From Candidatus Latescibacterota bacterium (GTDB lineage Bacteria; Latescibacterota; UBA2968): a stretch of DNA of 64,000 bases. The DNA lies in assembly GCA_965208125.1 (NCBI GenBank), contig OZ242320.1, positions 4,320,001 to 4,384,000 of the forward strand, in the 5' to 3' direction. The stretch's first letter is position 1; each line of letters starts with the position of its first letter. A program made the position numbers and the translations under genes. Positions 1 to 64,000 of this stretch are shown piece after piece. Under the pieces are notes generated by a model. That model was not told where the DNA came from, did no database searches, and worked only from the letters and a program-made list of their open reading frames with translations.

Positions 1-448
1 TATCTCGTGCTTTGAGGAACAAACTCTGTTTGCGTGGGTGAGTGTACCGGAACACATCGGCACACGATGATGTCCGGAGATTTTCCCCATCTGACTTAAA
101 ATCAGCTAGATGGGCTTGAACAGCAGTTGGAAGATTTTCGACTTTCAATGCGCAACTCCCGACTTGATCTCAACGATTGACCACAGGACCAGTTCATCTA
201 CGCTGACCTTCGAATGCTAAACCTGGCCCCAATAGTGCAGTGACAGCGAAAATTCCAGAGAAAAACACGCTCCTCTTCATATAGATAGTCCTTAACCCTT
301 GCCAGTTCGTGGTTCACCTCCAAAACGGAGCAGGTTGCCGTCCAAATCTACGACATGCAACTCGCACGCCCAGGGATTATCGATCAACTCTCCTCTTATA
401 TGCGCACCCGACGATGCAAACTCGTTGTGGGATGCCTTCAATCGCTAA

Positions 449-940
449 TCAGACTGAGGTCAGGTCAAGGGCAAAATGAACCTCGCCGCCAAAATGACCT
501 TCCTGATGGTGGGTGATACGAAAACCGAACCGTTTGTAGAACGCGATAACCTCAGACCATGTAGATGTCGTTTCCAGGACAATGCGTTGAAATCCCAACG
601 TTTTAGCCTCCTGGCAGAGCCTTTCCAGTATTTGCCTACCAATCCCTCGTCTCCTAAACTCCTGTGACACGGACATCCTGACTATCTCTGCTACCTGGTC
701 TGACTTCGGAATCAGCGCGCCCGAGCCAATAATCCTGCCATCAAACCAGGCGACGAGAAATGTGGCATCATCGTAGTAGGCACCGATGTCGTTCAAATCT
801 GGATTTAAGGTTGGGTCATTTTCTCCCCAGTGTTCGGCAAGTCCAGCTAAAATCAGGCTCTGGACAGCTTCTTGATCCTCGCTCTCAAATGGCTTTATCG
901 AGATTTGCTGTGCATCCATTCTATTTTCCTTGTCTTTCAC
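449..940 (-). CDS. GNAT family N-acetyltransferase
   Basis: Acetyl-CoA motif A (VSQEFRRRGIGRQIL) and C-terminal FYKRFGF. Confidence 0.9.
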   Translation of the reverse strand: MKDKENRMDAQQISIKPFESEDQEAVQSLILAGLAEHWGENDPTLNPDLNDIGAYYDDATFLVAWFDGRIIGSGALIPKSDQVAEIVRMSVSQEFRRRGIGRQILERLCQEAKTLGFQRIVLETTSTWSEVIAFYKRFGFRITHHQEGHFGGEVHFALDLTSV

Positions 941-1953
941 TCCTGCCTCTTGGACAATCGCTTATATTCAAGAAATTTCTCTTGAACCAACCCTTTTGCG
1001 AAAAGATCCTTGCTCAGATCAAAGCCTTCCTCCATCGAATCTGTTCGTCCAAAACAGTAGAATGCTGCACCGGCATTCAAACAGACCATGTCCAGAATTG
1101 GTTCAGGGGTCTGGTACTGTAAAAGAGATAGGAAGATTTCTGCATTCTCATCACTTTCACCACCTGGAATCTCACTGTAATCCCGTTTGGCTATCCCAAA
1201 ATCTGAAGGCGAAATTTGGTATTCCCTGGTCACACCTTCAGCCACTTCAAAGATATGCGTGTGCCCAGAAATGGAGATTTCATCAATCCCTGGCTCTCCG
1301 ACAACAATCAAGAAGCGTTTGCGCCCAAGATGGCGGAGCACTTCTACCAGTTGTCTGCCCATATCGACATCAATTGTTCCGAGTATCTGATATTGAGGAT
1401 TGGCAGGATTGCATAATGGAGCGCTGAGATTGAAAATCGTCCTCCTGTCAACCATTTGTCTGGCAGTCACAACTTTTTTCATTACTGGGTGGTATGTGCG
1501 GGCAAATAGAAAACACACATTTGTTCTCTTGAAAATGTCTTCCAATCGGTCGTCTTCGAAATCAAACTCGCAGTCGAGTTTCTCCAGCAAATCAAAGCTT
1601 CCATTCGGTCTCTTTGAGCCTTTATTGCCGTGTTTCACAACCGGAACGCCACCAGCAGATAAAACGAACGCGGCAGTTGTCGATACGTTGAATCGATTTA
1701 AACCACTTCCACCTGTTCCACACGAATCAATGACGTTGGAAGAGAGAGGTACAGGTCTTGCTTTGGTCAATAAAGCTCTCGAAAATCCAAGAATTTCATC
1801 GGCAGTCTCGCCCTTCTCAGAGAATGCTATGAGCAGTTCTGCGATCTGTTTGTCTGGCAGGTTATTTTCCAGGATTGCACTCAGACATTGTTCAGCTTCA
1901 TCGGCCTGGAGAGATTCACCCTCACTGAGTTTATCAACGTATTTCGAGATCAT
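937..1953 (-). CDS. trpD: Anthranilate phosphoribosyltransferase (TrpD-like)
   Basis: CGTGGSG, FNVST, KHGN, RTIFN and GIDE motifs; no other trp genes nearby. Confidence 0.85.
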   Translation of the reverse strand: MISKYVDKLSEGESLQADEAEQCLSAILENNLPDKQIAELLIAFSEKGETADEILGFSRALLTKARPVPLSSNVIDSCGTGGSGLNRFNVSTTAAFVLSAGGVPVVKHGNKGSKRPNGSFDLLEKLDCEFDFEDDRLEDIFKRTNVCFLFARTYHPVMKKVVTARQMVDRRTIFNLSAPLCNPANPQYQILGTIDVDMGRQLVEVLRHLGRKRFLIVVGEPGIDEISISGHTHIFEVAEGVTREYQISPSDFGIAKRDYSEIPGGESDENAEIFLSLLQYQTPEPILDMVCLNAGAAFYCFGRTDSMEEGFDLSKDLFAKGLVQEKFLEYKRLSKRQE

Positions 1954-2257
1954 AGGTGATGCTTCCTATTTACAAAAAAGAGCAGGTGGACCTGTTAGAA
2001 GCGGTGGCGGCTCGACGCCTTTTACATCCGTTTTGGAGCGTGCGATTCCAGCAAAAACGCAAAGGTCACAAAGAGTGCAAGGAATGCCGGAAGGACTGCC
2101 AGCAACAATGGATAGGCCATTTCGCCTGTCATCCCGAGTGCTGCGACTCCAAGCAGCCCCCATCAAGCCGATGGCATACATCCTGTGCAGGTCAGATATC
2201 ATTATCTATGCCTTGTCAGTTAGTTATAGAAGATATATTGAGCCGCCAATCCAAATC

Positions 2258-2280
2258 TCATAACGGTCTCAGCTTACGTA
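2258..2280 (-). repeat. Remnant att-site arm (R' side)
   Basis: Minus strand reads CGTAAGCTGAGACCGTTATGA, resembling the R' arm of the intact hairpins; partner arm absent. Confidence 0.4.
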
Positions 2281-2298
2281 TTTAATATAAAAAATAAA

Positions 2299-2326
2299 GG
2301 AGACTACGAGTTCTTCCGTAGCCTCC
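2299..2326 (-). terminator. Putative intrinsic terminator
   Basis: GGAGACTACG...CGTAGCCTCC hairpin followed by a T-rich tract on the minus strand. Confidence 0.5.
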
Positions 2327-2349
2327 ACTGATGATCTTGCCAATGTGTT

Positions 2350-3519
2350 TCACTTTTTTAAATAGAACTTTTGATCCATTGAAATGGGCTTTGTTTTTAA
2401 GAGGGGGACGGCAAAGCTGTGAATATCCTCTATCATAGCTACAACAAATGTCTCATCCACTCGCCTGCCCCAGTAGAATCCATGGTCTTTGCCTGGATAA
2501 ATTTTCACTTCGACCGTTTTTCTTCCTTTCCTAATCGCAGGAATAATATAATCCATATTGACGTGTTTCAAAGGATGGACATCTCCGTGAAGGACGAGCA
2601 GGGGAGTTTGGAAACGGCTTACTTTGTCTTGAACTTTGGCAATGATATCTGGTGTCCAAAACTTCGCAGGATCGTTGATTGGCTCATATCGAACCGCCTG
2701 GTTAGCTGCGGGTTTCGTCAACATCCCTGCAAAAATAATCGAAGCAGGTTCTCCAGCAACTGCCGCGCTTACAGAGGTTCGACTGATCAGATCCAGCGTC
2801 ATACTACCCCCTCCACTACCCCCCATTACGACAATACTTTCGGAATCCACCTGATCGAGCTTTCGCACAGCTTCTACAATGGCCAGAAAATCCAGAATTG
2901 GTCCTTCAGCCTGTGGATTGTTGGTATAATCCCGACGCGTAGCCTGAACAGTCACATAGCCCAGTGTTAAAAATCGGGTTTGAATGGGCCCTCCTGTCAG
3001 ATTTTCCTGTCGTCTTTCCTGGTTCTGGTATCCGAGACCACCGTGCATAAAGACAATTGCAGGAAACGGCCCATCGCCTGGTGGTACGCGATAAGATGCT
3101 TCTGCAGTTGCTCCATCGTCAGAAGGTGTGCGTAGTTCGTGAATGGGTGAAATAGCTAATGGTATTGACACCGGTTTTACGCCCTCAGCCAATGGAGAAT
3201 TTTCATTGTCACCAGCCATCAGGCGCTGTTCTTCTTCAGTATATTCCCTTTCAGGAGGTGTTGGGTTCAAGCCAAACTCCTCTCGAGAAATAAAGCCGTC
3301 TTTGTTCGAATCCCGTCTATCGAAATTCGCCGCATTACCACTAAACTCTTCCCTGGAAATTCGACCATCCTTATTTGTATCACGCCGAGCGAAGTTTCTC
3401 TCACGCCGTTGTTCCCCGCTTTCATTGGCATCCTGAGCCAGGACAGGCACAGTAAAAAGAAGCACTAACAAAACACTCCGTACAAGGGTCATTTTTTTCC
3501 TATGGCGTCCAATGTGCAA
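2350..3519 (-). CDS. Secreted alpha/beta hydrolase with N-terminal EF-hands
   Basis: Signal peptide; DTNKDGRISREEF and DSNKDGFISREEF; HGG, GGSGGG and HGF motifs. Confidence 0.85.
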   Translation of the reverse strand: MHIGRHRKKMTLVRSVLLVLLFTVPVLAQDANESGEQRRERNFARRDTNKDGRISREEFSGNAANFDRRDSNKDGFISREEFGLNPTPPEREYTEEEQRLMAGDNENSPLAEGVKPVSIPLAISPIHELRTPSDDGATAEASYRVPPGDGPFPAIVFMHGGLGYQNQERRQENLTGGPIQTRFLTLGYVTVQATRRDYTNNPQAEGPILDFLAIVEAVRKLDQVDSESIVVMGGSGGGSMTLDLISRTSVSAAVAGEPASIIFAGMLTKPAANQAVRYEPINDPAKFWTPDIIAKVQDKVSRFQTPLLVLHGDVHPLKHVNMDYIIPAIRKGRKTVEVKIYPGKDHGFYWGRRVDETFVVAMIEDIHSFAVPLLKTKPISMDQKFYLKK

Positions 3520-3567
3520 TTCGAAAAATAAGAGACTTGCAGAATATATTGCGGTGGATCTTATAAG

Positions 3568-4656
3568 TCAAAGCCTATCACCATTCGACAGCCGTGCGAC
3601 CTCCCCGCGCAGTCGGGCATTCTCTGTTACGATCTTGCCAGCGCGAATGTCCGCCTCTCTGAACTTTGCCATGAAAACCGCTCCGTTTGGCGTGCGATTG
3701 TAATCATAAATGATGTAGATTGTTCCATCGCCTGCCTGCACGCCATCGGGATAGGTGACCTTCTCCCGTTCATCCAGCATGAGTCCGCCCTGCCACGTCT
3801 GGCCTTCATCGTCGGATACAAACGCCACCAGTTTCTCGCGTCTCGTTTTTTCGGCCATGGATCCATGTTTGACCAATAACAATGCGCCAGACTTCAAACG
3901 ACGCACAAAAAATCGGGTGGTAGGATGTGGTATTTTAAGACGTTCAACGGGCGTCCAGGTCTTTCCAAGATCGTGAGAAACTGTCTGACCGATGCCACGG
4001 ACTCGTACCAGCATCCAGAGTGAGCCATCCTTTCGCTCAACAATCATCGGTTCATCAGGCCCCCGCAATTCCGCGTTGACAATATTGGCAGTACCCCGAA
4101 GCTCGAAGGTCTTACCCTGATCGCGCGAGGCATAGACCTTGATGCTGTTGTCAGTCTTCCATACAGACGAGGTAAAGAGCCAATCGCCATTCGATAGTAC
4201 CGTTGGTTTGTTCAGCATGATGCCATTACCTAATCGACGCGGTTTCGACCATGTTGGATTCTCAGCATCTGGATTGCTGGTGACAATAGTCCATATGCCG
4301 TAACGGCCATCCTGTTGACCAAAACTCTGTCCCCAGAAAACCCACATCCGATCTTGTGGGTCGGTCCAGATGGAAGCGGACATAGCCCGAACGTCCCTAC
4401 AGGGCAGTATCATGACTTTTGGATCTGACCAGGTGTGTCCATCGTCATCACTACGAATCAAGATCTGGTAGTTTCGCGGGCTTTCGACATCCCGCCCGTA
4501 AACTACCCACAACCGCCCCTTTGCGGTGCGTTCGATGCCTGGCACGCCCTGTCGTGTGGTCGGCGGCACATGCTGTTTCCACGGATTGACAATGACCGTC
4601 GCCGGTTCGAGTGCAATATCGGCATCACGCTGTTTCTCTAGTTCTGCATCTGTCAT
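3568..4656 (-). CDS. BNR-repeat sialidase-like (exo-alpha-sialidase family) protein
   Basis: Asp-boxes SDDDGHTW, SRDQGKTF, SHDLGKTW and SDDEGQTW; possibly N-truncated. Confidence 0.85.
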   Translation of the reverse strand: MTDAELEKQRDADIALEPATVIVNPWKQHVPPTTRQGVPGIERTAKGRLWVVYGRDVESPRNYQILIRSDDDGHTWSDPKVMILPCRDVRAMSASIWTDPQDRMWVFWGQSFGQQDGRYGIWTIVTSNPDAENPTWSKPRRLGNGIMLNKPTVLSNGDWLFTSSVWKTDNSIKVYASRDQGKTFELRGTANIVNAELRGPDEPMIVERKDGSLWMLVRVRGIGQTVSHDLGKTWTPVERLKIPHPTTRFFVRRLKSGALLLVKHGSMAEKTRREKLVAFVSDDEGQTWQGGLMLDEREKVTYPDGVQAGDGTIYIIYDYNRTPNGAVFMAKFREADIRAGKIVTENARLRGEVARLSNGDRL

Positions 4657-5093
4657 GTTGTTTTTCTCAATCTGGGCACCTGAGATACAAACTCACGATA
4701 AAGTCCTTCAATGTCCTCGACGCCTACCCAAACCATCCATTCTCTTGCATGATCTGAAAGGATGACTACATCCATCTTCTCCGCCAGCGATGTAACGAGT
4801 GCGATTGCGCGATTGTCGGATCGAAGAAGGTTCCGCCTTATCGTTTCTCTCAGCCCCTCTACGGTGATTGGCCAGCAATTCTCGGAGATTATCTCGCTGA
4901 GATACTCGTCCTCCGTTATACGCCCCACGAACAAAGTTGCGAGCATATTCCCACCAAAGCATGGCAAGATTTCATCTTGTGGCATTCCCTGTATTGGCTG
5001 AAGTTCTACTTCTATTCCGTACAGGCCAGAAACAAGTACCTCAGAGAGATCGGAAATGATGAGCCTTATCATGGTCTGTGATTCTTTCGGCAA
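4653..5093 (-). pseudogene. Truncated HAD-like hydrolase with a foreign C-terminus
   Basis: IISDLSEVL (motif I-like) and ILSD; the C-terminal HAD motifs are missing. Confidence 0.55.
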
Positions 5094-5340
5094 ATAAGCC
5101 TTGTGGTTTCAAAGCCGAATGGCAGGTAATGTCTTCGACATGCCCGAATTGGGATGGTTGGGCGTCTTTCAATTAATACGGCATCCTATCCGTTTCCATC
5201 AAGATTGCCCTTGAAGCCAATCTTGAACTGCTAGACCAGCGCCGAATGACCAGGGTCGTAATTCCTTTAGATCAGGTCTCTGCTATGGTTAATGCCACCA
5301 TGGTATGATGTTTTTCTTATTGAAGATAAGCTGCACTTGC

Positions 5341-5360
5341 GCCTAACGGCTGCTATTGCC
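5341..5360 (-). repeat. Remnant att-site arm (R' GTTAGGC)
   Basis: Minus strand GGCAATAGCAGCCGTTAGGC, just downstream of the Ham1 stop codon. Confidence 0.4.
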
Positions 5361-5378
5361 GACGCAGGTGTGACCATT

Positions 5379-5975
5379 TTACCACTCATCCAGATTGCGA
5401 TCAAAAAAACTCATAATAGCCCTGGAATCCGGCCTATCCATATAAGCCATGTCTGAAAAATAACATCTACTATCGAGATCGCACATTATCGAATTTAGAG
5501 GCGCACCAGGAATAGTTTTTTGGCTCTGATTTGAAGTAAATAGCACTTCCATTTGCCAACTATGAAGAAGGGGTGCAGCCTCACTGTGAACCAGAGCAAT
5601 ACAATTGTTCCAGGTGCCAAAAGTTGAGTCACCAACAGAACGTATTTTTTTTACATAATGGTCAATAATCTGCTGATCTGTGACCGCTTGCTCATGGGAA
5701 AAAATTCGCCGAACAAAAACGTTAGGTTGCTCCTTATTTGACAATCCATTGATCTCCAGCCCAGAATCGATCGCAAAAGACGGGAGGCCCGATGCTTGAT
5801 AATAAGCTATTGCCTTTTTGATCGCATTCTTTTCAGGGGTATCACCGTCTTCAGTTACATCTAATTTTAGTCCCAATTGGATAGGGTCTATAATTTCCAT
5901 TGAAAACGGCGATAAAATATGTCTAACATGACGAATTTTTTCTTTATTGGTCGTTCCAAATAGAATCTTCTTCAT
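5379..5975 (-). CDS. Ham1/ITPase-like non-canonical purine NTP pyrophosphatase
   Basis: FGTTNKEK, E-x-G-x-T-x-x-x-NA-x-x-KA and DSGLEI motifs. Confidence 0.85.
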   Translation of the reverse strand: MKKILFGTTNKEKIRHVRHILSPFSMEIIDPIQLGLKLDVTEDGDTPEKNAIKKAIAYYQASGLPSFAIDSGLEINGLSNKEQPNVFVRRIFSHEQAVTDQQIIDHYVKKIRSVGDSTFGTWNNCIALVHSEAAPLLHSWQMEVLFTSNQSQKTIPGAPLNSIMCDLDSRCYFSDMAYMDRPDSRAIMSFFDRNLDEW

Positions 5976-6106
5976 TGAAAATTAAACCTCTGTTCTGTAT
6001 AGAGTTAAAACAGTATTTTTTTCTGAATGGATTCAAGATTTTCCTGTCCATAGGATCTCCACGCGATCAGAGGTGCGCTGTTTCTTCAGCGAGTTTTATC
6101 TCGATA

Positions 6107-6520
6107 TTATGATTGCTCTTCATCTGCATCATGAAAATCAAAAAAGGTCAATATGTCATCCCGATCCGAAAATCCACGCGCCGCTTTCATTTTTTTAAGC
6201 TCAGGAGTAGAATCGTCGCGCCAGCCACGCTTTTCCATGAATTGATTCCAAATTTGAATTTCTTCATTATTGGGACGCCTGCCATTCTCAAAACACCATT
6301 CCAGTATCTCTTCATCAGTTCCACCAAGAAGCACCCTTCGAACTAACGCGTCGTAGTCTATTTGAAGAAAGCGAAGGCATCGACTATCAAGTCCAAACCC
6401 ACGATTGTAGTCGTCCGGAAGCTTGCCTTGAGCGTGAAGTCGAATTTTGTCCAGCATTCGTCCGAAGAATACGATCTCTTCTACTTTTTCGTAAGAACTC
6501 CTCAAGTTGGGAATCTGCAT
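6107..6520 (-). CDS. DUF5069-like protein
   Basis: FFGRMLDKIRLHAQGKLPDDY and terminal D-x-DE. Confidence 0.8.
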   Translation of the reverse strand: MQIPNLRSSYEKVEEIVFFGRMLDKIRLHAQGKLPDDYNRGFGLDSRCLRFLQIDYDALVRRVLLGGTDEEILEWCFENGRRPNNEEIQIWNQFMEKRGWRDDSTPELKKMKAARGFSDRDDILTFFDFHDADEEQS

Positions 6521-6559
6521 ATAGTATTTCTCCTGAGATCAGGCGAGCCAAGAGTATAA

Positions 6560-7006
6560 TCAAAGCCTTTGCTGTTGCTTAAGTTGGGGGACAATGTACT
6601 TTCGCAAGATAGGGTTCAGTGGATATTTTCCTGATTCGAGATCCTCCATAGATGCCCAGACGATCTCAAGCACTTCGTCTCGGTCTGGAATAGGTTCTCC
6701 CTCAAAATCTGTTACGTAAGCTCGAATTCTAACTATGTACCGCTCATCGGTTCTTGGAGGGGAGGTTATGCGCGCGTATTCGCCGAAGAATTCAGGATCT
6801 GTGGGGGTTATGTTGAGTTCTTCCATCAGTTCTCTACGTAAGGCATCCAAATCCGACTCACCGTTCTCGACTTTTCCGCCAGGCAAGAGGTAGTCGTCAA
6901 TGCCATCACACTTGACGAGTAAGAGTCCCTCTTGCGTGATCAGAATCCCTGAGATACGATCGATAGTCTTCATTCTTTTCCTCACAAAAGCCAGTTTACC
7001 ACTCAT
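6560..7006 (-). CDS. NUDIX hydrolase
   Basis: Nudix box GGKVENGESDLDALRRELMEELNI. Confidence 0.9.
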   Translation of the reverse strand: MSGKLAFVRKRMKTIDRISGILITQEGLLLVKCDGIDDYLLPGGKVENGESDLDALRRELMEELNITPTDPEFFGEYARITSPPRTDERYIVRIRAYVTDFEGEPIPDRDEVLEIVWASMEDLESGKYPLNPILRKYIVPQLKQQQRL

Positions 7007-7012
7007 CCAGAT

Positions 7013-7756
7013 TCAGTCAGTCTTCTTGAGAATAGACCGGGTGAGATCTGAAAGACATACTCGCTGCTTACCCTGCTTGTCAAAATTGTCTGGGGCTAAC
7101 CATGTGACGAAGGCTTTCTCGAGTTGAGGCCACTCTGAATCAATCGCTGCGTACCATGCGGTGTCGCGATTTCGCCCGTTATAGACCTTTGCTTGGCGAA
7201 AAATTCCTTCAAACGACAATCCCAGGCGTTGAGCGGCCGCACGCGATGATTTGTTCAGGCTGTCGCATTTCCACGAATAGCGTCGATAGCCCAATTCGAA
7301 TGCCTTCTTCATCATCAGGTACATGGATTCGGTGGCAGTTCGCGTCCTCTGCAACTGTGGGGAATAGTGGATATGCCCCACCTCAATAGCACCGCTTGAA
7401 GGTTCGATGTTGACATAGCTCGCAACACCACAGGCTGACTCTGCACCCTTGTCCACGATTGCAAAGAATAGAGGGTCTTCCGACAGACACGTCTTGGTCA
7501 TCCAGTCCCGGTAGCTATCTTTGTCGGAGAATGGACCGTATGCCAAGTATGTCCAACTCCTACCATCCTTATCAAAGGCGTTAGCCTGATACAGGTTATC
7601 AAGATGGCTATCGACTTGAAGTGGTTCCAGCCGACAGAAGCGGCCTTCCATGCATTCTCGCGGTGGATTGGGGGGTGGTGTCCAATCCGGTAGTGCGAAG
7701 CTGATTGGCTGTCCAAGACTATTGGTAATTTCGTTCATAAAGTTAGAAATTTGCAT
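7013..7756 (-). CDS. RimJ/RimL-type GNAT acetyltransferase
   Basis: IEVGHI, WKCDSLN and RNRDTAWY motifs; AGGAG RBS before 7756 (alternative start 7738). Confidence 0.85.
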   Translation of the reverse strand: MQISNFMNEITNSLGQPISFALPDWTPPPNPPRECMEGRFCRLEPLQVDSHLDNLYQANAFDKDGRSWTYLAYGPFSDKDSYRDWMTKTCLSEDPLFFAIVDKGAESACGVASYVNIEPSSGAIEVGHIHYSPQLQRTRTATESMYLMMKKAFELGYRRYSWKCDSLNKSSRAAAQRLGLSFEGIFRQAKVYNGRNRDTAWYAAIDSEWPQLEKAFVTWLAPDNFDKQGKQRVCLSDLTRSILKKTD

Positions 7757-7848
7757 ATGGTATTTCTCCTGTCTCAGGCCCGAAGTGCATCCGTATTCGG
7801 TAAATAGAAAAGCCTTCAAACATAATTCTATAGACAAGTAGGCAGCGT

Positions 7849-8871
7849 ATGCAAACATCTGAACAGACGAAGACCAACCTGAGGCATTACGATTCCCTTA
7901 CCCGAATAGGCCAGGCTCGGCGTCTGCGCGAACTCGCGAAGTCCGCACTGCGTCAATTCGACATTCACGTCCATCGCCTCGAACTCATCAAACACCTGGT
8001 CAACACGACATTTAGACTCCGATCAGATGAAGGAGAATTTCTGGTTCGCGTACACCGGGAAAAAAACCACACCGTTCGCCTGGTCGAATCAGAACTGGCG
8101 TGGCTCCTGGCGCTGTCCAAAGAAGCCGATGTTACAGTCCAGACACCCTATACCGACCCAGACGGCAGAATCGTTGTTTTGGCGGAAGCCGCCAGTGTGC
8201 CCAAAGCTTACCCTGTCACCGTGCTTTCATGGATCAAAGGACGTATCGTGCCTCAGGTGCGTCGGACAGCCAGGCATTACGAAAGCCTCGGACGCCTTGT
8301 TGCCACACTACACAAACACGCGATGCAGTGGGATCCACCTGACGATTTCGAACGCCCTGTCTATGATGCCATTCATCAACTGGGAGAGCTCTCAGTCCGA
8401 CCCTTGCCTGAGTTAGGGCCTCGATACCTACCCGCGCACGTCTTGAGAGATATGGAAGCCGTCTATGAACGGCGTCGAGAAGCTGAAAAGGTGTTGGGCA
8501 CTGGTTGCGATCATTTTGGCCTGATTCACTTCGATCTCAGCTTCAGCAACATCCTGTTCTATGGCGGGGAAGCACTACCGATCGATTTCGATGCGTGTGG
8601 CTTCGGTTTTTATGCCTACGATCTCGGTGTTGCTCTGACAGGTCCATTTGCGTACGAGAACTTTATGGCCCGATGTGAGGCTGTCTTCCGAGGCTATCGC
8701 CAGGTCCTGCCTCTCAGGCGCGAATGGATCGAGTACCTCCCGACCTTCATGGCATCTCGCACTGCTTCCTATATCTTACATGTCGCAGCGGATCCGAAGG
8801 CTGTAGAGTCACAGTGGCGCTCCCTCCTGCGTCCCCTTCTTAAGGCCACTCTTGACCAGTTTCCCTCCTGA
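7849..8871 (+). CDS. APH/homoserine kinase type II-like phosphotransferase
   Basis: IHFDLSFSNI and IDFD; the only non-IS gene of the array on the plus strand. Confidence 0.85.
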   Translation: MQTSEQTKTNLRHYDSLTRIGQARRLRELAKSALRQFDIHVHRLELIKHLVNTTFRLRSDEGEFLVRVHREKNHTVRLVESELAWLLALSKEADVTVQTPYTDPDGRIVVLAEAASVPKAYPVTVLSWIKGRIVPQVRRTARHYESLGRLVATLHKHAMQWDPPDDFERPVYDAIHQLGELSVRPLPELGPRYLPAHVLRDMEAVYERRREAEKVLGTGCDHFGLIHFDLSFSNILFYGGEALPIDFDACGFGFYAYDLGVALTGPFAYENFMARCEAVFRGYRQVLPLRREWIEYLPTFMASRTASYILHVAADPKAVESQWRSLLRPLLKATLDQFPS

Positions 8872-8927
8872 TGTCCTTACATCATTAAGTATCTCCGTTC
8901 TTTGGAGAGCGTGGATTCATCTCTACC

Positions 8928-11015
8928 TTAAAATCGACCAAAATCTGGGAAACTGGCTTCAAAAAGATACGCGAGCTTTGTAAACACAGCGCGCCCACCT
9001 GGCAGTCTGTCAACAAATACAAAGTAGAAGTGGCTTTCTGGGGTGAACTCGTAGTCGAAGATTGCGTTGAAATTGTAGCTGATCTCATCTTGCAACCGTT
9101 CATCTACGCGTTCAAAAAAAATGCGCCAACCGATCTTTTGGGTCAATTGATAGTTACTGCGGAGCCGGAAAATTAGCGTATTTCGATGTGTACGCCAAAA
9201 GAAATTATCCAGGTCGAGATCAGCGGTCAGCTTGCCAAAGAGGTTGACACCCGCAGAGAAGCTGGTAAATCGGTTGAATTCATCTCGACGGGTGCCGAAG
9301 CGATTTGAAACCTCCAGGTGCCACCACGGTGCCTGGTAATCAATCACTGAGCCGATAAACCTGGTATCGAAAAGTTGACCGACTTCGCGAAGGGCGCCAA
9401 ACCCACCATAGGTAAAGAAATCAAATCGGCCAATATCAATATCAAAACGGAACTCACTCCGTCGTTCCCGTAGCAATTTTTGTGCATTGGTTTGATAAAA
9501 ATGGCGCATATCAGCACCCAATGACTGCACGAGATTCGCCTCTGGAAACTCGTGTCTGTACCTCACGCGAGCACGGCCCCGACGGAATGCCTCATCTTCA
9601 AGCCCCATCTCATTTGGACGAAAACCGTCCTGAATTTCTTCAAGCGAGATTTCGGTCAGCCAACCTTCATGAAGCCATTCCATCTCAGTGTGATACGCCC
9701 AATGCGTTTCGCCATCGATGAAATCGACAGCATACTGCGACGTTACAGTCCAGTCTCGATGAAGTCCAAATCGACCATTGAGCGATAGGAGTGCCACATC
9801 TCGATCTGCCTGATGTTTATGGATTCCCATTGCGCCGATGACAGTGCGCTCGCCGATGTCGTAATTAACCCGCCCGGCCAAAAGATTTGCCTGCTTTTTT
9901 TTATCCGCATCATACCGATCGATCATTTTGCCGTAAGTGTTGATGACCGCGAAATTAGAACCGCCAATTTTACCTGCTGCTTTTACACCAAAATCGATTT
10001 CTTGAACGCGGCGGGTATAGAATAAATTGAGCGGCAGCCTGAACAGTTCAGCACCTTCCCGGAAGAATGGACGGCGTTCTGGGAGAGACAACTCCCGGTC
10101 ACTTGATATGTTAATTTGCGTCGGGTCACTTTCCAATTGTGAAAAATCGGGATTGAAAGTCACATTCGAGGTGAGGTGCGTCGAAATCGGGAGAATCAGG
10201 TCTAAACCACCATCGTGGTCATTGGAACGATTTTCTATTGCGCGATAGGTCCCGTAGGGGAGAATACCGATCTTCTGCTCTGTTTTGATCTTTCCGAAAT
10301 TCAATCCGGTCAAATCGCCAAACTCCGATACGCGCCCGAAAAAATCGGTGCGTGCCCACGAATAGGATTGACCATTTATCGGATGTGTCCGCCAAAAGTT
10401 GATTCCCCAGGTCGTATTGTGCCGATTAAAACGGAGCACGCGAAACGGAATCGCAAATTCTGCGGTCCAGTGATTTCGGTGTTTTTTTATTTTCGATTTC
10501 CATTTTGCATCCCAACTCAGGTCGAAAACACTCTCATTACTGACCCGCTCGTCCATCTGTGTGCCGAGTGTATTGATTCCAAAAACGTAGCAGTTGCGAC
10601 GGTCGCGATAGGTATCAAGCATCACTTCTATACAGTCATTCTGCCAGATGGCGGAATCCCGGCGAATTTTCGTTTCACGCAAACTCTTCATGTCCGGCTC
10701 ATCGCAATGTACGCCGATATAGAGCATATGCTCATCGTACAAAATCCTGACTTCCGTGTTCAATTGCGCCGGATGGATGCTTCCCTCCTTTGCGCGAAAG
10801 AAATTGGTTGCAATTTGGGCGCGTTGCCAGACACCGTCTGTAAGCTCGCCATCAATAATGGGGGGATTATCCGTCCATGTGGCACTGATAGTACGCGTCG
10901 AGCTTTGCGTTTCAGCGAAAAGCGGTAGTGTCAGCAGCACAATTGGCACCCAAATTATCGCGCCTGACCACCGCACCTGTTTGGCTTTCTCCACCTTTTT
11001 TGCCTCCTGGGGCAT
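8928..11015 (-). CDS. CBM9/DUF5916-type exported protein
   Basis: PIIDGELTDGVW, WTAEFAIPF, NPDFSQLESD and ERRPFF motifs. Confidence 0.85.
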   Translation of the reverse strand: MPQEAKKVEKAKQVRWSGAIIWVPIVLLTLPLFAETQSSTRTISATWTDNPPIIDGELTDGVWQRAQIATNFFRAKEGSIHPAQLNTEVRILYDEHMLYIGVHCDEPDMKSLRETKIRRDSAIWQNDCIEVMLDTYRDRRNCYVFGINTLGTQMDERVSNESVFDLSWDAKWKSKIKKHRNHWTAEFAIPFRVLRFNRHNTTWGINFWRTHPINGQSYSWARTDFFGRVSEFGDLTGLNFGKIKTEQKIGILPYGTYRAIENRSNDHDGGLDLILPISTHLTSNVTFNPDFSQLESDPTQINISSDRELSLPERRPFFREGAELFRLPLNLFYTRRVQEIDFGVKAAGKIGGSNFAVINTYGKMIDRYDADKKKQANLLAGRVNYDIGERTVIGAMGIHKHQADRDVALLSLNGRFGLHRDWTVTSQYAVDFIDGETHWAYHTEMEWLHEGWLTEISLEEIQDGFRPNEMGLEDEAFRRGRARVRYRHEFPEANLVQSLGADMRHFYQTNAQKLLRERRSEFRFDIDIGRFDFFTYGGFGALREVGQLFDTRFIGSVIDYQAPWWHLEVSNRFGTRRDEFNRFTSFSAGVNLFGKLTADLDLDNFFWRTHRNTLIFRLRSNYQLTQKIGWRIFFERVDERLQDEISYNFNAIFDYEFTPESHFYFVFVDRLPGGRAVFTKLAYLFEASFPDFGRF

Positions 11016-11173
11016 TACAAGTCATTAGGGTGAGGAAGATAAGGGTCATGTGGTTTAGACAAATGAAATAGGGTTTAGGTTTTCCGACCGGGCTATTGAA
11101 GAAAAGTTAGCAATTGAGGATATTGCTTTTTGTACGCGATTTAGCGGGGTGGGAGTTGTTTTTGTCATCAGTG

Positions 11174-11212
11174 AAAAAATAGAGGGACAGCCATCACACC
11201 CTTCTATTTTTT
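11174..11212. terminator. Putative intrinsic terminator beside the trpD 3' remnant
   Basis: AAAAAATAGAGGG...CCCTTCTATTTTTT inverted repeat. Confidence 0.55.
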
Positions 11213-11280
11213 GTCTTTCACTTCTGCTTGCTGGACAGTCGCTTATATTTAAGAAATTTCTCTTGAACCAACCCTTTTGC
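11202..11280 (-). repeat. Diverged copy of the trpD 3' end (919-999)
   Basis: Encodes AKGLVQEKFLKYKRLSSKQK*, versus AKGLVQEKFLEYKRLSKRQE* in trpD. Confidence 0.9.
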
Positions 11281-11334
11281 AATGAACGTGAATTTCTTGT
11301 TGTGTGTTCCCCCCACTTCACCAACAGAACGCGG

Positions 11335-11781
11335 CTAAGGTCTCGGCCAGGCCAAGTCAACTGCGAATGCCCCCAGCGGAGTGAGGGGCAAGGACCGGGC
11401 TTGATTCTTGGTACACCACGCGCAGCGATCAGTCGAGCCGTCTTGTTCGAATCTGAGATTGAGCGAACCAACAGTCACATTATAGATGATGCCGACATGG
11501 TGTACCGAGTTGTCTGGACGCTCCACACTTTTGGTGTACGTATGTGAATATACCTCGGCGACTCTAAGGGACTCAACATCCACGATGCCCGTCTCCTCTT
11601 CCAACTCGCGAAGCACCGTAGCATCCGGATGCTCCCCCCACTCAATACCACCACCTGGAATCGTCCATTTTCCTTCGTCCGGTCCGCTCGCCATGCGAAC
11701 CAGGAGAAGTCGATTTGACGGATCACGGCAGAACCCATAGGCACCCAGGTACACGCGCGGAGTATCGGAGGCTGAAGACAT
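11335..11781 (-). CDS. NUDIX hydrolase
   Basis: GGGIEWGEHPDATVLRELEEETGI. Confidence 0.9.
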   Translation of the reverse strand: MSSASDTPRVYLGAYGFCRDPSNRLLLVRMASGPDEGKWTIPGGGIEWGEHPDATVLRELEEETGIVDVESLRVAEVYSHTYTKSVERPDNSVHHVGIIYNVTVGSLNLRFEQDGSTDRCAWCTKNQARSLPLTPLGAFAVDLAWPRP

Positions 11782-11838
11782 TCTGTTTCCCTTTCTTGAT
11801 CAGTTTAGCCACTTTCAGCTCGTTTTTCCAGGTCGCCT

Positions 11839-11861
11839 AACTACGAGATTAACGAACAGTT
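11839..11861 (-). other. attI-like site, internal copy 3
   Basis: AACTACGAGATTAACGAACAGTT, 22/23 identical to 47970-47992; identity stops at minus-strand GTT. Confidence 0.7.
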
Positions 11862-11873
11862 TCAGCAAGTCGT

Positions 11874-12866
11874 TTACGTCGCTAAGATATTGTCGATTGT
11901 CTGGAGTTCGTCTTCGGTGAAATTCAGGTTGTCGAGGACACCGATGCTGTCCTTGATTTGTTCGGGTCGGCTGGCTCCGCAAAGCGCGGTCGTGACCGCC
12001 TCTTGACGGAGGACCCAGGCGATGGCCATCTGGGCAAGGGTCTGGCCTCGGGCGCAGGCGTGGTTGTTGAGCTTGCTTATTTTGTCGAGGAATTTTTTGT
12101 TGAGGCGATTTTTGAGCGGGTGACCCGGGCGAGCGGCGCGGGAGTCTGCGGGGATGCCGTCCAGGTATTTGTCGGTGAGCATGCCGCTGTTGAGGATGGA
12201 GAAGGCGATGCAGCCGATGCCTTCCTCCTGCAGGACGTCGAAGAGGCCATTGTTTTCGGGTTGTCGGGTAAGCAGATTGTATTTGGGCTGATGGATCAGG
12301 CAGGGCGTACCCAGGTCGCGCAGGATTTGCGCTGCCTCTTTGGTTCTGTCGGGCGGATAATTGGAGATGCCAACATAGAGGGCGCGACCCGAACGGACGG
12401 TGAAATCGAGGGCACCCATGGTTTCTGCAAGCGGCGTGTCGGGATCGGGGCGATGGTGGTAGAAGATATCGACATAATCTACCCCCAGGCGTTTGAGGCT
12501 TTGATCAAGGCTGGCAACGAGGTATTTCCGCGAGCCAAAATTGCCATAGGGTCCGGGCCACATATCAAATCCGGCCTTGGTGGAGATGATCAGTTCGTCC
12601 CGGTAGGGCGTCAGGTCGAGCTGGAGGATGCGGCCGAAGGTCTCTTCGGCAGAGCCATAGGGCGGTCCATAGTTGTTGGCCAAATCCAGATGCGTGATGC
12701 CGTGGTCAAAGGCGGTACGCACGATAGCACGCCCGGTTTCAAACACATCGACGCCGCCAAAATTATGCCACAGGCCGAGAGAGAGTAGGGGGAGTTGAAT
12801 ACCGCTGTTGCCGCACCGCCTATATGTCATGCTGTCGTAACGCGATTGGGACGGGAAGTCGGACAT
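11874..12866 (-). CDS. Aldo/keto reductase (YghZ/L-glyceraldehyde-3-phosphate reductase-like)
   Basis: LSLGLWHNFG, DLANNYGPPYGSAE and IHQPKY motifs. Confidence 0.9.
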   Translation of the reverse strand: MSDFPSQSRYDSMTYRRCGNSGIQLPLLSLGLWHNFGGVDVFETGRAIVRTAFDHGITHLDLANNYGPPYGSAEETFGRILQLDLTPYRDELIISTKAGFDMWPGPYGNFGSRKYLVASLDQSLKRLGVDYVDIFYHHRPDPDTPLAETMGALDFTVRSGRALYVGISNYPPDRTKEAAQILRDLGTPCLIHQPKYNLLTRQPENNGLFDVLQEEGIGCIAFSILNSGMLTDKYLDGIPADSRAARPGHPLKNRLNKKFLDKISKLNNHACARGQTLAQMAIAWVLRQEAVTTALCGASRPEQIKDSIGVLDNLNFTEDELQTIDNILAT

Positions 12867-12879
12867 GAAGGCTCCTTTG

Positions 12880-13629
12880 TTATATATCGAGTATCTTGAA
12901 ATGTCTGTAGAAGTGCTGAATGTCGCATTCAGGCTGCAGAACCTCGTAGGTAAAGCAACGTTCGCATTCTTCAGATGAGTCGGCTATGGCGATTGCGGCT
13001 TGGAACCGGGTAATCGCCTCAATATCCGGGCGGAACCCGCCGCGCAGAAATTGACCCCACAGTGCCCAGAACGCAAGCTCATATCCAACAGGCTTGGCCG
13101 AAGCGAGGTACTCCGGTGGAAACAGACGGCGATAGGCATCGATGTTGTAGAGCCACGAGCCTCCGCGCACAGTCTCTGCCTCCGGATGCTTCTCCCTTAC
13201 GTCTCGAAGAAGACCGGTTAGCTCACGACGTCTGACACCGACACGTTCAAGGCTCAGAGCGCCCTTCCCAGAAGTGTCGGCGTTACGAAAGTGAAGACGG
13301 ACTTTGGGTTCATTCCGGAAAGGGTAGCTGTACCAGAAGCACCCAAAGCCGTCCAGGACATTGATTGGCGGTTCATCTTTCTCGCGGTCGAGATAGTGGT
13401 CATAGGCCCAGCGATCCGGCTCCCTCGTATTTCGTAGTCCACTCAGAAAGCTCTGCCAGGCCTCACTTTCTTGCGCGGTCTCCTTCGTGACTCGAATGTT
13501 CAAAAGTGTCCGGAGCATTGTGCAGTCGATCAGGGTGTCTTCCAGGGGGCTGTGAGACAATTCGGACATACGTCTGGCAAAGGCCAGCTGGACCGAGATG
13601 AATTCATATGGTAGGTCGAGTTTGGGCAT
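12880..13629 (-). CDS. Hypothetical protein
   Basis: 249-aa ORF beginning just after an intact att hairpin. Confidence 0.7.
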   Translation of the reverse strand: MPKLDLPYEFISVQLAFARRMSELSHSPLEDTLIDCTMLRTLLNIRVTKETAQESEAWQSFLSGLRNTREPDRWAYDHYLDREKDEPPINVLDGFGCFWYSYPFRNEPKVRLHFRNADTSGKGALSLERVGVRRRELTGLLRDVREKHPEAETVRGGSWLYNIDAYRRLFPPEYLASAKPVGYELAFWALWGQFLRGGFRPDIEAITRFQAAIAIADSSEECERCFTYEVLQPECDIQHFYRHFKILDI

Positions 13630-13659
13630 TTACTATGTACCTGAAATTACCGGCATGGC

Positions 13660-13747
13660 ACTTAACGTTCTCGGCACCCACGAACCTGGCATAGCCAGGT
13701 TGAGCGAAAGCCCGAATGGTTTGAGGCTGTGGGTGCGAGTGTTAGCG
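13660..13747 (-). repeat. attC-like hairpin (intact)
   Basis: ACTTAAC GTT CTCGGCACCCAC...GTGGGTGCGAG T GTTAGCG, with internal AACCTGGC/GCCAGGTT hairpin. Confidence 0.85.
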
Positions 13748-13793
13748 GAAATCGCCTTTGATCCACAGTCTGTTCAACACTTGGGACCTGCCC

Positions 13794-14684
13794 TCACCGC
13801 ACCTGCCCCATAGGCCATTCCGAGGTCGGCCTACCTTGCCACGTTGATCGCCTGAAGAATCGCCCGCCTGGGGGGCGGCTAAACCAGCTACTAATTGCGA
13901 TTCCCCAAAAGTGCTCAAAGGATCTGTCTTTTAGATTCGCGTCACAGTATGCGTAGTGCGACAGGACCTCGTCGAGGAATGGCTCTCCGTATATCCAGAA
14001 CCCATAGAAATCCTTAGCGGGATCTGTGATTTCGACGTCTCCCCAGTCTATGATCCCAGTAAGTCTTCCGGTCAAGGGGTCATGATAGATATGTTTGTAC
14101 CAGAGGTCGTTGTGAGCCAGCACAGACTCGTATGAATGATCGATGCTTTCACTTCTTTCGATCCATGCTTCGAAAACATTGCGGACCTCACATTGAAGCT
14201 CGTCAGCCCGTTCAACGAATAACGCCTTCCACATCCTGCGACGCCTAACCGATGTGTCGCCCTCTTCTACGCCGAGGCTCCGTGCCTTCGCGACCGGGTA
14301 GCTGTGGAGTTCGCTGATGAAAACACCCAGCCTCTGAGCGGCCTCACTGCGGTTCGCCTTGGAAAGTCTCCAAAACCGCCACGGCGAGAGTCGAGTCCCC
14401 GAAATTGTGTGGTATCCCGCAAAATCTGACGCCTTCGGCACGAATGCATAGTCGGGAATGGGTATTGCCTTCAGGTTGCTTCTAAGGGCATCCAGGACGA
14501 TCCGCTCCCTCGTCAGATTTGTATCCACATCGTTCTCGAACCGGAAAGCGATGCCATTGTCCAACAGAATCATTACATGATCGGGATCGGCAATGGTCTG
14601 AACTCTTCGGTAATTTGCCCACATGAGATCTGGAAAGGCGTTTCTGATTCTCTCCAGGTAGTAGCTGGAAGCCAATGGGGGCAT
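13794..14684 (-). CDS. Aminoglycoside phosphotransferase-like protein, copy 1
   Basis: HNDLWYKHI and IIDWGD; near-identical to 33136-34026. Confidence 0.85.
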   Translation of the reverse strand: MPPLASSYYLERIRNAFPDLMWANYRRVQTIADPDHVMILLDNGIAFRFENDVDTNLTRERIVLDALRSNLKAIPIPDYAFVPKASDFAGYHTISGTRLSPWRFWRLSKANRSEAAQRLGVFISELHSYPVAKARSLGVEEGDTSVRRRRMWKALFVERADELQCEVRNVFEAWIERSESIDHSYESVLAHNDLWYKHIYHDPLTGRLTGIIDWGDVEITDPAKDFYGFWIYGEPFLDEVLSHYAYCDANLKDRSFEHFWGIAISSWFSRPPGGRFFRRSTWQGRPTSEWPMGQVR

Positions 14685-14702
14685 AGGGACCTGCGAAAAA
14701 AT

Positions 14703-14733
14703 AACATAGAGGGGAAACCTACACCCCTCTATG
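14703..14733. terminator. Putative intrinsic terminator
   Basis: AACATAGAGGGG...CCCCTCTATGTT perfect stem. Confidence 0.6.
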
Positions 14734-14790
14734 TTTCTGTTTTAATTTCTGGACGTCACTGTTCTCAGACGTTGTCCTTCAAGGAACGAG

Positions 14791-15100
14791 TTACCCATCT
14801 CTATCCAGGTGCGGTCGCACCTCTCGCTCCAGGCGGTCCGATAGCTCGTCCTCCGCTACATCCAGGGCATAGTCCATCTTGAATGCCCATCCAGAATTTG
14901 GGTGACATGTTGAAGTAGCGAGCGAGTCTCAGGGCTGTATCAGCAGTAATGCCTCGTTTTCCCAACACAATCTCGTTTATACGTCGGGGCGCCACCCCGA
15001 TGGAAAGCGCGAGGTGGTTTTGACTCAGATTCATCGGCTTGAGGAACTCTTCCAGCAACACTTCCCCGGGATGAATAGAAGCCAATTTCTGAGCACACAC
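14791..15100 (-). pseudogene. higA: HigA family antitoxin, frameshifted; no adjacent toxin
   Basis: [12 protein letters not shown]...[13 protein letters not shown]; removing one A near 14880 restores [20 protein letters not shown]. Confidence 0.8.
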
Positions 15101-15126
15101 AGGTCTGTCTCCTTAGAATCGTTTGC

Positions 15127-15603
15127 TCACTCCTCATCGAGTAAGGCCAGATGAAAGCCATGCCAGTCGTCGAGATCGTTGAGGTCGGTCCCGAGCCACT
15201 CTTTGTCAGACTGAGGCAACCCAAGAATCTCAAGCATTTCGCTTCGACCAGGCTCTGGCTTGGGGAACGAGAGGATGCGTTCGTTGAATTGGTCAATCGC
15301 CTCCTGCGTCAGGCTTTCCGGTTTCGCATTTTCCTTCACCCAGGTCTCGAACGTCAGATAGCCCGGCTGCGACGCGCTTACGAACGCGACAGCGGCGGTC
15401 GAATCAATTCCCAGAGCTTCGAGCAGCAGACCATCGAACCCGCCTTCGCCCGCTCTGTATTCATCTGCCAACTTGCCCTTTGCCGACAGACGCATTTTCA
15501 GCCATAGCCTCGGAAGGTGAACTAATCCCAACGGGCCCTTCGTCCGGGTGCTGATGAGTGGAATATATGTCTTCATCTCGATAATCTCCTCATTAGTGAT
15601 CAT
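15127..15603 (-). CDS. DUF5069-like protein
   Basis: GLVHLPRLWLK and DLDDW motifs. Confidence 0.7.
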   Translation of the reverse strand: MITNEEIIEMKTYIPLISTRTKGPLGLVHLPRLWLKMRLSAKGKLADEYRAGEGGFDGLLLEALGIDSTAAVAFVSASQPGYLTFETWVKENAKPESLTQEAIDQFNERILSFPKPEPGRSEMLEILGLPQSDKEWLGTDLNDLDDWHGFHLALLDEE

Positions 15604-15630
15604 TGTGGCCGACAGCCTTTTTGCACAAAA

Positions 15631-16944
15631 TCAGGCATCAAAATAACTGAGTCGATCGCCTTCAGCTTCCCAGAGTTCTTCAAACATTTTTCGGATGTCG
15701 GGTAAAGATACGACGGATGCAGTAAGTGGGTCCAATGCACAAGCATGGAATGCCGCCTCTTTATCTTTTTCCATTGCAGCTTTGACGGAGAGTTCTTGTA
15801 CGGCGATGTTGGTCATGTTTAATGCGGCGCACTGAGGAGGAAGTTTACCAACGTAACAGGGATGAATGCCTTCTCTATCGACCATGCAGGGTACTTCAAC
15901 ACAGCATTCGTCGGGAAGATTGGTGATAGATCCGTTGTTCATGACGTTGCCGTTGAAGACAAATGGGACACCTGTGATTTTTGCTTCTATGATTGAAGAA
16001 GCGTATTCGTGGGATGCTTGCAGTTTTGGGACTTCGGCTTCGGTATCGTCGTCTGTGATGCCTGTGTCTTTCATCCAGGAACGTTTGCGGCTTTCGGGCA
16101 ATTCCATATAGACGGGATCGCGTTCTGGCAGGTTGTAGATGTCCCGCAATTCCTGAGTGCGCTGGAAGTAGGGGAGGTATTCTGAATTGTGTCGGGTGCT
16201 TTCGGTGACAAAATAGCCAAATTGCTTCATCATCTCGACCCGCACCAGGTCGTCTTTGAAGCTGGGATGGGTGTCAACGGCTTTGAAGATGCGAGGGTAC
16301 AGGTCTTCGCCGTCTTTGTTGAATTTTAGAATCCAGGCCTGGTGGTTAATCCCTGCAACGAGGTAACTCACATCTTCGTAGGGAACGTCAATGCCATTTG
16401 CCAGTTTTTTTGTTGTGCCCTGTACGCTGTGGCAGAGGCCGACGTTTTGGATGGATGAACCGATAGAATGCATCCAGGTGAGCATGGCCATGGGGTTGGT
16501 ATAATTTAACATGAGTGCATCGGGGCAGTGTTTTTCCATGCTTTTGCAAAATGATAGGTGCTCGTGTGCGGTGCGAAGATAACGGAACACACCTCCTACG
16601 CCTACTGTGTCGGCGACAGTTTGGTTAATGCCGTACTTTTTGGGGATGTTGATTTCAGATGCGTAAGGTTCGCCCCAGTAGGCTGCGCCTCCAATGGATA
16701 CGGCAGTGACGACAAAATCTGCGCCGGGCAATAATTCTTCGCGATCCGTGCTGGCGATGCATTTGCCAGGGAGTCCATGGCCATCAATGGCGCGGTTCAC
16801 GTAATCGTGCACCTGAGTCAATCGCTCTTCGTTGATATCACAGAGTGCGATTGTGGAATCGTTTAATAATTCACGAGATAAAATATCGATGGACAATCGG
16901 CTTCCGAATCCACTGCCAGCACCAATGATTACAATTTTTGCCAT
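15631..16944 (-). CDS. Family 4 glycoside hydrolase (alpha-galactosidase MelA-like)
   Basis: IIGAGS, NYTNPM, GLCHSVQ and AGINH motifs. Confidence 0.92.
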   Translation of the reverse strand: MAKIVIIGAGSGFGSRLSIDILSRELLNDSTIALCDINEERLTQVHDYVNRAIDGHGLPGKCIASTDREELLPGADFVVTAVSIGGAAYWGEPYASEINIPKKYGINQTVADTVGVGGVFRYLRTAHEHLSFCKSMEKHCPDALMLNYTNPMAMLTWMHSIGSSIQNVGLCHSVQGTTKKLANGIDVPYEDVSYLVAGINHQAWILKFNKDGEDLYPRIFKAVDTHPSFKDDLVRVEMMKQFGYFVTESTRHNSEYLPYFQRTQELRDIYNLPERDPVYMELPESRKRSWMKDTGITDDDTEAEVPKLQASHEYASSIIEAKITGVPFVFNGNVMNNGSITNLPDECCVEVPCMVDREGIHPCYVGKLPPQCAALNMTNIAVQELSVKAAMEKDKEAAFHACALDPLTASVVSLPDIRKMFEELWEAEGDRLSYFDA

Positions 16945-16989
16945 TAAAACCTCCAGTATTAAAAAGTAATGAACTCAGCGAGTGAGGAA

Positions 16990-17850
16990 TCAGAAAAACA
17001 CCGGCGCCCGGAACACATCCTCGAATTCACCGCGGTCCTTCGCCCGCTGATACTCCCACTCGTAGGGCGATTCCCTAAGCCTGCTGGGCCCGTTCCTTAC
17101 ATCGTGCCCGATGTCGCTTTGCCTGGGGTAATGGCTGTAGATCATGAGCCTCCGCGGACGACCGGAAACATTCGGCCTGGAGTTGTGGACCAGCACCGAA
17201 TGGAAGAGCATGACGGAGCCGGGCGGCGCCAACAGGTCGATTCCCCCATCGAAATCGATCAAATCCGGTAGCACTTCCCACCCCCTTTTGTTGGGCGGTC
17301 GGTGATGTTCCAGGTGCTGTTTGTGACTCCCCGGCCAGACGTGAAGCGGTCCGGACGATTCGTCGTATGGATCCATGGTCACGGCCGAAGAGATGATCTC
17401 TTGCGGGTAATCCTGCGCCAGATAATACGCCCAATCGTTGTGAACCGGAAACCGGTCTTCGCGATCGACCAATGGGATGCCCTCTATCGCTTCGGGCAGC
17501 GGTTCTTTGTAGTTCAGCTTCTCCTCCATGAGAATCGGCTCGTCACCCATGAGTTGACGCATGGGTCCGATGAGTCGTTCGTCGGCAGACACTCCGGCCA
17601 GGAACAGCGACAGGTCGTTAATGGGCTGGATCTTGCGCACCATCGGCCCGGTAGATGTCTGTAGAATATCGAGTCGCCCGCTTTTTCGCCCGTTGGCCAG
17701 GGAAGAGTTGATGATGAGCTCGAGTATCCGGTCCGCTTCATGTTGCATGCGAGCGACTTCCTCGGCGTTGAATGCCTGTGGGAGCACCAGGTAACCGTTC
17801 TCGCGAAAGTGCTCCAGGTCTTCGCCTGTGAGTTCTGTTTTTACCGCCAT
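16990..17850 (-). CDS. Phytanoyl-CoA dioxygenase (PhyH) family protein
   Basis: HND...H Fe(II) triad, PGSH, HNSRPN...RR. Confidence 0.88.
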   Translation of the reverse strand: MAVKTELTGEDLEHFRENGYLVLPQAFNAEEVARMQHEADRILELIINSSLANGRKSGRLDILQTSTGPMVRKIQPINDLSLFLAGVSADERLIGPMRQLMGDEPILMEEKLNYKEPLPEAIEGIPLVDREDRFPVHNDWAYYLAQDYPQEIISSAVTMDPYDESSGPLHVWPGSHKQHLEHHRPPNKRGWEVLPDLIDFDGGIDLLAPPGSVMLFHSVLVHNSRPNVSGRPRRLMIYSHYPRQSDIGHDVRNGPSRLRESPYEWEYQRAKDRGEFEDVFRAPVFF

Positions 17851-17946
17851 TCCTTCCTCCTATTGAGGTGCTTGATGATGGCCATTTCAAGTTCCGGGGT
17901 GAATGATTTCTCAGGCTTCATTCTCGCTCTCCTTCCAAAGCATCTT

Positions 17947-19371
17947 TTATCTCCGCAAACATGACGGATCTACTTCCACAGAATTTGCTGTGTGTTTGTC
18001 CAGTTGATCAGACAATTGGTGGACAACATCTGCATATTTTGGATCTCGTGCTATATTTGTGAATTCTTCTGGATCAGCGTACACATCTGCGAGGAAGATG
18101 TCTTCATCTTCAGGTTTCGGTTTTTCGCCATTGAGCAACACATTTTTATCAAGGCGATACTGGCTCGTGCGTATGCAGCTTCGCCGTGGCCAACCGCGAT
18201 CACCATACCAGTCGCCACGGCCACCGTTGGGGGCCATTTTGCTGAATGGCTGGCCATATCCGATTGTAGAGTAGATACAGTCGGGGGGTGGATCAGTGAA
18301 AAGATCGCGGCCTTTGAATTGCGAAGGTGTCTCGATGTTGGCAAAAGAAAAGAGTATTCGTGCAATGTCCAGACTGTCGCAGATGTCATCCCGCACTTGC
18401 TCTGCAGGTATGGTGCCTGGCCAGGAGATTAGAAGTGGCACGCGATGCACTGTGGGTGTGTAAGTCAGTTTTTCGAAGGCGCCTGTCTCGCCAAGTGGAT
18501 TGCCGTGGTCCGCACCAAATACGATGAGGGTTTGTTCCTGGCGACCAGTTTCCTCAAGAAAATCTAAGACCCGTCCGACTTGAGCGTCAATCCAGGCGAC
18601 CTGTGCGTAGTAGTGAAGGCGTCCTGCACGGAGTTTTTCGGGATCCATTCTGGCCACACCAAAAACTTCGGCAACGCGTTTTTCAAATGCAGAGAGAGTG
18701 TCAGGCAGCGGATCGGGCAGGCCGGGATCTTGATCGTCGAGAAGCTTTACATATTGTGCTGGCGGTAATACCGGTGTGTGTGGCTGAAGAAGGGAAATGC
18801 GCACGAGATAAGGGGAGGTTGCTGTTTGGAGCCAGTGTAAGGCATTTTCAACGACTGAGTCGGGAGGATAGGGTTCACCGTTTGGGAAAATACCGCCGTT
18901 CATGCCGCCGTAGGGCGAGCGGATCATCTGTACAGCGTCTTCGCCAAGATGTTCCCAGATTTTCATTTCGCCACCCGTTCCGTCGTGGTATTGGAAAATT
19001 TCATGCTCTGGATTAGCACCTGGACGTATTTCGGGGGCAACATGGATCTTTCCAAAATTGGCAGTTGAATAGCCGTTCTGTGAAAATACGTTAGGGAAAG
19101 TTTGCTGGATGCGGGGCAACCGGAAATTTGGCCAGGCACCTTCGTTGTTGTACACGCCTGTGTCTTCGGGATATAGACCAGTTAGCGTGCAATATCTGGA
19201 GGCAACACAAACAGGCGCATTGCAAAAGTTATTTGTGAATCGCACACCGCTGCTCGCCAAACGGTCGAGATTTGGCGTGCGCAACTGCAATCTGGGATGC
19301 CCATAGCAGTCCAGCGCATCGGTGCGCAGTTCGTCACAGTAAATCCAGATAATATCAGGTTCTTCAGGCAT
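17947..19371 (-). CDS. Sulfatase
   Basis: PDIIWIYCDELR, CVASR (CxAxR variant), GKIH and DHG motifs. Confidence 0.9.
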   Translation of the reverse strand: MPEEPDIIWIYCDELRTDALDCYGHPRLQLRTPNLDRLASSGVRFTNNFCNAPVCVASRYCTLTGLYPEDTGVYNNEGAWPNFRLPRIQQTFPNVFSQNGYSTANFGKIHVAPEIRPGANPEHEIFQYHDGTGGEMKIWEHLGEDAVQMIRSPYGGMNGGIFPNGEPYPPDSVVENALHWLQTATSPYLVRISLLQPHTPVLPPAQYVKLLDDQDPGLPDPLPDTLSAFEKRVAEVFGVARMDPEKLRAGRLHYYAQVAWIDAQVGRVLDFLEETGRQEQTLIVFGADHGNPLGETGAFEKLTYTPTVHRVPLLISWPGTIPAEQVRDDICDSLDIARILFSFANIETPSQFKGRDLFTDPPPDCIYSTIGYGQPFSKMAPNGGRGDWYGDRGWPRRSCIRTSQYRLDKNVLLNGEKPKPEDEDIFLADVYADPEEFTNIARDPKYADVVHQLSDQLDKHTANSVEVDPSCLRR

Positions 19372-19494
19372 AAAAAGTGTGGCCTTTGTTTTTTAGATGT
19401 CTTTTTCGGGGACAACTGCGCCGTGTAGCACGAACCTTTAGTTCGGAAAATATGTGGGATGCTTGATGGATTGGCAATCTCTTTATGTTATCGC

Positions 19495-21090
19495 CTATGC
19501 AATGTCTTCTGGGGCAATGAATACGCCTACGATGTGGCTTTTGTTAGGTTCGTCGCCATAATTGGTGTAATCGACCAGGATGATGCGGCCATCGGGTAAG
19601 GTGAGCCAGGATGAGTATCCGTGATCAGGACGGGGTTCTTGATCAGGATGGTTGGCATGGATTTGAACGAAGCGGTCGCGCTGATATTGATCGGGGTATT
19701 CACCGGAGGAGGCAGACCAGTTCCACGACCAGTCATCGAAGGTTCGATTTTGCGATGAAAAGTTGACGGATGTCCAGGTGCTACTGCCTGTGTCACTCCA
19801 TTGGCCAAACATGGTGCGCATATCGGGGCGGGATGAGGTATGGTCTGAGATGTGTGTTTCTCCGCGGAAGACGTTTCGGTAAATTATATCTTCACCATCA
19901 ACCTGTATGCGCAAGAGGCCGCCCTTGTGGCGATAAGCGACTTTTCGTGGTTGTGAAAAGTCGATTTTTTTATGCAAATCGGTGCGTTCGAGCCTACCGA
20001 GAGAAATGAAGTCGGAGCCGATGTAGAGGATATCGCCAATGCTGCCACAAGACATAAAGGCAATGGGTTCTCCCGGTGGGCCTTCGACTTGTACTTCAGC
20101 TTCGAAGTCGACGGTACTGAAGCGATCCTGTGGCGGGAGGAGGCTATAACGGCATTCGTGCTCGGGTTTGTGATGGATGGTGAGACCATTTTCATTGCGT
20201 GTTGCACTGTATTTTCTGCGGGGCCCACCGATGGCATATGTCCCCGCTTCTTTTTTGAGGTCGCCAATCCAGGCATAACAGCCAAGACCGCCGTTGACGT
20301 GGCGACCTGTGACCATGCAGCGGCCATCTTCGAGTTGTCTGACATACGGACGATGGAGGGCAAAAGGACATATCTGAGGGGCACTCCAGGTGCGCCCATT
20401 GTCCTGAGAGAAAGCTACAAAATTGGGCACACCTCCAGAGCGGTTTTCGCGCATGACACAGGCGATTTCTTTGCCGCCGTCGAGGATGACAATTGCGCCT
20501 TCGCAAAATCGGTTATAACCATCGTGGGCAACAGTGACCTCATTGCCCCAGGTTTTGCCACCGTCAGATGAAAAGGTTACGATTTCAGCAAATTCTTGAG
20601 CTTCGCGAAACATGATATGGCTACCGACGGCAAGACGTCCGTCGGGCAGTTCCATGATGCGATCGGGTTCAAAGCCTCTGATGTTGGGTTTGTAAGGCCC
20701 GTCCCAGGATTTGCCCTCATCTGTGCTCCACCAGAGCCAGTTGCCGGAGGGCTGGTCTTCGTGAAAATGGCTGAAGTCGTCGTGGTCGCAGATGACAACA
20801 ATGCGATCATCACTTAAGAGGCTGATGCGCGGTGTTACGAGACGCTCATCGCCTTTGCTGCGATCAGCAGTTGCGAATTCGCTCAGTTTGTCCCAGGTTT
20901 GACCATCGTTTTCGCTGTAGAGGATGGTGAGGATTTGGGTGGTTTCACCCCAGTGGGCTTCGGTATCGGAATAAACGAGCAGAAGGCGACCGGATTTGAG
21001 GCGAATGATGTCGGGATTTTTGGTAAAGCGGCCAGGACTGCGCCAGGCGTCAAAGACTTTGTCGTTGATAGAGCGTGGATGGATATACAT
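19495..21090 (-). CDS. BNR-repeat sialidase-like protein
   Basis: Asp-boxes SENDGQTW, STDEGKSW, SSDGGKTW and SQDNGRTW. Confidence 0.85.
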   Translation of the reverse strand: MYIHPRSINDKVFDAWRSPGRFTKNPDIIRLKSGRLLLVYSDTEAHWGETTQILTILYSENDGQTWDKLSEFATADRSKGDERLVTPRISLLSDDRIVVICDHDDFSHFHEDQPSGNWLWWSTDEGKSWDGPYKPNIRGFEPDRIMELPDGRLAVGSHIMFREAQEFAEIVTFSSDGGKTWGNEVTVAHDGYNRFCEGAIVILDGGKEIACVMRENRSGGVPNFVAFSQDNGRTWSAPQICPFALHRPYVRQLEDGRCMVTGRHVNGGLGCYAWIGDLKKEAGTYAIGGPRRKYSATRNENGLTIHHKPEHECRYSLLPPQDRFSTVDFEAEVQVEGPPGEPIAFMSCGSIGDILYIGSDFISLGRLERTDLHKKIDFSQPRKVAYRHKGGLLRIQVDGEDIIYRNVFRGETHISDHTSSRPDMRTMFGQWSDTGSSTWTSVNFSSQNRTFDDWSWNWSASSGEYPDQYQRDRFVQIHANHPDQEPRPDHGYSSWLTLPDGRIILVDYTNYGDEPNKSHIVGVFIAPEDIA

Positions 21091-21180
21091 CGAATTCCTT
21101 TCTAAAATCTGCCGATACGTGTTGATCTTGGATCGTGAATAATGTTTGGTTGATCAGTAGACATAGAAAACTCCTATTCT

Positions 21181-23025
21181 CTATTGTTGTTGAAAATAGG
21201 AATCGTAAAGGATTTGGCAGGCTTCACCTCGGGTTAAATGTGTGAGTGTATTGGTGTCGAGTTTTTCGCCACACAACTGGACAAAACCATCGATCCAACG
21301 ATGCGCTGTGTGCTGGTCGAGTTTATCCTGCGGTCTGGCATCGTATGTATCGAAGAATCCCTTTGTACCTGCCCATTGTATAGCGGCGTTGTGTACATAG
21401 TCGTCGTTAAGGTCAATATCATTGAGAAATGTGAGCATGGAATTTTGTTCGGCCAGGGTTTGTTGAAGCTGATCAATATCAATGTCGGCCGGTGTCTGTT
21501 TGTTTTTGATGGCCTGGACGGCCGCATAACCAGCAGACTCGGCAATTTGCATCCAGGTGGGCTCCAGACGAATCGCGCTTTGGCCGAGGTGGCTGGAAGA
21601 AAGGCAGACTGGGACGAGGAAATTGTCTAATTCATTGGCGAGCAGGCTTCGATAAGGGATCTGACCAGGGACGGTTTGCTTGTGGAGCATGACTTTGCCT
21701 TCATCGCGGCTGTCTTTGACGCGTTCGGGATGGCAGGCGTGAACGTCCGTGTACCATTCACAAATAGCAATAGTATCTGAGTGAATGGGTGCTCTGTCTA
21801 TGCCTTCGGCCAGGCGAACATCGTGCTCTGTGAGCATATAACGCCCTTCGAGACGACGGGCTTCGCGCACATAGATCTCCCAGGGCATGTGATTGTTGTC
21901 GGGAAATTCGTCTTTGGCCAGCCCCCACTGAGCAAAGGCTTCGCGCATGTTTTCGGGCGCATCGGGATCGTTTTGAAAGAAATACAAAATGCCAATAACG
22001 ATGTTCCAGAAGTCTTTCAAGATGCGCTGACGGGTTGGCCAGTCGCCGTGGACATAGTCGGTCGCACCTTCAATAAGTTGTGGTCGGTTCCAGTCGCTTT
22101 TGTTGTTGGGAAATTGTCCGCCATCTTGCCCGCGATCAGGTCTGTTGACTTCGAGGGATTGGAGTAGGGTTTTGATGCGTGTGGGATCGTAGTCTTCTGG
22201 TGGCTCTGGTTTGACCTGATTGTTGGGATCGCTGCTGAGGGCTGTGCGGAAGTTCATGGCTTGCACAACACCATCGCCTTCGCCCGTGCTATCGGGCATG
22301 ATGGTTTCCATCGCACCACCAAATTGCCTCAGGTTTAGCGATGCAACAATGTCGGCCATGTGTTGTTCTGACTCGGGAAGCTCCTTTGCAAATCGCATAA
22401 AGATGCGACCAGCGTGAGGTTCGTTAAATTCGTCTTTGGATTCACGTCCGACTCTGAAAGCGACATTGGCTAAGGGTAGAAGATCGCCTTCGTAAGAAGT
22501 ATCGACAAAGATATCTCCGGTAGCTCGGAAGCTTGCATCGCGATTCATTTCTGTGAATGTGATAGCTGTAATTAAGCGATCAGCTTGTTCGATATCGGTA
22601 GGGTAATGGCTTTTGATCAGGGTAATGTTTGATTCTGCCTGTATCATTTCTTCCGACAATTGTTCGAAGACACGCGCTTCGTATTTGCCATTGGAGTGGC
22701 CCGTTTCACCGGGCAGGCAGGCTGCGTATTGCGGTGAATCTTTTCCATAGGTATTGCGGTAATGATCGAAGATCGCCTGACGCATCTCATTGTAGATGGG
22801 CGATCGCCAGCCTTCGTAAAGTGTATCCCAGAGTCCCATCCCATTGGCTGGCAGTCCACCGATGTGGGGTGTATGATTGACGAGCAAGACGGTCAATCCT
22901 TCACGCGCAGCTCGAATTGCACAGGCAAGACCTGCGGGATTGCCGCCGTAGATGACGAGGTTGTAGTGAGTACCTTCCATACCGTTTCTGTTATGCGTGG
23001 AGTGGAAATTTCGCAGGATGTTCAA
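21181..23025 (-). CDS. FAD-dependent oxidoreductase
   Basis: IYGGNPAG, DTSYEGDL, YVREARR and IRLEPTWM motifs. Confidence 0.88.
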   Translation of the reverse strand: MNILRNFHSTHNRNGMEGTHYNLVIYGGNPAGLACAIRAAREGLTVLLVNHTPHIGGLPANGMGLWDTLYEGWRSPIYNEMRQAIFDHYRNTYGKDSPQYAACLPGETGHSNGKYEARVFEQLSEEMIQAESNITLIKSHYPTDIEQADRLITAITFTEMNRDASFRATGDIFVDTSYEGDLLPLANVAFRVGRESKDEFNEPHAGRIFMRFAKELPESEQHMADIVASLNLRQFGGAMETIMPDSTGEGDGVVQAMNFRTALSSDPNNQVKPEPPEDYDPTRIKTLLQSLEVNRPDRGQDGGQFPNNKSDWNRPQLIEGATDYVHGDWPTRQRILKDFWNIVIGILYFFQNDPDAPENMREAFAQWGLAKDEFPDNNHMPWEIYVREARRLEGRYMLTEHDVRLAEGIDRAPIHSDTIAICEWYTDVHACHPERVKDSRDEGKVMLHKQTVPGQIPYRSLLANELDNFLVPVCLSSSHLGQSAIRLEPTWMQIAESAGYAAVQAIKNKQTPADIDIDQLQQTLAEQNSMLTFLNDIDLNDDYVHNAAIQWAGTKGFFDTYDARPQDKLDQHTAHRWIDGFVQLCGEKLDTNTLTHLTRGEACQILYDSYFQQQ

Positions 23026-23082
23026 CCTTTAACATTCCGACTGCAAGCCATGGTTATGCTACTGTAATTTTAAAGAGTTCCA

Positions 23083-24066
23083 TCACGGCTTCCAGGCGAA
23101 TCGACCATATCGAGGCGTTTTTGGAGGCACGATCGGTAACTCCTCCCACCCGGACCTGGTTTCAACCATGATTTTCAGGCCACCCTTTTTAGGATCTGGA
23201 AAAGCCCGAGTCACAAATCCATCGGGAGACCATGTGGGATCATCACCACGCCCTGCTTTTCGCTTATTATTCCCATCACTATCGACAACCCATACATTCC
23301 AGGTTTCACCGATCAGCCTGTCTCTTTCGCGATCTTGTCTCCCTGTGAATTTGCTCATATGGATCATCTCCACACCTTCCCAATGGGCGATCCACTTGCC
23401 ATCCGGTGACCATGCAGGGACTTTTTGTTCGATGGGAAGCTTGAGGGTCCCGTCATGTTCAGCAGACGTTGGTGAAATTGGTTTGGCATCACTGCCATCG
23501 AGATTGCTCAACCAAACCCTATAGTTGCCGCTTCGATTTGAAACAAAGGCCACCTTTGTTCCTTTCGGCGAGATAACGGCCATCGAATTGCTGAACTTAA
23601 TTTGCTGAGGATCGCTGAACAATCGCCTTGATTCTCTGGTCTCCGTGTTCATGATGTGCAACTGGCTGTTTTCAGCGGGGTGTTTTCCTGGTTTGAATAT
23701 CATCCATACGATGTGTTTAGAATCAGGAAACCAGGAAGGTATCAAATTTCTCCCCGATTCTGTGAGTACTTTCTGGTTTCTGCCATCAAAGTTGGAGATC
23801 CAAAGAGCCATTCCTTTTCCACTCTGTTGCACAAATACAATTTTACTGCCGTCAGGAGACACGGCAGGCATCATACATTCATGATTGGAATTTGTAATTT
23901 TGCGCCTGGATGAACCGTCCTCCTTGATGTGATAGAGTTGTAGTATGTTATTTTCATCAGGGCAACTGACAATAATCTCACGCATTTGAGACTCTCCAGC
24001 AAACAAACCATCTGACGCGCAAGCAATCGTAAAAATAGCCAGAATCAATATTAAGAATGATTTCAT
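23083..24066 (-). CDS. TolB-like PD40-repeat exported protein
   Basis: Signal peptide and repeated SPDG/WSPDG. Confidence 0.8.
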   Translation of the reverse strand: MKSFLILILAIFTIACASDGLFAGESQMREIIVSCPDENNILQLYHIKEDGSSRRKITNSNHECMMPAVSPDGSKIVFVQQSGKGMALWISNFDGRNQKVLTESGRNLIPSWFPDSKHIVWMIFKPGKHPAENSQLHIMNTETRESRRLFSDPQQIKFSNSMAVISPKGTKVAFVSNRSGNYRVWLSNLDGSDAKPISPTSAEHDGTLKLPIEQKVPAWSPDGKWIAHWEGVEMIHMSKFTGRQDRERDRLIGETWNVWVVDSDGNNKRKAGRGDDPTWSPDGFVTRAFPDPKKGGLKIMVETRSGWEELPIVPPKTPRYGRFAWKP

Positions 24067-24085
24067 CTTCGGTCTCGTGAGACCT

Positions 24086-24490
24086 TCACAAGCTCGTGGT
24101 TTTCAGTCGCTCAATTATCTTCCTATCCGCCTCGAATGCCATATCTGTTGGCGGCTCCTCAAGAGAGAATAGCTGGACTTCAGCGGCATCGTCCCCTGCG
24201 ACCAGATTACCGCCCTTTTCTTTAATGAGAAACCATACTCCTACCACACTCCGCTCAGGTGAGTGATGTGTTGAGAGCACATCTACAATATCACCGACTT
24301 CTACATCCAGACCAGTCTCTTCCTTAATCTCGCGCCTCACGGCAGTTCGGACATCCTCACCAACCTCAACATTCCCGCAAGGGATACACCACTTCCCTTT
24401 GTGTGTCCCGTATTTGCGGCGAACCATTACAATTTGGTTGCCTCTGAGAATCACCCCGGCAACGCCTGCTTTTACGTAATGTGATGGCAT
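24086..24490 (-). CDS. NUDIX hydrolase
   Basis: CGNVEVGEDVRTAVRREIKEETGL. Confidence 0.9.
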   Translation of the reverse strand: MPSHYVKAGVAGVILRGNQIVMVRRKYGTHKGKWCIPCGNVEVGEDVRTAVRREIKEETGLDVEVGDIVDVLSTHHSPERSVVGVWFLIKEKGGNLVAGDDAAEVQLFSLEEPPTDMAFEADRKIIERLKTTSL

Positions 24491-24602
24491 CGTTAAACGG
24501 TCCGTCGTATTGTGAAAACCTCAAGAGAAAGTCTAATGTCCATGTGGCCCACCATTTCAAGGAAGAGGGGGTCGGGTTGCTCAGAAAAATTTGAGGTGTG
24601 GC

Positions 24603-25010
24603 TCAGTCGCACGCTTGTTGCTCAAAGTTCCTCACGATCATTCCACGAGCTTTCTCGAATCCAAGTCTCTCGTAGAATCTCTGGACCTTCTGGTCACAGA
24701 TCAGGTCAATCATGTAGAGATCTTTGAGCTTTCGAACCATGCGTCTGACCAGTTCAGATCCGATGCCTTTCCCTTGCCATTCTGGCAGCACCTCAAGATG
24801 TGGGATATAGGCGCACGAAACACCGTCCGATATGGCGCTGATGAAGCCAATCACCTTCCCCTCAGAAGAGACTGCAAGAACCACGTAGTCGCTTCCCTTT
24901 AAGATTCTTAGATGCGCCTCGGGGGAGGGAGGGTTAGGCCATCCGACAAAGAACCCCTTTAGATTGTCTGATCCAATTCCGTCGGTAGTGTCCTGATATG
25001 TAATCTGCAT
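24603..25010 (-). CDS. GNAT family N-acetyltransferase
   Basis: VLPEWQGKGIG and FYERLGF; start placed at MQITY. Confidence 0.88.
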   Translation of the reverse strand: MQITYQDTTDGIGSDNLKGFFVGWPNPPSPEAHLRILKGSDYVVLAVSSEGKVIGFISAISDGVSCAYIPHLEVLPEWQGKGIGSELVRRMVRKLKDLYMIDLICDQKVQRFYERLGFEKARGMIVRNFEQQACD

Positions 25011-25057
25011 TGTTAGCAGCACCTCGATGGGGCCAACTCGCCAACGCGATCGCACCA

Positions 25058-26236
25058 TCACACCATCGTCTCCAAATACACCTTCAACGCTGCAGCCAGA
25101 TCGCGTCCAAATACACGCGCCAGTTCTGGACTCGTATCCAGATCGCCCACATTGGCATAGGGAAACTCAATTGCCGTTGCCAATTGAACACCCGGCAATT
25201 CACCCGCCCATCGACCAAAGCTCTTGCCAGCTGCATAATTCTCTGCCGTATTCCACTCCACGCCAAAGGGCAAATTATCCGCTGCAAAAAAGGGCAAGCC
25301 TCCCGTTCGTTCCGCTTCCAAAATATGCGAAAACCGCATCTGTTCCTGCCAGGGGACTTCTGACTCTGACCCCACCAGATAAATCGTCTCATTGCGATTC
25401 ATACGAATCCACGGACAGTGCAGATCAATCGCTACCTTCAGTTTGCCAGCGCTCCAATCCGGCACCCTTTCTCGAATCACAGCCGTTTCAATATGCACAC
25501 TCTCCCCGACATAATCCCGGTTGTGATCCCTCGGCTTCCGATTCTTCCCCTGATCGCCATCCTCCACACCGTCTTTATCCACAAACGGAATCACCAGACA
25601 TTCAACTCGTCTCTGAAACCAACGCCCCAAATCACCCTTACCAAGTATCGCCGCCATCATGCCTTCCAGCACATACGATTGCATCATCTCACAGCAGTGG
25701 TGTCGCGCCGCAATCAACACGCGCAGATCCGCCCCACCGTCCAGTCGCCCCACATACAACATCTCAACATCACGTCCTTTGCGCGTCTCGCACAACGTCT
25801 CAGCCACCAGATAATCAGAATCCACATACGACGCCAAAAACCGGTCCAGATCGGCCTGCACATACGGCATCCCAAAACTGAACCGCACATCATCCGCGTC
25901 ATTCGCAAACGCATACACAAACGACTGTCCATCCACCGCATCATTACCCAACCAGCGCCACGTCACCCCACAGTCTTCACTCATCCCAGGACCACGCGTG
26001 CCAATCACATTGCTGCCGGTAAAGTGAAACCGCACGGTTCGGCCTGCTGCGCCACGCACCCGAAAATACCAGTAGAACCAGTCGCGATCCGTATCGCGCA
26101 GATCCTGCCGAACCAACACATCATCACCGTCAATTCGTTCAGCGATGATATTCCCACCCGGAAAATCACAATCTATCATAATCATTGAACACGCTTCTTT
26201 ATGATGTCGATTTGCATTTACTCCTCCACTATCCAT
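25058..26236 (-). CDS. M14 family zinc carboxypeptidase-like protein
   Basis: HCCE, DHNRDY and IDLH motifs. Confidence 0.85.
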   Translation of the reverse strand: MDSGGVNANRHHKEACSMIMIDCDFPGGNIIAERIDGDDVLVRQDLRDTDRDWFYWYFRVRGAAGRTVRFHFTGSNVIGTRGPGMSEDCGVTWRWLGNDAVDGQSFVYAFANDADDVRFSFGMPYVQADLDRFLASYVDSDYLVAETLCETRKGRDVEMLYVGRLDGGADLRVLIAARHHCCEMMQSYVLEGMMAAILGKGDLGRWFQRRVECLVIPFVDKDGVEDGDQGKNRKPRDHNRDYVGESVHIETAVIRERVPDWSAGKLKVAIDLHCPWIRMNRNETIYLVGSESEVPWQEQMRFSHILEAERTGGLPFFAADNLPFGVEWNTAENYAAGKSFGRWAGELPGVQLATAIEFPYANVGDLDTSPELARVFGRDLAAALKVYLETMV

Positions 26237-26248
26237 TGGAGCGGTAAT

Positions 26249-26764
26249 CTAGATAGACAATGGGCGACGGAGCCGGATTTGGCGTCCGTTGTCTCGAACA
26301 CCGCCATCACGTTTCCACCCCATCGCCTCGTAGAAAGCGATCCCGCGTTCATAACCCTTAACAGTCCAAACTATCGCTTCATTATAACCGTCGGCAACGA
26401 GATGACGAAACGCGAGCGAGGCCAACGCCTTGCCGATGCCGATGCGCCAATACGAGGGGTCAATGGCGATGGTATCGAGTTCCCCTAATGTGGCGTCAAC
26501 GGGATCGCGGCTGGGACCGATGCCGACAAAACCGACAACCTTACCCGTATGCTCTGCGACCCACCACCGGTGCGGGGCAGACTTGGCAAGATCGCCGCGC
26601 CAACGCTCAACGAGTTCTGATGTGACGATGCGATTGGACTGCTCGATGAGTTCGCCGAATCCTGCATTCCACGAATCGATATATATGCGTGTGACGACTT
26701 CGGCGTCCACCGCAGCGGCCGATCGGATCGTTGGCCAAGGTTTTTGTGGATGTGCGTATTCCAA
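26249..26764 (-). CDS. GNAT family N-acetyltransferase
   Basis: PSYWRIGIG and FYEAMGW. Confidence 0.88.
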   Translation of the reverse strand: MEYAHPQKPWPTIRSAAAVDAEVVTRIYIDSWNAGFGELIEQSNRIVTSELVERWRGDLAKSAPHRWWVAEHTGKVVGFVGIGPSRDPVDATLGELDTIAIDPSYWRIGIGKALASLAFRHLVADGYNEAIVWTVKGYERGIAFYEAMGWKRDGGVRDNGRQIRLRRPLSI

Positions 26765-26782
26765 CTCGCCTATTCCTATGTC

Positions 26783-26845
26783 ACATAACGTTTCAGTACT
26801 CCCGAACCACGAAGCGGTTGGGGGACGGCGAGCATCGGGTTGGCT
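26783..26845 (-). repeat. attC-like site, degenerate
   Basis: ACATAACGTTTCAG...AACCACGAAGCGGTT...GTTGGCT; shares the inner hairpin of 47123-47206. Confidence 0.6.
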
Positions 26846-26857
26846 GATTCTCGCCTT

Positions 26858-27835
26858 TCAATCTATGCCTTCGATTGCAGCCTCGCCCATACGAATCGCC
26901 GCATCCGGGAGAGCGAGTATTCGGTCTTCCAATCCCCAGGTTCTCCGATTAGGCGACTTCGGCCCCCATTTCCGGTGGAGCTGGCAGAGGCGCTTGGCAT
27001 AGTAGGCCGCGAAGATGAAGGGGAGTGCGGTACGTTCATCATCTGAGGGAGGCCGGACTGAAAAGTACCCCTCCACGAACCGCTGCATTTCCTCATCTGT
27101 AAGCTGTCGCCCCACGGTCCCCATCAGCCATTGCATCCGGACCATCACTACATCCTCAAGCGCCGGAGCGAAGTGAGCCGAATTGAAGTCGGTGAATCGG
27201 ACCTCACCTGACGGGGAAGCAATCGTGTTCCAACTTCGCACATCTCTACGACAGAAGAGCCAACGAACGTCCATCTTGTTCGGCGTGTTATTCAACTGTG
27301 CTCGAAGCCGAGTGACCGCATCTGCCGCGGCCGACGAGAATGTCGTCCTCTCGCAATACTCGAGAGCATCAGAGATGTACCCTTGTGCATCTTTGACTTC
27401 TGAAAGGTAGGCTGGAAAGTCTTCGCTCGCATCGTGAACCCGTGCGAGAGCCTCCCCCACGTTGCGGAGAGTATCGACGCGGTCTACGACCTCTCCTTCC
27501 AAGAAGCTCTCCACCGAAATCACCAGGTCTCGAACGGACTTGTAGAGGCTACCATCCGTGGTTGGACGGATGTCAGGACACGGCGCGCCGCGATCGGCAA
27601 GGTGTCGCACAAACTCCACAATGGTTTTGGGATGGGTCGAGCCGTCCCATCCCGGATTCACGCGGAACACAACGCGTCCGTCCCGCAGACTATCACAAAA
27701 GAAGACGCACCGCGAATTCGCCCTGCGGACGCTGGTTACTTCCAGATCCCAGAATCGCTTGCAGAGATCCATAATTTCTGGCTGATCAGGCAGCGGGCCC
27801 GTTTCGTCTCTATATCTGGGATAGCGTGGTTCCAT
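26858..27835 (-). CDS. Phosphotransferase (APH-like)
   Basis: RRDVRSWN and FTDFN; start placed at MEPRYP. Confidence 0.75.
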   Translation of the reverse strand: MEPRYPRYRDETGPLPDQPEIMDLCKRFWDLEVTSVRRANSRCVFFCDSLRDGRVVFRVNPGWDGSTHPKTIVEFVRHLADRGAPCPDIRPTTDGSLYKSVRDLVISVESFLEGEVVDRVDTLRNVGEALARVHDASEDFPAYLSEVKDAQGYISDALEYCERTTFSSAAADAVTRLRAQLNNTPNKMDVRWLFCRRDVRSWNTIASPSGEVRFTDFNSAHFAPALEDVVMVRMQWLMGTVGRQLTDEEMQRFVEGYFSVRPPSDDERTALPFIFAAYYAKRLCQLHRKWGPKSPNRRTWGLEDRILALPDAAIRMGEAAIEGID

Positions 27836-27875
27836 TGGTTTTCTCGGCCCAGGACTGGCCGTAGCGGCGCGAGGA

Positions 27876-28472
27876 TTATAGGTGGTGCATAGCCCCAACA
27901 GCATCGAGTCGATATTGGTTGCCATCGTATGCAATCGTCGTAACGGAGCATTCACGCATTACTTCACCACTGTATGGGTCATTGCAGAATTCCGGACTGA
28001 TGCGACTCAGTTCTTCAGACGAAAAAACATTGAGAAGGAAGTCTGCTAAGACACCACCATGGGTCACCCCAATCACAGTATCTTTGGATGACTGAAGATA
28101 GCAATCAGAAACAAATGCCTCAATACGTCTGCCAGCCTCAATGCTTGAATCGCCGACACTGGATTGGTAATCTCGTTCTGTGTTACAACGCTCCCACTGA
28201 GTTATGAATTCATCGAAAGATTGGCCTTCGATGTCCCCCCAATTCATTCGTTCACGTAGCCGTGAATCTTCAGTAACTTCAAGATTCAAAATGGTGGCGA
28301 TGATCTCTGCTGTCTCTCTTGTTCGTGCCAGGGGACTGCTGAAGATTCGCGCGATGCCATTTGATGCTAACTTCCGGGCGAGTAGTCCTACCTCTTCTCG
28401 TCCCTTTGATGTCAATGAAGGATCGCCGATCTTGCGGTCTCTCTTACCATGGCGAATAAAGTGAAAACGCAT
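27876..28472 (-). CDS. Histidine phosphatase family protein
   Basis: RHG, SSPLARTRETA and VTHGG motifs. Confidence 0.92.
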   Translation of the reverse strand: MRFHFIRHGKRDRKIGDPSLTSKGREEVGLLARKLASNGIARIFSSPLARTRETAEIIATILNLEVTEDSRLRERMNWGDIEGQSFDEFITQWERCNTERDYQSSVGDSSIEAGRRIEAFVSDCYLQSSKDTVIGVTHGGVLADFLLNVFSSEELSRISPEFCNDPYSGEVMRECSVTTIAYDGNQYRLDAVGAMHHL

Positions 28473-28576
28473 TAAATCTACCTGTCTTCCGACCTGTTTT
28501 TTAGGGCGGTTTGGGTGGCACCTACATCAAATTACAATCGGGGCGGGAATAGAGCAGGCGACATCAGCATATTTTT

Positions 28577-31062
28577 TTATTCATTCCGCAAGGCATCTAC
28601 AGGATTTGATCGAGCTGCCTTCATTGTCTGGAAACTCACTGTGATCATGGCAATAAGGAAAGCCAAGATACCACTTAACATAAAAAACTCAAATCCAAGA
28701 TCTACCCGATACGCATAATTCTGAAGCCACTGCCACAGGGCATAGTAGCCAATCGGCCAGGCCAAGAGATTTGCAAGTGCGACCAACTTTGCAAAATCAC
28801 TGGATAGCAACATAACAATATTGGATACAGACGCTCCCAATACCTTGCGAATGCCGATTTCTTTTGTACGGTATTGCGCACTCAATGTGGCCAACCCAAG
28901 TAACCCCAAGCAGGCAATCAAAATACCAAGGGTTGAAAAGAAACCAAAAATATAGCTCAGTTTTCTTTCATTTTTATAGATTCGATCCAAATTCTCATCA
29001 AGAAAAGAAAATGTGAATGGACGATTGGGTATATACCTTTCCCAGACTTTTTGTACAAATGCCAGTGTTTGAGATAAATCTTCAGATTTGACCTCTAGGT
29101 ATAGTAGCCTTGCCTCATGAAATTCTGCAACCAATACGAGTCGTCCGATTTTTTCGTCAAGAGGTTTGTAATGAAAATCTTTGACAACACCGACGACTGT
29201 GCCGGAGCGTAGTCCATCTGGGTAGAACGTGCCTCCAACCTTCCAAGCAAATCGTTTCCCTATTGGATTTGTCCAACCCAATTGCTCGACCGCTGTTTCA
29301 TTCAAGATAAACCGCTCGTCTAATTTTTCCCTCAGTCTTTGCGGGTTTGTTGTTTCGGCATATGATCGCGTGAAATTCCGGCCTGATACGCATTTAATGC
29401 CATAGAAATCTAGAAAATCCTCATCCACGATTATCACATCCATACTGTACGTGGATTTTCCTTCGGGATGGAATGTCTCTACTGTTGCTCCTTCTCCAAC
29501 AGGGCCACGGGTGGTTGTTGCTCTGAGAATATTGGGATGCGTCGTGAATGCCTGCTTGATGGCGTTGTATTGGCTCTTGAAAAGCGTGGGATTGATCATC
29601 TGGTTGCTATTCGCTGCCTCAAAAATTGGAACTTCAATAATCTGCTCGCGGTCGAATCCCAGATTCTTATTTCGAAGAAATTTCTGTTGACTGTAAACAC
29701 CCCAAGTGACAACCATCAATAAAATGGCAAGAGCAAATTGTCCTACAACCAAACTCTTGCGAAGCCGAGTAGAGACGTTTGTAGCGGATTTACCTCTCAA
29801 CATTGAAACAGGGCGAAATGTCGATAAGACAAATGCCGGATAACTCCCTGCCAGAATACCGACGATGAATATAAGACCGAAAAGGCTGAGCAATAACTGG
29901 GTTGTGTTGACATTGAGTGTAATAGCGCGATCAAAAAACGAATTGAAAGTTGGCAATGCCAATTCTACCAACACCAAAGCCAAGATAAGCGCCATACAAG
30001 CAAAAAATATAGATTCGCCCAAAAATTGTGTGATGAGCTGCAATCGGTTTGCACCGACAACCTTACGAAGCCCGACCTCTCGCCTCCGCCCAATTGCACG
30101 AGCAGTTGTTAGGTTTATAAAATTCACACAGGCAATTACTAAAATAAAAATAGCAAGCAAAGAAAACAAATACACATTTTGAATGTCACCATGAGGTTTA
30201 CTGGTCTCTGGAGTACCACGATTCTCAATTTTGATGCCATAATCATGATTGGAGTATAGATGGATGCGGTTTAGGGGCTGCAAATGATATTGAATGTTAT
30301 TTGCAGCTGCTTCGCCCAGGTATTTCGGAATCAGATCTGAAAGTTTGCCTTCAAGTTGATTCGCATCATAACCTTCTTTAAGCAAAATATAGCTTTCTAC
30401 AGGACGCACCCCTCTCGGTTTCCAAGCCATCCATTTTTCTTGCCATCGCCCATTTTTAGTCGCCGATAAAATATCGAACCGAATGGCCGTCTGCTCAGGC
30501 ATATTTTTTAAGACGCCTGTAACGTGATGCGCATAATCTTTGTCGTCTTCCTCGATCAGAATGGTTTTGCCAATCGGATTTTCAGTGCCAAACAGTTTGT
30601 GTGCAAGTCTTTGAGTGATTAAAACGGAACCTGGTTCTGAGAGAACCGTTTCGGGATCGCCTTGAATCAGTGGAAAGTCAAAAACCTGTAGAACATTCTC
30701 GTCTGTAAGGCAAAAGGCTTGTTTGTATATTCTCTTATTGTCAGCAATTATTGTTCTTTGCCAGCGATGGATACGCAAAGCCTCAGAAATTTCAGGATAT
30801 ACATCCTGATTCAAGACTTCTACGAGACCTCCTAATGTGCGCTCACTAAAAGCTGCTTGGTCAACTGTTTTAGTCTCTCGAATCACCCTGTAAATTTGAT
30901 CTCGATTCCTTTGGTTCTGATCAAAACCTAATTCATAGTCGATATAGAGGCCTATCAGGATACAACAAGCCAAACCAATGGCTAACCGATAATGTTTAGA
31001 GCTGAGTAGAAACGATGGTTTATCAGGTTTCTCAGCATTATTTTGAGATAATTTTTCAGCAT
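28577..31062 (-). CDS. ABC transporter permease (MacB/FtsX-type), 1-nt frameshift near 30985
   Basis: MLKNYLKIMLRNL start at 31062; RRREVGLRKVVGA and KEIGIRKVLGAS motifs. Confidence 0.85.
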
Positions 31063-31109
31063 GTGTCTGCCCTCAAAGAAGTGATTTCGGTTATTGGCAA
31101 TTTCAGTTC

Positions 31110-31496
31110 TCATGAAATCAACATAATGGATGCACTCTGGGGATTATTGAGGTAGAGTATGAAAAGGAGGTTGGAGTGGAAGGCTGTTCTGTCTTTGAAG
31201 CCTTCTGGAAAACTGCATTGTTCTGTTCGCAATGCTGTAAGCCTCTTAAAGCTTTTGCAAAGGATAGCCAGATACTCAGGATTAACGTCCACAGCCAGAA
31301 TGTCGTTTAACTCCGAAGCCCGAGTGCTCTCCAAACCATTACCTATACCCGCGCCCAAATATAGGAGCGATTTCGGCTCAAATCGTATCAGGCAATCTGT
31401 AAGATGTTTCCGAATCATCTCGCCTTGCCGCACCGATTTATGTTCCATGTGAATCTTGTAGTCAGCAGCGGGAACTGTCAGCCATGGATTGATCAT
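31110..31496 (-). pseudogene. Class I SAM methyltransferase, C-terminally truncated
   Basis: LYLGAGIGNG and AVDVN; protein ends prematurely. Confidence 0.6.
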
Positions 31497-31518
31497 AGTT
31501 AGGTTCAAATTTGTTACT

Positions 31519-31716
31519 GCCGAAGATGTGAGCCCATTCACTAGGTTCTGTCTGAAAAGTCACTTTTAAGCCTGAAATGACCTGTAAGCGATTTTATCAG
31601 ACAGCTTATTTTATAGGGTTTGGTAAATAGCCCAAATCGGCATTTAGAGGAAATTCAGACTTTTCAGACACTACCTAAGAAGCATAAGCGACGCCGCGTG
31701 AATCGCTGTGTTAAAT
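31519..31716 (-). repeat. attC-like site interrupted by a MITE
   Basis: ATTCAC/GTGAAT stem spans the MITE; GTTAAATGTA (31710-31719) is the inverted repeat of TACATTTAAC (32228-32237). Confidence 0.6.
31544..31675. mobile_element. 132-bp MITE related to the IS5 at 45189-46125
   Basis: Ends GGTTCTGTCTGAAAAGT / ACTTTTCAGACACTACC, flanked by TA. Confidence 0.9.
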
Positions 31717-31746
31717 GTAGTGATCTCTCGGCTTGTTTCAGGCACT

Positions 31747-32196
31747 CTATTTAAGTGCAAATTCTAATAAGGGAATAGGGCGCCCCGGAATGGCCCCGGA
31801 AGGTGCTTCTCCAATTCGAACGGAACCTCTTGATAAATAAAATGATTCTGCATATGGGTCTGAGGGGATAGACAATTTGTGAAAACCTAACTGTCTCGCT
31901 TGATCAATCGCATGATCCCAAAGTCTCTTTCCATATCCTTGGCCTATTTTGCTTGGCTCAATAAATAAATCAGACAGTTCGAGTTCATTCTCTCTGATTT
32001 CTAACCTATAAAAGCCGACGATCTGTCCCATTTCTTCTACTACATAGACGGTGTGATGGCTAATATCTTGTTGGGTATAAGTTAGATCCTGGCGGCATGC
32101 TTCAAGAAAATCTGCATCGTAGTTCCAATGCGCTTTTGAGCACATTGCAAGGTTACTCAACGCTTCATTTTCGTCAGCTTTTGCAGTTCTGATCAT
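31747..32196 (-). CDS. GNAT family N-acetyltransferase
   Basis: FIEPSKIGQGYG and SDPYAESFY. Confidence 0.9.
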   Translation of the reverse strand: MIRTAKADENEALSNLAMCSKAHWNYDADFLEACRQDLTYTQQDISHHTVYVVEEMGQIVGFYRLEIRENELELSDLFIEPSKIGQGYGKRLWDHAIDQARQLGFHKLSIPSDPYAESFYLSRGSVRIGEAPSGAIPGRPIPLLEFALK

Positions 32197-32230
32197 TGGC
32201 GTGATCCCGATAATATGTATTTCTCATTAC

Positions 32231-32283
32231 ATTTAACGGTTTATGGCTTGCGAACCGAGCAGGGGGTGGACGAAGGCCGACGG
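32231..32283 (-). repeat. attC-like site, partial
   Basis: ATTTAACGGTTTATGGCTTGCGAACC...CGAAGGCC resembles the left half of 44220-44310. Confidence 0.6.
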
Positions 32284-32413
32284 CTCTTGAAAAGAATCCC
32301 CGCCAGAAAACTTATCTCGCAGGGATTTTATGGTGCAGAAATGGTTGATAATGGCAGACTAAATTTGCTACGCGGCATACCTACAGGAGTCAATAGTGTA
32401 GAATATCAAACGA

Positions 32414-32599
32414 TCAACCTAAATTTTCAGTCACTGGTTTGGATTCTATCAATTGATCCTGATACTCTTTCTGGCGTTCCATATAGTAAGCGACCAGTTG
32501 TGCAGGATCATGGTCGAAACGTGCTGAGATACGGTGACGTATCTTCCGAATTTCGTCTATGACTGGGTCATTCTGATTCTTTTTCATTGTTGTCTCCAA
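32414..32599 (-). CDS. Small protein, putative antitoxin partner of the PIN protein
   Basis: DPVIDEIRKIRHRIS; overlaps the PIN gene stop. Confidence 0.65.
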   Translation of the reverse strand: METTMKKNQNDPVIDEIRKIRHRISARFDHDPAQLVAYYMERQKEYQDQLIESKPVTENLG

Positions 32600-33062
32600 G
32601 TAGCTCTAAGGGCGTGACCAAGGTTGGCACATATAGCCCCAGCAAAGTATTCACGCGGCGAATGTGGCCAAATTTGTTTGCATTGGCCAAATGACGACAA
32701 TTCCAGGTGGCCAAAAATTCGCATTTGTGAAAAGACGCCAGTGCCAAATGGATCGCATCACCTCCAGGATCAGCGGGCATTACCTTGTGCTGAATGTACG
32801 TCTGTACGATTTCCAAAATCGCTGGCTCGATGGCCAAAAGGGGTAGGTCCCTAACAACAGCCAATCGTAGTTCCGTGCGCTCTGGAATATCGCCCATTAA
32901 TTCGTCCAGAACTGCTGGACTTGTCACCAGGTCATATTGATTTGGCGCATTGTCCCACCACTCCCGAGTCCAGTCTCGTCGAGCTATAATATCAGGGGCA
33001 GTGCGTCTTTCGACGTAAAAACTGGGAATCGAAGTTTCAACATAGACACGTGGTTTGGCCAT
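32568..33062 (-). CDS. PIN-domain (VapC-like) protein
   Basis: VYVETSIPS, DAIHLA and TWNCRHLAN motifs. Confidence 0.85.
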   Translation of the reverse strand: MAKPRVYVETSIPSFYVERRTAPDIIARRDWTREWWDNAPNQYDLVTSPAVLDELMGDIPERTELRLAVVRDLPLLAIEPAILEIVQTYIQHKVMPADPGGDAIHLALASFHKCEFLATWNCRHLANANKFGHIRRVNTLLGLYVPTLVTPLELLGDNNEKESE

Positions 33063-33135
33063 ATTTATAAAATACCGCAATTAGCTTGGAAAGGGTAGAG
33101 TAAATTTGTTTGTCTACCAAACTTGGGATCTGCCA

Positions 33136-34026
33136 TCAACGCACCTGCCCCATAGGCCATTCCGAGGTCGGCCTACCTTGCCACGTTGATCGCCTGAAGA
33201 ATCGCCCGCCTGGGGGGCGGCTAAACCAGCTACTAATTGCGATTCCCCAAAAGTGCTCAAAGGACCTGTCTTTTAGATTTGCGTCACAGTATGCGTAGTG
33301 CGACAAGACCTCGTCGAGGAATGACTCTCCGTATATCCAGAACCCATAGAAATCCTTAGCGGGATCTGTGATTTCGACGTCTCCCCAGTCTATGATCCCA
33401 GTAAGTCTTCCGGTCAAGGGGTCATGATAGATGTGTTTGTACCAGAGGTCGTTGTGAGCCAGCACAGACTCGTATGAATGATCGATGCTTTCACTTCTTT
33501 CGATCCATGCTTCGAAAACATTGCGGACCTCACATTGAAGCTCGTCAGCCCGTTCAACGAATAACGCCTTCCACATCCTGCGACGCCTAACCGATGTGTC
33601 GCCCTCTTCTACGCCGAGGCTCCGTGCCTTCGCGACCGGGTAGCTGTGGAGTTCGCTGATGAAAACACCCAGCCTCTGAGCGGCCTCACTGCGGTTCGCC
33701 TTGGAAAGTCTCCAAAACCGCCACGGCGAGAGTCGAGTCCCCGAAATTGTGTGGTATCCCGCAAAATCTGACGCCTTCGGCACGAATGCATAGTCGGGAA
33801 TGGGTATTGCCTTCAGGTTGCTTCTAAGGGCATCCAGGACGGTCCGCTCCCTCGTCAGATTTGTATCCACATCGTTCTCGAACCGGAAAGCGATGCCATT
33901 GTCCAACAGAATCATTACATGATCGGGATCGGCAATGGTCTGAACTCTTCGGTAATTTGCCCACATGAGATCTGGAAAGGCGTTTCTGATTCTCTCCAGG
34001 TAGTAGCTGGAAGCCAATGGGGGCAT
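33136..34026 (-). CDS. Aminoglycoside phosphotransferase-like protein, copy 2
   Basis: 33121-34036 near-identical to 13779-14694. Confidence 0.85.
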   Translation of the reverse strand: MPPLASSYYLERIRNAFPDLMWANYRRVQTIADPDHVMILLDNGIAFRFENDVDTNLTRERTVLDALRSNLKAIPIPDYAFVPKASDFAGYHTISGTRLSPWRFWRLSKANRSEAAQRLGVFISELHSYPVAKARSLGVEEGDTSVRRRRMWKALFVERADELQCEVRNVFEAWIERSESIDHSYESVLAHNDLWYKHIYHDPLTGRLTGIIDWGDVEITDPAKDFYGFWIYGESFLDEVLSHYAYCDANLKDRSFEHFWGIAISSWFSRPPGGRFFRRSTWQGRPTSEWPMGQVR

Positions 34027-34062
34027 GGGGACCTGCCAAAGAGGATTAATTGTCGCGATTTC

Positions 34063-34117
34063 CGCTAACTGTTGGGTGAAGCCCGAATGGCCGAAGCCGT
34101 GTACAGTCGTGTTATGC
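34063..34117 (-). repeat. attC-like site, internally deleted
   Basis: CGCTAAC...AAGCCCGAATGG...CGTGTTATGC. Confidence 0.65.
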
Positions 34118-34196
34118 GGTGTGCTCACTTCATTACGGCAGGAGAAACTCTGTGGAAAGGTTCCGCAAGCCTGGAGTTAGTGACCGTGCTCCCTCC

Positions 34197-34673
34197 CTAC
34201 TCACGCTCCACGAAATACTTCTTAAATCCACGACTCGTCCCATCTTGCATACCAAGGCTTCTATAGAATCCCACCTGATCTTCGTTTGGACCGCTGAGTA
34301 ACTGTAGCTTGTAGCAGCCCTTCTCTTCGGCAAGGTTAATCGCAAATGTCATCAGTTTTTTCCCAAATCCTTTGCCTCTTTGTTCGCGTGCAACAACGAC
34401 ATTCTCGATGATAGCCCAAGGGCGCCCTTCGTAAGTAAAATTCGGAACGATTGCCATTATGAGGGTGGCGACTATTTCCTTGTCCGATTCGCCCACAACG
34501 ATGAATATGTTGCCGTAGTCAGACATCTCATCAAAGATCCGGATCGACTCTTCGAGTCCGAGAGTCTTGGCCGAAAGACTATGGGGACGGCTCGTGATCT
34601 GAGGAAAGAGATTTAGCAGAGATTCGACGTCTAATCTGGTCGCAACTCGGCAAGAAATGTCTGAATGATTCAT
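34197..34673 (-). CDS. GNAT family N-acetyltransferase
   Basis: IENVVV, QRGKGFG, GCYKLQL and FYRSLG motifs. Confidence 0.9.
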   Translation of the reverse strand: MNHSDISCRVATRLDVESLLNLFPQITSRPHSLSAKTLGLEESIRIFDEMSDYGNIFIVVGESDKEIVATLIMAIVPNFTYEGRPWAIIENVVVAREQRGKGFGKKLMTFAINLAEEKGCYKLQLLSGPNEDQVGFYRSLGMQDGTSRGFKKYFVERE

Positions 34674-34691
34674 CCGGTGACCTTTCTCGAC

Positions 34692-34707
34692 TACGGACGT
34701 GTTAGCA
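34692..34707 (-). repeat. Half attC-like site (R'' arm only)
   Basis: ACGGACGTGTTA is identical to the arm at 47192-47203. Confidence 0.55.
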
Positions 34708-34720
34708 GAAGTCAAGCCGC

Positions 34721-35218
34721 TCAGGCCGCAGTTAGCAAGATAGGCCAGCCATCGGTAATAACGACGGTATGCTCAAAATGAGCCGAAAGAGATCCGTTTG
34801 AGGTCCTCACGGTCCAACCGTCGCAATCTTCAACGGCCCGGGCTGGATGCTCGGCAATCATAGGCTCAATGGTGATCACAAGACCATTCGTAAGCGGCTT
34901 CGAATCGAACGGATTGTAGGTGTTTGCAACGATGGGATCTTCATGGATAACCCGACCTACCCCGTGCCCCGCAAGCTCATTGACAACCCAGAATCCTTGT
35001 CGTTTCACCTCGTGCTCTACGGCATGACCGATGCAATTGATCGGTTTGTTTGCACGAGCTACGGCCACCGCCTTTTCGAATGCCGTACGAGCACATCGAC
35101 ACAATCTATCGGCTTTCGCGGAATATGGAGGAATCGGGATGGTGATTGCTGCATCTGCAATGTAGCCATTCAGTTCAGCGGTGACATCCAGGCTTACAAT
35201 GTCACCCTGTTCCAGCAC
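34721..35218 (-). pseudogene. map: Type I methionine aminopeptidase, N-terminally truncated
   Basis: GDIVSLD, GHGVG, TIEPM and SAHFEHT present; the N-terminal third is missing. Confidence 0.8.
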
Positions 35219-35255
35219 TCGATCACCCAGAATACCGTTTTGAAGGTGATAACTT

Positions 35256-36587
35256 TCAATATTTTAGTTTTATTATTTTATTTGCTTCTCGGAGACCGCT
35301 TAAAAAAGCTCCGTGTACCGTTCCTCTATAGTCAAAAATAGTGTGTTCACCAGCAAAAAATACTTTATTGCCAATGGGTTCTTCAAACACCTCAAAATCT
35401 GAACTTCTAGAACCACTAGCAACAAATGAGTAGGCGCCGAATGAATACGGGTTTTCGTTCCATTTTGTTCTTAACATATGAGTTGGGTGAGGTATGTCGT
35501 TTCCATAAATCCTTTTAAGATGTAACATAATTTCTTTGATAATCTGTTCATTTGTCATTGTCTCGGTTTGTTTAGAGTAGTCACCAAAAGCAAAAGTCAT
35601 TAACGCATTGGCATCTGCAAACTTTTTTACATTTAAGAAGTAATTGAATTTTCCTTTTGTCTCGGGTGTATAGCCAATATATTGTAGATCTTCTTCCCAA
35701 AATATATCGTCCCAGACTAAAAGAAATTTATTTACTGTACCCATCTTCAGGTTGTTGATGGCGTTTTGGATTTTATTGGGTAAGGCTGGCGTGAATTGTA
35801 TTACGTTCTTCTTGAGTACACCTAAAGGCACAGTAACCAAAACTATATCTGCTGTATAGTTACCATTAGTTGTTTGAATAGAAACCTTATCTTTAGAATA
35901 GTCAATATCTACGACTTTTGTGTTTAATCGAACATCAATGTCCTGGGCTAAATAATTGGTTATATGGTCGTAACCATTTGTAATGATAACATCTTTGCCC
36001 TTAAAAGCTTCATCATCATCAAAATCTAATGAGGACAGCTTGTAAATATCTCCTCCAGTATCAAATTCTAAAAAGGCTGATAGCATATAAGTCCAAAGTC
36101 TTTGATTTTTGTATTGAGGATATTTTTTATAGAAAATATCTGCAAAACTCTGGTCTCTATTACCTGCCAAATTCTCTAAAATGTCGTTGTACTTATCTTC
36201 TGCTGCGTCTAGTTTTTTAGGGATATATTCAGAACCATCTATGTCAAAAACTTTAACATGGAAATCGTCTGTAAAAAAGGTTTTAGCTCCTGACGCATTT
36301 GCAAGTTTAGTAATAGGGTTTTTTATAGGACCGTGAATCCAACTTGCTCCTTCGTCAAAGGCTACTCCAAGACTTCTATCTGTTTTTAATCGTCCGCCAA
36401 CTTTCTCTTGTGCTTCTAAAACAATAGGATTAAATCCATTTTTCTTTAGTTGATTAGCAGCACTTAAACCTGAAATTCCCGCTCCAATGATGATGACGTT
36501 CTTTTTGACCTGTTTGTTTCTATTTGGACTTAGAACGCTACAGGACGAAATGGCAAAAATAAAGAAAAGTAATAATATTTTTTTCAT
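35256..36587 (-). CDS. Flavin monoamine oxidase family protein (putative lipoprotein)
   Basis: MKKILLLFFIFAISSC, GAGISG, GGR, GASWIHG and FAGEHT; strongly AT-rich. Confidence 0.9.
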   Translation of the reverse strand: MKKILLLFFIFAISSCSVLSPNRNKQVKKNVIIIGAGISGLSAANQLKKNGFNPIVLEAQEKVGGRLKTDRSLGVAFDEGASWIHGPIKNPITKLANASGAKTFFTDDFHVKVFDIDGSEYIPKKLDAAEDKYNDILENLAGNRDQSFADIFYKKYPQYKNQRLWTYMLSAFLEFDTGGDIYKLSSLDFDDDEAFKGKDVIITNGYDHITNYLAQDIDVRLNTKVVDIDYSKDKVSIQTTNGNYTADIVLVTVPLGVLKKNVIQFTPALPNKIQNAINNLKMGTVNKFLLVWDDIFWEEDLQYIGYTPETKGKFNYFLNVKKFADANALMTFAFGDYSKQTETMTNEQIIKEIMLHLKRIYGNDIPHPTHMLRTKWNENPYSFGAYSFVASGSRSSDFEVFEEPIGNKVFFAGEHTIFDYRGTVHGAFLSGLREANKIIKLKY

Positions 36588-36610
36588 AGAGATTGGTCCT
36601 AATGGCACAC

Positions 36611-36687
36611 AACTACGAGATTGACGAACAGTTACGATAATACGTACCAAATCTATGTATCTTCGACCTTGCGGAAATTCTTCCCTT
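36611..36687 (-). other. attI-like region, internal copy 2
   Basis: 67/77 identical to 47970-48046; identity stops at minus-strand GTT. Confidence 0.8.
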
Positions 36688-36711
36688 TATTTCGTGCTTC
36701 TAACCATTGCT

Positions 36712-37692
36712 TTAGCGAACGTTGGCTCTCTCCTGAAGGTCGGCCAGTCCATATATTTCCGACGCTAATATCCTCATTTTGCATGGGTTTGACTGCAAAT
36801 CTCGGTGGAAGTCGTAGGTCCAGTCAACGGGCCGGAATCCCATGTTCGCGTACAGTGAAAGGGCTGGACCGTTGTCTTCGTTCGTACCGATGATCGCGCT
36901 CCGGTATCCTAATTGCGAGGCGTCGTACAGGCCGCGCTGAAGTGTCAACCATCCGTAGCCCTTCCCCTGTTCTGCCTCCACAACGTCAACATCATTCACG
37001 CAGAGCCAAGGACCCTCTCCCTTCTTTACTTCAGATGTCCTGAATGGGCGGCTGAAGTACACACCAACCTCACTGGCGTTCAGAAACGATGTAACACGAA
37101 GTGCAGGCATGTCGCCATCCTCGGGCACAGTTTCAGATCGGAAATCCAGAGGGCAGGACGCGGGAATCGGTTCCTGCGAGAAGCACGGCCACTCAAGTAT
37201 TACGTGACCTCTACTACGAACGTAGCCACGTGCGGCCAAGAGCCCCTGGACGTGAGCCAGGTGATTCGACAAGCTGGCCTGGGGAAGAGATCTGAAGAAG
37301 GGAAAGTTTCTCGAGAAGATCGTGACCGAGGACGCATTGTTCTCCAATGCGTGAGACTCAACTGCGTTGAGTAGCATCTGGCCAGCTCGTCGGCATCCAC
37401 GTTTGTATCCGAGGAATCGGACAATTCCTCTGCCTGTAGGCCTCATGGTCCCGGTGTGTCCTTGCCCTACTAAGGCAAGCCCAACAACCTCGGAACCTGA
37501 AACAGCGACCAGCTTCACTTCTGGCTGGATCCTTCTGTTCTTTCTTCTCTCGTTTCCTCCAACGGCGAAATCAATTTCGTCGGGAGTAAGGGACCTGCAA
37601 TGCGGAACTCCACCAACCAGATCTGCGAAGAACGTAGCCAGGTCCCTCGCCATACTGCTGGTGTAGTTGACGGTTTCAATTCTGCGATTCAT
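36712..37692 (-). CDS. GNAT family protein (likely tandem GNAT)
   Basis: EQGKGYG and NGPALSLYANMGF. Confidence 0.75.
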   Translation of the reverse strand: MNRRIETVNYTSSMARDLATFFADLVGGVPHCRSLTPDEIDFAVGGNERRKNRRIQPEVKLVAVSGSEVVGLALVGQGHTGTMRPTGRGIVRFLGYKRGCRRAGQMLLNAVESHALENNASSVTIFSRNFPFFRSLPQASLSNHLAHVQGLLAARGYVRSRGHVILEWPCFSQEPIPASCPLDFRSETVPEDGDMPALRVTSFLNASEVGVYFSRPFRTSEVKKGEGPWLCVNDVDVVEAEQGKGYGWLTLQRGLYDASQLGYRSAIIGTNEDNGPALSLYANMGFRPVDWTYDFHRDLQSNPCKMRILASEIYGLADLQERANVR

Positions 37693-37758
37693 TTTTGAAC
37701 TGACCGTTCAGTCAAATTGTGAAAACCTCAAGAGAAAGTCTAATCATCTTCGCTTGTA

Positions 37759-38271
37759 TCAGTCAACCCATTTCGTCTTTGAAGTAAAGTCTTTGATTTC
37801 TTCTTCCAGGTTCCTCAGAGATTCCTCAATTTTCTTTATTTCCGCCTCCGGTGCATCCTTAAGTCGCAAGTTTTCCAATCGAAGTTGCAGGATTTCACGC
37901 TGCGTAACATAGCCGTAGCCTTTGAGTTGAGTTACAAGATTCGGGAACCCAATATGCTGCGTGTCCCAGTCCAGGATTGTGTATTGAGCTATCTTCCTGC
38001 CTTCCACTTTAAAGGTGACAGACTTCCCTTCTGCTACCTGAGAAACGTAAATAAAGCCCCGCTTCCGAAAGCGCTCATTGTCGCTATTCTCAGCGAGCAA
38101 TCGAGTTAGTCCTTGAACTTTTCGGAAGTGTTCATCGACTCTGCTCACAGCCTTGCTGAATTTCTGGTGATTGAATTGGTCCAGCCTGACTTTCCACCAA
38201 TCCTCTGCTTGTGAAACCGTTGTTGAAAGGAGTACTGCAAGTAGGGTGAAAGCAAGAATACGATTGCCCAT
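37759..38271 (-). CDS. Secreted hypothetical protein
   Basis: Signal peptide MGNRILAFTLLAVLLSTTVSQA; coiled-coil C-terminus. Confidence 0.7.
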   Translation of the reverse strand: MGNRILAFTLLAVLLSTTVSQAEDWWKVRLDQFNHQKFSKAVSRVDEHFRKVQGLTRLLAENSDNERFRKRGFIYVSQVAEGKSVTFKVEGRKIAQYTILDWDTQHIGFPNLVTQLKGYGYVTQREILQLRLENLRLKDAPEAEIKKIEESLRNLEEEIKDFTSKTKWVD

Positions 38272-38397
38272 GTGGTCCACCATTTTAAAGGAAGAGGGGT
38301 TCGGGTTGATCAGAAAGATTTCTGCGTCAGGTTCAAATTTGTTAATGCCTGAGATGTGAGCCTACTCACTGTTGTGTTATGCGGCATGCTCACTTCT

Positions 38398-39831
38398 TTA
38401 CGGAGGGAGAAGCTCTGTGGAAAGGCCCCCCGAGAAACCTCTTTCTTTGATTTGCGCCACGAAGCCATTGATCTCCGCCTGACTCAAGATATCATTTCCA
38501 CTTATAATAAGCTGGCCACCCAGGTGAGCCAGGTTCTTCAGTCCTCTCAGACTTCTTAGTCGTGGATTGTTGCTGATTTCCAAATGGCCGCCAATGGATG
38601 TAAGATGCTCCAGGCCTTCCAGACTCTCCAGTTGTTCGTTCTGGCGTATGTAGAGGAAGCCTCCAATTTCCTTTAGTGCTTGCAGACCATCGAGGACGGC
38701 AAGGTTGTTGTTGGCCGTAATATGTATGCCGCGGGAGACGTACCGTAGGCTTCGCAGCCCCTGCAAGTCTCGCAGGGAGTGGTTAGATACGATCAGCAAG
38801 CGACCATCAATAGACTCGATTCTATGAAGTCCCTCCAGCGACGCCAGCTTTGGATGGCCGTCCAGGCGGAGATCCCTTGGTACAGTTTTGATTCTGTTTA
38901 GGGATGCGATGCTCTGTAGTGATTCGTTGTGGAGTATGTAAATGTCTCTGCCTACTCTCTCTACATTGAGCCCATCCAGGTTGAGCAGGTCGGGATTCCG
39001 AATAAGCTTCAGGTCCCGCGCTACATTGGTGATCGTCTCACATTGGGTAATGCCATGAAGACCATCGCACCGGAAGATGCATAGATCACCGTATGTGGCA
39101 GCCAGACGATTATGCGATATGTCCTTCTCCTGGAGGCCTGGCGATAGGTGGGAAAGGATTGTCGTCAAGTATTCAGGCCATTGATGGTCGGTCATATCGA
39201 TTCTGCATACTCGGACGTCCAGCTTGCCAATTAACTCATCCGTCATCTCTCGAAACGCGGTATAGAGTTGGGCGTAGCCAGCGAATCCTCTCCACCCATT
39301 CCTCTTAGCCCGAGCCCGTGTGGTGACCTTGAGGTTGATCTGGGTATTCTCCCAGCGATTTCCCCGGTCATCACAGGTACGTCGCAGGAAACTCGGCACG
39401 TCAGACTGCATCAGATAAACCACAGTCGGGTTGAGTTGCGAAACTGCATTAATGACTCCTCGAACGTAGTTCTCGATTGTGACGGGTTCAACGTCGTTGA
39501 AGAACAGCTCTGCCGTATTGCGATGAAATAGCTGGCCATCGAGGACGGTGACCGAATCGTTCTGCGCTCTTGAGGCGGTGAAGTCTCGCCATCTTTCCAG
39601 ACTCTCCTCTATCTGGCAGGCCTCGCCTTGCCACTCCATCCGAGTTGGATGATTTGGATCCTTCTCATGAATATGTGCGGTTGGTATCCCGTTTCGTTCA
39701 AGCTGCGAGCAAAGGAACTCTGCTGTATTGGTCTTCCCGGAGCCAGGGATTCCTTCCACAAAGATCAACTTGGTGTTCAGCAATGCAGCCTCCGTGATGG
39801 CTGTAGTGTTCTGCCCAAAACGGCCTCTCAC
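38398..39831 (-). CDS. P-loop kinase-like domain fused to receptor-L/LRR-like repeats
   Basis: IFVEGIPGSGKT; repeated LxxLxGLxxLxxIGGxLxIxxN. Confidence 0.75.
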   Translation of the reverse strand: MRGRFGQNTTAITEAALLNTKLIFVEGIPGSGKTNTAEFLCSQLERNGIPTAHIHEKDPNHPTRMEWQGEACQIEESLERWRDFTASRAQNDSVTVLDGQLFHRNTAELFFNDVEPVTIENYVRGVINAVSQLNPTVVYLMQSDVPSFLRRTCDDRGNRWENTQINLKVTTRARAKRNGWRGFAGYAQLYTAFREMTDELIGKLDVRVCRIDMTDHQWPEYLTTILSHLSPGLQEKDISHNRLAATYGDLCIFRCDGLHGITQCETITNVARDLKLIRNPDLLNLDGLNVERVGRDIYILHNESLQSIASLNRIKTVPRDLRLDGHPKLASLEGLHRIESIDGRLLIVSNHSLRDLQGLRSLRYVSRGIHITANNNLAVLDGLQALKEIGGFLYIRQNEQLESLEGLEHLTSIGGHLEISNNPRLRSLRGLKNLAHLGGQLIISGNDILSQAEINGFVAQIKERGFSGGLSTELLPP

Positions 39832-39888
39832 GAGCTTGTTGGCTCGATTACATAAACACCAGAACGGATGCAGTTCTATGTGGACCTG

Positions 39889-40674
39889 TTAAGCACCCTG
39901 TGGGGGACCGGATATAGGTTTTCCCAACCTCATGAGTAATAACATCGGCCAACCAAGATCAAAATCTTCTGGAAACTCAGTCCAGTACTCCTTCGCTCTG
40001 GGCGACTTCTCAAGCAGGCATTCGTCAGCAAGATGCTCCTCAATGCGATCAATCTGAAGTTGGGCCTTCAAGGCTGCATTGACATAGTCCGCGGTCTGGT
40101 GGTGATAGCCCTCGACGTTAACCTTTTGGCCTGTCTTCATATCAGTGAAGCGAGCCTGTAGGCGACGGAGACGCATCGCTGGGTGGAGTTCTGAGATGAG
40201 AATGAAACCTCCTGGCCGACAGATCCTCGCCATTTCTCCGATTACTGGATCCAAACCAGAAATGTGCTCCAGGACGAGGCAGCATAGGACGCGATCAAAG
40301 GTATCATTCTCGAATGGGAGGCGCTCTGTCAGATCATGGGTAACGAATCGCACATCGTGGTCTTTCGTCTTCTCAATAGCTTGCGCCATCATTTCTGGAG
40401 CGAAGTCAATTGCGGTCACCCTGGCACCTGCTTCTGACAGATAGAGGGTATGACGTCCCGTACCGCAGCCGATATCAGCGACGCTGAGTTCTTGGACATT
40501 CCCCAACAGGGATCGCAATAGCGGCTCTTCCAAAATAATCAAGGAATTGTCCTGCGTATCGTACGTCTCAGACCAACGAGCGTAGCCTTGCCGGACAGGT
40601 ACGGTTTCAAGATCGGCCCCAGACCCGTCATTCATGTTGTATGCCTCCAGGATAATGCCGGTGGTCCTGCCCAA
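39889..40674 (-). CDS. Class I SAM-dependent methyltransferase
   Basis: DIGCGTG and LPFENDTFD; stop codon overlaps R''-like GCTTAAC. Confidence 0.9.
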   Translation of the reverse strand: MGRTTGIILEAYNMNDGSGADLETVPVRQGYARWSETYDTQDNSLIILEEPLLRSLLGNVQELSVADIGCGTGRHTLYLSEAGARVTAIDFAPEMMAQAIEKTKDHDVRFVTHDLTERLPFENDTFDRVLCCLVLEHISGLDPVIGEMARICRPGGFILISELHPAMRLRRLQARFTDMKTGQKVNVEGYHHQTADYVNAALKAQLQIDRIEEHLADECLLEKSPRAKEYWTEFPEDFDLGWPMLLLMRLGKPISGPPQGA

Positions 40675-40692
40675 AGTTAATACTCAAATAAG

Positions 40693-40823
40693 ATAGCCCC
40701 AACAGCATCGAGTCGATATTGGTTGCCATCGTATGCAATCGTCGTAACGGAGCATTCACGCATTACTTCACCACTGTATGGGTCATTGCAGAATTCCGGA
40801 CTGATGCGACTCAGTTCTTCAGA
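40693..40823 (-). repeat. Identical 131-bp copy of 27889-28019 (histidine phosphatase 3' region)
   Basis: Direct sequence match. Confidence 0.95.
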
Positions 40824-40856
40824 TTCGCCCCCGACTGAACACAACTCGGTGGAAAA

Positions 40857-41576
40857 TCATGACTTACTCGATTTGTCCCTCTGCGCCAACATCTGTTGTC
40901 TAACTTTTCTCTTTAAGTTCTTCTTTCTCTCCCGCTCTTCCTTTTTTTTCTGCCGTTCCTCTCTTTTTGTTTTGCGATGCTGTTGGCTTTTTTTAACCTT
41001 CTGAATCCATTCTACTCTATTGGCTAAGATTTCAGGGCTACTCTTTTCGCCATATGAAAGCTTGTTTAGAAAATCTATAATTTCATGCTGTCTTCCTCCA
41101 ATTAAATCTGTGGCTCCAGGCCGAGTCAGTCCTCCCTCAAGTTCCCAATGATACCTATGAATCAAGGTGTCTATGAGGACCATCTTCTCTTTTGGAGATC
41201 TCGCAGTCTGGTATTTTTGGAGGAACTCTTGGAGAAAGACCGTGAGACCAGAGGCAGCAAGATGCTTACCTTGTTTGGCTTTATGATACTCGCCCCAGGT
41301 GAGTTCCCAGTTGCACGATTCGCATCTCAGAATCGTATCCTTCATACCGTCGTGGTCTATCTGGCGATCACATAATGGACATCTTGCTCGTCCAGTACTG
41401 GCTTCTCGTGCTTTGAAAATGCTTTCGATACGAGCGAAGAGTCCAATCCCCACGTCTTCAATAAGCTCTTCGTCTACTATGCCCTGTGCATCAGTTGCAT
41501 AAAGGCGGGCTATTTTTTCTCTTGGAACTCGACTTGCCCAAGTTGGCCTGTCGTGTCTTGGTTTCGGGTTGCTCAT
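40857..41576 (-). CDS. Hypothetical protein with CxxC/CxxC zinc ribbon
   Basis: CPLC...CESC and a basic C-terminal tail. Confidence 0.7.
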   Translation of the reverse strand: MSNPKPRHDRPTWASRVPREKIARLYATDAQGIVDEELIEDVGIGLFARIESIFKAREASTGRARCPLCDRQIDHDGMKDTILRCESCNWELTWGEYHKAKQGKHLAASGLTVFLQEFLQKYQTARSPKEKMVLIDTLIHRYHWELEGGLTRPGATDLIGGRQHEIIDFLNKLSYGEKSSPEILANRVEWIQKVKKSQQHRKTKREERQKKKEERERKKNLKRKVRQQMLAQRDKSSKS

Positions 41577-41717
41577 GTATTCCTTAGAGATTTTTCAGGT
41601 TGGTCGATTTGGTGAAAACTCGAAGAATCAGAAAAGTTCGAGAATATGATGGGGAGTGGGTTCTGTTTTTGTTTTTGCACGCTAAAGGGTTTTTCTGGGT
41701 GGTGTTGGGGCGATTGC

Positions 41718-41857
41718 CCATAACGTCTCGCCGGTTGCCGATGTGGCCGTGATCAGTTAAACAAATCGCTGCTTTTACAATCAGGAAACACAAAGCTTCA
41801 CGAGCCATTTGGGTCGGAGCAACCGCAGGGAGCGGAGCCTGCAACTTGATGTTAACT
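41718..41857 (-). repeat. attC-like hairpin (long, ~140 bp)
   Basis: CCATAAC GTCTCGCCG GTTGC...GCAAC TTGAT GTTAACT. Confidence 0.75.
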
Positions 41858-41906
41858 GCTGTGGCGGTGCCGGGCTGCATTTGCCAGGACAGCAAATGCG
41901 GCTTCG

Positions 41907-44210
41907 TCAGGAACATCCGAGGTGTTCATCAAACCAAGCGACAATGCGGTTCCAGTAGTCCACTTGATTGGAGTATTCCCACTCACTTGGGGCATGTCTT
42001 TCGCCTTCGTACTTTGCATACACCACCTCTTTTCCAAGACGACGAAGGCCAACAAATATCTCATCGGCCAGAAACGAAGGTACCGCATAATCGACAGCTC
42101 CGTGGATAATAAAAAGTGGCGTTTGTACCCTATCGAGGTAGAATACGGGTGAATTCTCGATATACCGATCCCGAAATTGCCAGGGGGTGCCGCCCATTCT
42201 ACCTTGGCCTTCCTCTGCCCACGGGAGTCCATAAGTTGATCCATCTTTTCTCATTGCCCCATACGCGCCCAGTAAATTACCTTGCGCTGCACTGGCAACG
42301 GCTGCCTTAAAGAGTGTTGACTGAACAATCAACCCCAGTACGCAATATCCGCCATAGCTGTGACCCATTATCCCAAGACGATCAGGATCGGCAATCCCCA
42401 TCTCAACTGCTTTGTTTACACCCGGAAGCACGGTCTTGGCAAGGTCTTGCATCGGGGTTCCCACTTGAAGGGGCGCATCAGGAGAGAGAACTGCGTATCC
42501 TCGTGTGGCGAGCAGCTGTAGGTTATCAACTCCAGAGCCTTCTAGGCCGAACGTATTTAGGTTGTTCGACCCCCACCTGCCACCATACACGCGAACTACA
42601 AGTGGATACCGTCTTCCTGATTCATAGTTGGGCGGAAGCAACAACGCACCCCGTAGCCTCTGGCCATCGGCACTTCTCCATTCGATGAGACGACTCGCTC
42701 CCATGCTAGTCGCGTCAAGCAACGGATTAAGGCAAGTTAATCGTCTTGGATTCTGGAAATCAACGTCTGAGATCCAGATATCCTCGCTATGCTGAGCACC
42801 CTGTTTTATGTAAGCCACACGCTGCTCATCGTCAGAAATATCGATGGTATAGATGGTAGGGCGACCGCAATCCGCATCCTCTTCAAAAAGTCGTGTTAAC
42901 TGTCCCGTAGTCAGGTCAACTTTGTAGAATCCAATGTGTCTGGTTTCATCATCCCGTGTAATCAGAAACAGTGATTGACCTCCATCTGGCGACCAGAAGC
43001 GTCCCCCTTCCGCAGGAGAAACCACTTCCATTATTTCTCCACCTGAAATACGTGTAATATGCGTCGCCGTTGCATCAGGTACAGAGATGCGCCATAAAGC
43101 ATCAGAAACGAGGCAATAGAGGTTTTGTCCCTTGGAGTCCCATAAGGGAGCACGATAAACATGGTAAAAATTGGGATGTGGTTCCTTAGTCAAGTTTCGT
43201 GGCTCACCTCCGCTGGCAGACACAACGAAACAATCTCCGTCTGATATATAACTGAGTAGCTGCCCATCGGGAGACCAGCTGACGGAAATTGCGCGCTTTT
43301 GTTGAATATCTGTTGCAAAGACTTGAGAGCGAGTATCAGACAGAGAGACAACGATGAGTTTATTCTCCAAGATTGTAAATGCAATGTTCATACCATCTGG
43401 AGATATCCAGTAGCCGAGGACTTTCATTCGGTGTACGATACGTTGCACCTCTCCATTGGAAACATCGATCAAGGCAAGATCAGAAAGGTAAATATTCGTG
43501 ACCTCAATTTCTTGCATGTTGTCCTGCTGTTGTCCCACGTCATCTCCCTGCTTTGTGGCTTCGGGTGAGCGGTAGACAGCGACTGAGGGCTGATCTGCTT
43601 CTTTTTGATCATCCTTCGGCAATGGAGGACCCATAAAAAGACTGCAAGCTTCTTCAAGCGTCATCCTCTGCGGCAGGATTTTGCAGAGAATTTTCTGACT
43701 ATCCGGTGTCCAACGGACAATTTCGGAACCGTAATAAGGACGTACAATAGCGTCAGATACTTGCCTCAATGTATCGGATGACTTTTCCCACACCCAAAGC
43801 TGTGCTTGGCCATTCTGATCTGAATAAAAGGCAAGATAGTTTCCATTGGGGGACCATACCGGGCCCCAGCCATTACCTTTGCCTTCTGTCAAGCACCTTG
43901 ACTCACCAGATATAGAATTGGTGACCCAGACCTCACAACCAATCCTCAATCTTGGCATGCCTGAGCGACTAAAAAAGCTATATCTTTCATCGCCTGTTTT
44001 CTCCTTTTTTCGAGGGTTTTGGACTGTGTAGGCAACCCACTCGCCATCTGGAGAAAGGTCGATAGGTGTTTGTGGAGAAAAAGAGAGCGACGAAAGTACA
44101 TCTTCAGTTTCTATGTGCATCCATTTCTCCTTACAATAACTGATAGCCTCCACAACAGAGGTTTCTCTTTTGAGGAGGCGCCTTCCTGGCGCCTCCTGGT
44201 TTTCCGGCAC
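41907..44210 (-). CDS. S9 family peptidase (beta-propeller plus catalytic domain)
   Basis: WSPDG repeats, GHSYGG, HGAVD and EGERH motifs. Confidence 0.92.
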   Translation of the reverse strand: MPENQEAPGRRLLKRETSVVEAISYCKEKWMHIETEDVLSSLSFSPQTPIDLSPDGEWVAYTVQNPRKKEKTGDERYSFFSRSGMPRLRIGCEVWVTNSISGESRCLTEGKGNGWGPVWSPNGNYLAFYSDQNGQAQLWVWEKSSDTLRQVSDAIVRPYYGSEIVRWTPDSQKILCKILPQRMTLEEACSLFMGPPLPKDDQKEADQPSVAVYRSPEATKQGDDVGQQQDNMQEIEVTNIYLSDLALIDVSNGEVQRIVHRMKVLGYWISPDGMNIAFTILENKLIVVSLSDTRSQVFATDIQQKRAISVSWSPDGQLLSYISDGDCFVVSASGGEPRNLTKEPHPNFYHVYRAPLWDSKGQNLYCLVSDALWRISVPDATATHITRISGGEIMEVVSPAEGGRFWSPDGGQSLFLITRDDETRHIGFYKVDLTTGQLTRLFEEDADCGRPTIYTIDISDDEQRVAYIKQGAQHSEDIWISDVDFQNPRRLTCLNPLLDATSMGASRLIEWRSADGQRLRGALLLPPNYESGRRYPLVVRVYGGRWGSNNLNTFGLEGSGVDNLQLLATRGYAVLSPDAPLQVGTPMQDLAKTVLPGVNKAVEMGIADPDRLGIMGHSYGGYCVLGLIVQSTLFKAAVASAAQGNLLGAYGAMRKDGSTYGLPWAEEGQGRMGGTPWQFRDRYIENSPVFYLDRVQTPLFIIHGAVDYAVPSFLADEIFVGLRRLGKEVVYAKYEGERHAPSEWEYSNQVDYWNRIVAWFDEHLGCS

Positions 44211-44219
44211 CGTTATTGC

Positions 44220-44310
44220 AGTTAACGTTTCGCCGGTTTGCGAACCCGCGCAGCGGGTTGCCGAAGGCCAAGGCGCGAACTGCGCCGCAGCGCAAACCGT
44301 GCTGTTAGAG
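44220..44310 (-). repeat. attC-like hairpin (intact)
   Basis: AGTTAAC GTTTCGC CGGTTTGCG...CGCAAACCG TGCT GTTAGAG. Confidence 0.9.
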
Positions 44311-44351
44311 GACGTTGTGCCTTCCCTGACACCCGACTGACACCGAGATGC

Positions 44352-45173
44352 TCAGGGAATGAAGCACTCATCTCTCCCCCTATGGACAAAGATCGAGTTC
44401 TCGCCATGCTCGCCGAGTTGAAATATGCACTCGAATCCGTAGGATTGCAGCTCCGCTACAAGCCTCTTCCGATCCCGATAACACCTCTTGGGAATGTAGG
44501 CCTTGCCGTTAACGAGGAGCGTGTCACTGCAGGCTTCTACCTGCTCCAGCGCGGAAGGCGCCTTTTCCAGCGGCTCGTAGTAGTAGTCCGTTGACGGATC
44601 GTAAAGGCAATCGCCGTCATAGATATCATAAGTTTGGCCGGTGGAGCGATCCACGATTTTCCTATCTGGGCTATGTCGTCTGGACTCATAAAGCGAAGAA
44701 CTTACGAGGTAGTAGCCCTTGGGCTTCAGCCTAGCCTTGACGCTCTCGAAGACTGATTTGCGCTCTTCGGAGAAGACGATGTGGTTGATGCAGTAACTAT
44801 CAATTATCAAGTCAAACCGGCGCCCACTGTGTGGAATCGCCGTCACATCCACCACCTCATAAGTAATAGCCAAGCCTCGGACGGAAGCTATCTCCTTGGC
44901 CGTCCGGATCGCCTCCGGTATCACGTCATAACCCGTGACTTGGTAGCCCCGTTCTGCAAGAAACAGGGCGACCGGCCCCACGCCCGTCCCAAGTTCGAGC
45001 ACTACTGGATTCGGCGTCTTGAACCGGAGCTTTGGCAAGGCCATATCGAGGAATTCCCGAGACGAGAAATCGTGGAAATCGATGCCACCATACGTCTGCG
45101 TTGCCCAATCTTTCAGACCCATCTGGGTCATGGTCTCGTAACGCCGGGCATTTTCACGGAAATAGTATCTCAT
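44352..45173 (-). CDS. Class I SAM-dependent methyltransferase
   Basis: LELGTGVG and FDLIID motifs. Confidence 0.88.
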   Translation of the reverse strand: MRYYFRENARRYETMTQMGLKDWATQTYGGIDFHDFSSREFLDMALPKLRFKTPNPVVLELGTGVGPVALFLAERGYQVTGYDVIPEAIRTAKEIASVRGLAITYEVVDVTAIPHSGRRFDLIIDSYCINHIVFSEERKSVFESVKARLKPKGYYLVSSSLYESRRHSPDRKIVDRSTGQTYDIYDGDCLYDPSTDYYYEPLEKAPSALEQVEACSDTLLVNGKAYIPKRCYRDRKRLVAELQSYGFECIFQLGEHGENSIFVHRGRDECFIP

Positions 45174-45188
45174 TCACAATGTCCTCTA

Positions 45189-46125
45189 GGTAGTGTCTGA
45201 AAAGTCGTAAAGTATGTATTTTAGTTGCAGCATACGCCCAAGACAAAGGAGTATGATATGCAACGGAGATACGAACTGAGCGACGACGAATGGCATCTGA
45301 TCCAAGACTTGTTTCCACCGCCGAAGAAGATGGGTCGTCCCCGTCGAGATGATCGTACATTATTCAACGGGGTCTTCTGGATATTGTGTTCAGGTGCAGC
45401 TTGGCGCGACCTACCAGAACGATATGGTCCTTGGCAGACAGCCTTTGATCGATTCTGCAAATGGAAACAGGATGGCACTTTTGATCGCATTGTAGAAAAA
45501 TTGCATCTCAAATTGGATGAAGATGGCCTTTTAGATTATGCGACCTGGATGATGGATGCAACCCATATTCGAGCCACACAAGCCGCAGCAGGGGCGAAAA
45601 AAAAAGGGTAAAGAGGGTGAAGAAGAGCCCCCAGACCACGCTTTAGGACGCTCTCGTGGCGGTTTGACCACGAAAATCCATCTTCTTTGCGATGCAGTCG
45701 GGCATCCTTTAGCAGTGGACCTGCTCCCTGGCAACCAGTCAGAATCCACACAGGCTGAAAGGCTGTTATCAAAGGTACGCATACCCACCAAACAAGGACG
45801 TCCAAGAAACCGACCTCAGTATCTGGTGGCTGATAAATCTTATGATGTCTCACGCATCAGAGTCTATCTACGCAAACGGGGTATCAAGGCTGCTATCCCA
45901 AACAAGGCGATTCCTAAAGGCAGAAAACGGCGTAAGAGAGGACCAAGGCCAAAGTGTGATAAAAGATTATATGCCAAACGCAATATCGTAGAGCGTCTCT
46001 TTGGTTGGCTCAAACACTGCCGACGGATTGTGACTCGGTTTGAAAAAAAGGCGACTCATTTTCTCACTATGGTCAAGCTGGCCTGCATCAGACAACTCTT
46101 CAAAGCTTACTTTTCAGACACTACC
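45189..46125 (+). mobile_element. IS5 family insertion sequence (IS427/IS1031-like)
   Basis: Perfect 17-bp terminal IR GGTAGTGTCTGAAAAGT, TA duplication, two-ORF transposase. Confidence 0.95.
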
Positions 46126-46128
46126 TAA
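45258..46128 (+). CDS. IS5 transposase (OrfA + OrfB, -1 frameshift at the A9 run near 45600)
   Basis: WRDLPERYGPW, GRSRGGLTTKIH, ADKSYD and RNIVERLF motifs. Confidence 0.9.
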
Positions 46129-46220
46129 CGTTTCGCCGGTTTGCGAACCCCGAGCTTGTCGAGGGGTTGCCGAAGGCCAAGGCGCGACCAGCGCCGCAGC
46201 GCAACACCGTGCTGTTAGAC
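46126..46220 (-). repeat. attC-like hairpin whose R' core is split by the IS5
   Basis: Near-identical to 44220-44310; removing the IS restores GTCCTCTAAC. Confidence 0.9.
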
Positions 46221-47105
46221 GACGTGCCCTGCCATTCTCTCGAGTGAGTTCCGGGCTATCCGTTCTATCTCCTCCCCTGGTAACAAAGCAATGTCTTCGA
46301 AATCCACCACCTTTTCTAATGAGCGGATTACTTCCCGTCCAAGGAAGTGGCCACATCCACTGCGCCCCTTTATGCTGAACCAAGAGCCGAAGAATGAATT
46401 CACTGGCTGATCCCCATCTACCAGTTTCAGAAATTCGGTAGCAAGCCAGGCTTTGTTTGACGTGCACCAGGCGAGCCAATTCTCCTCGCCATATTGTTCA
46501 TGCCATGAATCGTCACCAAATACAATTTGCTCGCTACGGACCGCAAATCCCTCGCGATAAAGCTGCCAAAAAGGCCCCTTACCAGACGGTAAACCGCTTC
46601 GTTTGCGGCGCTGTATGTGGAGAAGATGGCCCAACTCGTGGGCAGTGAGGCCGGTCAGCGCCTTCTCTGTAGTGTAGCCACATTCAGCAATGTTCTCTAA
46701 TCCGAAGAGGCAAGCAGACCTCCCTCCAAGGCTAGTGGCCCATCCCGCGCCGCAACCAATTCCCACATAGATCATGAAGAGAACGTCAAAATCCAGATCA
46801 AGAGACTCCTGTGCCCTGCGGTATACTTTATCTATACAGGTTAACAATACAGCTCTCGCCTTTCCCATGGACGGCAACCGCTCCTGCAGATATGGGAAAA
46901 CTTTATCTTTTCCAATCGCGCGCCACCCCCCTTCCTGGCCAATGTAATCCTTTTGCTGTTTTTCGAGCAGTTCGGGCCACTGTGACATGTATTCAGTGGC
47001 CCAAAGCTCCAACTGCGTCTCAAGCGGTTTCACATGGACGGCCTCCCAAAAGGAGAGGAAAGCAGGAAACGTATCAACGATCTCGCACTGTGCCATCTTT
47101 AACAT
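46215..47105 (-). CDS. Putative zinc-dependent protease (HExxH)
   Basis: AHELGHLLH...EG; stop codon overlaps GTCTAAC. Confidence 0.65.
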   Translation of the reverse strand: MLKMAQCEIVDTFPAFLSFWEAVHVKPLETQLELWATEYMSQWPELLEKQQKDYIGQEGGWRAIGKDKVFPYLQERLPSMGKARAVLLTCIDKVYRRAQESLDLDFDVLFMIYVGIGCGAGWATSLGGRSACLFGLENIAECGYTTEKALTGLTAHELGHLLHIQRRKRSGLPSGKGPFWQLYREGFAVRSEQIVFGDDSWHEQYGEENWLAWCTSNKAWLATEFLKLVDGDQPVNSFFGSWFSIKGRSGCGHFLGREVIRSLEKVVDFEDIALLPGEEIERIARNSLERMAGHVV

Positions 47106-47122
47106 CTTGACCTCGGCATGTC

Positions 47123-47206
47123 GTCTAACGTTTTCGCCGTGTCCGAACCGCGAAGCGGTTGCGCGAAGGCGCCTCAGCGCCGAAGCCGGGCACGGACGTG
47201 TTACGC
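47123..47206 (-). repeat. attC-like hairpin (intact)
   Basis: GTCTAAC GTTTTCG CCGTGTCCG...CGGGCACGG ACGT GTTACGC. Confidence 0.9.
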
Positions 47207-47256
47207 GCTGTGCTGCTACTGGCCCTCACCAAGGCAGTTCCGTCAAGTCTCATACT

Positions 47257-47913
47257 TCACGAATACATCGACAGATCATCCCAGTCCGGCCATAGCGTCG
47301 GTCGAGTTAATTTCGGATCGGGATGCCAGTCTTCCCACTCGGCAGAGAACGGACCCAAGTTCTGCTCAATCTCCTCAACTGCCCGCTGGCCTTCTGCATA
47401 GATCGCCTCAGCATCTTCGGCACTCACTCTACCGTCCTGCATACACAGCTCGAGTTCGTCCTCGTTTTTCCACCTCCACTCTCGGTTTGGCTCGACGAGA
47501 ATATCAAGCTGATGGTCCCTCAAGTCGAAACCCAACCGTGTACGCGTCAGCTCGCTCTGCATGTTTACGTACCACCCTAAGAACTCACGCTCTCTTGACC
47601 ATCTGACCCACGTCGCCCGTTGCTGATGGGGGTTGACGACGATCAATAGCTCAGCCCATTGCCAAGTCGAATCCTGAAGCGCCCAGTTGTTCTTGGTCCA
47701 CCGACGTGGCGTCCCAGGCGTGTGGTTTATTAGCTCCGCCTTCTTTGAAGGTGTATTCAGTGGGAGCCAAAGGACGATCTGGATATCAGAATCTTCGACT
47801 ACGGTGACAGGCTTCACATCGATGATTTGCCCATGTTCATCAGTCTCTCGATAAAGAATGGATTCACCGCGGCTAAATATGTTGGCTCCTTGGTACATTT
47901 GGGACTTCCTCAC
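47257..47913 (-). CDS. DUF402-like protein (first cassette)
   Basis: GWYVN, DHQLDI and WKNEDEL motifs. Confidence 0.8.
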   Translation of the reverse strand: MRKSQMYQGANIFSRGESILYRETDEHGQIIDVKPVTVVEDSDIQIVLWLPLNTPSKKAELINHTPGTPRRWTKNNWALQDSTWQWAELLIVVNPHQQRATWVRWSREREFLGWYVNMQSELTRTRLGFDLRDHQLDILVEPNREWRWKNEDELELCMQDGRVSAEDAEAIYAEGQRAVEEIEQNLGPFSAEWEDWHPDPKLTRPTLWPDWDDLSMYS

Positions 47914-47969
47914 ACGGTACAGCCAGAAGATCCTATCAGCCTCGAAGTACCCGCAATGGCATGGCGCGT

Positions 47970-48046
47970 AACTACGGGATTAACGAACAGTTACGGTAAT
48001 ACATACCAAATCTATCTATCTCCGCACGTGCGGGAATTCTTCCCTT
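47970..48046 (-). other. Primary attI-like site at the 3' end of the recombinase gene
   Basis: The first cassette begins at minus-strand G/TTACGCGC (47972), with no attC-type hairpin upstream; the sequence recurs at 36611 and 11839. Confidence 0.75.
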
Positions 48047-48842
48047 CAAAGGTTGTATCCCGAACATGTTCGGGAATGCTTCCTATGGAGGCATCATTTC
48101 TATTCAGAACCCGCCTCCTTTCCTCCATCAACGCATCCAACGGACTCTGGATCTTTGCGATATCCCGATTTGTCACCCGCGTATAAATCTGGGTGGTCTT
48201 TGGACTTTTATGCCCGAGCAGTTCCTGGATATACCGAAGATCTGTTCCGTGTTCAAGCAGGTGGGTAGCAAAAGAATGCCGTAACGTGTGTACCGACACA
48301 CGCTTGTTAATCTTGGCTTTTTTATAAGCGCGGTCAAAAATTTTTTGAACCGACCGTTCAGTTAAATGCAGTCCCGGTTTGGCACCCGGAAATAGCCATG
48401 TTTGGGGTTGATATTGGCACTTGTAATCTTGCACCGCCTTCTGGGCAAATTTGGAGAGCATCGTGTACCGATCCTTCCGGCGCTTGCCTTGACGGATATG
48501 AATCAATTTTCGATCCAGGTCGATATCCTCGACCTTCAGCCGGACCACCTCACCCAGACGAAGACCTCCGGAATACGTCAGCAGCATAATCGTCTGGTGT
48601 TTCAGGTTCTTTACTGCATTGAGGAGTCGAAGTACTTCTGCCTGGCTCAACACAGTGGGCAATTTATGCTCTTTTTGAGAACGGGGCAGATTTTCAAGAG
48701 GATATTGATATTTTAACACTCGTTGGAATAGGAATTTCAGGGCACTTACACACTGATTGACGTAACTGTGAGAAGCTCCCTTTTCAAGCAGATGATACAC
48801 ATAAGCTTTATATTTTGGCGATTTTAGATGTTGATATTCCAT
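48012..48842 (-). CDS. Tyrosine recombinase/integrase lacking the IntI-specific insertion
   Basis: GLRLGE, GKRRKDR, HTLRHSFATHLLE, LLGH and IYT; only 59 aa between KDR and HTLRH. Confidence 0.92.
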   Translation of the reverse strand: MEYQHLKSPKYKAYVYHLLEKGASHSYVNQCVSALKFLFQRVLKYQYPLENLPRSQKEHKLPTVLSQAEVLRLLNAVKNLKHQTIMLLTYSGGLRLGEVVRLKVEDIDLDRKLIHIRQGKRRKDRYTMLSKFAQKAVQDYKCQYQPQTWLFPGAKPGLHLTERSVQKIFDRAYKKAKINKRVSVHTLRHSFATHLLEHGTDLRYIQELLGHKSPKTTQIYTRVTNRDIAKIQSPLDALMEERRRVLNRNDASIGSIPEHVRDTTFEGKNSRTCGDR

Positions 48843-49101
48843 TGAGGTCTCCTTTCGGCTTTGCGTTCTAAAATTTGTTTGGCTTTGCTTACAAACAAAT
48901 CCTGTGCCGTAGAGACCGCCAATAAGGAACGTTTGACGAACCTTTTGTGAAACAGTGAGTTATGTACTTTCTGCTTCAGATGGGAAAATCTGCTTTATTA
49001 AACAGAATGTTCAGTTGGATGATTTGCTTGAAAACAGACCGTTCAACATTGTATGAAATTTACACAGACCAGATTTCAAAAACTGTCTGAAGTATTATAG
49101 G

Positions 49102-49851
49102 TCAAATTTCGGTCTTTTCCTTCAGGGAGAGAAGTTGATCGCGCAGTTCTGCGGCGCGTTCGAAGTCTTCGAGGCCCACGGCTTCGCGGATCTGGTCGCG
49201 CAGGTCCTGGGATAGGGATTTGGGGCGGTCGCGGCGAATCTCGTCTGCCCACTCCTGGAGGAAGGCAATTTCTTCGCTTTCGTCAATGAGGTCGTGCCGA
49301 TCAAATTCCCTGAAGAAGGCTCGGAGTTCGTCTATGCCTTCGTCGATTTTTGACAGTGCCATATCGTAGGCTTCGCGTTCGAGATACATCAGGACTTCAG
49401 CCCGTACGCGGTGTCCAATGACAAAGGGACGATAGTGCTCAAACGCCATGCGGTCTTCCTCGTCTTCCGCGTATTCTTTGACAAAGTCGAATAGTTCGAG
49501 GTTGCGTTCGGCGTCTTTTTTGGCGTTGAGATATTCGCCTATTTCGAGAAAGCTAATGCGGCGATGATAATATTGGAGGGCTTCCATTTGGAGTTCCATA
49601 CAGTTTTCAGAATTGAGCACAAAGTTTTCTGGACCGCGTTTTTGAGCCTGTGCTTTGTAATAGTGCAAGAGCGATTCATGCCCTTCGGGACGTTGGCCGT
49701 CGGGGCGACCGGTGACATCCATTTGTAGGATGCCCATTTCGATGCGGAGTTGAACTTTGGCGCGACCATCATTTCCTCTGATTTTGCGAACACACAATTG
49801 CCCGGGTTCACAGGGCCAGTCATCCAGAAGAGGCTGAATATCTTTACTCAT
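49102..49851 (-). CDS. UvrB/UvrC-motif-containing protein
   Basis: C-terminal EDFERAAELRDQL; N-terminal GRPDG. Confidence 0.85.
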   Translation of the reverse strand: MSKDIQPLLDDWPCEPGQLCVRKIRGNDGRAKVQLRIEMGILQMDVTGRPDGQRPEGHESLLHYYKAQAQKRGPENFVLNSENCMELQMEALQYYHRRISFLEIGEYLNAKKDAERNLELFDFVKEYAEDEEDRMAFEHYRPFVIGHRVRAEVLMYLEREAYDMALSKIDEGIDELRAFFREFDRHDLIDESEEIAFLQEWADEIRRDRPKSLSQDLRDQIREAVGLEDFERAAELRDQLLSLKEKTEI

Positions 49852-50029
49852 CGGTGCGTATCCTCCATTGATAAATTGTATGAGGAAAATAAGCTCGAAT
49901 GCAGTTTACGATAATCACTATATGTTGTCAAGAAATTAGCGGAAAGAAGTGAGAAGTAAGAAGAGAGAAGGAAGAGGACCACCCCCACCGCTCACCCTGT
50001 ATAACACCCCGTGGGGATTCTGTCATACT

Positions 50030-51076
50030 TCATCTCACTTCAGGTATTGACACACTCAGTTCATTTGCTGTTTCGACCGTGTTGTCCCAGGTTTCGTCTT
50101 CGATAAAGACACCTTCTGCTTCGCGTTTGACGCGTGTGTCGTGTTCGATTTCTCCCGGGAGATAGATTTTATCGACATCGGGCTGGGTGCGAGAGGACTT
50201 GATCCAGTCGCAGAGACGTCCAATTTCGTTGAGGTAGTCAGAGAGGTCGATAAAGCTGTCGATTTTGATGGCGATGGCGATATAGCCACTGCCGCCTCGC
50301 GTGGGTTGTTCCGAACTGCATCCCGCCCATGAGAGACCGCCCGCGATGGCGTCGATCATCATGCCCAGGCCATATCCCTTGTGGCCCTGAGGTCCGCCCA
50401 GGGGCAGCATTGCCACATCGCTGCCTTTGAAGCGATTGGGGTCATTCACGGGATTGCCGTCTGCATCTACGAGCCAGCCATCGGGTGTTTGTTGCCCGCG
50501 CGCGCGATACACATCGACTTTGCCACCGGCAGACATGCTGGTGGTTATGTCGAGCATGAGGGGAGGACCGTGGGGGGTGGGGGCGCTGAAGGCTATGGGA
50601 TTGGGGGGGAGGCGTCGGCTCGTGCCGCCAAAGGGGGCGGTAAAGCGTCCGCCGCCATTGAGCATGAGCAAGCCAATGCAGTTGCGTTCAGCCGCTTTGG
50701 GCGGATAATCGCCCAGGCGACCAATGTGACTGGAGCGGTGAACGGCGATGGCGCCGATGGTGTGTTCGAGGGCGCGGTCGGTAGCCATTTGCATGGCTTT
50801 GTGAGCGACGACAATGCCGATGGTGCGTTCGGCATCAATGACGGCTGAGACGGGGGTTTCTCGAATAATTTTGAGTTCATGTACGGGTTTAATGTTGCCG
50901 CTTGTGATGGCGCGGATATAGCCCGGCGTGCGAATAACACCGTGCGAATCGTGCCCGTAGAGGTTGGCATCCACGAGGTGGTCGGCTACGATGTGGGCTT
51001 GATCTTCGGGAAATCCCGCAGCGCTGTAGAGTTCGCGTTGCAGGGTTCGAAGGTGCGTTGCGTCAATAATGGGCAT
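50030..51076 (-). CDS. Ldh_2 family (malate/L-lactate/sulfolactate) dehydrogenase
   Basis: GHDSHG, HIGRLG, NPIA, GHKGYGL and LPGE motifs. Confidence 0.9.
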   Translation of the reverse strand: MPIIDATHLRTLQRELYSAAGFPEDQAHIVADHLVDANLYGHDSHGVIRTPGYIRAITSGNIKPVHELKIIRETPVSAVIDAERTIGIVVAHKAMQMATDRALEHTIGAIAVHRSSHIGRLGDYPPKAAERNCIGLLMLNGGGRFTAPFGGTSRRLPPNPIAFSAPTPHGPPLMLDITTSMSAGGKVDVYRARGQQTPDGWLVDADGNPVNDPNRFKGSDVAMLPLGGPQGHKGYGLGMMIDAIAGGLSWAGCSSEQPTRGGSGYIAIAIKIDSFIDLSDYLNEIGRLCDWIKSSRTQPDVDKIYLPGEIEHDTRVKREAEGVFIEDETWDNTVETANELSVSIPEVR

Positions 51077-51123
51077 ATAGTTATGTCCTTTCGAAAAGGA
51101 TGAGCGCGTGTGCCGGAATCCGT

Positions 51124-52275
51124 CTATTGGATCGCTTGACGAACCCAATCGAGCGCGGAGAGCGGCATGATGCCGTAGTTGTAAAAGGCGAATTTGGTCA
51201 CGCCTTGTTCTCGGGCCGCCTGAAGATTGGCACAGAGGGTTTCTGCATTGGGGGAGGCTGGGGGATAGGCTTGAAGTCCGACAACGAGTTGGTCTGGACT
51301 CTGGATGATAGGTAAGAGTTCTGAGACTCGCGTTCTGGTGCGTTGGGGATCAGCAGTATAAGAAAGAATTTCTACACTGTCAGCAATTTGTGCAATGGCT
51401 TTGGGGTTCGATCCCGTGATTGTTGAATCGCCCATCAAGATATAGGAGAGTGGAACATTAATGGACGCTTTGAGTTCGCGCACGAGGGATGTGACAATTT
51501 CTTCGCGCATGGCGTCAAATGCTTCGAGATAGGGTGTTGTGCGTTTGAGTTCTGTGATCGTTTCTCGAACGGGTTGACCGGTTTCAAATGCCGTGCGGAT
51601 TTTCGCGGTGACAGCGCTTTGTAGCTGGGCTATGTCGATATTGGCTTCCATCGCCTGTTTTTTGCAGCTGTCGCAGAAACAGAGCGAGAAGAGGAAGCGT
51701 CCGCCAGAGCCCAGGTCAATACCGTGTTTGGCGTGGTAGTGCAGATGGCCCCAACCGGAGTAGGCGAGAGATTCGCATTCGAGAAGGGAGATGCCATAGT
51801 TGTGAACCAGATCGCGAGAAAGCGCGATGGCAAAGGCACGCACGTCTGGATTTGCAGGGCAGAGAGCAGATGTGCTGATGTCACCTGTACAGCGGACTTC
51901 GGCACATTCGGGATGGGATTGCGCCTGATGGGAGTTGTGAAAAAAGACGGTCCATGAATTGAGATTTATACCAGCGGATGCTGCTGCTTTTGATGCTTCG
52001 CCCCACCAGTTTTCGTTTTGCATCAAAGGGCTAACATGTGGTTTGATTGCGCGGTAAAGCGATTCCTGTGGCTGAAAATAAATTGCTGCTTGTGAGACTT
52101 CGAGTGTGTTATTGGCGGGGAGATGGGGACGCAGCATGTCAAAGGTGTGGTAAGCCGATGCGAGGTTGATGGCGTCGAGTTTAACCTCTTCGCGGAGTTT
52201 GTGGAGAACGGCGTCATAACCTTCGTCGCGTAAATCCCAGGGATAAGTCCACATGGTGGCGTTGAGTGCAGGCAT
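51124..52275 (-). CDS. Hypothetical protein (possible TIM-barrel glycoside hydrolase-like)
   Basis: WTYPWD, LCPANP and FYNYG motifs. Confidence 0.65.
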   Translation of the reverse strand: MPALNATMWTYPWDLRDEGYDAVLHKLREEVKLDAINLASAYHTFDMLRPHLPANNTLEVSQAAIYFQPQESLYRAIKPHVSPLMQNENWWGEASKAAASAGINLNSWTVFFHNSHQAQSHPECAEVRCTGDISTSALCPANPDVRAFAIALSRDLVHNYGISLLECESLAYSGWGHLHYHAKHGIDLGSGGRFLFSLCFCDSCKKQAMEANIDIAQLQSAVTAKIRTAFETGQPVRETITELKRTTPYLEAFDAMREEIVTSLVRELKASINVPLSYILMGDSTITGSNPKAIAQIADSVEILSYTADPQRTRTRVSELLPIIQSPDQLVVGLQAYPPASPNAETLCANLQAAREQGVTKFAFYNYGIMPLSALDWVRQAIQ

Positions 52276-52359
52276 AGGGATGTTCCTTTCTCTGTTTAAG
52301 ACATGGTATTTTCGTTTTGAATAATTTCAAAGTGATTTTTGAAACGGGTTGAAAGAGGA

Positions 52360-52388
52360 TTGACTTTTTTCCTAAAATATGGTATAAC
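52360..52388 (+). promoter_or_regulatory. Sigma70-type promoter
   Basis: TTGACT-N17-TATAAC with a TGn extended -10. Confidence 0.7.
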
Positions 52389-52409
52389 CTGTTTTGTATT
52401 CAACATTGT

Positions 52410-53435
52410 TTGGAGGAATGGATGACAAAACTCGGATTGGGTGTGATTGGATGCGGCAATATGGGCGCGAGTCTGGCCAATGGCGCGCGGGAATTGGACT
52501 GCGCTGAGGTGGTTTGTGTCAGCGATATAGATGAAGAAAAGGGCCGGGCGCTATCTGAGAAAATGGACTGCGATTACGAGGTAGATTACCACACCATGCT
52601 GGCGCGGGAGGATGTGCAGGCTGTCATGATTGCCACGCCGCCGTTTTTGCATATTGAACCCACGACAGCAGCAGCCCGAGTGGGCGTGCATGTGTTTTGC
52701 GAGAAGCCCATGTCGCCGACGCTGGCAGGGTGTGATGCGATGATCGCCGCGTGTGAACAAGGTGGGGTTAAGTTGGGTATTGGGCTGGTATGTCGCTTTC
52801 ACCCGGTGCATCGCAAGGTGCGCGATTTGGCTCGCGGGGGCGATTTGGGAACGCCTTTGTGTTTGATGGTTCATCGCCTGGGGGGTGGTTGGGGCGGTGT
52901 GTGGTCTGCAACATGGCGGGAATCAAGAGCCAAAAGTGGCGGTACGTTGATGGAAGTGAATGCGCATGAAATCGATTTTATGCGTTTTGTGATGGGCGAT
53001 GCGGAATCGGTTTCTGCGGTGGGTGGACAGTTCGTGCAGATGGAGACGGATTTTCCAGATGTGGCACTCGTTTCCATCCGGTTTAAAAACGGTGGGGTAG
53101 GGGTATTGCATTCGAGTCAGGCAAGTGCTATTGGCGGTTATGGCGGGCGGTTGGATTGCGGCAAGGGTTCGGTGGTCTTTCCTTCGTTTTGGGGAGGTGA
53201 AGGTGGTTTGCGCTACAAGCGATACGACGGTCGTGAAACGGCGGTTGCCGCATCGGAGTTATCGCAAGATGAAAGCCCGGTGAGTCAGGAGGTCCGCGCG
53301 TTTTGCGAAGCAGTGATCAATGAGGAGGATCCACCGGTGTCTGGTGCAGATGGTCGGGCAGCTGTGGAAATTGCATTGGCTGCTTATCAGTCCATTGAAA
53401 CGGGCGAAGCGATTGCGCTTCCATTTGAGGAATGA
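52410..53435 (+). CDS. Gfo/Idh/MocA oxidoreductase
   Basis: GVIGCGNMG and CEKP motifs. Confidence 0.92.
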   Translation: MEEWMTKLGLGVIGCGNMGASLANGARELDCAEVVCVSDIDEEKGRALSEKMDCDYEVDYHTMLAREDVQAVMIATPPFLHIEPTTAAARVGVHVFCEKPMSPTLAGCDAMIAACEQGGVKLGIGLVCRFHPVHRKVRDLARGGDLGTPLCLMVHRLGGGWGGVWSATWRESRAKSGGTLMEVNAHEIDFMRFVMGDAESVSAVGGQFVQMETDFPDVALVSIRFKNGGVGVLHSSQASAIGGYGGRLDCGKGSVVFPSFWGGEGGLRYKRYDGRETAVAASELSQDESPVSQEVRAFCEAVINEEDPPVSGADGRAAVEIALAAYQSIETGEAIALPFEE

Positions 53436-53441
53436 GATATC

Positions 53442-54680
53442 ATGGCACGAAAATTTGAGATTCCAGAGTTTTACAAAAGTCCGATTATTTCGCAGGTTAA
53501 AAGAGCGCGACAATTATCGGATCCCAAAAAGCGCGATTTGCAGCCCTCGGTGTTGGATTTTGGGCCTGTGCGATTTTTTTTGGCGCGGCATTTTGGGTTT
53601 TGCTTTGGTGTGGAGAATGCGATTGAAATTGCGTATAAAACCCTGGAAGCCCATTCAGATCGGCGTGTGTTTTTCCTTAGTGAGATGATTCACAATCCCA
53701 ATGTGAACGCAGATTTGCAGGATCGCGGCGTGCAGTTTATGTTTACGCCGTCCGGGGAACAGCTCATTCCGTGGGACGAGCTTGTACCCGAAGATATCGT
53801 GGTGGTGCCAGCTTTTGGTACGACTGTGGGAACGCAAGAGGAATTGGCTCGGCGGGGGATTGATCCATATCAGTATAATACCACATGTCCATTTGTCGAA
53901 AGGGTGTGGAAGCGCAGTGCCCAATTGGGCGATGGGGATTATACTGTTATCATTCACGGGAAGACCATACACGAAGAGACGCGAGCGACTTTTTCTCACG
54001 CGGTTCAAAATGCAGAGGTCGTAGCTGTACTGAATTTGAAAGAGGCGCGCATTCTATCAGATATTATTCGGGGCAAACGCGATCTCGGTGCTTTTGAACG
54101 GTATTTTAGACACAAGTGCTCACAGGGATTTGACCCCAGTATCCATTTGTCGCGCATCGGTGTGGTGAATCAGACGACGATGTTGGCTACTGAAACGCAT
54201 AAAATAGCTGAGATCATTCGGCAGGCACTCATAGATCGGTATGGAGCGGAGAATATCGACGATCATTTTGCGGATACGTCAGATACGCTTTGTTATGCTA
54301 CCAACGAGAATCAGAATGCGACATACACGCTTATTGAGCAAGGAGCAGATCTCGCTCTGGTTGTAGGGGGCTACAATTCTTCGAATACGTCGCATATTGT
54401 GGAATTGTGCGAGGAAGCCATGCCGACGTTTTTTGTGAAGGATGCCGAGGAATTGATTTCAGAACGCGAAATTCGGCACTATTGCCTCAGGTCGCACGGG
54501 GTGGAGGTTGCCGAGAATTGGTTGCCCGATAAAAGACCTGTGGATATTGCACTGACATGTGGTGCCTCGTGTCCCGATGCCGTGGTGGATGGTGTGCTGT
54601 TGCGCGTGTTGTCTTTTTTTTCCGATGTGCGGGATGTGAATGATGCGCTGGCGTTGTACAGGGCGATGGAGCCTGTGTAA
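53442..54680 (+). CDS. ispH: 4-hydroxy-3-methylbut-2-enyl diphosphate reductase
   Basis: GFCFGV, TCPFV, TLCYAT, NQTT and NSSN motifs. Confidence 0.95.
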   Translation: MARKFEIPEFYKSPIISQVKRARQLSDPKKRDLQPSVLDFGPVRFFLARHFGFCFGVENAIEIAYKTLEAHSDRRVFFLSEMIHNPNVNADLQDRGVQFMFTPSGEQLIPWDELVPEDIVVVPAFGTTVGTQEELARRGIDPYQYNTTCPFVERVWKRSAQLGDGDYTVIIHGKTIHEETRATFSHAVQNAEVVAVLNLKEARILSDIIRGKRDLGAFERYFRHKCSQGFDPSIHLSRIGVVNQTTMLATETHKIAEIIRQALIDRYGAENIDDHFADTSDTLCYATNENQNATYTLIEQGADLALVVGGYNSSNTSHIVELCEEAMPTFFVKDAEELISEREIRHYCLRSHGVEVAENWLPDKRPVDIALTCGASCPDAVVDGVLLRVLSFFSDVRDVNDALALYRAMEPV

Positions 54681-54687
54681 TACGGGG

Positions 54688-55143
54688 TTACTCCTCTCCT
54701 AAGACTTCGAGAAGCCTGCGAACTTTTTCCAGTGACTCCTTTGTTTGCAAGCGTAGTAGTGCAGAAAGCACAGCTTTTCCGTCTTCAGAAGACAGTAAAA
54801 TATTCAGTTCTCTGAGTTGTTCTGTTGTGAGTGTATTAATCCGGTCACTTACAATACTACTCAGTTCGGGATCGCGCTCTTGCGGGTAAACGATAGTTGT
54901 TGTACCCAAAAGGACATCCGGCGAGACGCCCAAAGCAGTAGCAATAGCGACCAGAGTATCGGTTCGGGGCACCTTTGTCTCTGCTTCAATGCGAGATACT
55001 GTTGCCTGGTCAATATTGGCCGCATTGGCGAGGTCGAGTTGAGACCAGTCTTTTGCGTGCCGTAATTCCCTTATTTTTCGTCCAGTTACAATCATAAATG
55101 AAAAATAAGGTAATTTTATGGGTTTATTTATGTTCATAGGCAT
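54688..55143 (-). CDS. XRE-family HTH regulator
   Basis: IRELR...SQLDLA...TVSRIE. Confidence 0.85.
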   Translation of the reverse strand: MPMNINKPIKLPYFSFMIVTGRKIRELRHAKDWSQLDLANAANIDQATVSRIEAETKVPRTDTLVAIATALGVSPDVLLGTTTIVYPQERDPELSSIVSDRINTLTTEQLRELNILLSSEDGKAVLSALLRLQTKESLEKVRRLLEVLGEE

Positions 55144-55207
55144 ATATTGCGATTAAAAATATGTATTTATACATATTACACGTTTGCATTTTTGGACTGG
55201 AGCCGCT

Positions 55208-56003
55208 ATGAGAAAAATGTATTGGACAGACCTGAGGACTTCTAAAATTCAGTGTGCAAACACAGACGGTTCAGATGTCGAAGATCTCGTTGCTACTGGA
55301 TTGCGTATTCCAAATAGCATCGCCGTGGATGAGGATGAGGGGAAGATGTACTGGACGGATGCAGGGGCGTCCAAAATTCAGCGTGCAAATACAGACGGTT
55401 CAGATGTCGAAGATCTCATCACTACTGATGTGTATCTTCCAGGTGGAATGACGGTGCATAAAAAAAAAGATATATTGGACAGACGCGGCTTGGGGAGAGA
55501 CCATGGGGTGCAAAGTACAACGAGCGGACCTGGATGGCTCTCATGTCGAAACTCTCGTTTTCACCGAAATGAGTATTCCCAACGGTATCGTCCTGGATCT
55601 GGACATGGGTAAGATATACTGGACAGACTTAACTAAAATTCAACGAGCAGACCTGGATGGCTCCGATGTTGAAACTCTCGTTTTCACCGAATTACTGCCA
55701 TTAGGGATTGCCTTAGATGTAGGTGAAGAGAAGATGTACTGGACGAACTATAAGGGTGCTGGCGTGTCTAAAATTCAACGAGCGAACACAGATGGCTCCG
55801 ATGTTGAAGATCTCGTTACCGTGGGGTTGGATCGCCCGTCGGGAATTGCTCTGGATGTCGTCAAAGGGAAGATGTACTGGGGGGACTATGACAACTATGG
55901 CACGGCTAAAATTCAATGTGCAAATTTAGATGGTTCAGATGTTGAAGATCTTGTTACTACGGGATTGGATCGCCCATCGGGTATTGCACTGTGCTGCTTC
56001 TAA
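55208..56003 (+). pseudogene. YWTD (LDL-receptor class B) repeat beta-propeller protein, frameshift in an A9 tract
   Basis: Six KMYWTD-type repeats; A8 instead of A9 at 55460-55468 gives a continuous HKKKIYWTD. Confidence 0.85.
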
Positions 56004-56023
56004 TACCTCCACCTTTTCAAGGG

Positions 56024-56052
56024 TTGACTTTCGCTTTTGCATGCGCTATATT
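56024..56052 (+). promoter_or_regulatory. Sigma70-type promoter
   Basis: TTGACT-N17-TATATT. Confidence 0.65.
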
Positions 56053-56058
56053 GGAACC

Positions 56059-56307
56059 ACACAAGAAAGGAGGTGGTCGAATGAGTGAAATGACCAGTGG
56101 AGGTGGCTGTCGTTAGGTGCGCCTCTGCCAGGAGCGGGAATAGCATCTCGAATGGTAGCGCACCTGGCAATCCAAGACAGCCATCGAGCGGTTTGTTATC
56201 TGCCATATTGGCGATTTTTTAATAGTCGCGAGGCAGAAACTTCCGTCAGACGATGCGCCGCACGGAGATGGGTCGGTTTTCCGACACCCGACGTGTGGCG
56301 CTTTTTT
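56059..56307 (+). ncRNA. Candidate structured RNA / small-peptide transcript
   Basis: Own promoter, three long hairpins, terminal T-tract, and AGGAGGT followed by an 11-codon ORF. Confidence 0.5.
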
Positions 56308-56320
56308 ATGGGTTTCTAAC

Positions 56321-56348
56321 TTGACAAAATTGGATTATACTGTACCTT
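56321..56348 (+). promoter_or_regulatory. Probable rplM promoter
   Basis: TTGACA-N16-TACCTT. Confidence 0.45.
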
Positions 56349-56423
56349 CAAAGGCTTAAAGATTTCAAAATCAGGAGAGGAGGTGAGCGAGTTGCGCCGT
56401 AACCATGCGGCGCGATTGAGACG

Positions 56424-56855
56424 ATGATGACACCGAGTGCCAAAAAAGGTGATGTTGAACAAGTCTGGTATGTCGCCGATGCGGAAGGCAAGATACTGGG
56501 GCGATTTGCCAGTGGCGTTGCCAGAATTTTGCGCGGCAAACACAAGCCTTTTTATACCCCCCACGTCGATACGGGGGATCATGTGATTATTGTAAATGCC
56601 GAAAAAATACAGGTGAAGGGCAATAACAAAGCCCAGCAGAAGGTTTATACGAGCTATAGTGGGTATCCCGGCGGGCTTAAGAAGCAAACGCTGGAAGACG
56701 CGCTGGAAAAGCGCCCCGCATTTGTACTCGAGCACGCGATTCGGGGCATGTTGCCCCACAACAAATTGGGGCGGCAGATGATCAAAAAGGTCCGTATTTA
56801 CGCCGGGCCAGAGCACCCACACCAGGCTCAGTCTCCTGAGTCTATTGATTTATAG
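56424..56855 (+). CDS. rplM: 50S ribosomal protein L13
   Basis: [17 protein letters not shown] and GMLP motifs. Confidence 0.98.
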
Positions 56856-56868
56856 AGGAGGTGATTAT

Positions 56869-57264
56869 TTGGCAGTTGAACCACTGAGTTCTGCTACGGG
56901 GCGTCGCAAAACATCGACGGCGCATGTAAAACTCTTTCCTGGAACAGGGGCGATTATTATCAATGGGCTTTCCGCGCTTGATTATCTCAAACGGGAGACA
57001 TTGGTGATGATTATCGAACAGCCCTTAGATGTGACCGAGACCCGAGGGACTTATGATATTGTTGCCAAAGCAAAGGGTGGCGGTTTGACCGGTCAGGCCG
57101 GTGCCGTGCGATTGGGTATTGCGCGCAGTTTGCAAAGCGTGAATACAAGCAATCACAAACCACTGCGACAGGCGGGCTTGCTCACGCGCGATCCACGCAA
57201 AGTGGAACGAAAAAAACCCGGGCAGCCCGGAGCACGCAAAAAATTTCAGTTTTCCAAGCGTTAA
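56869..57264 (+). CDS. rpsI: 30S ribosomal protein S9
   Basis: TGRRK, GGGLTGQAGA and QFSKR; TTG start after GGAGGTG. Confidence 0.97.
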   Translation: MAVEPLSSATGRRKTSTAHVKLFPGTGAIIINGLSALDYLKRETLVMIIEQPLDVTETRGTYDIVAKAKGGGLTGQAGAVRLGIARSLQSVNTSNHKPLRQAGLLTRDPRKVERKKPGQPGARKKFQFSKR

Positions 57265-57285
57265 ACCAGAGTATTTTATCTGGAT

Positions 57286-57362
57286 ATCACATGTATCCTG
57301 ATTGCTTCACGGGTGCCAGATGGCAATGGGGCAATATGAGGGATGCAGAGGACAAACCCAAA
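57286..57362 (+). promoter_or_regulatory. rpsB (S2) autoregulatory leader, t44-like
   Basis: CACATGTATCC...CGGGTGCC...GGATGCAGAGG...AAACCC directly upstream of rpsB. Confidence 0.6.
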
Positions 57363-57376
57363 ATGCAGGAGGTGAC

Positions 57377-58135
57377 ATGGCTGTTGTTTCAATGAGGCAA
57401 CTGCTCGAATCTGGCGTTCACTTCGGGCATCAAACCCGGCGGTGGAATCCAAAGATGCAGAAGTACATTTTTACAGAGCGCAATGGTATTTATATTGTTG
57501 ATTTGCAAAAGACGCAGATGCAAGTCGAAGCAGCATATCAAGCTGTGCGCAAGGCTGCTGAAACAGGCCAACCGATTCTTTTTGTCGGTACCAAAAAACA
57601 GGCCAAAGACATCATTGTAAATGCTGCGGAACGCTGCGATATGTTTTACGTCAACAACCGCTGGTTGGGGGGCATGCTGACGAATTTTCAAACGATTCGG
57701 CAGAGCATTCGCCGTCTGGACACGTTGGATAAAATGGCTGGCGATGGCACATATCAGCAGTTGACCAAAAAGGAAGTGTTGCGTTTGGAACGCGAGCGCG
57801 ATAAGTTGCAAAAATCCCTGGGCGGTATCCGCAGTATGGGGCGTTTGCCAGCACTCGTATTTGTCGTGGATACCAAAAAGGAAAAAATCGCAGTCGCCGA
57901 GGCGCGTCGCCTGGAAATTCCTCTTGTGGCAATTGTCGATACCAACTGCGATCCGGATGAAGTTGACCATCCAATTCCCGGTAATGACGATGCGATGCGG
58001 TCTATTGCGCTGATTACAAATTTGATGGCCGAGGCCGTGGTCGAGGGTACAACTGTTCGACAGGATGACGAAGAAGATGGCCCTGCGCCAGATGCGGGTC
58101 CTGAGATTACAGAAATCGATCCCAGCAATAATTGA
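57377..58135 (+). CDS. rpsB: 30S ribosomal protein S2
   Basis: [25 protein letters not shown] and PGNDD motifs. Confidence 0.98.
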
Positions 58136-58151
58136 TAAGACGGAGACTGAA

Positions 58152-58751
58152 ATGGCTATTTCTGCAAAAATGGTTCAGGAGTTGCGTGCCAGAACCAATG
58201 TGGGCATGATGGATTGTAAACGGGCGCTCGAAGAGGCCGATGGCGTCATGGATAAGGCTGTTGAGTTGTTGCGTAAACGGGGTATTGCCAAAGCTGAGAG
58301 CAGGGCGGGACGTCAGGCCAAAGAGGGAGCGATAGCGTCTTATATCCATGCGGGAAGCCAATTGGGAGTTTTACTCGAGATCAATAGCGAGACCGACTTT
58401 GTGGCGCGTACCGATGAGTTCCAGACGTTTTCAAAAGATGTGGCTATGCACATCGCCGCCTCTGCACCTCTCGTTGTGAATCGCGAAGATGTAGATGCCG
58501 AAATGCTTGAAAAGGAAAAGAATATTTATCGCGATCAGGCACTCAGCGAAGGCAAACCAGAGCACATCGTGGACCGGATTGTAGAAGGCCGCATGGAAAA
58601 ATACTACCAGGAAGTGGTTTTAATGGAGCAGGCTTTTGTCAAAGATCCGGACAAAACCATTCAGGATCTGCACTCAGATCTGGTGGCCAAGTGCGGCGAA
58701 AATATCACCATCCGCCGATTCGCCCGTTTTGTCCTGGGAGAAGAGAGTTAA
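58152..58751 (+). CDS. tsf: Elongation factor Ts (short form)
   Basis: GMMDCK and NSETDFVA motifs. Confidence 0.97.
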   Translation: MAISAKMVQELRARTNVGMMDCKRALEEADGVMDKAVELLRKRGIAKAESRAGRQAKEGAIASYIHAGSQLGVLLEINSETDFVARTDEFQTFSKDVAMHIAASAPLVVNREDVDAEMLEKEKNIYRDQALSEGKPEHIVDRIVEGRMEKYYQEVVLMEQAFVKDPDKTIQDLHSDLVAKCGENITIRRFARFVLGEES

Positions 58752-58780
58752 GCGTCTATAATGCCCAGAGGAGGTGCGCC

Positions 58781-59338
58781 GTGATTGATGAGATTATGGC
58801 CGAAGCGCGAACGGCCATGCAAAAGTCTGTGATAGCTTTACAAAACGAGATGGGTACAGTGCGAACCGGGCGTGCCAACGCGCATTTGCTGGATCAAATT
58901 CGGGTCGAGTATTACGGTACACAGGTGCCGATTAATCAAGTCGCCACGGTGGGTGTGCCAGAACCGCGTTTGATCGCGATTCAACCCTGGGACAAGTCGG
59001 CGATTCCACTGATTGAAAAGGCAATTCTGGAATCAAATTTGGGATTGACACCGGCCAATGATGGTACAATTATTCGGTTGCCCATTCCGCAGTTGACAGA
59101 AGACCGCAGGCGAGAACTGGTGCGGGTGGTGAGGCAATATGCCGAAGAAAGTCGCATTTCGGTTCGCAATACCCGTCGCGATGCCAATGAACTCATCCGC
59201 GATGCACAAAAAGAAGGCGAGATTCCCGAGGACGATGCCAGGCGCACAACAGAACGCGTGCAGGATTTGACCGACGAGTTTGTCGCAAAAATTGATGACG
59301 TGTTAGCGGAAAAAGAAGAAGAAATTATGGAGATTTGA
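58781..59338 (+). CDS. frr: Ribosome recycling factor
   Basis: VRTGRA, IQPWD and RNTRRDAN; GTG start after GGAGG. Confidence 0.97.
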   Translation: MIDEIMAEARTAMQKSVIALQNEMGTVRTGRANAHLLDQIRVEYYGTQVPINQVATVGVPEPRLIAIQPWDKSAIPLIEKAILESNLGLTPANDGTIIRLPIPQLTEDRRRELVRVVRQYAEESRISVRNTRRDANELIRDAQKEGEIPEDDARRTTERVQDLTDEFVAKIDDVLAEKEEEIMEI

Positions 59339-59362
59339 TGCGGAGCAAGATCTGCTGAATTG

Positions 59363-59394
59363 AAAAGGCCATTTCCATTGGGAGGTGGCCTTTT
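59363..59394. terminator. Bidirectional intrinsic terminator
   Basis: AAAAGGCCATTTCC...GGAGGTGGCCTTTT between convergent genes. Confidence 0.8.
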
Positions 59395-59427
59395 GATTTT
59401 TAGGTCTGAGAAGTTCCTCCGATCCCT

Positions 59428-59952
59428 TTAGTATTTGATCGCATAGACCTCGACAAATTCGCCGTAGTGCCAGACGTAATACGCCGTGCGATAGTGCGAT
59501 TTGGATCTGCCTGTGCGAGCGGCGCGTTCAATGGCTTCGGGAGGATTGACGATCAGGAGTTTGCTATCGAGACGAAAACGAAAGCCCAGATGCGTGACAA
59601 AGGGCGCGAAGATCACACTGCCTGTTCGCGCGTCAATAACGGCGAGTTGCTGGCATTCTTCGCCACAAAACCACCGCACAATGGTTTGATCGCCCGCAAA
59701 ATTGGGACCGATTTTGGCTCCGTGAATCAAGCGGTCTTTGAATCGAATCGCGCGCGGATGGCTCACGAGATTGACAGGACGCGGTTTGTCTTTGTAAATT
59801 TGGTATTCGGGAATCGCAAACTGTTCAAATTCGGGTTTTTCAGTCACGGGACCAGGAGCGTCGGGTAACTCGAATTCGGGCATACAGGCGATAAAAAACA
59901 AAAACAGGACAGGGGAGATCGCCTGATAGTTTGTGTATTTTGCAATTTTCAT
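59428..59952 (-). CDS. Hypothetical lipoprotein
   Basis: FFIAC lipobox-like sequence; GPNFAG and CGEEC. Confidence 0.7.
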   Translation of the reverse strand: MKIAKYTNYQAISPVLFLFFIACMPEFELPDAPGPVTEKPEFEQFAIPEYQIYKDKPRPVNLVSHPRAIRFKDRLIHGAKIGPNFAGDQTIVRWFCGEECQQLAVIDARTGSVIFAPFVTHLGFRFRLDSKLLIVNPPEAIERAARTGRSKSHYRTAYYVWHYGEFVEVYAIKY

Positions 59953-60033
59953 GATGTGAAATATAAGGCTTTTTCGCCAAGTCGCGCTATCATTTACCCA
60001 ATTGAAAACAGATTCAATTTTATGAGGAGATCT

Positions 60034-60987
60034 ATGAGAGACGAACTAAATGCAGTTGTTCAAGCGCACAATTTTTCGGGTGTGGTTCTCGTCGTGAGAT
60101 CGGGCGAGCGATTATTGGCGCAAGGATATGGGATGGCTGACCTGGAAAATAATGTGCCAAATACCCTGCATACCAAATTTCGCATTGGTTCTATAACCAA
60201 GACATTTACTGCAATGGCGGTGATGATATTGGCTGAGCAGGGCAAACTTCAAATAGACAATTTGCTCTCTGAGCATTTACCGGACATTCCCGATCACTGG
60301 ACCGAGATCACATTACACCATCTGCTGAGCAATACGGCGGGGATTATGCACGTGTGGGAACTGCCTGGTTTTTCCGATACCATGTCGCTGAAAGCAACCT
60401 CTGCTGAGACAATTCAAAAAGTTGCGGATCAGCCCCTCGTGGCGCCGCCGGGCACAAAATATCACTATAGTGGAACGGGATTTTTTGTATTGTCGCGAGT
60501 GATCGAAAAAGTGTCGGGTCAATCATATCAGGCTTTTTTGAAAGCGCACATATTTGACCCGTTAAAAATGGCCGATACGGGATGCGATCATCCCGATCCA
60601 ATTTTACCACATCGCGCACGCGGGTATGCCCCTGAGGGGAATGGCGTGATCAATTCGCCGATGATCTATATGCCGATTCTGACCGGTGGGGGAAATTTGT
60701 ATTCCACAGTGGAAGATCTGGCGAAGTGGGATGCCGCGCTCGGCGATGGCAAACTGATTTCACAGGCATCTTACCGGCAGATGTTTACGCCGGTGTTGAA
60801 CAATTACGCCTGCGGCTGGCGCGTGGAGGACAATGGATCTGTCAGGCACGGCGGTAGCGTATCGGGATTCAACACAGTTTTGTTGCGATTTTTAGATGAC
60901 GCGGTTTGTATTATTGTTTTGAGCAATGTGAACCCCGCCCCTGTAAAATCCATTGCGCAACAACTCGCGGCGGTTGTGTTTGCCTGA
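60034..60987 (+). CDS. Serine hydrolase, beta-lactamase family
   Basis: FRIGSITK (SxxK), YSG and HGG motifs. Confidence 0.9.
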   Translation: MRDELNAVVQAHNFSGVVLVVRSGERLLAQGYGMADLENNVPNTLHTKFRIGSITKTFTAMAVMILAEQGKLQIDNLLSEHLPDIPDHWTEITLHHLLSNTAGIMHVWELPGFSDTMSLKATSAETIQKVADQPLVAPPGTKYHYSGTGFFVLSRVIEKVSGQSYQAFLKAHIFDPLKMADTGCDHPDPILPHRARGYAPEGNGVINSPMIYMPILTGGGNLYSTVEDLAKWDAALGDGKLISQASYRQMFTPVLNNYACGWRVEDNGSVRHGGSVSGFNTVLLRFLDDAVCIIVLSNVNPAPVKSIAQQLAAVVFA

Positions 60988-61080
60988 GCAACACCGCTGA
61001 GTAGCGCGCGTTGCTTGACTCCCCACAATCCATTGGGTACATTTGCATACCATTTATGTCCTGATCCAAAGGAGCTTGTT

Positions 61081-62160
61081 ATGAGCAGCACATTTGGTCG
61101 CGCGTTTCGCATCACCACCTGGGGGGAGTCACACGGTGGTGGCGTTGGCGTTGTATTAGATGGATGCCCGGCTGGCCTGGAGATCGGCGAAGAAGATATC
61201 CAGATTGAACTTGATCGCCGCAAACCGGGCCAGAGCAAGATTACCACACAACGCAAAGAAGAAGACCAGATAGAAATCCACTCGGGTCTTTTTGAGGGCA
61301 AAACCCTTGGCACGCCTATCTCGATGATGGTGTGGAATCAGGATGCGCGTTCCAAAGATTACGAAGAAATACGCACCAAATACCGCCCTTCGCACGCCGA
61401 TTACACGTATGAACAAAAATACGGTATTCGCAACTGGAAAGGTGGGGGCAGAGCCAGTGCGCGCGAGACAATCGGCCGCGTTGCCGCAGGTGCGATTGCG
61501 CGCAAATTGCTCAAACGCGATTGCAATATCGATATTATCGCTTATGTGCGCCAGGTTCACACCCTTGTTGCCAGTGTCGATCCCGTCAGGGTTACTCGCG
61601 AGCAAGTCGAGTCGAATATCGCCCGCGTGCCCGATGCCGAGATTGCCGAGCGAATCATTCAGCGCATCGATGCCGCCCGCAAAGATGGCGACTCTCTCGG
61701 TGGTGTGGTCGAGGCCGTTGCCCATCGCGTTCCTCCCGGCTGGGGCGAACCCGTCTTTGACAAACTCGAGGCCGACCTCGCAAAATCCATGCTTTCACTG
61801 CCCGCCTGCAAGGGTTTCGAATCCGGCTCTGGTTTTGGCGGTATTGCGATGACCGGCTCTGCCCACAACGATCCCTTTTACAACGATGGCAGCGGCATTC
61901 ACACGCGCACAAATTATTCCGGCGGCATTCAGGGCGGTATCTCCAACGGTGAACCCATCGTCATTCGCGCAGCTTTTAAGCCGACTGCCACAATTTTAGC
62001 CGAGCAAGAAACCGTCGATATCCACGGCAATCCCACCACGCTCAAAGGGCGCGGTAGGCACGACCCCTGCGTCTTACCCCGCGCAGTCCCCATTGTCGAA
62101 GCGATGATGGCACTCGTGCTGGCGGACCACTATTTGCGCCAGCGTGGACAACGAGGTTAA
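61081..62160 (+). CDS. aroC: Chorismate synthase
   Basis: GESHG, RPSHAD, ASARET and GRHDPC motifs. Confidence 0.98.
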
Positions 62161-62181
62161 TCAATTTGATAGGAGATTCCA

Positions 62182-62439
62182 ATGAAAACGATCCAATTGT
62201 CCAACGCAATTTTGGAAAAACTCGGTGAACTGCGTCAAGCAGGCGGATACGAAACCATCACGCAAGGTTTGGAAAAGGCCGTTGATCATCATCTTTTGGA
62301 ATTGCGCCGTCAAAGGGCAGAGAAGACGACAAAAAAAATAAAAAAAAAGTTAAAAGAAAAAGGGTTGACAGAAGATGATATTCTCAAAGACTTTGAAATA
62401 TTTCGTGAGAAATTGAGGCAAGAGAATGCTGCGCCTTGA
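62182..62439 (+). CDS. Putative antitoxin
   Basis: 85-aa ORF overlapping the start of the PIN gene. Confidence 0.6.
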   Translation: MKTIQLSNAILEKLGELRQAGGYETITQGLEKAVDHHLLELRRQRAEKTTKKIKKKLKEKGLTEDDILKDFEIFREKLRQENAAP

Positions 62440-62844
62440 ACTCGCAGTCGATGCAAATCCATTAGTTTCTGCACTCATGGATGGACAAGCATTAAAATTG
62501 TTGTTCAGTCCATTGTTTTATTTTTTACCACAGAACGCACAACATGGGAGGTTAAAAGATATATTTCTGTTATTTCAGAACGACTTGGAATCGCGGAAAT
62601 TGAAATATTCAATACATTCGAAGGCTTTCCCATTATGGCTTATCAATCAAATCACTATAGCTCTACTCTTAGTCGCGCAACAAACGCGATTGGGCATCGT
62701 GACGCCAAAGATATAGATATTCTCGCTCTCGCATATCATCTCAGAATACCTCTGTGGACTCATGATCTCGATCTAATAGAAATCGAAGATATTCAAACTG
62801 TTACGACACAGGATTTGCTCACCATCATAACTACAAATGAATAG
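62426..62844 (+). pseudogene. PIN-domain toxin, frameshift in the T tract at ~62521-62526
   Basis: VDANPL...E...DAKDIDILALA...WTHD; adding one T joins the two ORFs. Confidence 0.8.
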
Positions 62845-64000
62845 TCAAATGATCGATTCCCAAATTTTCACCTGTATTAAAAATGCGAACGCTCACACCT
62901 ATCGCTTTCCGTGGCGAAATTTTACGCATCTATTAAAAGATCGCGCAGAGCATCAGCCAGATAAACCCGCGTTGATCTTTTGCGATTGCGATACGGATGC
63001 TCGCAGGGTTATTACCTATTCCGAATTTGAACGCCTCACCGCCGCGCTTGCAGGTCTGATGTACCGCGAATACGGTATAAGATGCGGAGATTGCGTCGGT
63101 CTTGCCTTGCCCAATTGTGCAGAAATTCCCCTGCTCACCCTTGCCCTTTTTCGCCTCGGCGCAACTTCTATTCCTCTCGATATTGCCAAAGATGTTCCCG
63201 AGCGCAAGCGCTACAAACTGCAGAATGCTGGAGCCAGGCTGCTCGTTGTTTTGCCCGAACATGCAGAAATTCAACGGCGCGTATTACCCGATATCCAGAT
63301 TGCGACGACAGAGCAGTTGCTCGCCGACGATGGATATGACGCAGTGGATATCGAACCTGAGTGGTCTGGCGATCCAGAAGGAGAACAACACACCAGTATT
63401 GCGCTGTACACATCGGGTACAACAGGTCATCCCAAAGGCGCGTGTATTACCCGACAAAGCCTCACATCCAATGCCGATGGTATCATTCGCTGGCTCGGAT
63501 TTGATGCACGCGAACGCCTCAATCTCGTTTTACCACTTCATCATATTAATTCCACCACGTTCTCGATCACCAGTTTCATGGTGGGGGGGAGCCTTGTGCT
63601 CAATTCGCGCTATAGCGTTTCGGCGTTCTGGCGTATCATATCGCGGGAGCGGGCGACATCTGCAAGTATTGTACCGACGATTATGGCCGATCTACTCGCC
63701 CGCGCCGATGACTTTGAGCGCGAGGGCTATGACATATCTTCACTAAAAAAAATTATGATCGGTTCGGCACCTGTTCAGCCCAATATTGCCTGCCAATTTG
63801 TCGAGAGGTTTGGCGTCCGCCTCGTTCAGGGGTATGGCTCAACCGAAGTCAGTTTGCGCGTTACCGGCGTACCACCCGATTTACCCGATGACCAGTACCG
63901 CGATGTACTCGAACAAAATGCCATTGGTGTTGAACTCGCCAATAACAATATAAGAATTGATGGTGGACGAAACGAAGGTGATGTCGGTGAAATTCTCGTG
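62837..64000 (+). CDS. Class I adenylate-forming enzyme (acyl-CoA synthetase), partial at window edge
   Basis: Manual translation gives YTSGTTGHPKG, LPLHH and QGYGSTE. Confidence 0.9.
   Translation, partial: MNSQMIDSQIFTCIKNANAHTYRFPWRNFTHLLKDRAEHQPDKPALIFCDCDTDARRVITYSEFERLTAALAGLMYREYGIRCGDCVGLALPNCAEIPLLTLALFRLGATSIPLDIAKDVPERKRYKLQNAGARLLVVLPEHAEIQRRVLPDIQIATTEQLLADDGYDAVDIEPEWSGDPEGEQHTSIALYTSGTTGHPKGACITRQSLTSNADGIIRWLGFDARERLNLVLPLHHINSTTFSITSFMVGGSLVLNSRYSVSAFWRIISRERATSASIVPTIMADLLARADDFEREGYDISSLKKIMIGSAPVQPNIACQFVERFGVRLVQGYGSTEVSLRVTGVPPDLPDDQYRDVLEQNAIGVELANNNIRIDGGRNEGDVGEILV

Follow-up and report, generated by a model that had tools for sequence, protein, structure and literature searches.

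A probable attI core present in three copies in probably stacked integron-like cassette arrays of a Latescibacterota genome

Integron biology has so far known one integrase family, which is defined by the I2 insertion, and one attI site per platform, and arrays without an I2-type integrase are usually set aside as orphan CALINs. In sedentary chromosomal integrons, such as the Vibrio superintegron and those of Xanthomonas with their decayed intI, a fixed chromosomal locus carries a large set of attC sites that belong to one family and share an orientation. Cassettes there are found duplicated and reshuffled from species to species, crossover takes place at G|TT, and inactive integrase genes are common. 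In class 1 integrons, the attI1 site consists of a simple site plus accessory direct repeats.

The locus described here, which lies in a 64,000-nt stretch of a Candidatus Latescibacterota genome (hereafter the window), exhibits all of these features of sedentary chromosomal integrons. It differs from them in that its recombinase lacks I2, in that the intact form of this recombinase has a predicted N-terminal HARP-like domain, and in that the recombinase gene is co-oriented with the cassettes. Furthermore, unlike known integrons with their one attI, it has several attI-type sites per array, and a literature search found no report of multiple attI. The best explanation of the whole, which we consider probable, is that a 23-mer found in three copies is the attI core of a chromosomal integron-like cassette platform made up of three stacked modules.

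A preliminary description of this DNA had placed the 23-mer at 47970, 36611 and 11839 and had called for a search of the genome. Exact matches to AACTACGRGATTRACGAACAGTT do lie, all on the plus strand, at 11839-11861, 36611-36633 and 47970-47992, with no fourth copy in the window at up to three mismatches (0.00 expected from 100 shuffles), and in the whole genome (5,747,750 bp, 5.75 Mb) the same three sites, all in the window, were the only ones found with up to five substitutions allowed. A genome scan elsewhere for orphan half-sites or left-flank fragments of the attI-like site found none. The copies and the genes around them are as follows.

49102..49851, minus strand: UVR-motif protein gene, conserved chromosomal flank
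48012..48842, minus strand: defective tyrosine recombinase gene, 276-aa open reading frame
47970..48099, minus strand: full attI-type region (130 nt) between the recombinase's ancestral stop, TAG 48100-48102, and the crossover GTT, which it includes
47970..47992, minus strand: attI-like core, copy 1 (array head), AACTGTTCGTTAATCCCGTAGTT in element orientation
47257..47913, minus strand: DUF402 / FomD-like gene, first cassette after copy 1
36688..36777, minus strand: DUF2442-family gene, 3' remnant, abutting copy 2
36611..36687, minus strand: attI-like copy 2, in which the 23-nt core (36611-36633) is preceded by 54 nt of attI left flank
35256..36588, minus strand: flavin amine oxidase gene, first gene after copy 2
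11839..11861, minus strand: attI-like copy 3, reduced to the core and immediately following an aldo-keto reductase gene (11874-12866)
11335..11781, minus strand: Nudix hydrolase gene, first gene after copy 3

The core is intact in each copy, and the copies form direct repeats. Copy 2 is identical to copy 1 at 67/77 positions (87.0%) over 77 nt, exactly as had been reported, and ungapped extension against the copy at 47970 gives 86 nt at 85%. Copy 3 has only the 23-mer in common with the other copies, and its ortholog in another genome (G034) has 9 nt more of left flank and a different sequence after it. The amine oxidase gene is read here as starting at ATG 36588, 22 nt past the GTT; the listed open reading frame extends to 36650.

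The 77-nt homology had been assigned to the 3' tail of the recombinase gene, and this assignment has to be corrected. The stop codon of an intact relative lies 130 nt before the GTT, and therefore the homology falls in the non-coding attI region; the stretch reads as coding in the window because of a 1-nt deletion in the window's recombinase gene. We take the 23-mer to be the core at which crossover occurs in an attI-type site of 130 nt, located downstream of a tyrosine recombinase gene. An attI-type region is likewise found after homologous recombinase genes in relatives, where the preliminary description had proposed to look for it. Within the 130-nt region, a perfect palindrome of 18 nt, TCCCGAACATGTTCGGGA, occupies 48058-48075 and a hairpin occupies 48076-48094, and the word GTTCG is repeated in the palindrome, the core, and the attC sites. 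Like attI1, it is a double-stranded site with its crossover core beside GTT and with repeated words upstream that are putative binding sites for extra monomers; unlike attI1, to which it has no sequence similarity, its repeated word is GTTCG and is partly palindromic. The 23-mer was also considered as an attC in its own right and was rejected, as it has no single-strand hairpin fold above shuffles (z 0.17 and 0.57 for the core with short flanks) and the homology of its left flank is with the DNA that follows the recombinase gene and not with attC.

It had been noted that a different gene (DUF402/FomD-like, amine oxidase, Nudix) follows each copy on the minus strand, which is confirmed, and proposed that the GTT of this strand marks the insertion point, which is supported. 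In copy 1, the crossover is the terminal G|TT of AACTGTTCGTTAATCCCGTAGTT, which corresponds to plus-strand AAC at 47970-47972. When 51 distinct copies from relatives are compared, conservation is 90-100% at every core position except two, which vary mainly between the two genera, and similarity ends at the GTT. Past this point conservation drops to 30-50%, the exceptions being +1 A (46/51), +5 G (45/51), and +8 A (46/51), and this signature is also found at cassette starts after attC R' boxes. In addition, cassettes that follow attI-like copies recur after attC sites: the cassette after copy L039:15170 in G020 is 98% identical to one after the attC at L039:3540, the one that follows L039:12727 matches post-attC cassettes of L040 and L044 at 97.8% and 97.6% identity, and the one shared by L041:13591 and L045:4383 is 91-93% identical to post-attC cassettes in L039 and L038. 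Comparison with contigs from other runs gave the same border. Five contigs of run X4 match the window from 47970 on and differ before, with the divergence exactly at 47969/47970; in one contig the attI GTT is joined directly to window position 44229, the GTT end of the attC at 44220..44315; and in X1 and X7 contigs it is joined to 35256/35260. Overall, attI function at this site, with cassettes joined at G|TT, is supported by these sequence junctions.

The same border bears on the reading of the repeat as a regulatory element, a promoter or operator placed before selected cassettes. Copies 1 and 2 do have, a short way upstream of the core, the TATTAC/TATTAT hexamers that had been pointed out, and genes begin 22 to 57 nt past the GTT. 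However, a sigma-70 consensus scan, which does not extend to the promoter types of this phylum, gave no match at any of the three copies, the hexamer region is absent from copy 3, which retains 23 nt only, and a regulatory role would leave the sharp GTT border and the exchange of cassettes without explanation. Internal promoters at the copies, as suggested earlier, are not supported by the sigma-70 scan, and we regard a regulatory element as highly improbable.

To the right of the cores, attC sites were called with a covariance model at E <= 1e-3, and six were obtained in the window, all on the minus strand:

47123..47211, minus strand: attC site, 88.6 bits
46123..46225, minus strand: attC site, 64.4 bits
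44220..44315, minus strand: attC site, 71.5 bits
41718..41862, minus strand: attC site, long form, 24.5 bits, E 8e-4
26783..26927, minus strand: attC site, 25.6 bits, E 4e-4
13660..13752, minus strand: attC site, 69.2 bits

These sites have a folded three-way structure with stems that end in TAAC/GTTA, and a genome-wide nhmmer search with the window's attC family placed 6 of 7 matches within the window. In 20 related loci, all attC matches (54/54) are co-oriented with the attI-like copies of their own locus. Synteny with four species of the genus breaks off near 49092-49095, where the array locus has its outer border, and contig comparison at this border shows a joint 40652-49095. The 36 kb contain only 6 to 8 recognisable attC sites. 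From copy 2 to copy 3, a distance of 24.7 kb, there are large genes (sulfatase, GH4, FtsX permease) and few attC sites, and much of this stretch may not consist of cassettes in the strict sense.

Short-core direct repeats beside an integrase gene, together with tandem accretion, are typical of integrative islands. The short-core repeats beside the integrase gene and the large, non-cassette-like genes between copies 2 and 3 would thus suit a reading of the copies as att cores of tandem genomic islands with a phage-type integrase, the attC sites belonging to an unrelated neighbouring CALIN. However, the integrase is outside, upstream of the first site, and not between two cores, with no core beyond it. 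Moreover, the right border joins cassette starts that are found after attC elsewhere, the 54 co-oriented attC matches are interleaved with the copies, and the recombinase is IntI/Xer-like and not of the lambda type. We consider tandem islands very unlikely.

[quoted passage not shown] About 100 codons have been lost in frame between two TTATGTGTATC repeats (junction 48793-48803), and with them the predicted HARP-like N-domain and a portion of the core-binding domain. The 1-nt deletion, near 48121-48124, puts the gene out of frame where its normal stop would be read. No further copy of the attI-linked recombinase was found elsewhere in the genome, nor was any IntI above the model cut-off found in the whole genome, which has separate XerC/D-like genes elsewhere. 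Among the 36 genomes of the two motif-bearing genera, only one (G038) was found to have the intact form, of 376 aa, and therefore present-day activity is doubtful in most genomes; a canonical IntI may have acted in trans in the past.

The IntI model TIGR02249 gives 196.9 bits for the window gene and 211.9 bits for the intact P0001 against a cut-off of 265, and the match comes as two stretches with profile positions 174-235 skipped. The best solved relative by both sequence and fold is the integron integrase IntI4 (2a3v), against which 26 query residues stand opposite 68, and about 40 residues are absent relative to the canonical IntI of G003. The catalytic region is Xer-like. This recombinase lacks the I2 insertion (~35 aa near patch III) and is not a canonical IntI. 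At the N-terminus of the intact form, PF07443 (HARP) matches 15 of 25 N-domains, all below the curated cut-off (best E 3.8e-7), and the top fold matches of the N-domain model (pLDDT 89.5) are XPB and SMARCAL1 HARP, which are weak (E 0.1-0.2, TM about 0.5); a HARP-like domain is predicted on this basis.

In falling below the IntI cut-off, the recombinase differs from those of inverted integron-integrase integrons of the Treponema type, whose integrases are IntI by double profile. Its sequence relatives at 45-49% identity are IS91-family-associated or "integron-like subgroup" tyrosine recombinases, and one study reports that not all members of this subgroup conserve the insertion (PMC8138268). 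The 314-aa paralogues of G002 have no N-domain and are followed by a putative IS91-type transposase open reading frame, unlike the window gene, which is followed by attI and cassettes. Because the genome has no canonical IntI, the locus, with at least two attC sites and no IntI nearby, would be a CALIN by the IntegronFinder definition. Unlike a CALIN, however, it is headed by a conserved recombinase plus attI, so it is not an orphan cluster.

A Xer-like catalytic region might suggest that the 23-mer serves Xer-type dimer resolution as a dif-like site and has mobile elements integrated beside it, as in IMEX-type arrays, and tandem site arrays are known for IMEX elements (PMC7790495). However, the cumulative GC skew maximum/terminus is at ~4.95 Mb, about 0.6 Mb away from the window (4.32-4.38 Mb), the arms of the 23-mer have 4 nt in common (AACT/AGTT) instead of forming two inverted 11-nt arms around a 6-nt spacer, separate XerC/D-like genes lie elsewhere in the genome, and the site is missing from 25/53 genomes of the order. 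We consider a dif-like site extremely improbable.

The left borders, in contrast to the right, are irregular. The left flank kept in 33 copies measures 23, 31, 35, 46 and so on to 188 nt, and at least 273-283 nt, and internal copies in relatives are accompanied by recombinase remnants that align over 30 to 267 residues. Remnants of such different lengths before internal copies support the earlier idea of tandem arrays joined after loss of their recombinase genes, and the three copies suggest several arrays stacked end to end. The same left side is found with different right sides for the aldo-keto reductase plus core (window versus G034) and for the DUF2442 remnant plus attI (window versus G044 and G045), and the same DUF2442-family gene end precedes attI-like copies in G044, G045, and G039. 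Homologous recombination between attI copies could account for some of these cases without site-specific activity at internal copies. Among the left junctions compared, no common motif was found that would point to one mechanism of stacking.

Alternatively, the internal copies could be maintained, working entry or exchange sites, with cassette entry at any copy and with attI-bounded blocks (11.4 kb and 24.8 kb) that move as super-cassettes. A recombinase without I2 would favour double-strand attI x attI recombination, so whole blocks would be excised and re-inserted. IntI is reported to keep an ancestral double-strand attI x attI activity (PMC4792948), and I2 is described as an innovation toward single-strand recombination (PMC7790495). 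The three intact, directly oriented cores fit such a role, as do orthologous internal copies with different right-hand cassettes in different species and the multi-copy state that is the rule in the order, where the motif is present in 28/53 genomes and 19 of these 28 have at least two copies after five recurrent off-type rows were dropped. However, a search by left flank rather than by core reveals core decay: among 22 such matches in the genus, 18 have an intact core after them, one has a core truncated after 14 nt (G047), one has a core with an indel (G039), and two consist of left fragments only. In addition, copy 3 has no accessory flank, and the window genome's sole copy of the recombinase is broken. 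We therefore hold working internal sites to be rather unlikely.

Under the preferred reading of three stacked modules, an intact platform consists of a 376-aa recombinase gene, 130 nt of conserved non-coding DNA, the core, and attC-bounded cassettes, in this order and in one orientation. The GTTCG-bearing palindromes of the 130-nt DNA may be accessory binding sites, the core has the form ...GTTCG-N11-G|TT and would be double-stranded, and cassettes would be joined at G|TT by attI x attC recombination catalyzed by the I2-less, IntI-like recombinase. The three sites of the window would reflect a series of three recombinase-attI-array modules. Of these, the head module would have kept its recombinase gene, now broken twice, and the internal modules would have had theirs deleted, with the attI left flank mostly (copy 2) or wholly (copy 3) lost. 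Stacking may have come about by integration of a circular or incoming recombinase-attI-cassette block or by homologous-recombination replacement, with deletions afterward. The internal copies would at present be relics in the window genome, and the platform is now probably inactive in cis.

Within the order, canonical IntI was found in 2/53 genomes and the window's attC family in 34/53. Distant recombinase homologues in the phylum (45-56% identity) are followed, 130-250 nt past the stop, by ...(A)GTT|A plus a cassette-like start. There are also hints from outside the phylum: when an attC model built from this order's sites only was run on 79 distant-homologue loci, 9 of the 10 matches were downstream of the recombinase and co-oriented with it. 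The loci with those matches are labelled Latescibacterota, Gemmatimonadaceae, Ignavibacteriota, Bacteroidia, Flavobacterium, and Spirochaetota, and the (A)GTT|A junction follows the recombinase gene in the four of them that were read.

For the window genome alone, the meaning is the more modest one that three former cassette entry points have been mapped. Beyond this, we tentatively raise the possibility, itself somewhat doubtful, of an unrecognised and widespread class with an I2-less, HARP-like integrase, a co-oriented gene, and a long, modular double-strand attI present many times per array. In the integrase of such a class, I2 would either never have been present or have been lost, and the HARP-like domain would be of a kind that recognises DNA junctions. 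If true, the units of exchange would be whole attI-bounded blocks as well as single attC cassettes, and the class would be a living example of the Xer-like double-strand stage proposed for the origin of the integron integrase, or else an independent attC solution. At the head of the arrays of this order stands a conserved I2-less recombinase that has an attI of its own, and this attI is commonly multi-copy. If this recombinase is a working enzyme, the definition by which integrons are found would miss a class, many CALINs would be explained, and the evolution from Xer-like double-strand to single-strand attC recombination would become testable with a natural protein.

The preliminary description had reported three copies of a 23-nucleotide attI-like core, and exact matching recovers just these three, at 47970 (copy 1), 36611 (copy 2), and 11839 (copy 3), all on the plus strand; the element itself reads on the minus strand. 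No fourth copy is found in the window at up to three mismatches, the chance expectation being none, and throughout the 5.75-Mb genome no match other than these three appears, even with five substitutions allowed. Isolated half-sites or flank fragments do not occur elsewhere in the genome either. The minus-strand gene that follows encodes a DUF402/FomD-like protein after copy 1, a flavin amine oxidase after copy 2, and a Nudix hydrolase after copy 3. Copies 1 and 2 are identical at 67 of 77 positions, as had been described (ungapped, 86 nt at 85%), and copy 3 has nothing beyond the 23-mer in common with the others. The 77-bp match had been described as extending into the 3' tail of the recombinase gene, but the stretch is non-coding DNA past the ancestral stop codon.

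As a single strand, the core folds no better than shuffled sequences (z 0.17 and 0.57), which rules it out as an attC, the type of site that bounds cassettes, and points to a site used as double strand. The only folding in the attI region is that of two palindromes just past the ancestral stop (z -2.1 to -2.8). A dif site was rejected from the position of the terminus, which GC skew places about 0.6 Mb away. A scan for sigma-70-like promoters was negative at all three copies and lends no support to the earlier idea of internal promoters.

Of the 53 genomes of the order, 28 carry the motif at up to three mismatches, distributed as follows.

Occurrence of the motif by genus
Own genus, the window's own genome not counted: 14 of 20 genomes
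One genus of the sister family: 12 of 15 genomes
One further genus: 1 of 2 genomes
The other eight genera: 0 of 15 genomes

As a control, the motif read backwards gave 3 matches in total across the same genomes. Among the 67 matches to the motif, five were set aside as one recurrent three-mismatch variant that lies alone; without these, 19 of the 28 motif-bearing genomes have at least two copies, which in most cases share a strand and lie no more than tens of kilobases apart. Multiple attI copies are normal in this lineage.

The borders of the site were compared among 33 copies, taken from 20 related regions and the window. To the right of the GTT, every one of the 33 continues differently. 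To the left, the DNA is homologous to that lying 3' of the intact recombinase gene, over very variable lengths (23, 31, 31, 35, 46, 47, 48, 56, 56, 60, 60, 64, 70, 76, and 77 nt; then 103, 115, 115, 117, 117, 120, 160, 162, 170, 179, 185, and 188 nt; and at least 273-283 nt in six), and the longer flanks reach into remnants of that gene. No common secondary-site motif was seen at the left junctions of these copies. In the core, conservation across 51 distinct copies is 90-100%, except at two positions that vary mainly between the two genera; past the GTT it falls to 30-50% except for an A at +1 (46/51), a G at +5 (45/51), and an A at +8 (46/51). This A...G..A pattern is also found after the GTT of attC sites, which identifies the sequence following each copy as the start of a cassette.

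Exchange of cassettes provides further evidence for crossover at the GTT: alignments that start with the first base past the GTT show one and the same cassette behind an attI-like copy at one position and behind an attC at a different one.

Identity of cassettes found behind both kinds of site (G009, G011, and G020 are genomes of relatives)
Within G020: 98%
Two loci of G020, and G020 against G011: 97.8% and 97.6%
G009/G011 against G020: 91-93%

Contigs from other public sequencing runs, which are evidence of presence only, contain corresponding junctions. Five contigs of one run agree with the window from 47970 onward and diverge before it; in one contig, the attI GTT connects to 44229, where the GTT end of an attC lies; and in contigs from two runs, it connects to 35256/35260, at the end of the amine oxidase gene. 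To the left of copy 2 lies the 3' end of a DUF2442-family gene, a unit that also precedes attI-like copies in two relatives (G044 and G045) with different right-hand sequences. The orthologue of copy 3 in another relative, G034, has the same aldo-keto reductase to its left and 9 more nucleotides of attI flank, followed by a different right-hand sequence. The GTT, proposed as the insertion point, is supported as such by the 51-copy border, the cassette exchange, and the contig junctions. Overall, these comparisons support assignment of the 23-mer as the crossover core of an attI-type site. The pair of DUF4160 and DUF2442 genes recurs beside attI-like copies in both genera (locus L047 of G044, 6562-7105; locus L039 of G020, 14514-15021), and its remnant in the window lies at 36688-36777.

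From about 9 kb to 52 kb, nearly all genes of the window are on the minus strand, and several intergenic stretches of that strand are classical attC sites, whose two ends read ...YTAAC and AACGTTARRY and whose stem includes two inner hairpins. A covariance model was built from 30 sites of the window and relatives with the structure taken from single-sequence folds; an earlier model was discarded, as its RNAalifold consensus had only 3 base pairs. The model detects six sites in the window at E <= 1e-3.

attC sites of the window (covariance model; the first six at E <= 1e-3)
47123-47211, minus strand, attC
46123-46225, minus strand, attC
44220-44315, minus strand, attC
41718-41862, minus strand, attC
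26783-26927, minus strand, attC
13660-13752, minus strand, attC
34050-34122, weak attC candidate

A sequence profile of the same family finds seven sites genome-wide, six of them inside the window, and in the 20 related regions, each of the 54 attC matches points the same way as the attI-like copies in its region. Recognisable attC sites are few in the 36-kb interval, and large genes lie between copies 2 and 3; part of the interval is not demonstrably made of cassettes.

The array has several further features. Two segments are duplicated, 13779-14078 with 33121-33420 (98%) and 27889-28019 with 40693-40823 (100%), the former pair spanning the ends of two genes for APH-family phosphotransferases. 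Beside the attC at 46123-46225, an IS4/IS5-family element is inserted (45187-46128, plus strand), whose two ORFs, one for DUF4096 and one for a DDE transposase, overlap; its contig depth of 916-1606 in the sequencing run X1, against about 80 for neighbouring shared cassettes, indicates that it is multicopy in that sample. A C-rich leader, GTTAnnnGCAA..GC..CCCCACC(A)CCCC..AGAAAA, starts many cassettes of the phylum and is common to unrelated ones, for example at about 41660-41720 in the window, past the attC at 41718-41862, and at the loci L158, L160, L186, and L046. The nominally intergenic stretch 14685-15126 (minus strand) may encode a HigA/VapI-like helix-turn-helix antitoxin. Outside the array, 55214-55994 (plus strand) contains tandem repeats of about 135 nt, 62-89% identical, within a coding region.

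The ORF at 48012-48842 (minus strand, 276 aa) encodes a tyrosine recombinase (PF00589). Its homologues have about 370 aa, and the closest, P0001 (376 aa), is 92% identical by BLASTP and 89% in a multiple alignment. That alignment reveals two lesions in the window's gene. In the first, about 100 codons are gone in frame between two YVY-coding repeats, the loss being flanked in the DNA by two TTATGTGTATC repeats. In the second, the C-terminus extends past the end of the homologues: the intact gene of the relative G038 has GAGGGAAAG and the window GAGGAAAG, a one-base loss after which the normal TAG at 48100-48102 is read out of frame. A contig of another run carries this base, at 48121. With these two lesions, the gene is very probably inactive.

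The array head adjoins a conserved gene (49102-49851), and synteny with G038, G044, G045, and G034 stops at about 49092-49095. At the same place, G038 has the intact recombinase gene, and G044 and G045 have the DUF4160-DUF2442 pair followed by a 56-nt attI remnant. Arrays joined in tandem after loss of their recombinase genes had been suggested, and the variable lengths of the left flanks and the recombinase remnants in relatives agree with this; the three copies are thereby supported as marks of three recombinase-attI-array modules in series, of which the inner two would have lost the recombinase gene and the outer retains a broken one. Decay of the core was examined by searching the genus with the 107-nt left flank without the core, which gave 22 matches in 14 of 21 genomes. 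An intact core comes next in 18 of these; in G047 the core stops after 14 nt, in G039 it carries a 1-nt indel, and the two remaining matches (G050 and G048) are left fragments only. Since cores decay too, the reading of the internal copies as relics is favoured.

On the integron-integrase model, the window's recombinase scores 196.9 bits in two stretches and the intact recombinase 211.9 bits, both below the cut-off of 265. Opposite 68 residues of IntI4, a solved integron integrase (2a3v), the window's protein has 26, which indicates that the IntI-specific insertion, I2, is absent; against a canonical IntI of the same order, the intact recombinase lacks 30 + 10 residues at that place. By fold, IntI4 is nevertheless its best match (E 4e-15) and ranks above XerA. 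No canonical IntI is present in the window's genome.

The first 75 or so residues of the intact recombinase form a beta-beta-alpha-beta-beta-alpha domain. Of 25 diverse members, 15 match the Pfam HARP family in this domain, with a best E of 3.8e-7 and every score below the curated cut-off, and the top fold matches of the domain are the XPB damage-recognition domain and the HARP domain of SMARCAL1, both weak (E at least 0.1). Foldseek gave no match for this domain at E <= 0.001, and the protein atlas only unnamed clusters below 0.9. In a Bacteroidales homologue locus, L085, two HARP-like N-domains lie at 3727-3894 and 4243-4407, about 350 nt apart. Paralogues of 314 aa without the N-domain occur in six copies in the relative G002 (locus L181 and five more places) and three in G003; the ORF after the paralogue at L181 may encode an IS91-type transposase, and one copy in G003 lies directly after a canonical IntI.

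Within the order, 34 of 53 genomes have the attC family and only 2 a canonical IntI. Matches to attC occur in 23 of the 28 motif-bearing genomes versus 11 of the 25 without the motif, these being related and not independent genomes. The 53-genome count used stricter filters, by which weak sites are lost (G038 has none there and three in the 20-region scan). A search of 168 genomes of the phylum gave recombinase homologues (E <= 1e-60) in 25. In the two motif-bearing genera, the full 376-aa recombinase is found in G038 only, the copy in G020 lacking the N-domain. A metagenome scan with the intact recombinase returned distant relatives only (26-33% identity), and a scan of genome contigs had no close relatives among the matches listed.

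Distant homologues (45-56% identity) are followed, 130-250 nt past the stop, by ...(A)GTT|A and a cassette-like start, in several cases with a GTTCG word 10-11 nt before the GTT. Downstream of homologues in other phyla (at least 79 loci), GTTC[GA]-N9-12-GTTA is not enriched (1/71 versus 12/1384 control windows), so that the exact core architecture is not general. At the same loci (at least 79), the attC model built from the order gives 10 matches, 9 of them downstream of and co-oriented with the recombinase, at loci labelled Latescibacterota, Gemmatimonadaceae, Ignavibacteriota, Bacteroidia, Flavobacterium, and Spirochaetota. Four of these loci were read, and all four have a (A)GTT|AT... junction after the gene that resembles the R' end of the nearby attC.

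Cury et al. (PMC4889954) define IntI by its extra domain, and Escudero et al. propose that a Xer-like ancestor gained I2 (PMC7790495) and show that an ancestral double-strand attI x attI activity is retained by IntI (PMC4792948). An integron-like subgroup of tyrosine recombinases is said to include members that do not conserve the insertion (PMC8138268). In the largely open-access literature covered, no description was found of an array with more than one attI site, nor of recombinases that lack I2, bear a HARP domain, and head attC arrays. From sequence comparison, we infer a platform that would be worked by an IntI-like recombinase that lacks I2 and carries a HARP-like domain. Current tools would class such arrays as orphan CALINs, that is, clusters of attC sites lacking an integron integrase.

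Follow-up and report, generated by a model that had tools for sequence, protein, structure and literature searches.

Introduction

In canonical integrons (IntI1 of class 1; VchIntIA with its VCR sites, PDB 2a3v) a recombinase and an attI site are combined with promoterless cassettes, and every cassette is closed by an imperfect palindrome that folds, the attC site. This site carries the R boxes RYYYAAC and GTTRRRY and recombines in an AAC/GTT core. The bottom strand, i.e. the complement of the coding strand, forms the better fold, and in chromosomal integrons the terminal structure of the sites is branched and variable. The I2 domain is regarded as defining and indispensable for integron integrases, and IntegronFinder separates integrons from CALINs by this domain. 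An example of the so-called 'inverted' integrons is found in Treponema, and some elements of the IS91 family have an upstream orf for a tyrosine recombinase. In 'inverted' integrons intI is co-oriented with the cassettes (PMC4889954), and CALINs are defined as clusters of attC sites without an integron integrase (Cury et al. 2016). The central spacer of attC has a reference value of 5–6 nt per arm (PMC5027507). Escudero et al. (2016) see I2 domain and extrahelical bases as co-evolved and raise the chicken-and-egg question of which of them came first.

The locus described here was found in a 64-kb window (the whole stretch of DNA analysed) from a Candidatus Latescibacterota bacterium and shares the organisation, R boxes, crossover core and bottom-strand fold described above for canonical integrons, as well as the branched terminal structure of the chromosomal ones. 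It differs from them in that the integrase lacks the I2 insertion of ~41 residues, the spacer is 7/4 instead of 6/5 nt, and the site sequence is strongly conserved across the whole class. Canonical attC sites have extrahelical G and T bases, separated by 6 bp, on the R'' arm (PMC5027507), whereas the main unpaired mark here is a bulge of 4 nt in the R' arm. Transcription of the recombinase toward the cassettes is shared with 'inverted' integrons; these were found by the intI_Cterm profile and hence contain the IntI-specific region (PMC4889954), which is absent here. The locus resembles CALINs in the decayed array, in the lack of a curated-model IntI in reach and in the many arrays of relatives that are without any recombinase, but many arrays of the present type are headed by a specific recombinase of the IntI-like kind that has an attI-like junction of its own. 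With XerC, XerD and XerA the recombinase has in common the length of the catalytic domain and the missing I2 insertion (NCBIfam XerA 191 bits, under the cut-off); the family nevertheless clusters with IntI, apart from the two Xer genes of the host, in a quick tree with open forks, and it is located beside cassette arrays rather than a dif site.

Results

Organisation of the locus

The predicted features are listed below. Bit scores refer to R1, a covariance model made from the window's own sites and biased toward their geometry.

48012..48842, minus strand: gene for an IntI-like tyrosine recombinase without I2 insertion, this copy internally deleted in frame and changed at the C-terminus (profiles)
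47966..48000, minus strand: attI-like site, ATTACCGTAACTGTTCGTTAATCCCGTA followed by GTTACGC, conserved to GTTA in G005, G045 and G031 and divergent beyond
47257..47913, minus strand: cassette 1 gene, DUF402/FomD-like (Pfam PF04167; NF049998 134 bits, under its cut-off)
47123..47206, minus strand: attC site E, end of cassette 1 (R1 86.5 bits; loops (4,0) then (0,1), net +3)
46215..47105, minus strand: cassette 2 gene for a 296-aa protein without family match in profile searches
46123..46220, minus strand: attC site D, end of cassette 2 (R1 87.3 bits; loops (4,0), (0,1), (0,1), net +2)
45178..45197, minus strand: probable collapsed site, where the flank partners of D and C overlap at one spot
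44352..45173, minus strand: cassette gene, SAM-dependent methyltransferase (family search)
44220..44310, minus strand: attC site C, end of the methyltransferase cassette (R1 90.2 bits; loops (4,0), (0,1), net +3)
41907..44210, minus strand: cassette gene, S9 prolyl-oligopeptidase-family protein, 767 aa (family search)
41718..41857, minus strand: attC site B, decayed ~140-nt subtype, end of the S9-peptidase cassette, alignable to the first attC of G005
34057..34125, minus strand: half-deleted attC remnant, upstream boundary partner of site A (sequence; R1 9.3 bits only)
26780..26848, minus strand: decayed attC remnant past a second APH-family gene (sequence; R1 17.5 bits, E 0.017)
13794..14684, minus strand: APH-family phosphotransferase gene upstream of site A (PF01636)
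13660..13747, minus strand: attC site A, immediately past the APH-family kinase gene (R1 85.8 bits; net +3)

Recombinase, attI-like site and cassettes follow each other in this order on one strand throughout, and the recombinase is transcribed toward the cassettes in the window and, by our own tally, at 15 related places. The nearest solved structure to the recombinase, by sequence and by fold (E 1.8e-15), is that of VchIntIA (2a3v). The protein matches TIGR02249 with 196.9 bits (cut-off 265) in two stretches that leave profile positions 174–235 unmatched. The block around the I2 region comprises 90 aa here and 89–92 aa in 17 I2-less proteins versus 130–131 aa in six IntI proteins, and the IntI-specific additional domain (the I2 helix near patch III) is missing. 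In comparison to the related protein P0001, residues 1–16 and 17–240 correspond to residues 1–16 and 146–369, with 129 internal residues deleted. The loss of these codons suggests that the array is frozen and probably inactive now. The genome holds a single copy of the family in addition to two separate Xer genes, and no IntI above the curated cut-off was detected in the whole genome. Among the matches listed, related recombinase loci show at most 49% identity, and L085 is not independent of G057:C1.

Judged by sequence, a putative attI adjoins the recombinase gene and stops at the first cassette junction. The conservation of this element ends exactly at GTTA in four genomes of one recombinase clade and in four of another. 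Its junction GTTACGC is complemented by the R'' box of site E, GCGTAAC; such complementarity of cassette boundaries was found in the window for the pairs attI-E, E-D and C-B. The flanks of D and E match at 12 of 13 positions, the R boxes at site D are GTCTAAC and GTTAGGT, and the R'' side of site B complements the R' side of site C. A partner for the 5' box of site B at 31090 had two mismatches, which is chance level, and was discarded. The 3' flank of site A has an exact inverted partner (13/13) at 34057–34069, for which ~0.001 matches are expected by chance; no upstream boundary of site A was present near 14.7 kb. The remnant at this partner retains an R box, the third hairpin, the 3' arm, the 4-nt spacer and GTTATGC. 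At 45178..45197 the flank partners of D and C abut, with two and three mismatches of 13, each at chance level if taken singly; here the attC body has probably been lost and two cassettes fused. The APH-family gene at 13794..14684 scored far under the cut-offs of the NCBIfam resistance models, and an Rfam scan of the 64-kb window gave zero matches.

Geometry of the hairpins

The original prediction placed five attC-like hairpins with reversed arm asymmetry in the window. All were located at the predicted positions, except that the start of site D was corrected from 46126 to 46123, and the proposed R'-arm endings CGAAAACGTT, GCGAAACGTT, CGAGAACGTT and GCGAGACGTT were each found in the sites. Coordinates are those of the plus strand, which is the bottom strand that folds; the cassette-coding (top) strand is minus. 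The minus-strand layout common to sites A–E is TAAC, 4 nt, stem ... stem, 7 nt, GTT, and the longer arm is on the R' side in all five as expected, with spacers of 7 versus 4 nt. Constrained DNA folding of the plus strand yielded a 4-nt bulge on the 5' arm, two base pairs and a 1-nt bulge on the 3' arm for sites C, D and E, and 5'-arm bulges of 2 nt and 1 nt for site A. The net difference of the 5' minus the 3' arm amounts to +3 for A, C and E and to +2 for D. The same folding of eight class 1 control sites gave −1 in five cases, −2 in one and +1 in two. As for the latter two, one fold halted at a multiloop past the 6/5 spacer and the other value arose from a loop 32 bp into the stem. Site B did not fold better than its shuffles (z 0.0 and −0.33) and was not recovered by the R1 search at E ≤ 10; by its sequence it belongs, as a decayed copy, to a ~140-nt subtype that is present in one genome of the same genus too. 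Sites A–E are homologous and do not represent five independent observations; support beyond chance comes from covariation over 150 related sites.

The net arm asymmetry is thus opposite in sign to that of canonical attC (+3 versus −1), as had been claimed. The term 'reversed' fits no more than the net arm length; the R boxes, the identity of the bottom strand, the stability and the position of the crossover are all canonical. Nor are the sites a mirror image of canonical attC, since the polarity of the spacer is canonical but exaggerated (7/4 versus 6/5, both with a sum of 11). An unpaired spacer of 5–6 nt per arm is absent; the 7 and 4 nt consist of the 4-nt bulge, 2 bp and the 1-nt bulge.

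Conservation of the sites in Latescibacterota

Of 101 related Latescibacterota genomes, 57 gave matches to a covariance model built from the sites, as the original prediction had proposed, with up to ~40 sites per array. Sixteen array regions, together 311 kb, contained 155 matches, all on a single strand within each region and with a median spacing of 906 bp between sites. Of 125 cassettes, 96 have their longest ORF opposite to the model strand and 10 along it; the remaining 19 are ambiguous. In an alignment of 150 sites, 92.7% of the cells were paired, compared to 70.2% in shuffled and 33–46% in slid controls; 791 double changes were counted versus 241 in controls, with changes on both sides at 23 of 27 pairs. 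TAAC and GTTA are each 96–99% conserved and are paired in 96.7% of the cells, and the sites carry the paired R boxes RYYYAAC and GTTRRRY typical of attC. The six nucleotides before TAAC complement the six after the GTTA of the next site at a mean of 4.90 of 6 positions (n = 94), whereas random pairs reach 2.59 and comparisons inside a single site 2.69. This cassette rule indicates discrete cassette units with a predicted crossover between G and TT.

Of the 150 aligned sites, 21 were without AAC/GTT at the expected ends; 129 were analysed by folding and 111, in which the main stem reached 8 bp or more, could be scored. An asymmetry of +2 to +4 is kept in 102 of these (+3 in 69, +4 in 24, +2 in nine), and the first loop is (4,0) in 87. 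Folding of both strands, which had also been suggested, revealed the bottom strand (cassette orientation) as the more stable one in 124 of the 129 sites, by a mean of −3.68 kcal/mol. The main 4-nt bulge is on the R' arm, but a single bulged base (the letter in column 201) remains on the R''/L'' arm in 118 of 150 sites (~79%). One 1-nt bulge lies 3 bp from the R box in 57 of the 111 sites, and a further one at bp 7–8 in only seven; two or three extrahelical bases with a 6-bp separation on this arm are not found. Class 1 controls show a pattern of 4 bp/10 bp or 6 bp/12 bp. The strand-selection rule may differ from the canonical one. The same arrangement of recombinase and sites, with an asymmetry of +2, was found at one Spirochaetota and one Gemmatimonadaceae locus.

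Discussion

Alternative explanations and the associated recombinase

The arrays could be ordinary CALINs, built by a canonical IntI that was lost or acts in trans, with the nearby I2-less recombinases as unrelated mobile genes and the 7/4 spacer as a tolerated flavour of the lineage. IntI recognises structure more than sequence (PMC5027507), and canonical IntI is present in 10 of the 101 genomes of the class. The I2-less family is absent at E ≤ 1e-30 from 37 of the 57 site-bearing genomes, so the arrays persist in its absence, as CALINs do. Moreover, the family includes a subfamily of 314 aa, with six copies in G042 and three in G052, that is followed next downstream by an IS91-like transposase, a 394-aa protein whose N-terminus is zinc-binding and resembles that of IS91. 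This subfamily is, by its sequence context, a transposon gene and not a platform, and five of its nine copies are found within ~3 kb of sites; such passengers can evidently end beside arrays, and proximity alone is weak evidence. The window recombinase, however, has neither an adjacent Y2 IS91-type transposase nor multiple copies; it and its clade are followed by attI and cassettes, with no transposase match within 600 bp. At the non-IS91 places of the family an R1 site was present within 5 kb in 23 of 32 cases assessed by our tally and missing in nine (nhmmer with the site alignment overlooked weak sites, e.g. L173, and distances were taken from the covariance-model results where the methods differed). 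IntI above the cut-off is found in only three of the 57 site-bearing genomes and not in the other 54. Likewise, no R1 site (E ≤ 0.1) was detected at any of the eight canonical IntI loci, for three of which the cassette side is shorter than 2.5 kb, in agreement with the prediction that the site type pairs with I2-less IntI-like recombinases and not with canonical IntI. Canonical attCs adjoin canonical IntI at two of the eight loci (G074 and G054), as determined by constrained folding ranked by energy, a procedure of moderate sensitivity (eight sites from 16 class 1 intervals) that replaced a generic AAC...GTT palindrome scan (7-bp helix), which was discarded as too noisy. One genome has canonical 61–62-nt sites by a canonical IntI and R1-type arrays elsewhere, and the R1-type arrays of G074 stand apart from its IntI, next to an I2-less gene fragment. 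Together with the attI-like sequences ending at GTTA that adjoin I2-less genes in two clades, these data make the CALIN explanation unlikely, although it has to be taken seriously.

It is also conceivable that the I2-less recombinase acts Xer-like on double-stranded sites and that hairpin and asymmetry are by-products of an imperfect palindrome without any role in strand selection. The domain through which IntI is adapted to folded DNA is missing from the family, IntI itself has retained an ancestral double-strand activity (PMC4792948), the AACGTT core is palindromic, and near-perfect short palindromes are present inside the attI-like sites. Against this stand compensatory changes that keep the stems while the sequence drifts, which implies selection on within-strand pairing, as well as the conserved bulge positions and the nearly uniform direction of the gap in strand stability; we consider this mechanism improbable. 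That the sites are chance or repeat artefacts, for instance a REP-like element unrelated to cassettes, might be suspected from the failure of site B to fold better than shuffles and from the finding of only four strong copies in the whole 5.75-Mb genome. Hundreds of copies in the arrays of relatives, one-gene spacing, consistent gene orientation, covariation, the cassette rule and the attI junction refute this idea, to which we assign hardly any probability.

Proposed mechanism and implications

We favour the view, which is built on the observed anatomy, conservation and covariation of the sites, on their cassette boundaries and on their association with I2-less recombinases, that the hairpins are the attC-type sites of a partly decayed cassette array in a Latescibacterota chromosome and belong to an integron-like system that uses an I2-less relative of IntI as integrase; we hold this to be probable, yet well short of certain. 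Cassettes would be inserted in integron fashion by crossover in the conserved TAAC/GTTA core, presumably with the DNA reacting in single-stranded form and the I2-less recombinase as the catalyst. In the folded bottom strand the main asymmetry is a conserved pyrimidine bulge of 4 nt (TTYY) next to the R box on the R' arm; two covarying base pairs come next, and in most sites a single bulged base of the R'' arm. Canonical sites have in its place the two spaced extrahelical bases read by the I2 domain. We assume that the bulge and the greater stability of the bottom strand mark strand and orientation for an enzyme that is blind to the canonical extrahelical bases. More tentatively, with chances that we put slightly below even, the arrays could represent a second, ancient and widespread integron lineage in which I2 was never present or has been lost, and which recognises folded attC via the 4-nt pyrimidine bulge of the R' arm.

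A distinct, conserved asymmetry in combination with I2-less IntI relatives that have their own attI provides a concrete and testable case of cassette recombination without I2. If this is true, many 'orphan' arrays of poorly studied phyla would become complete systems, and the I2-less lineage would be an ancestral intermediate in, or else an independently reached solution for, the origin of single-stranded attC recombination and strand selection.

Structure of the attC sites

In + strand coordinates, all five attC sites of the window have TAACGT at the start and GTTA at the end, and unconstrained DNA folds of both strands yielded the lower energy for the + strand in every case.

attC sites of the window (+ strand coordinates) and energies of their unconstrained DNA folds
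13660-13747, site A, TAACGT start, GTTA end: + strand -21.6 kcal/mol, - strand -19.8 kcal/mol
41718-41857, site B, TAACGT start, GTTA end: + strand -19.0 kcal/mol, - strand -17.6 kcal/mol
44220-44310, site C, TAACGT start, GTTA end: + strand -26.9 kcal/mol, - strand -25.9 kcal/mol
46123-46220, site D, TAACGT start, GTTA end: + strand -22.8 kcal/mol, - strand -19.7 kcal/mol
47123-47206, site E, TAACGT start, GTTA end: + strand -23.1 kcal/mol, - strand -21.2 kcal/mol

The flanking genes lie on the minus strand, which is therefore the coding strand of the original prediction; on this strand all five sites indeed read TAAC, 4 nt, stem and, on the other side, stem, 7 nt, GTT, with the arm endings that had been quoted. 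Among the five, a clear excess of stability over shuffled sequences was found for A and C only, and site B was no better folded than its shuffles (z 0.0 and -0.33). Folding of the + strands under constraint of the AAC/GTT pairs gave one architecture for C, D and E: the R-box helix at the base is followed by a 4-nt bulge in the 5' arm, two base pairs and a 1-nt bulge in the 3' arm, above which come a stem of 9 bp and a branched top. The net asymmetry (5' minus 3' arm length) is +3 in A, C and E and +2 in D.

Canonical attC sites, as described by Nivina et al. 2016 (PMC5027507), usually have a central spacer of 5-6 bases per arm, carry extrahelical bases near L'' of the bottom strand (G at position 16, T at position 23/24) and fold better as bottom strands by 2.12 kcal/mol on average. 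As controls, sites of class 1 cassettes were taken from plasmid records and folded with the same script, which recovered a site in 8/16 intervals. These sites gave a mean strand difference of -2.27 kcal/mol and a net arm difference of -1 in five, -2 in one and +1 in two (n=8); in aadA2, qacL and others the spacer is 6/5 and the 3' arm has single bulges spaced by 6 bp. The predicted reversal of arm asymmetry thus holds for net arm length, whose sign in the window (+3/+2) is opposite to that of six of the eight controls (-1 or -2). It does not hold for the spacers, which have the canonical polarity in exaggerated form (7/4 versus 6/5 nt between R box and stem). Sites C, D and E also differ from canonical sites in having a 4-nt 5'-arm bulge and a 1-nt 3'-arm bulge instead of single 3'-arm bulges 6 bp apart.

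A conserved site family in related genomes

A new covariance model (R1) was built from sites A, C, D and E and genomes were searched with it, as had been proposed. The only strong matches in the 5.75-Mb host genome were these four sites, and 57 of 101 related genomes were matched, with up to about 40 sites per same-strand array. The placement of the host in Latescibacterota agrees with its IspH, which shares 93% identity with a protein assigned to this phylum. Sixteen fetched regions (311 kb) served as array sample and contained 155 matches, of which 150 were aligned. Pairing was found in 92.7% of the alignment cells versus 70.2% after shuffling and 33-46% with partners slid, double changes amounted to 791 versus 241, and both sides change in 23 of 27 pairs, including the two pairs between the bulges; these figures are somewhat favoured, because the alignment was fitted to R1. 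For the geometry, 21 of the 150 sites were set aside because AAC/GTT was missing from their expected ends; of the remaining 129, 111 had a main stem of 8 bp or more. The net asymmetry of these 111 sites, found with a model that is biased toward its own geometry, was +3 in 69, +4 in 24, +2 in 9 and another value in 9; 87 of them had (4,0) as first loop, and a 1-nt 3'-arm bulge at the third pair was present in 57. The strand matched by R1 (model strand) was the more stable one in 124/129 sites, with a mean advantage of 3.68 kcal/mol. The net arm asymmetry is real and conserved.

Sequence conservation of the sites is unusually high: the 5' end reads C-nnn-TAACGTTYY, the 3' end T-GTTA-nnn-G and the first inner hairpin CGAACC...GGTTG. 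This hairpin opens with a GAACC/GGTTG helix (columns 29-34 and 111-119 of the site alignment A3; 44241-44259 in site C), a second AAC/GTT duplex with the polarity of that in the R box. It could be a candidate second recombinase binding site in place of the canonical L box.

Cassette organisation and decay of the array

Neighbouring sites in the related genomes are spaced by a median of 906 bp, and this one-gene spacing leaves little room for many overlooked canonical sites. In the 125 intervals between sites, the longest open reading frame lies opposite to the model strand 96 times, on it 10 times and ambiguously 19 times; the model strand therefore corresponds to what is usually called the bottom strand. 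The hexamer preceding TAAC in one site complements the hexamer that follows GTTA in the next at 4.90/6 positions on average (n=94), versus 2.69/6 within the same site and 2.59/6 in random pairs, as is characteristic of circular cassettes that were integrated by crossover in the core. Within the window, the flank rule also pairs site E with an attI-like junction (47966-48000, minus strand, between the recombinase gene and site E), D with E, and B with C. In structure, the sites are a distinct variant of integron-type attC.

The flank of site A is complementary in 13/13 positions to a half-deleted site at 34057-34125, and another decayed attC is located at 26780-26848; both point to an old, heavily eroded array between about 13.7 and 48.0 kb. 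The exact 13-nt match (window 13747-34069) would delimit a 20-kb 'cassette' with genes for sugar and sulfate metabolism (GH4, sulfatase, BNR, FAD oxidoreductase, MacB/FtsX), which more likely reflects an insertion of DNA into an old cassette or the fusion of several cassettes. At 45178-45197 the flank partners of D and C abut, as after a clean deletion of an attC between its R boxes, and loss of a hairpin here would explain the double-size D-C cassette. Three APH-family phosphotransferase genes are present on the minus strand: 13794-14684, directly preceding site A, 26858-27955, directly preceding the decayed attC at 26780-26848, and 33136-34128, overlapping the half-deleted site. Their scores are far below the cut-offs of the resistance models, and no resistance call is therefore made. 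The integron-like system of the window is a decayed relic.

The recombinase lacks the I2 helix

The best model for the recombinase gene (48012-48842, minus strand) is integron-integrase, below cut-off and matched in two pieces with positions 174-235 skipped; the nearest solved relative is VchIntIA. Full-length relatives have about 370 residues. Compared with one of these, P0001 (92% identity), the window copy lacks residues 17-145 and has a changed C-terminus, and judged from its sequence it is probably dead. The alignment block that holds the I2 helix, the insertion typical of canonical IntI, measures 89-92 residues in 17 array-associated or related proteins, versus 130-131 in six IntI (four from the same phylum) and 95 in the two Xer proteins of the host. 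The predicted structure of P0001 (mean pLDDT 76.7) matched 2a3v best (E 1.8e-15), followed by XerA; in this fold comparison, full-length lambda integrase gave an alignment of 382 columns. A quick tree placed the six IntI in one clade (support 100) and the I2-less proteins in a grade around it, loose in branching order and apart from the host Xer. Full-length recombinases start with a beta-beta-alpha-beta-beta-alpha domain bearing an IPGRRW...KCW motif (P0001 residues 12-67, absent from the window copy), for which no Pfam match was obtained and which may be a putative arm-type DNA-binding domain.

Association of enzymes and sites

P0001 relatives were detected in 28/101 genomes. An R1 site lay within 5 kb of an I2-less recombinase at 23 of 32 assessed places without IS91 link and at none of the other 9, a tally that leaves out seven further recombinase places. 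At 15 of these places the array is downstream on the opposite strand (co-directional, as in the window), at 4 it is upstream and divergent, and in both layouts the conserved sequence beside the recombinase gene ends exactly at GTTA, the genomes diverging thereafter. In one genome (G005), 9/10 positions of the junction flank are complementary to the first attC. A Spirochaetota locus and a Gemmatimonadaceae locus share the co-directional layout and have AACGTTT sites of net +2. At E<=1e-30 the recombinase family was not found in 37 of the 57 site-bearing genomes.

Operation of these sites by a canonical integrase would be the alternative. IntI above the curated cut-off occurs in 10/101 genomes, only three of which belong to the 57 with R1-type sites, and no R1 match at E<=0.1 was obtained around eight canonical IntI genes, with at least 5 kb of cassette side covered at five and less than 2.5 kb at three. 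Next to the IntI gene of G074 are two sites of 61-62 nt, both with a 6/5 spacer and with 3'-arm bulges separated by 6 bp (net -1 and -3); the IntI gene of G054 has one site of net -2 beside it. Elsewhere G074 holds a 37-site R1-type array headed by an I2-less gene fragment.

Nearness alone proves little, since R1 sites are also found within about 3 kb of five of nine copies (five of six in G042) of a 314-residue I2-less subfamily with an IS91-like transposase next to it, present in six copies in G042 and three in G052. Its sequence context marks this subfamily as a transposon gene.

Copies of the 314-residue recombinase with IS91-linked protein
L055:2042-4100 and five further copies (G042)
L161, L184, L185 (G052)

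The protein that follows has 394 residues and an IS91-type zinc-binding N-terminus, and the pair is multi-copy. GTTC is an IS91 target and is contained in the conserved site start AACGTTC; IS91-linked elements may hence home to attC sites. At least two canonical IntI genes of G052 have an IS91-linked I2-less recombinase gene directly behind them on the same strand (L161:15571-17713, contig C1, and L184).

Mechanistic implications

Full-text literature searches, mostly at abstract level, returned no paper on integron-type arrays run by I2-less integrases and none on integrons in Latescibacterota. Cury et al. 2016 (PMC4889954) judged attC-adjacent integrases without the IntI region not to be IntI; their Supplementary Figure S1 comprises 21 such integrases without intI_Cterm, and the I2-less family may already be among these. 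According to Escudero et al. 2016 (PMC4792948), the extrahelical bases are recognised by the I2 domain, and the authors ask how either of the two could have come first. In the best reading of the present sequences, which we regard as somewhat probable, an I2-less integrase serves an integron-like system whose putative asymmetric mark would be the R'-arm bulge, in place of the canonical extrahelical bases. A candidate route for this system would be single-strand recombination, with the R'-arm bulge as the predicted mark for the I2-less integrase.
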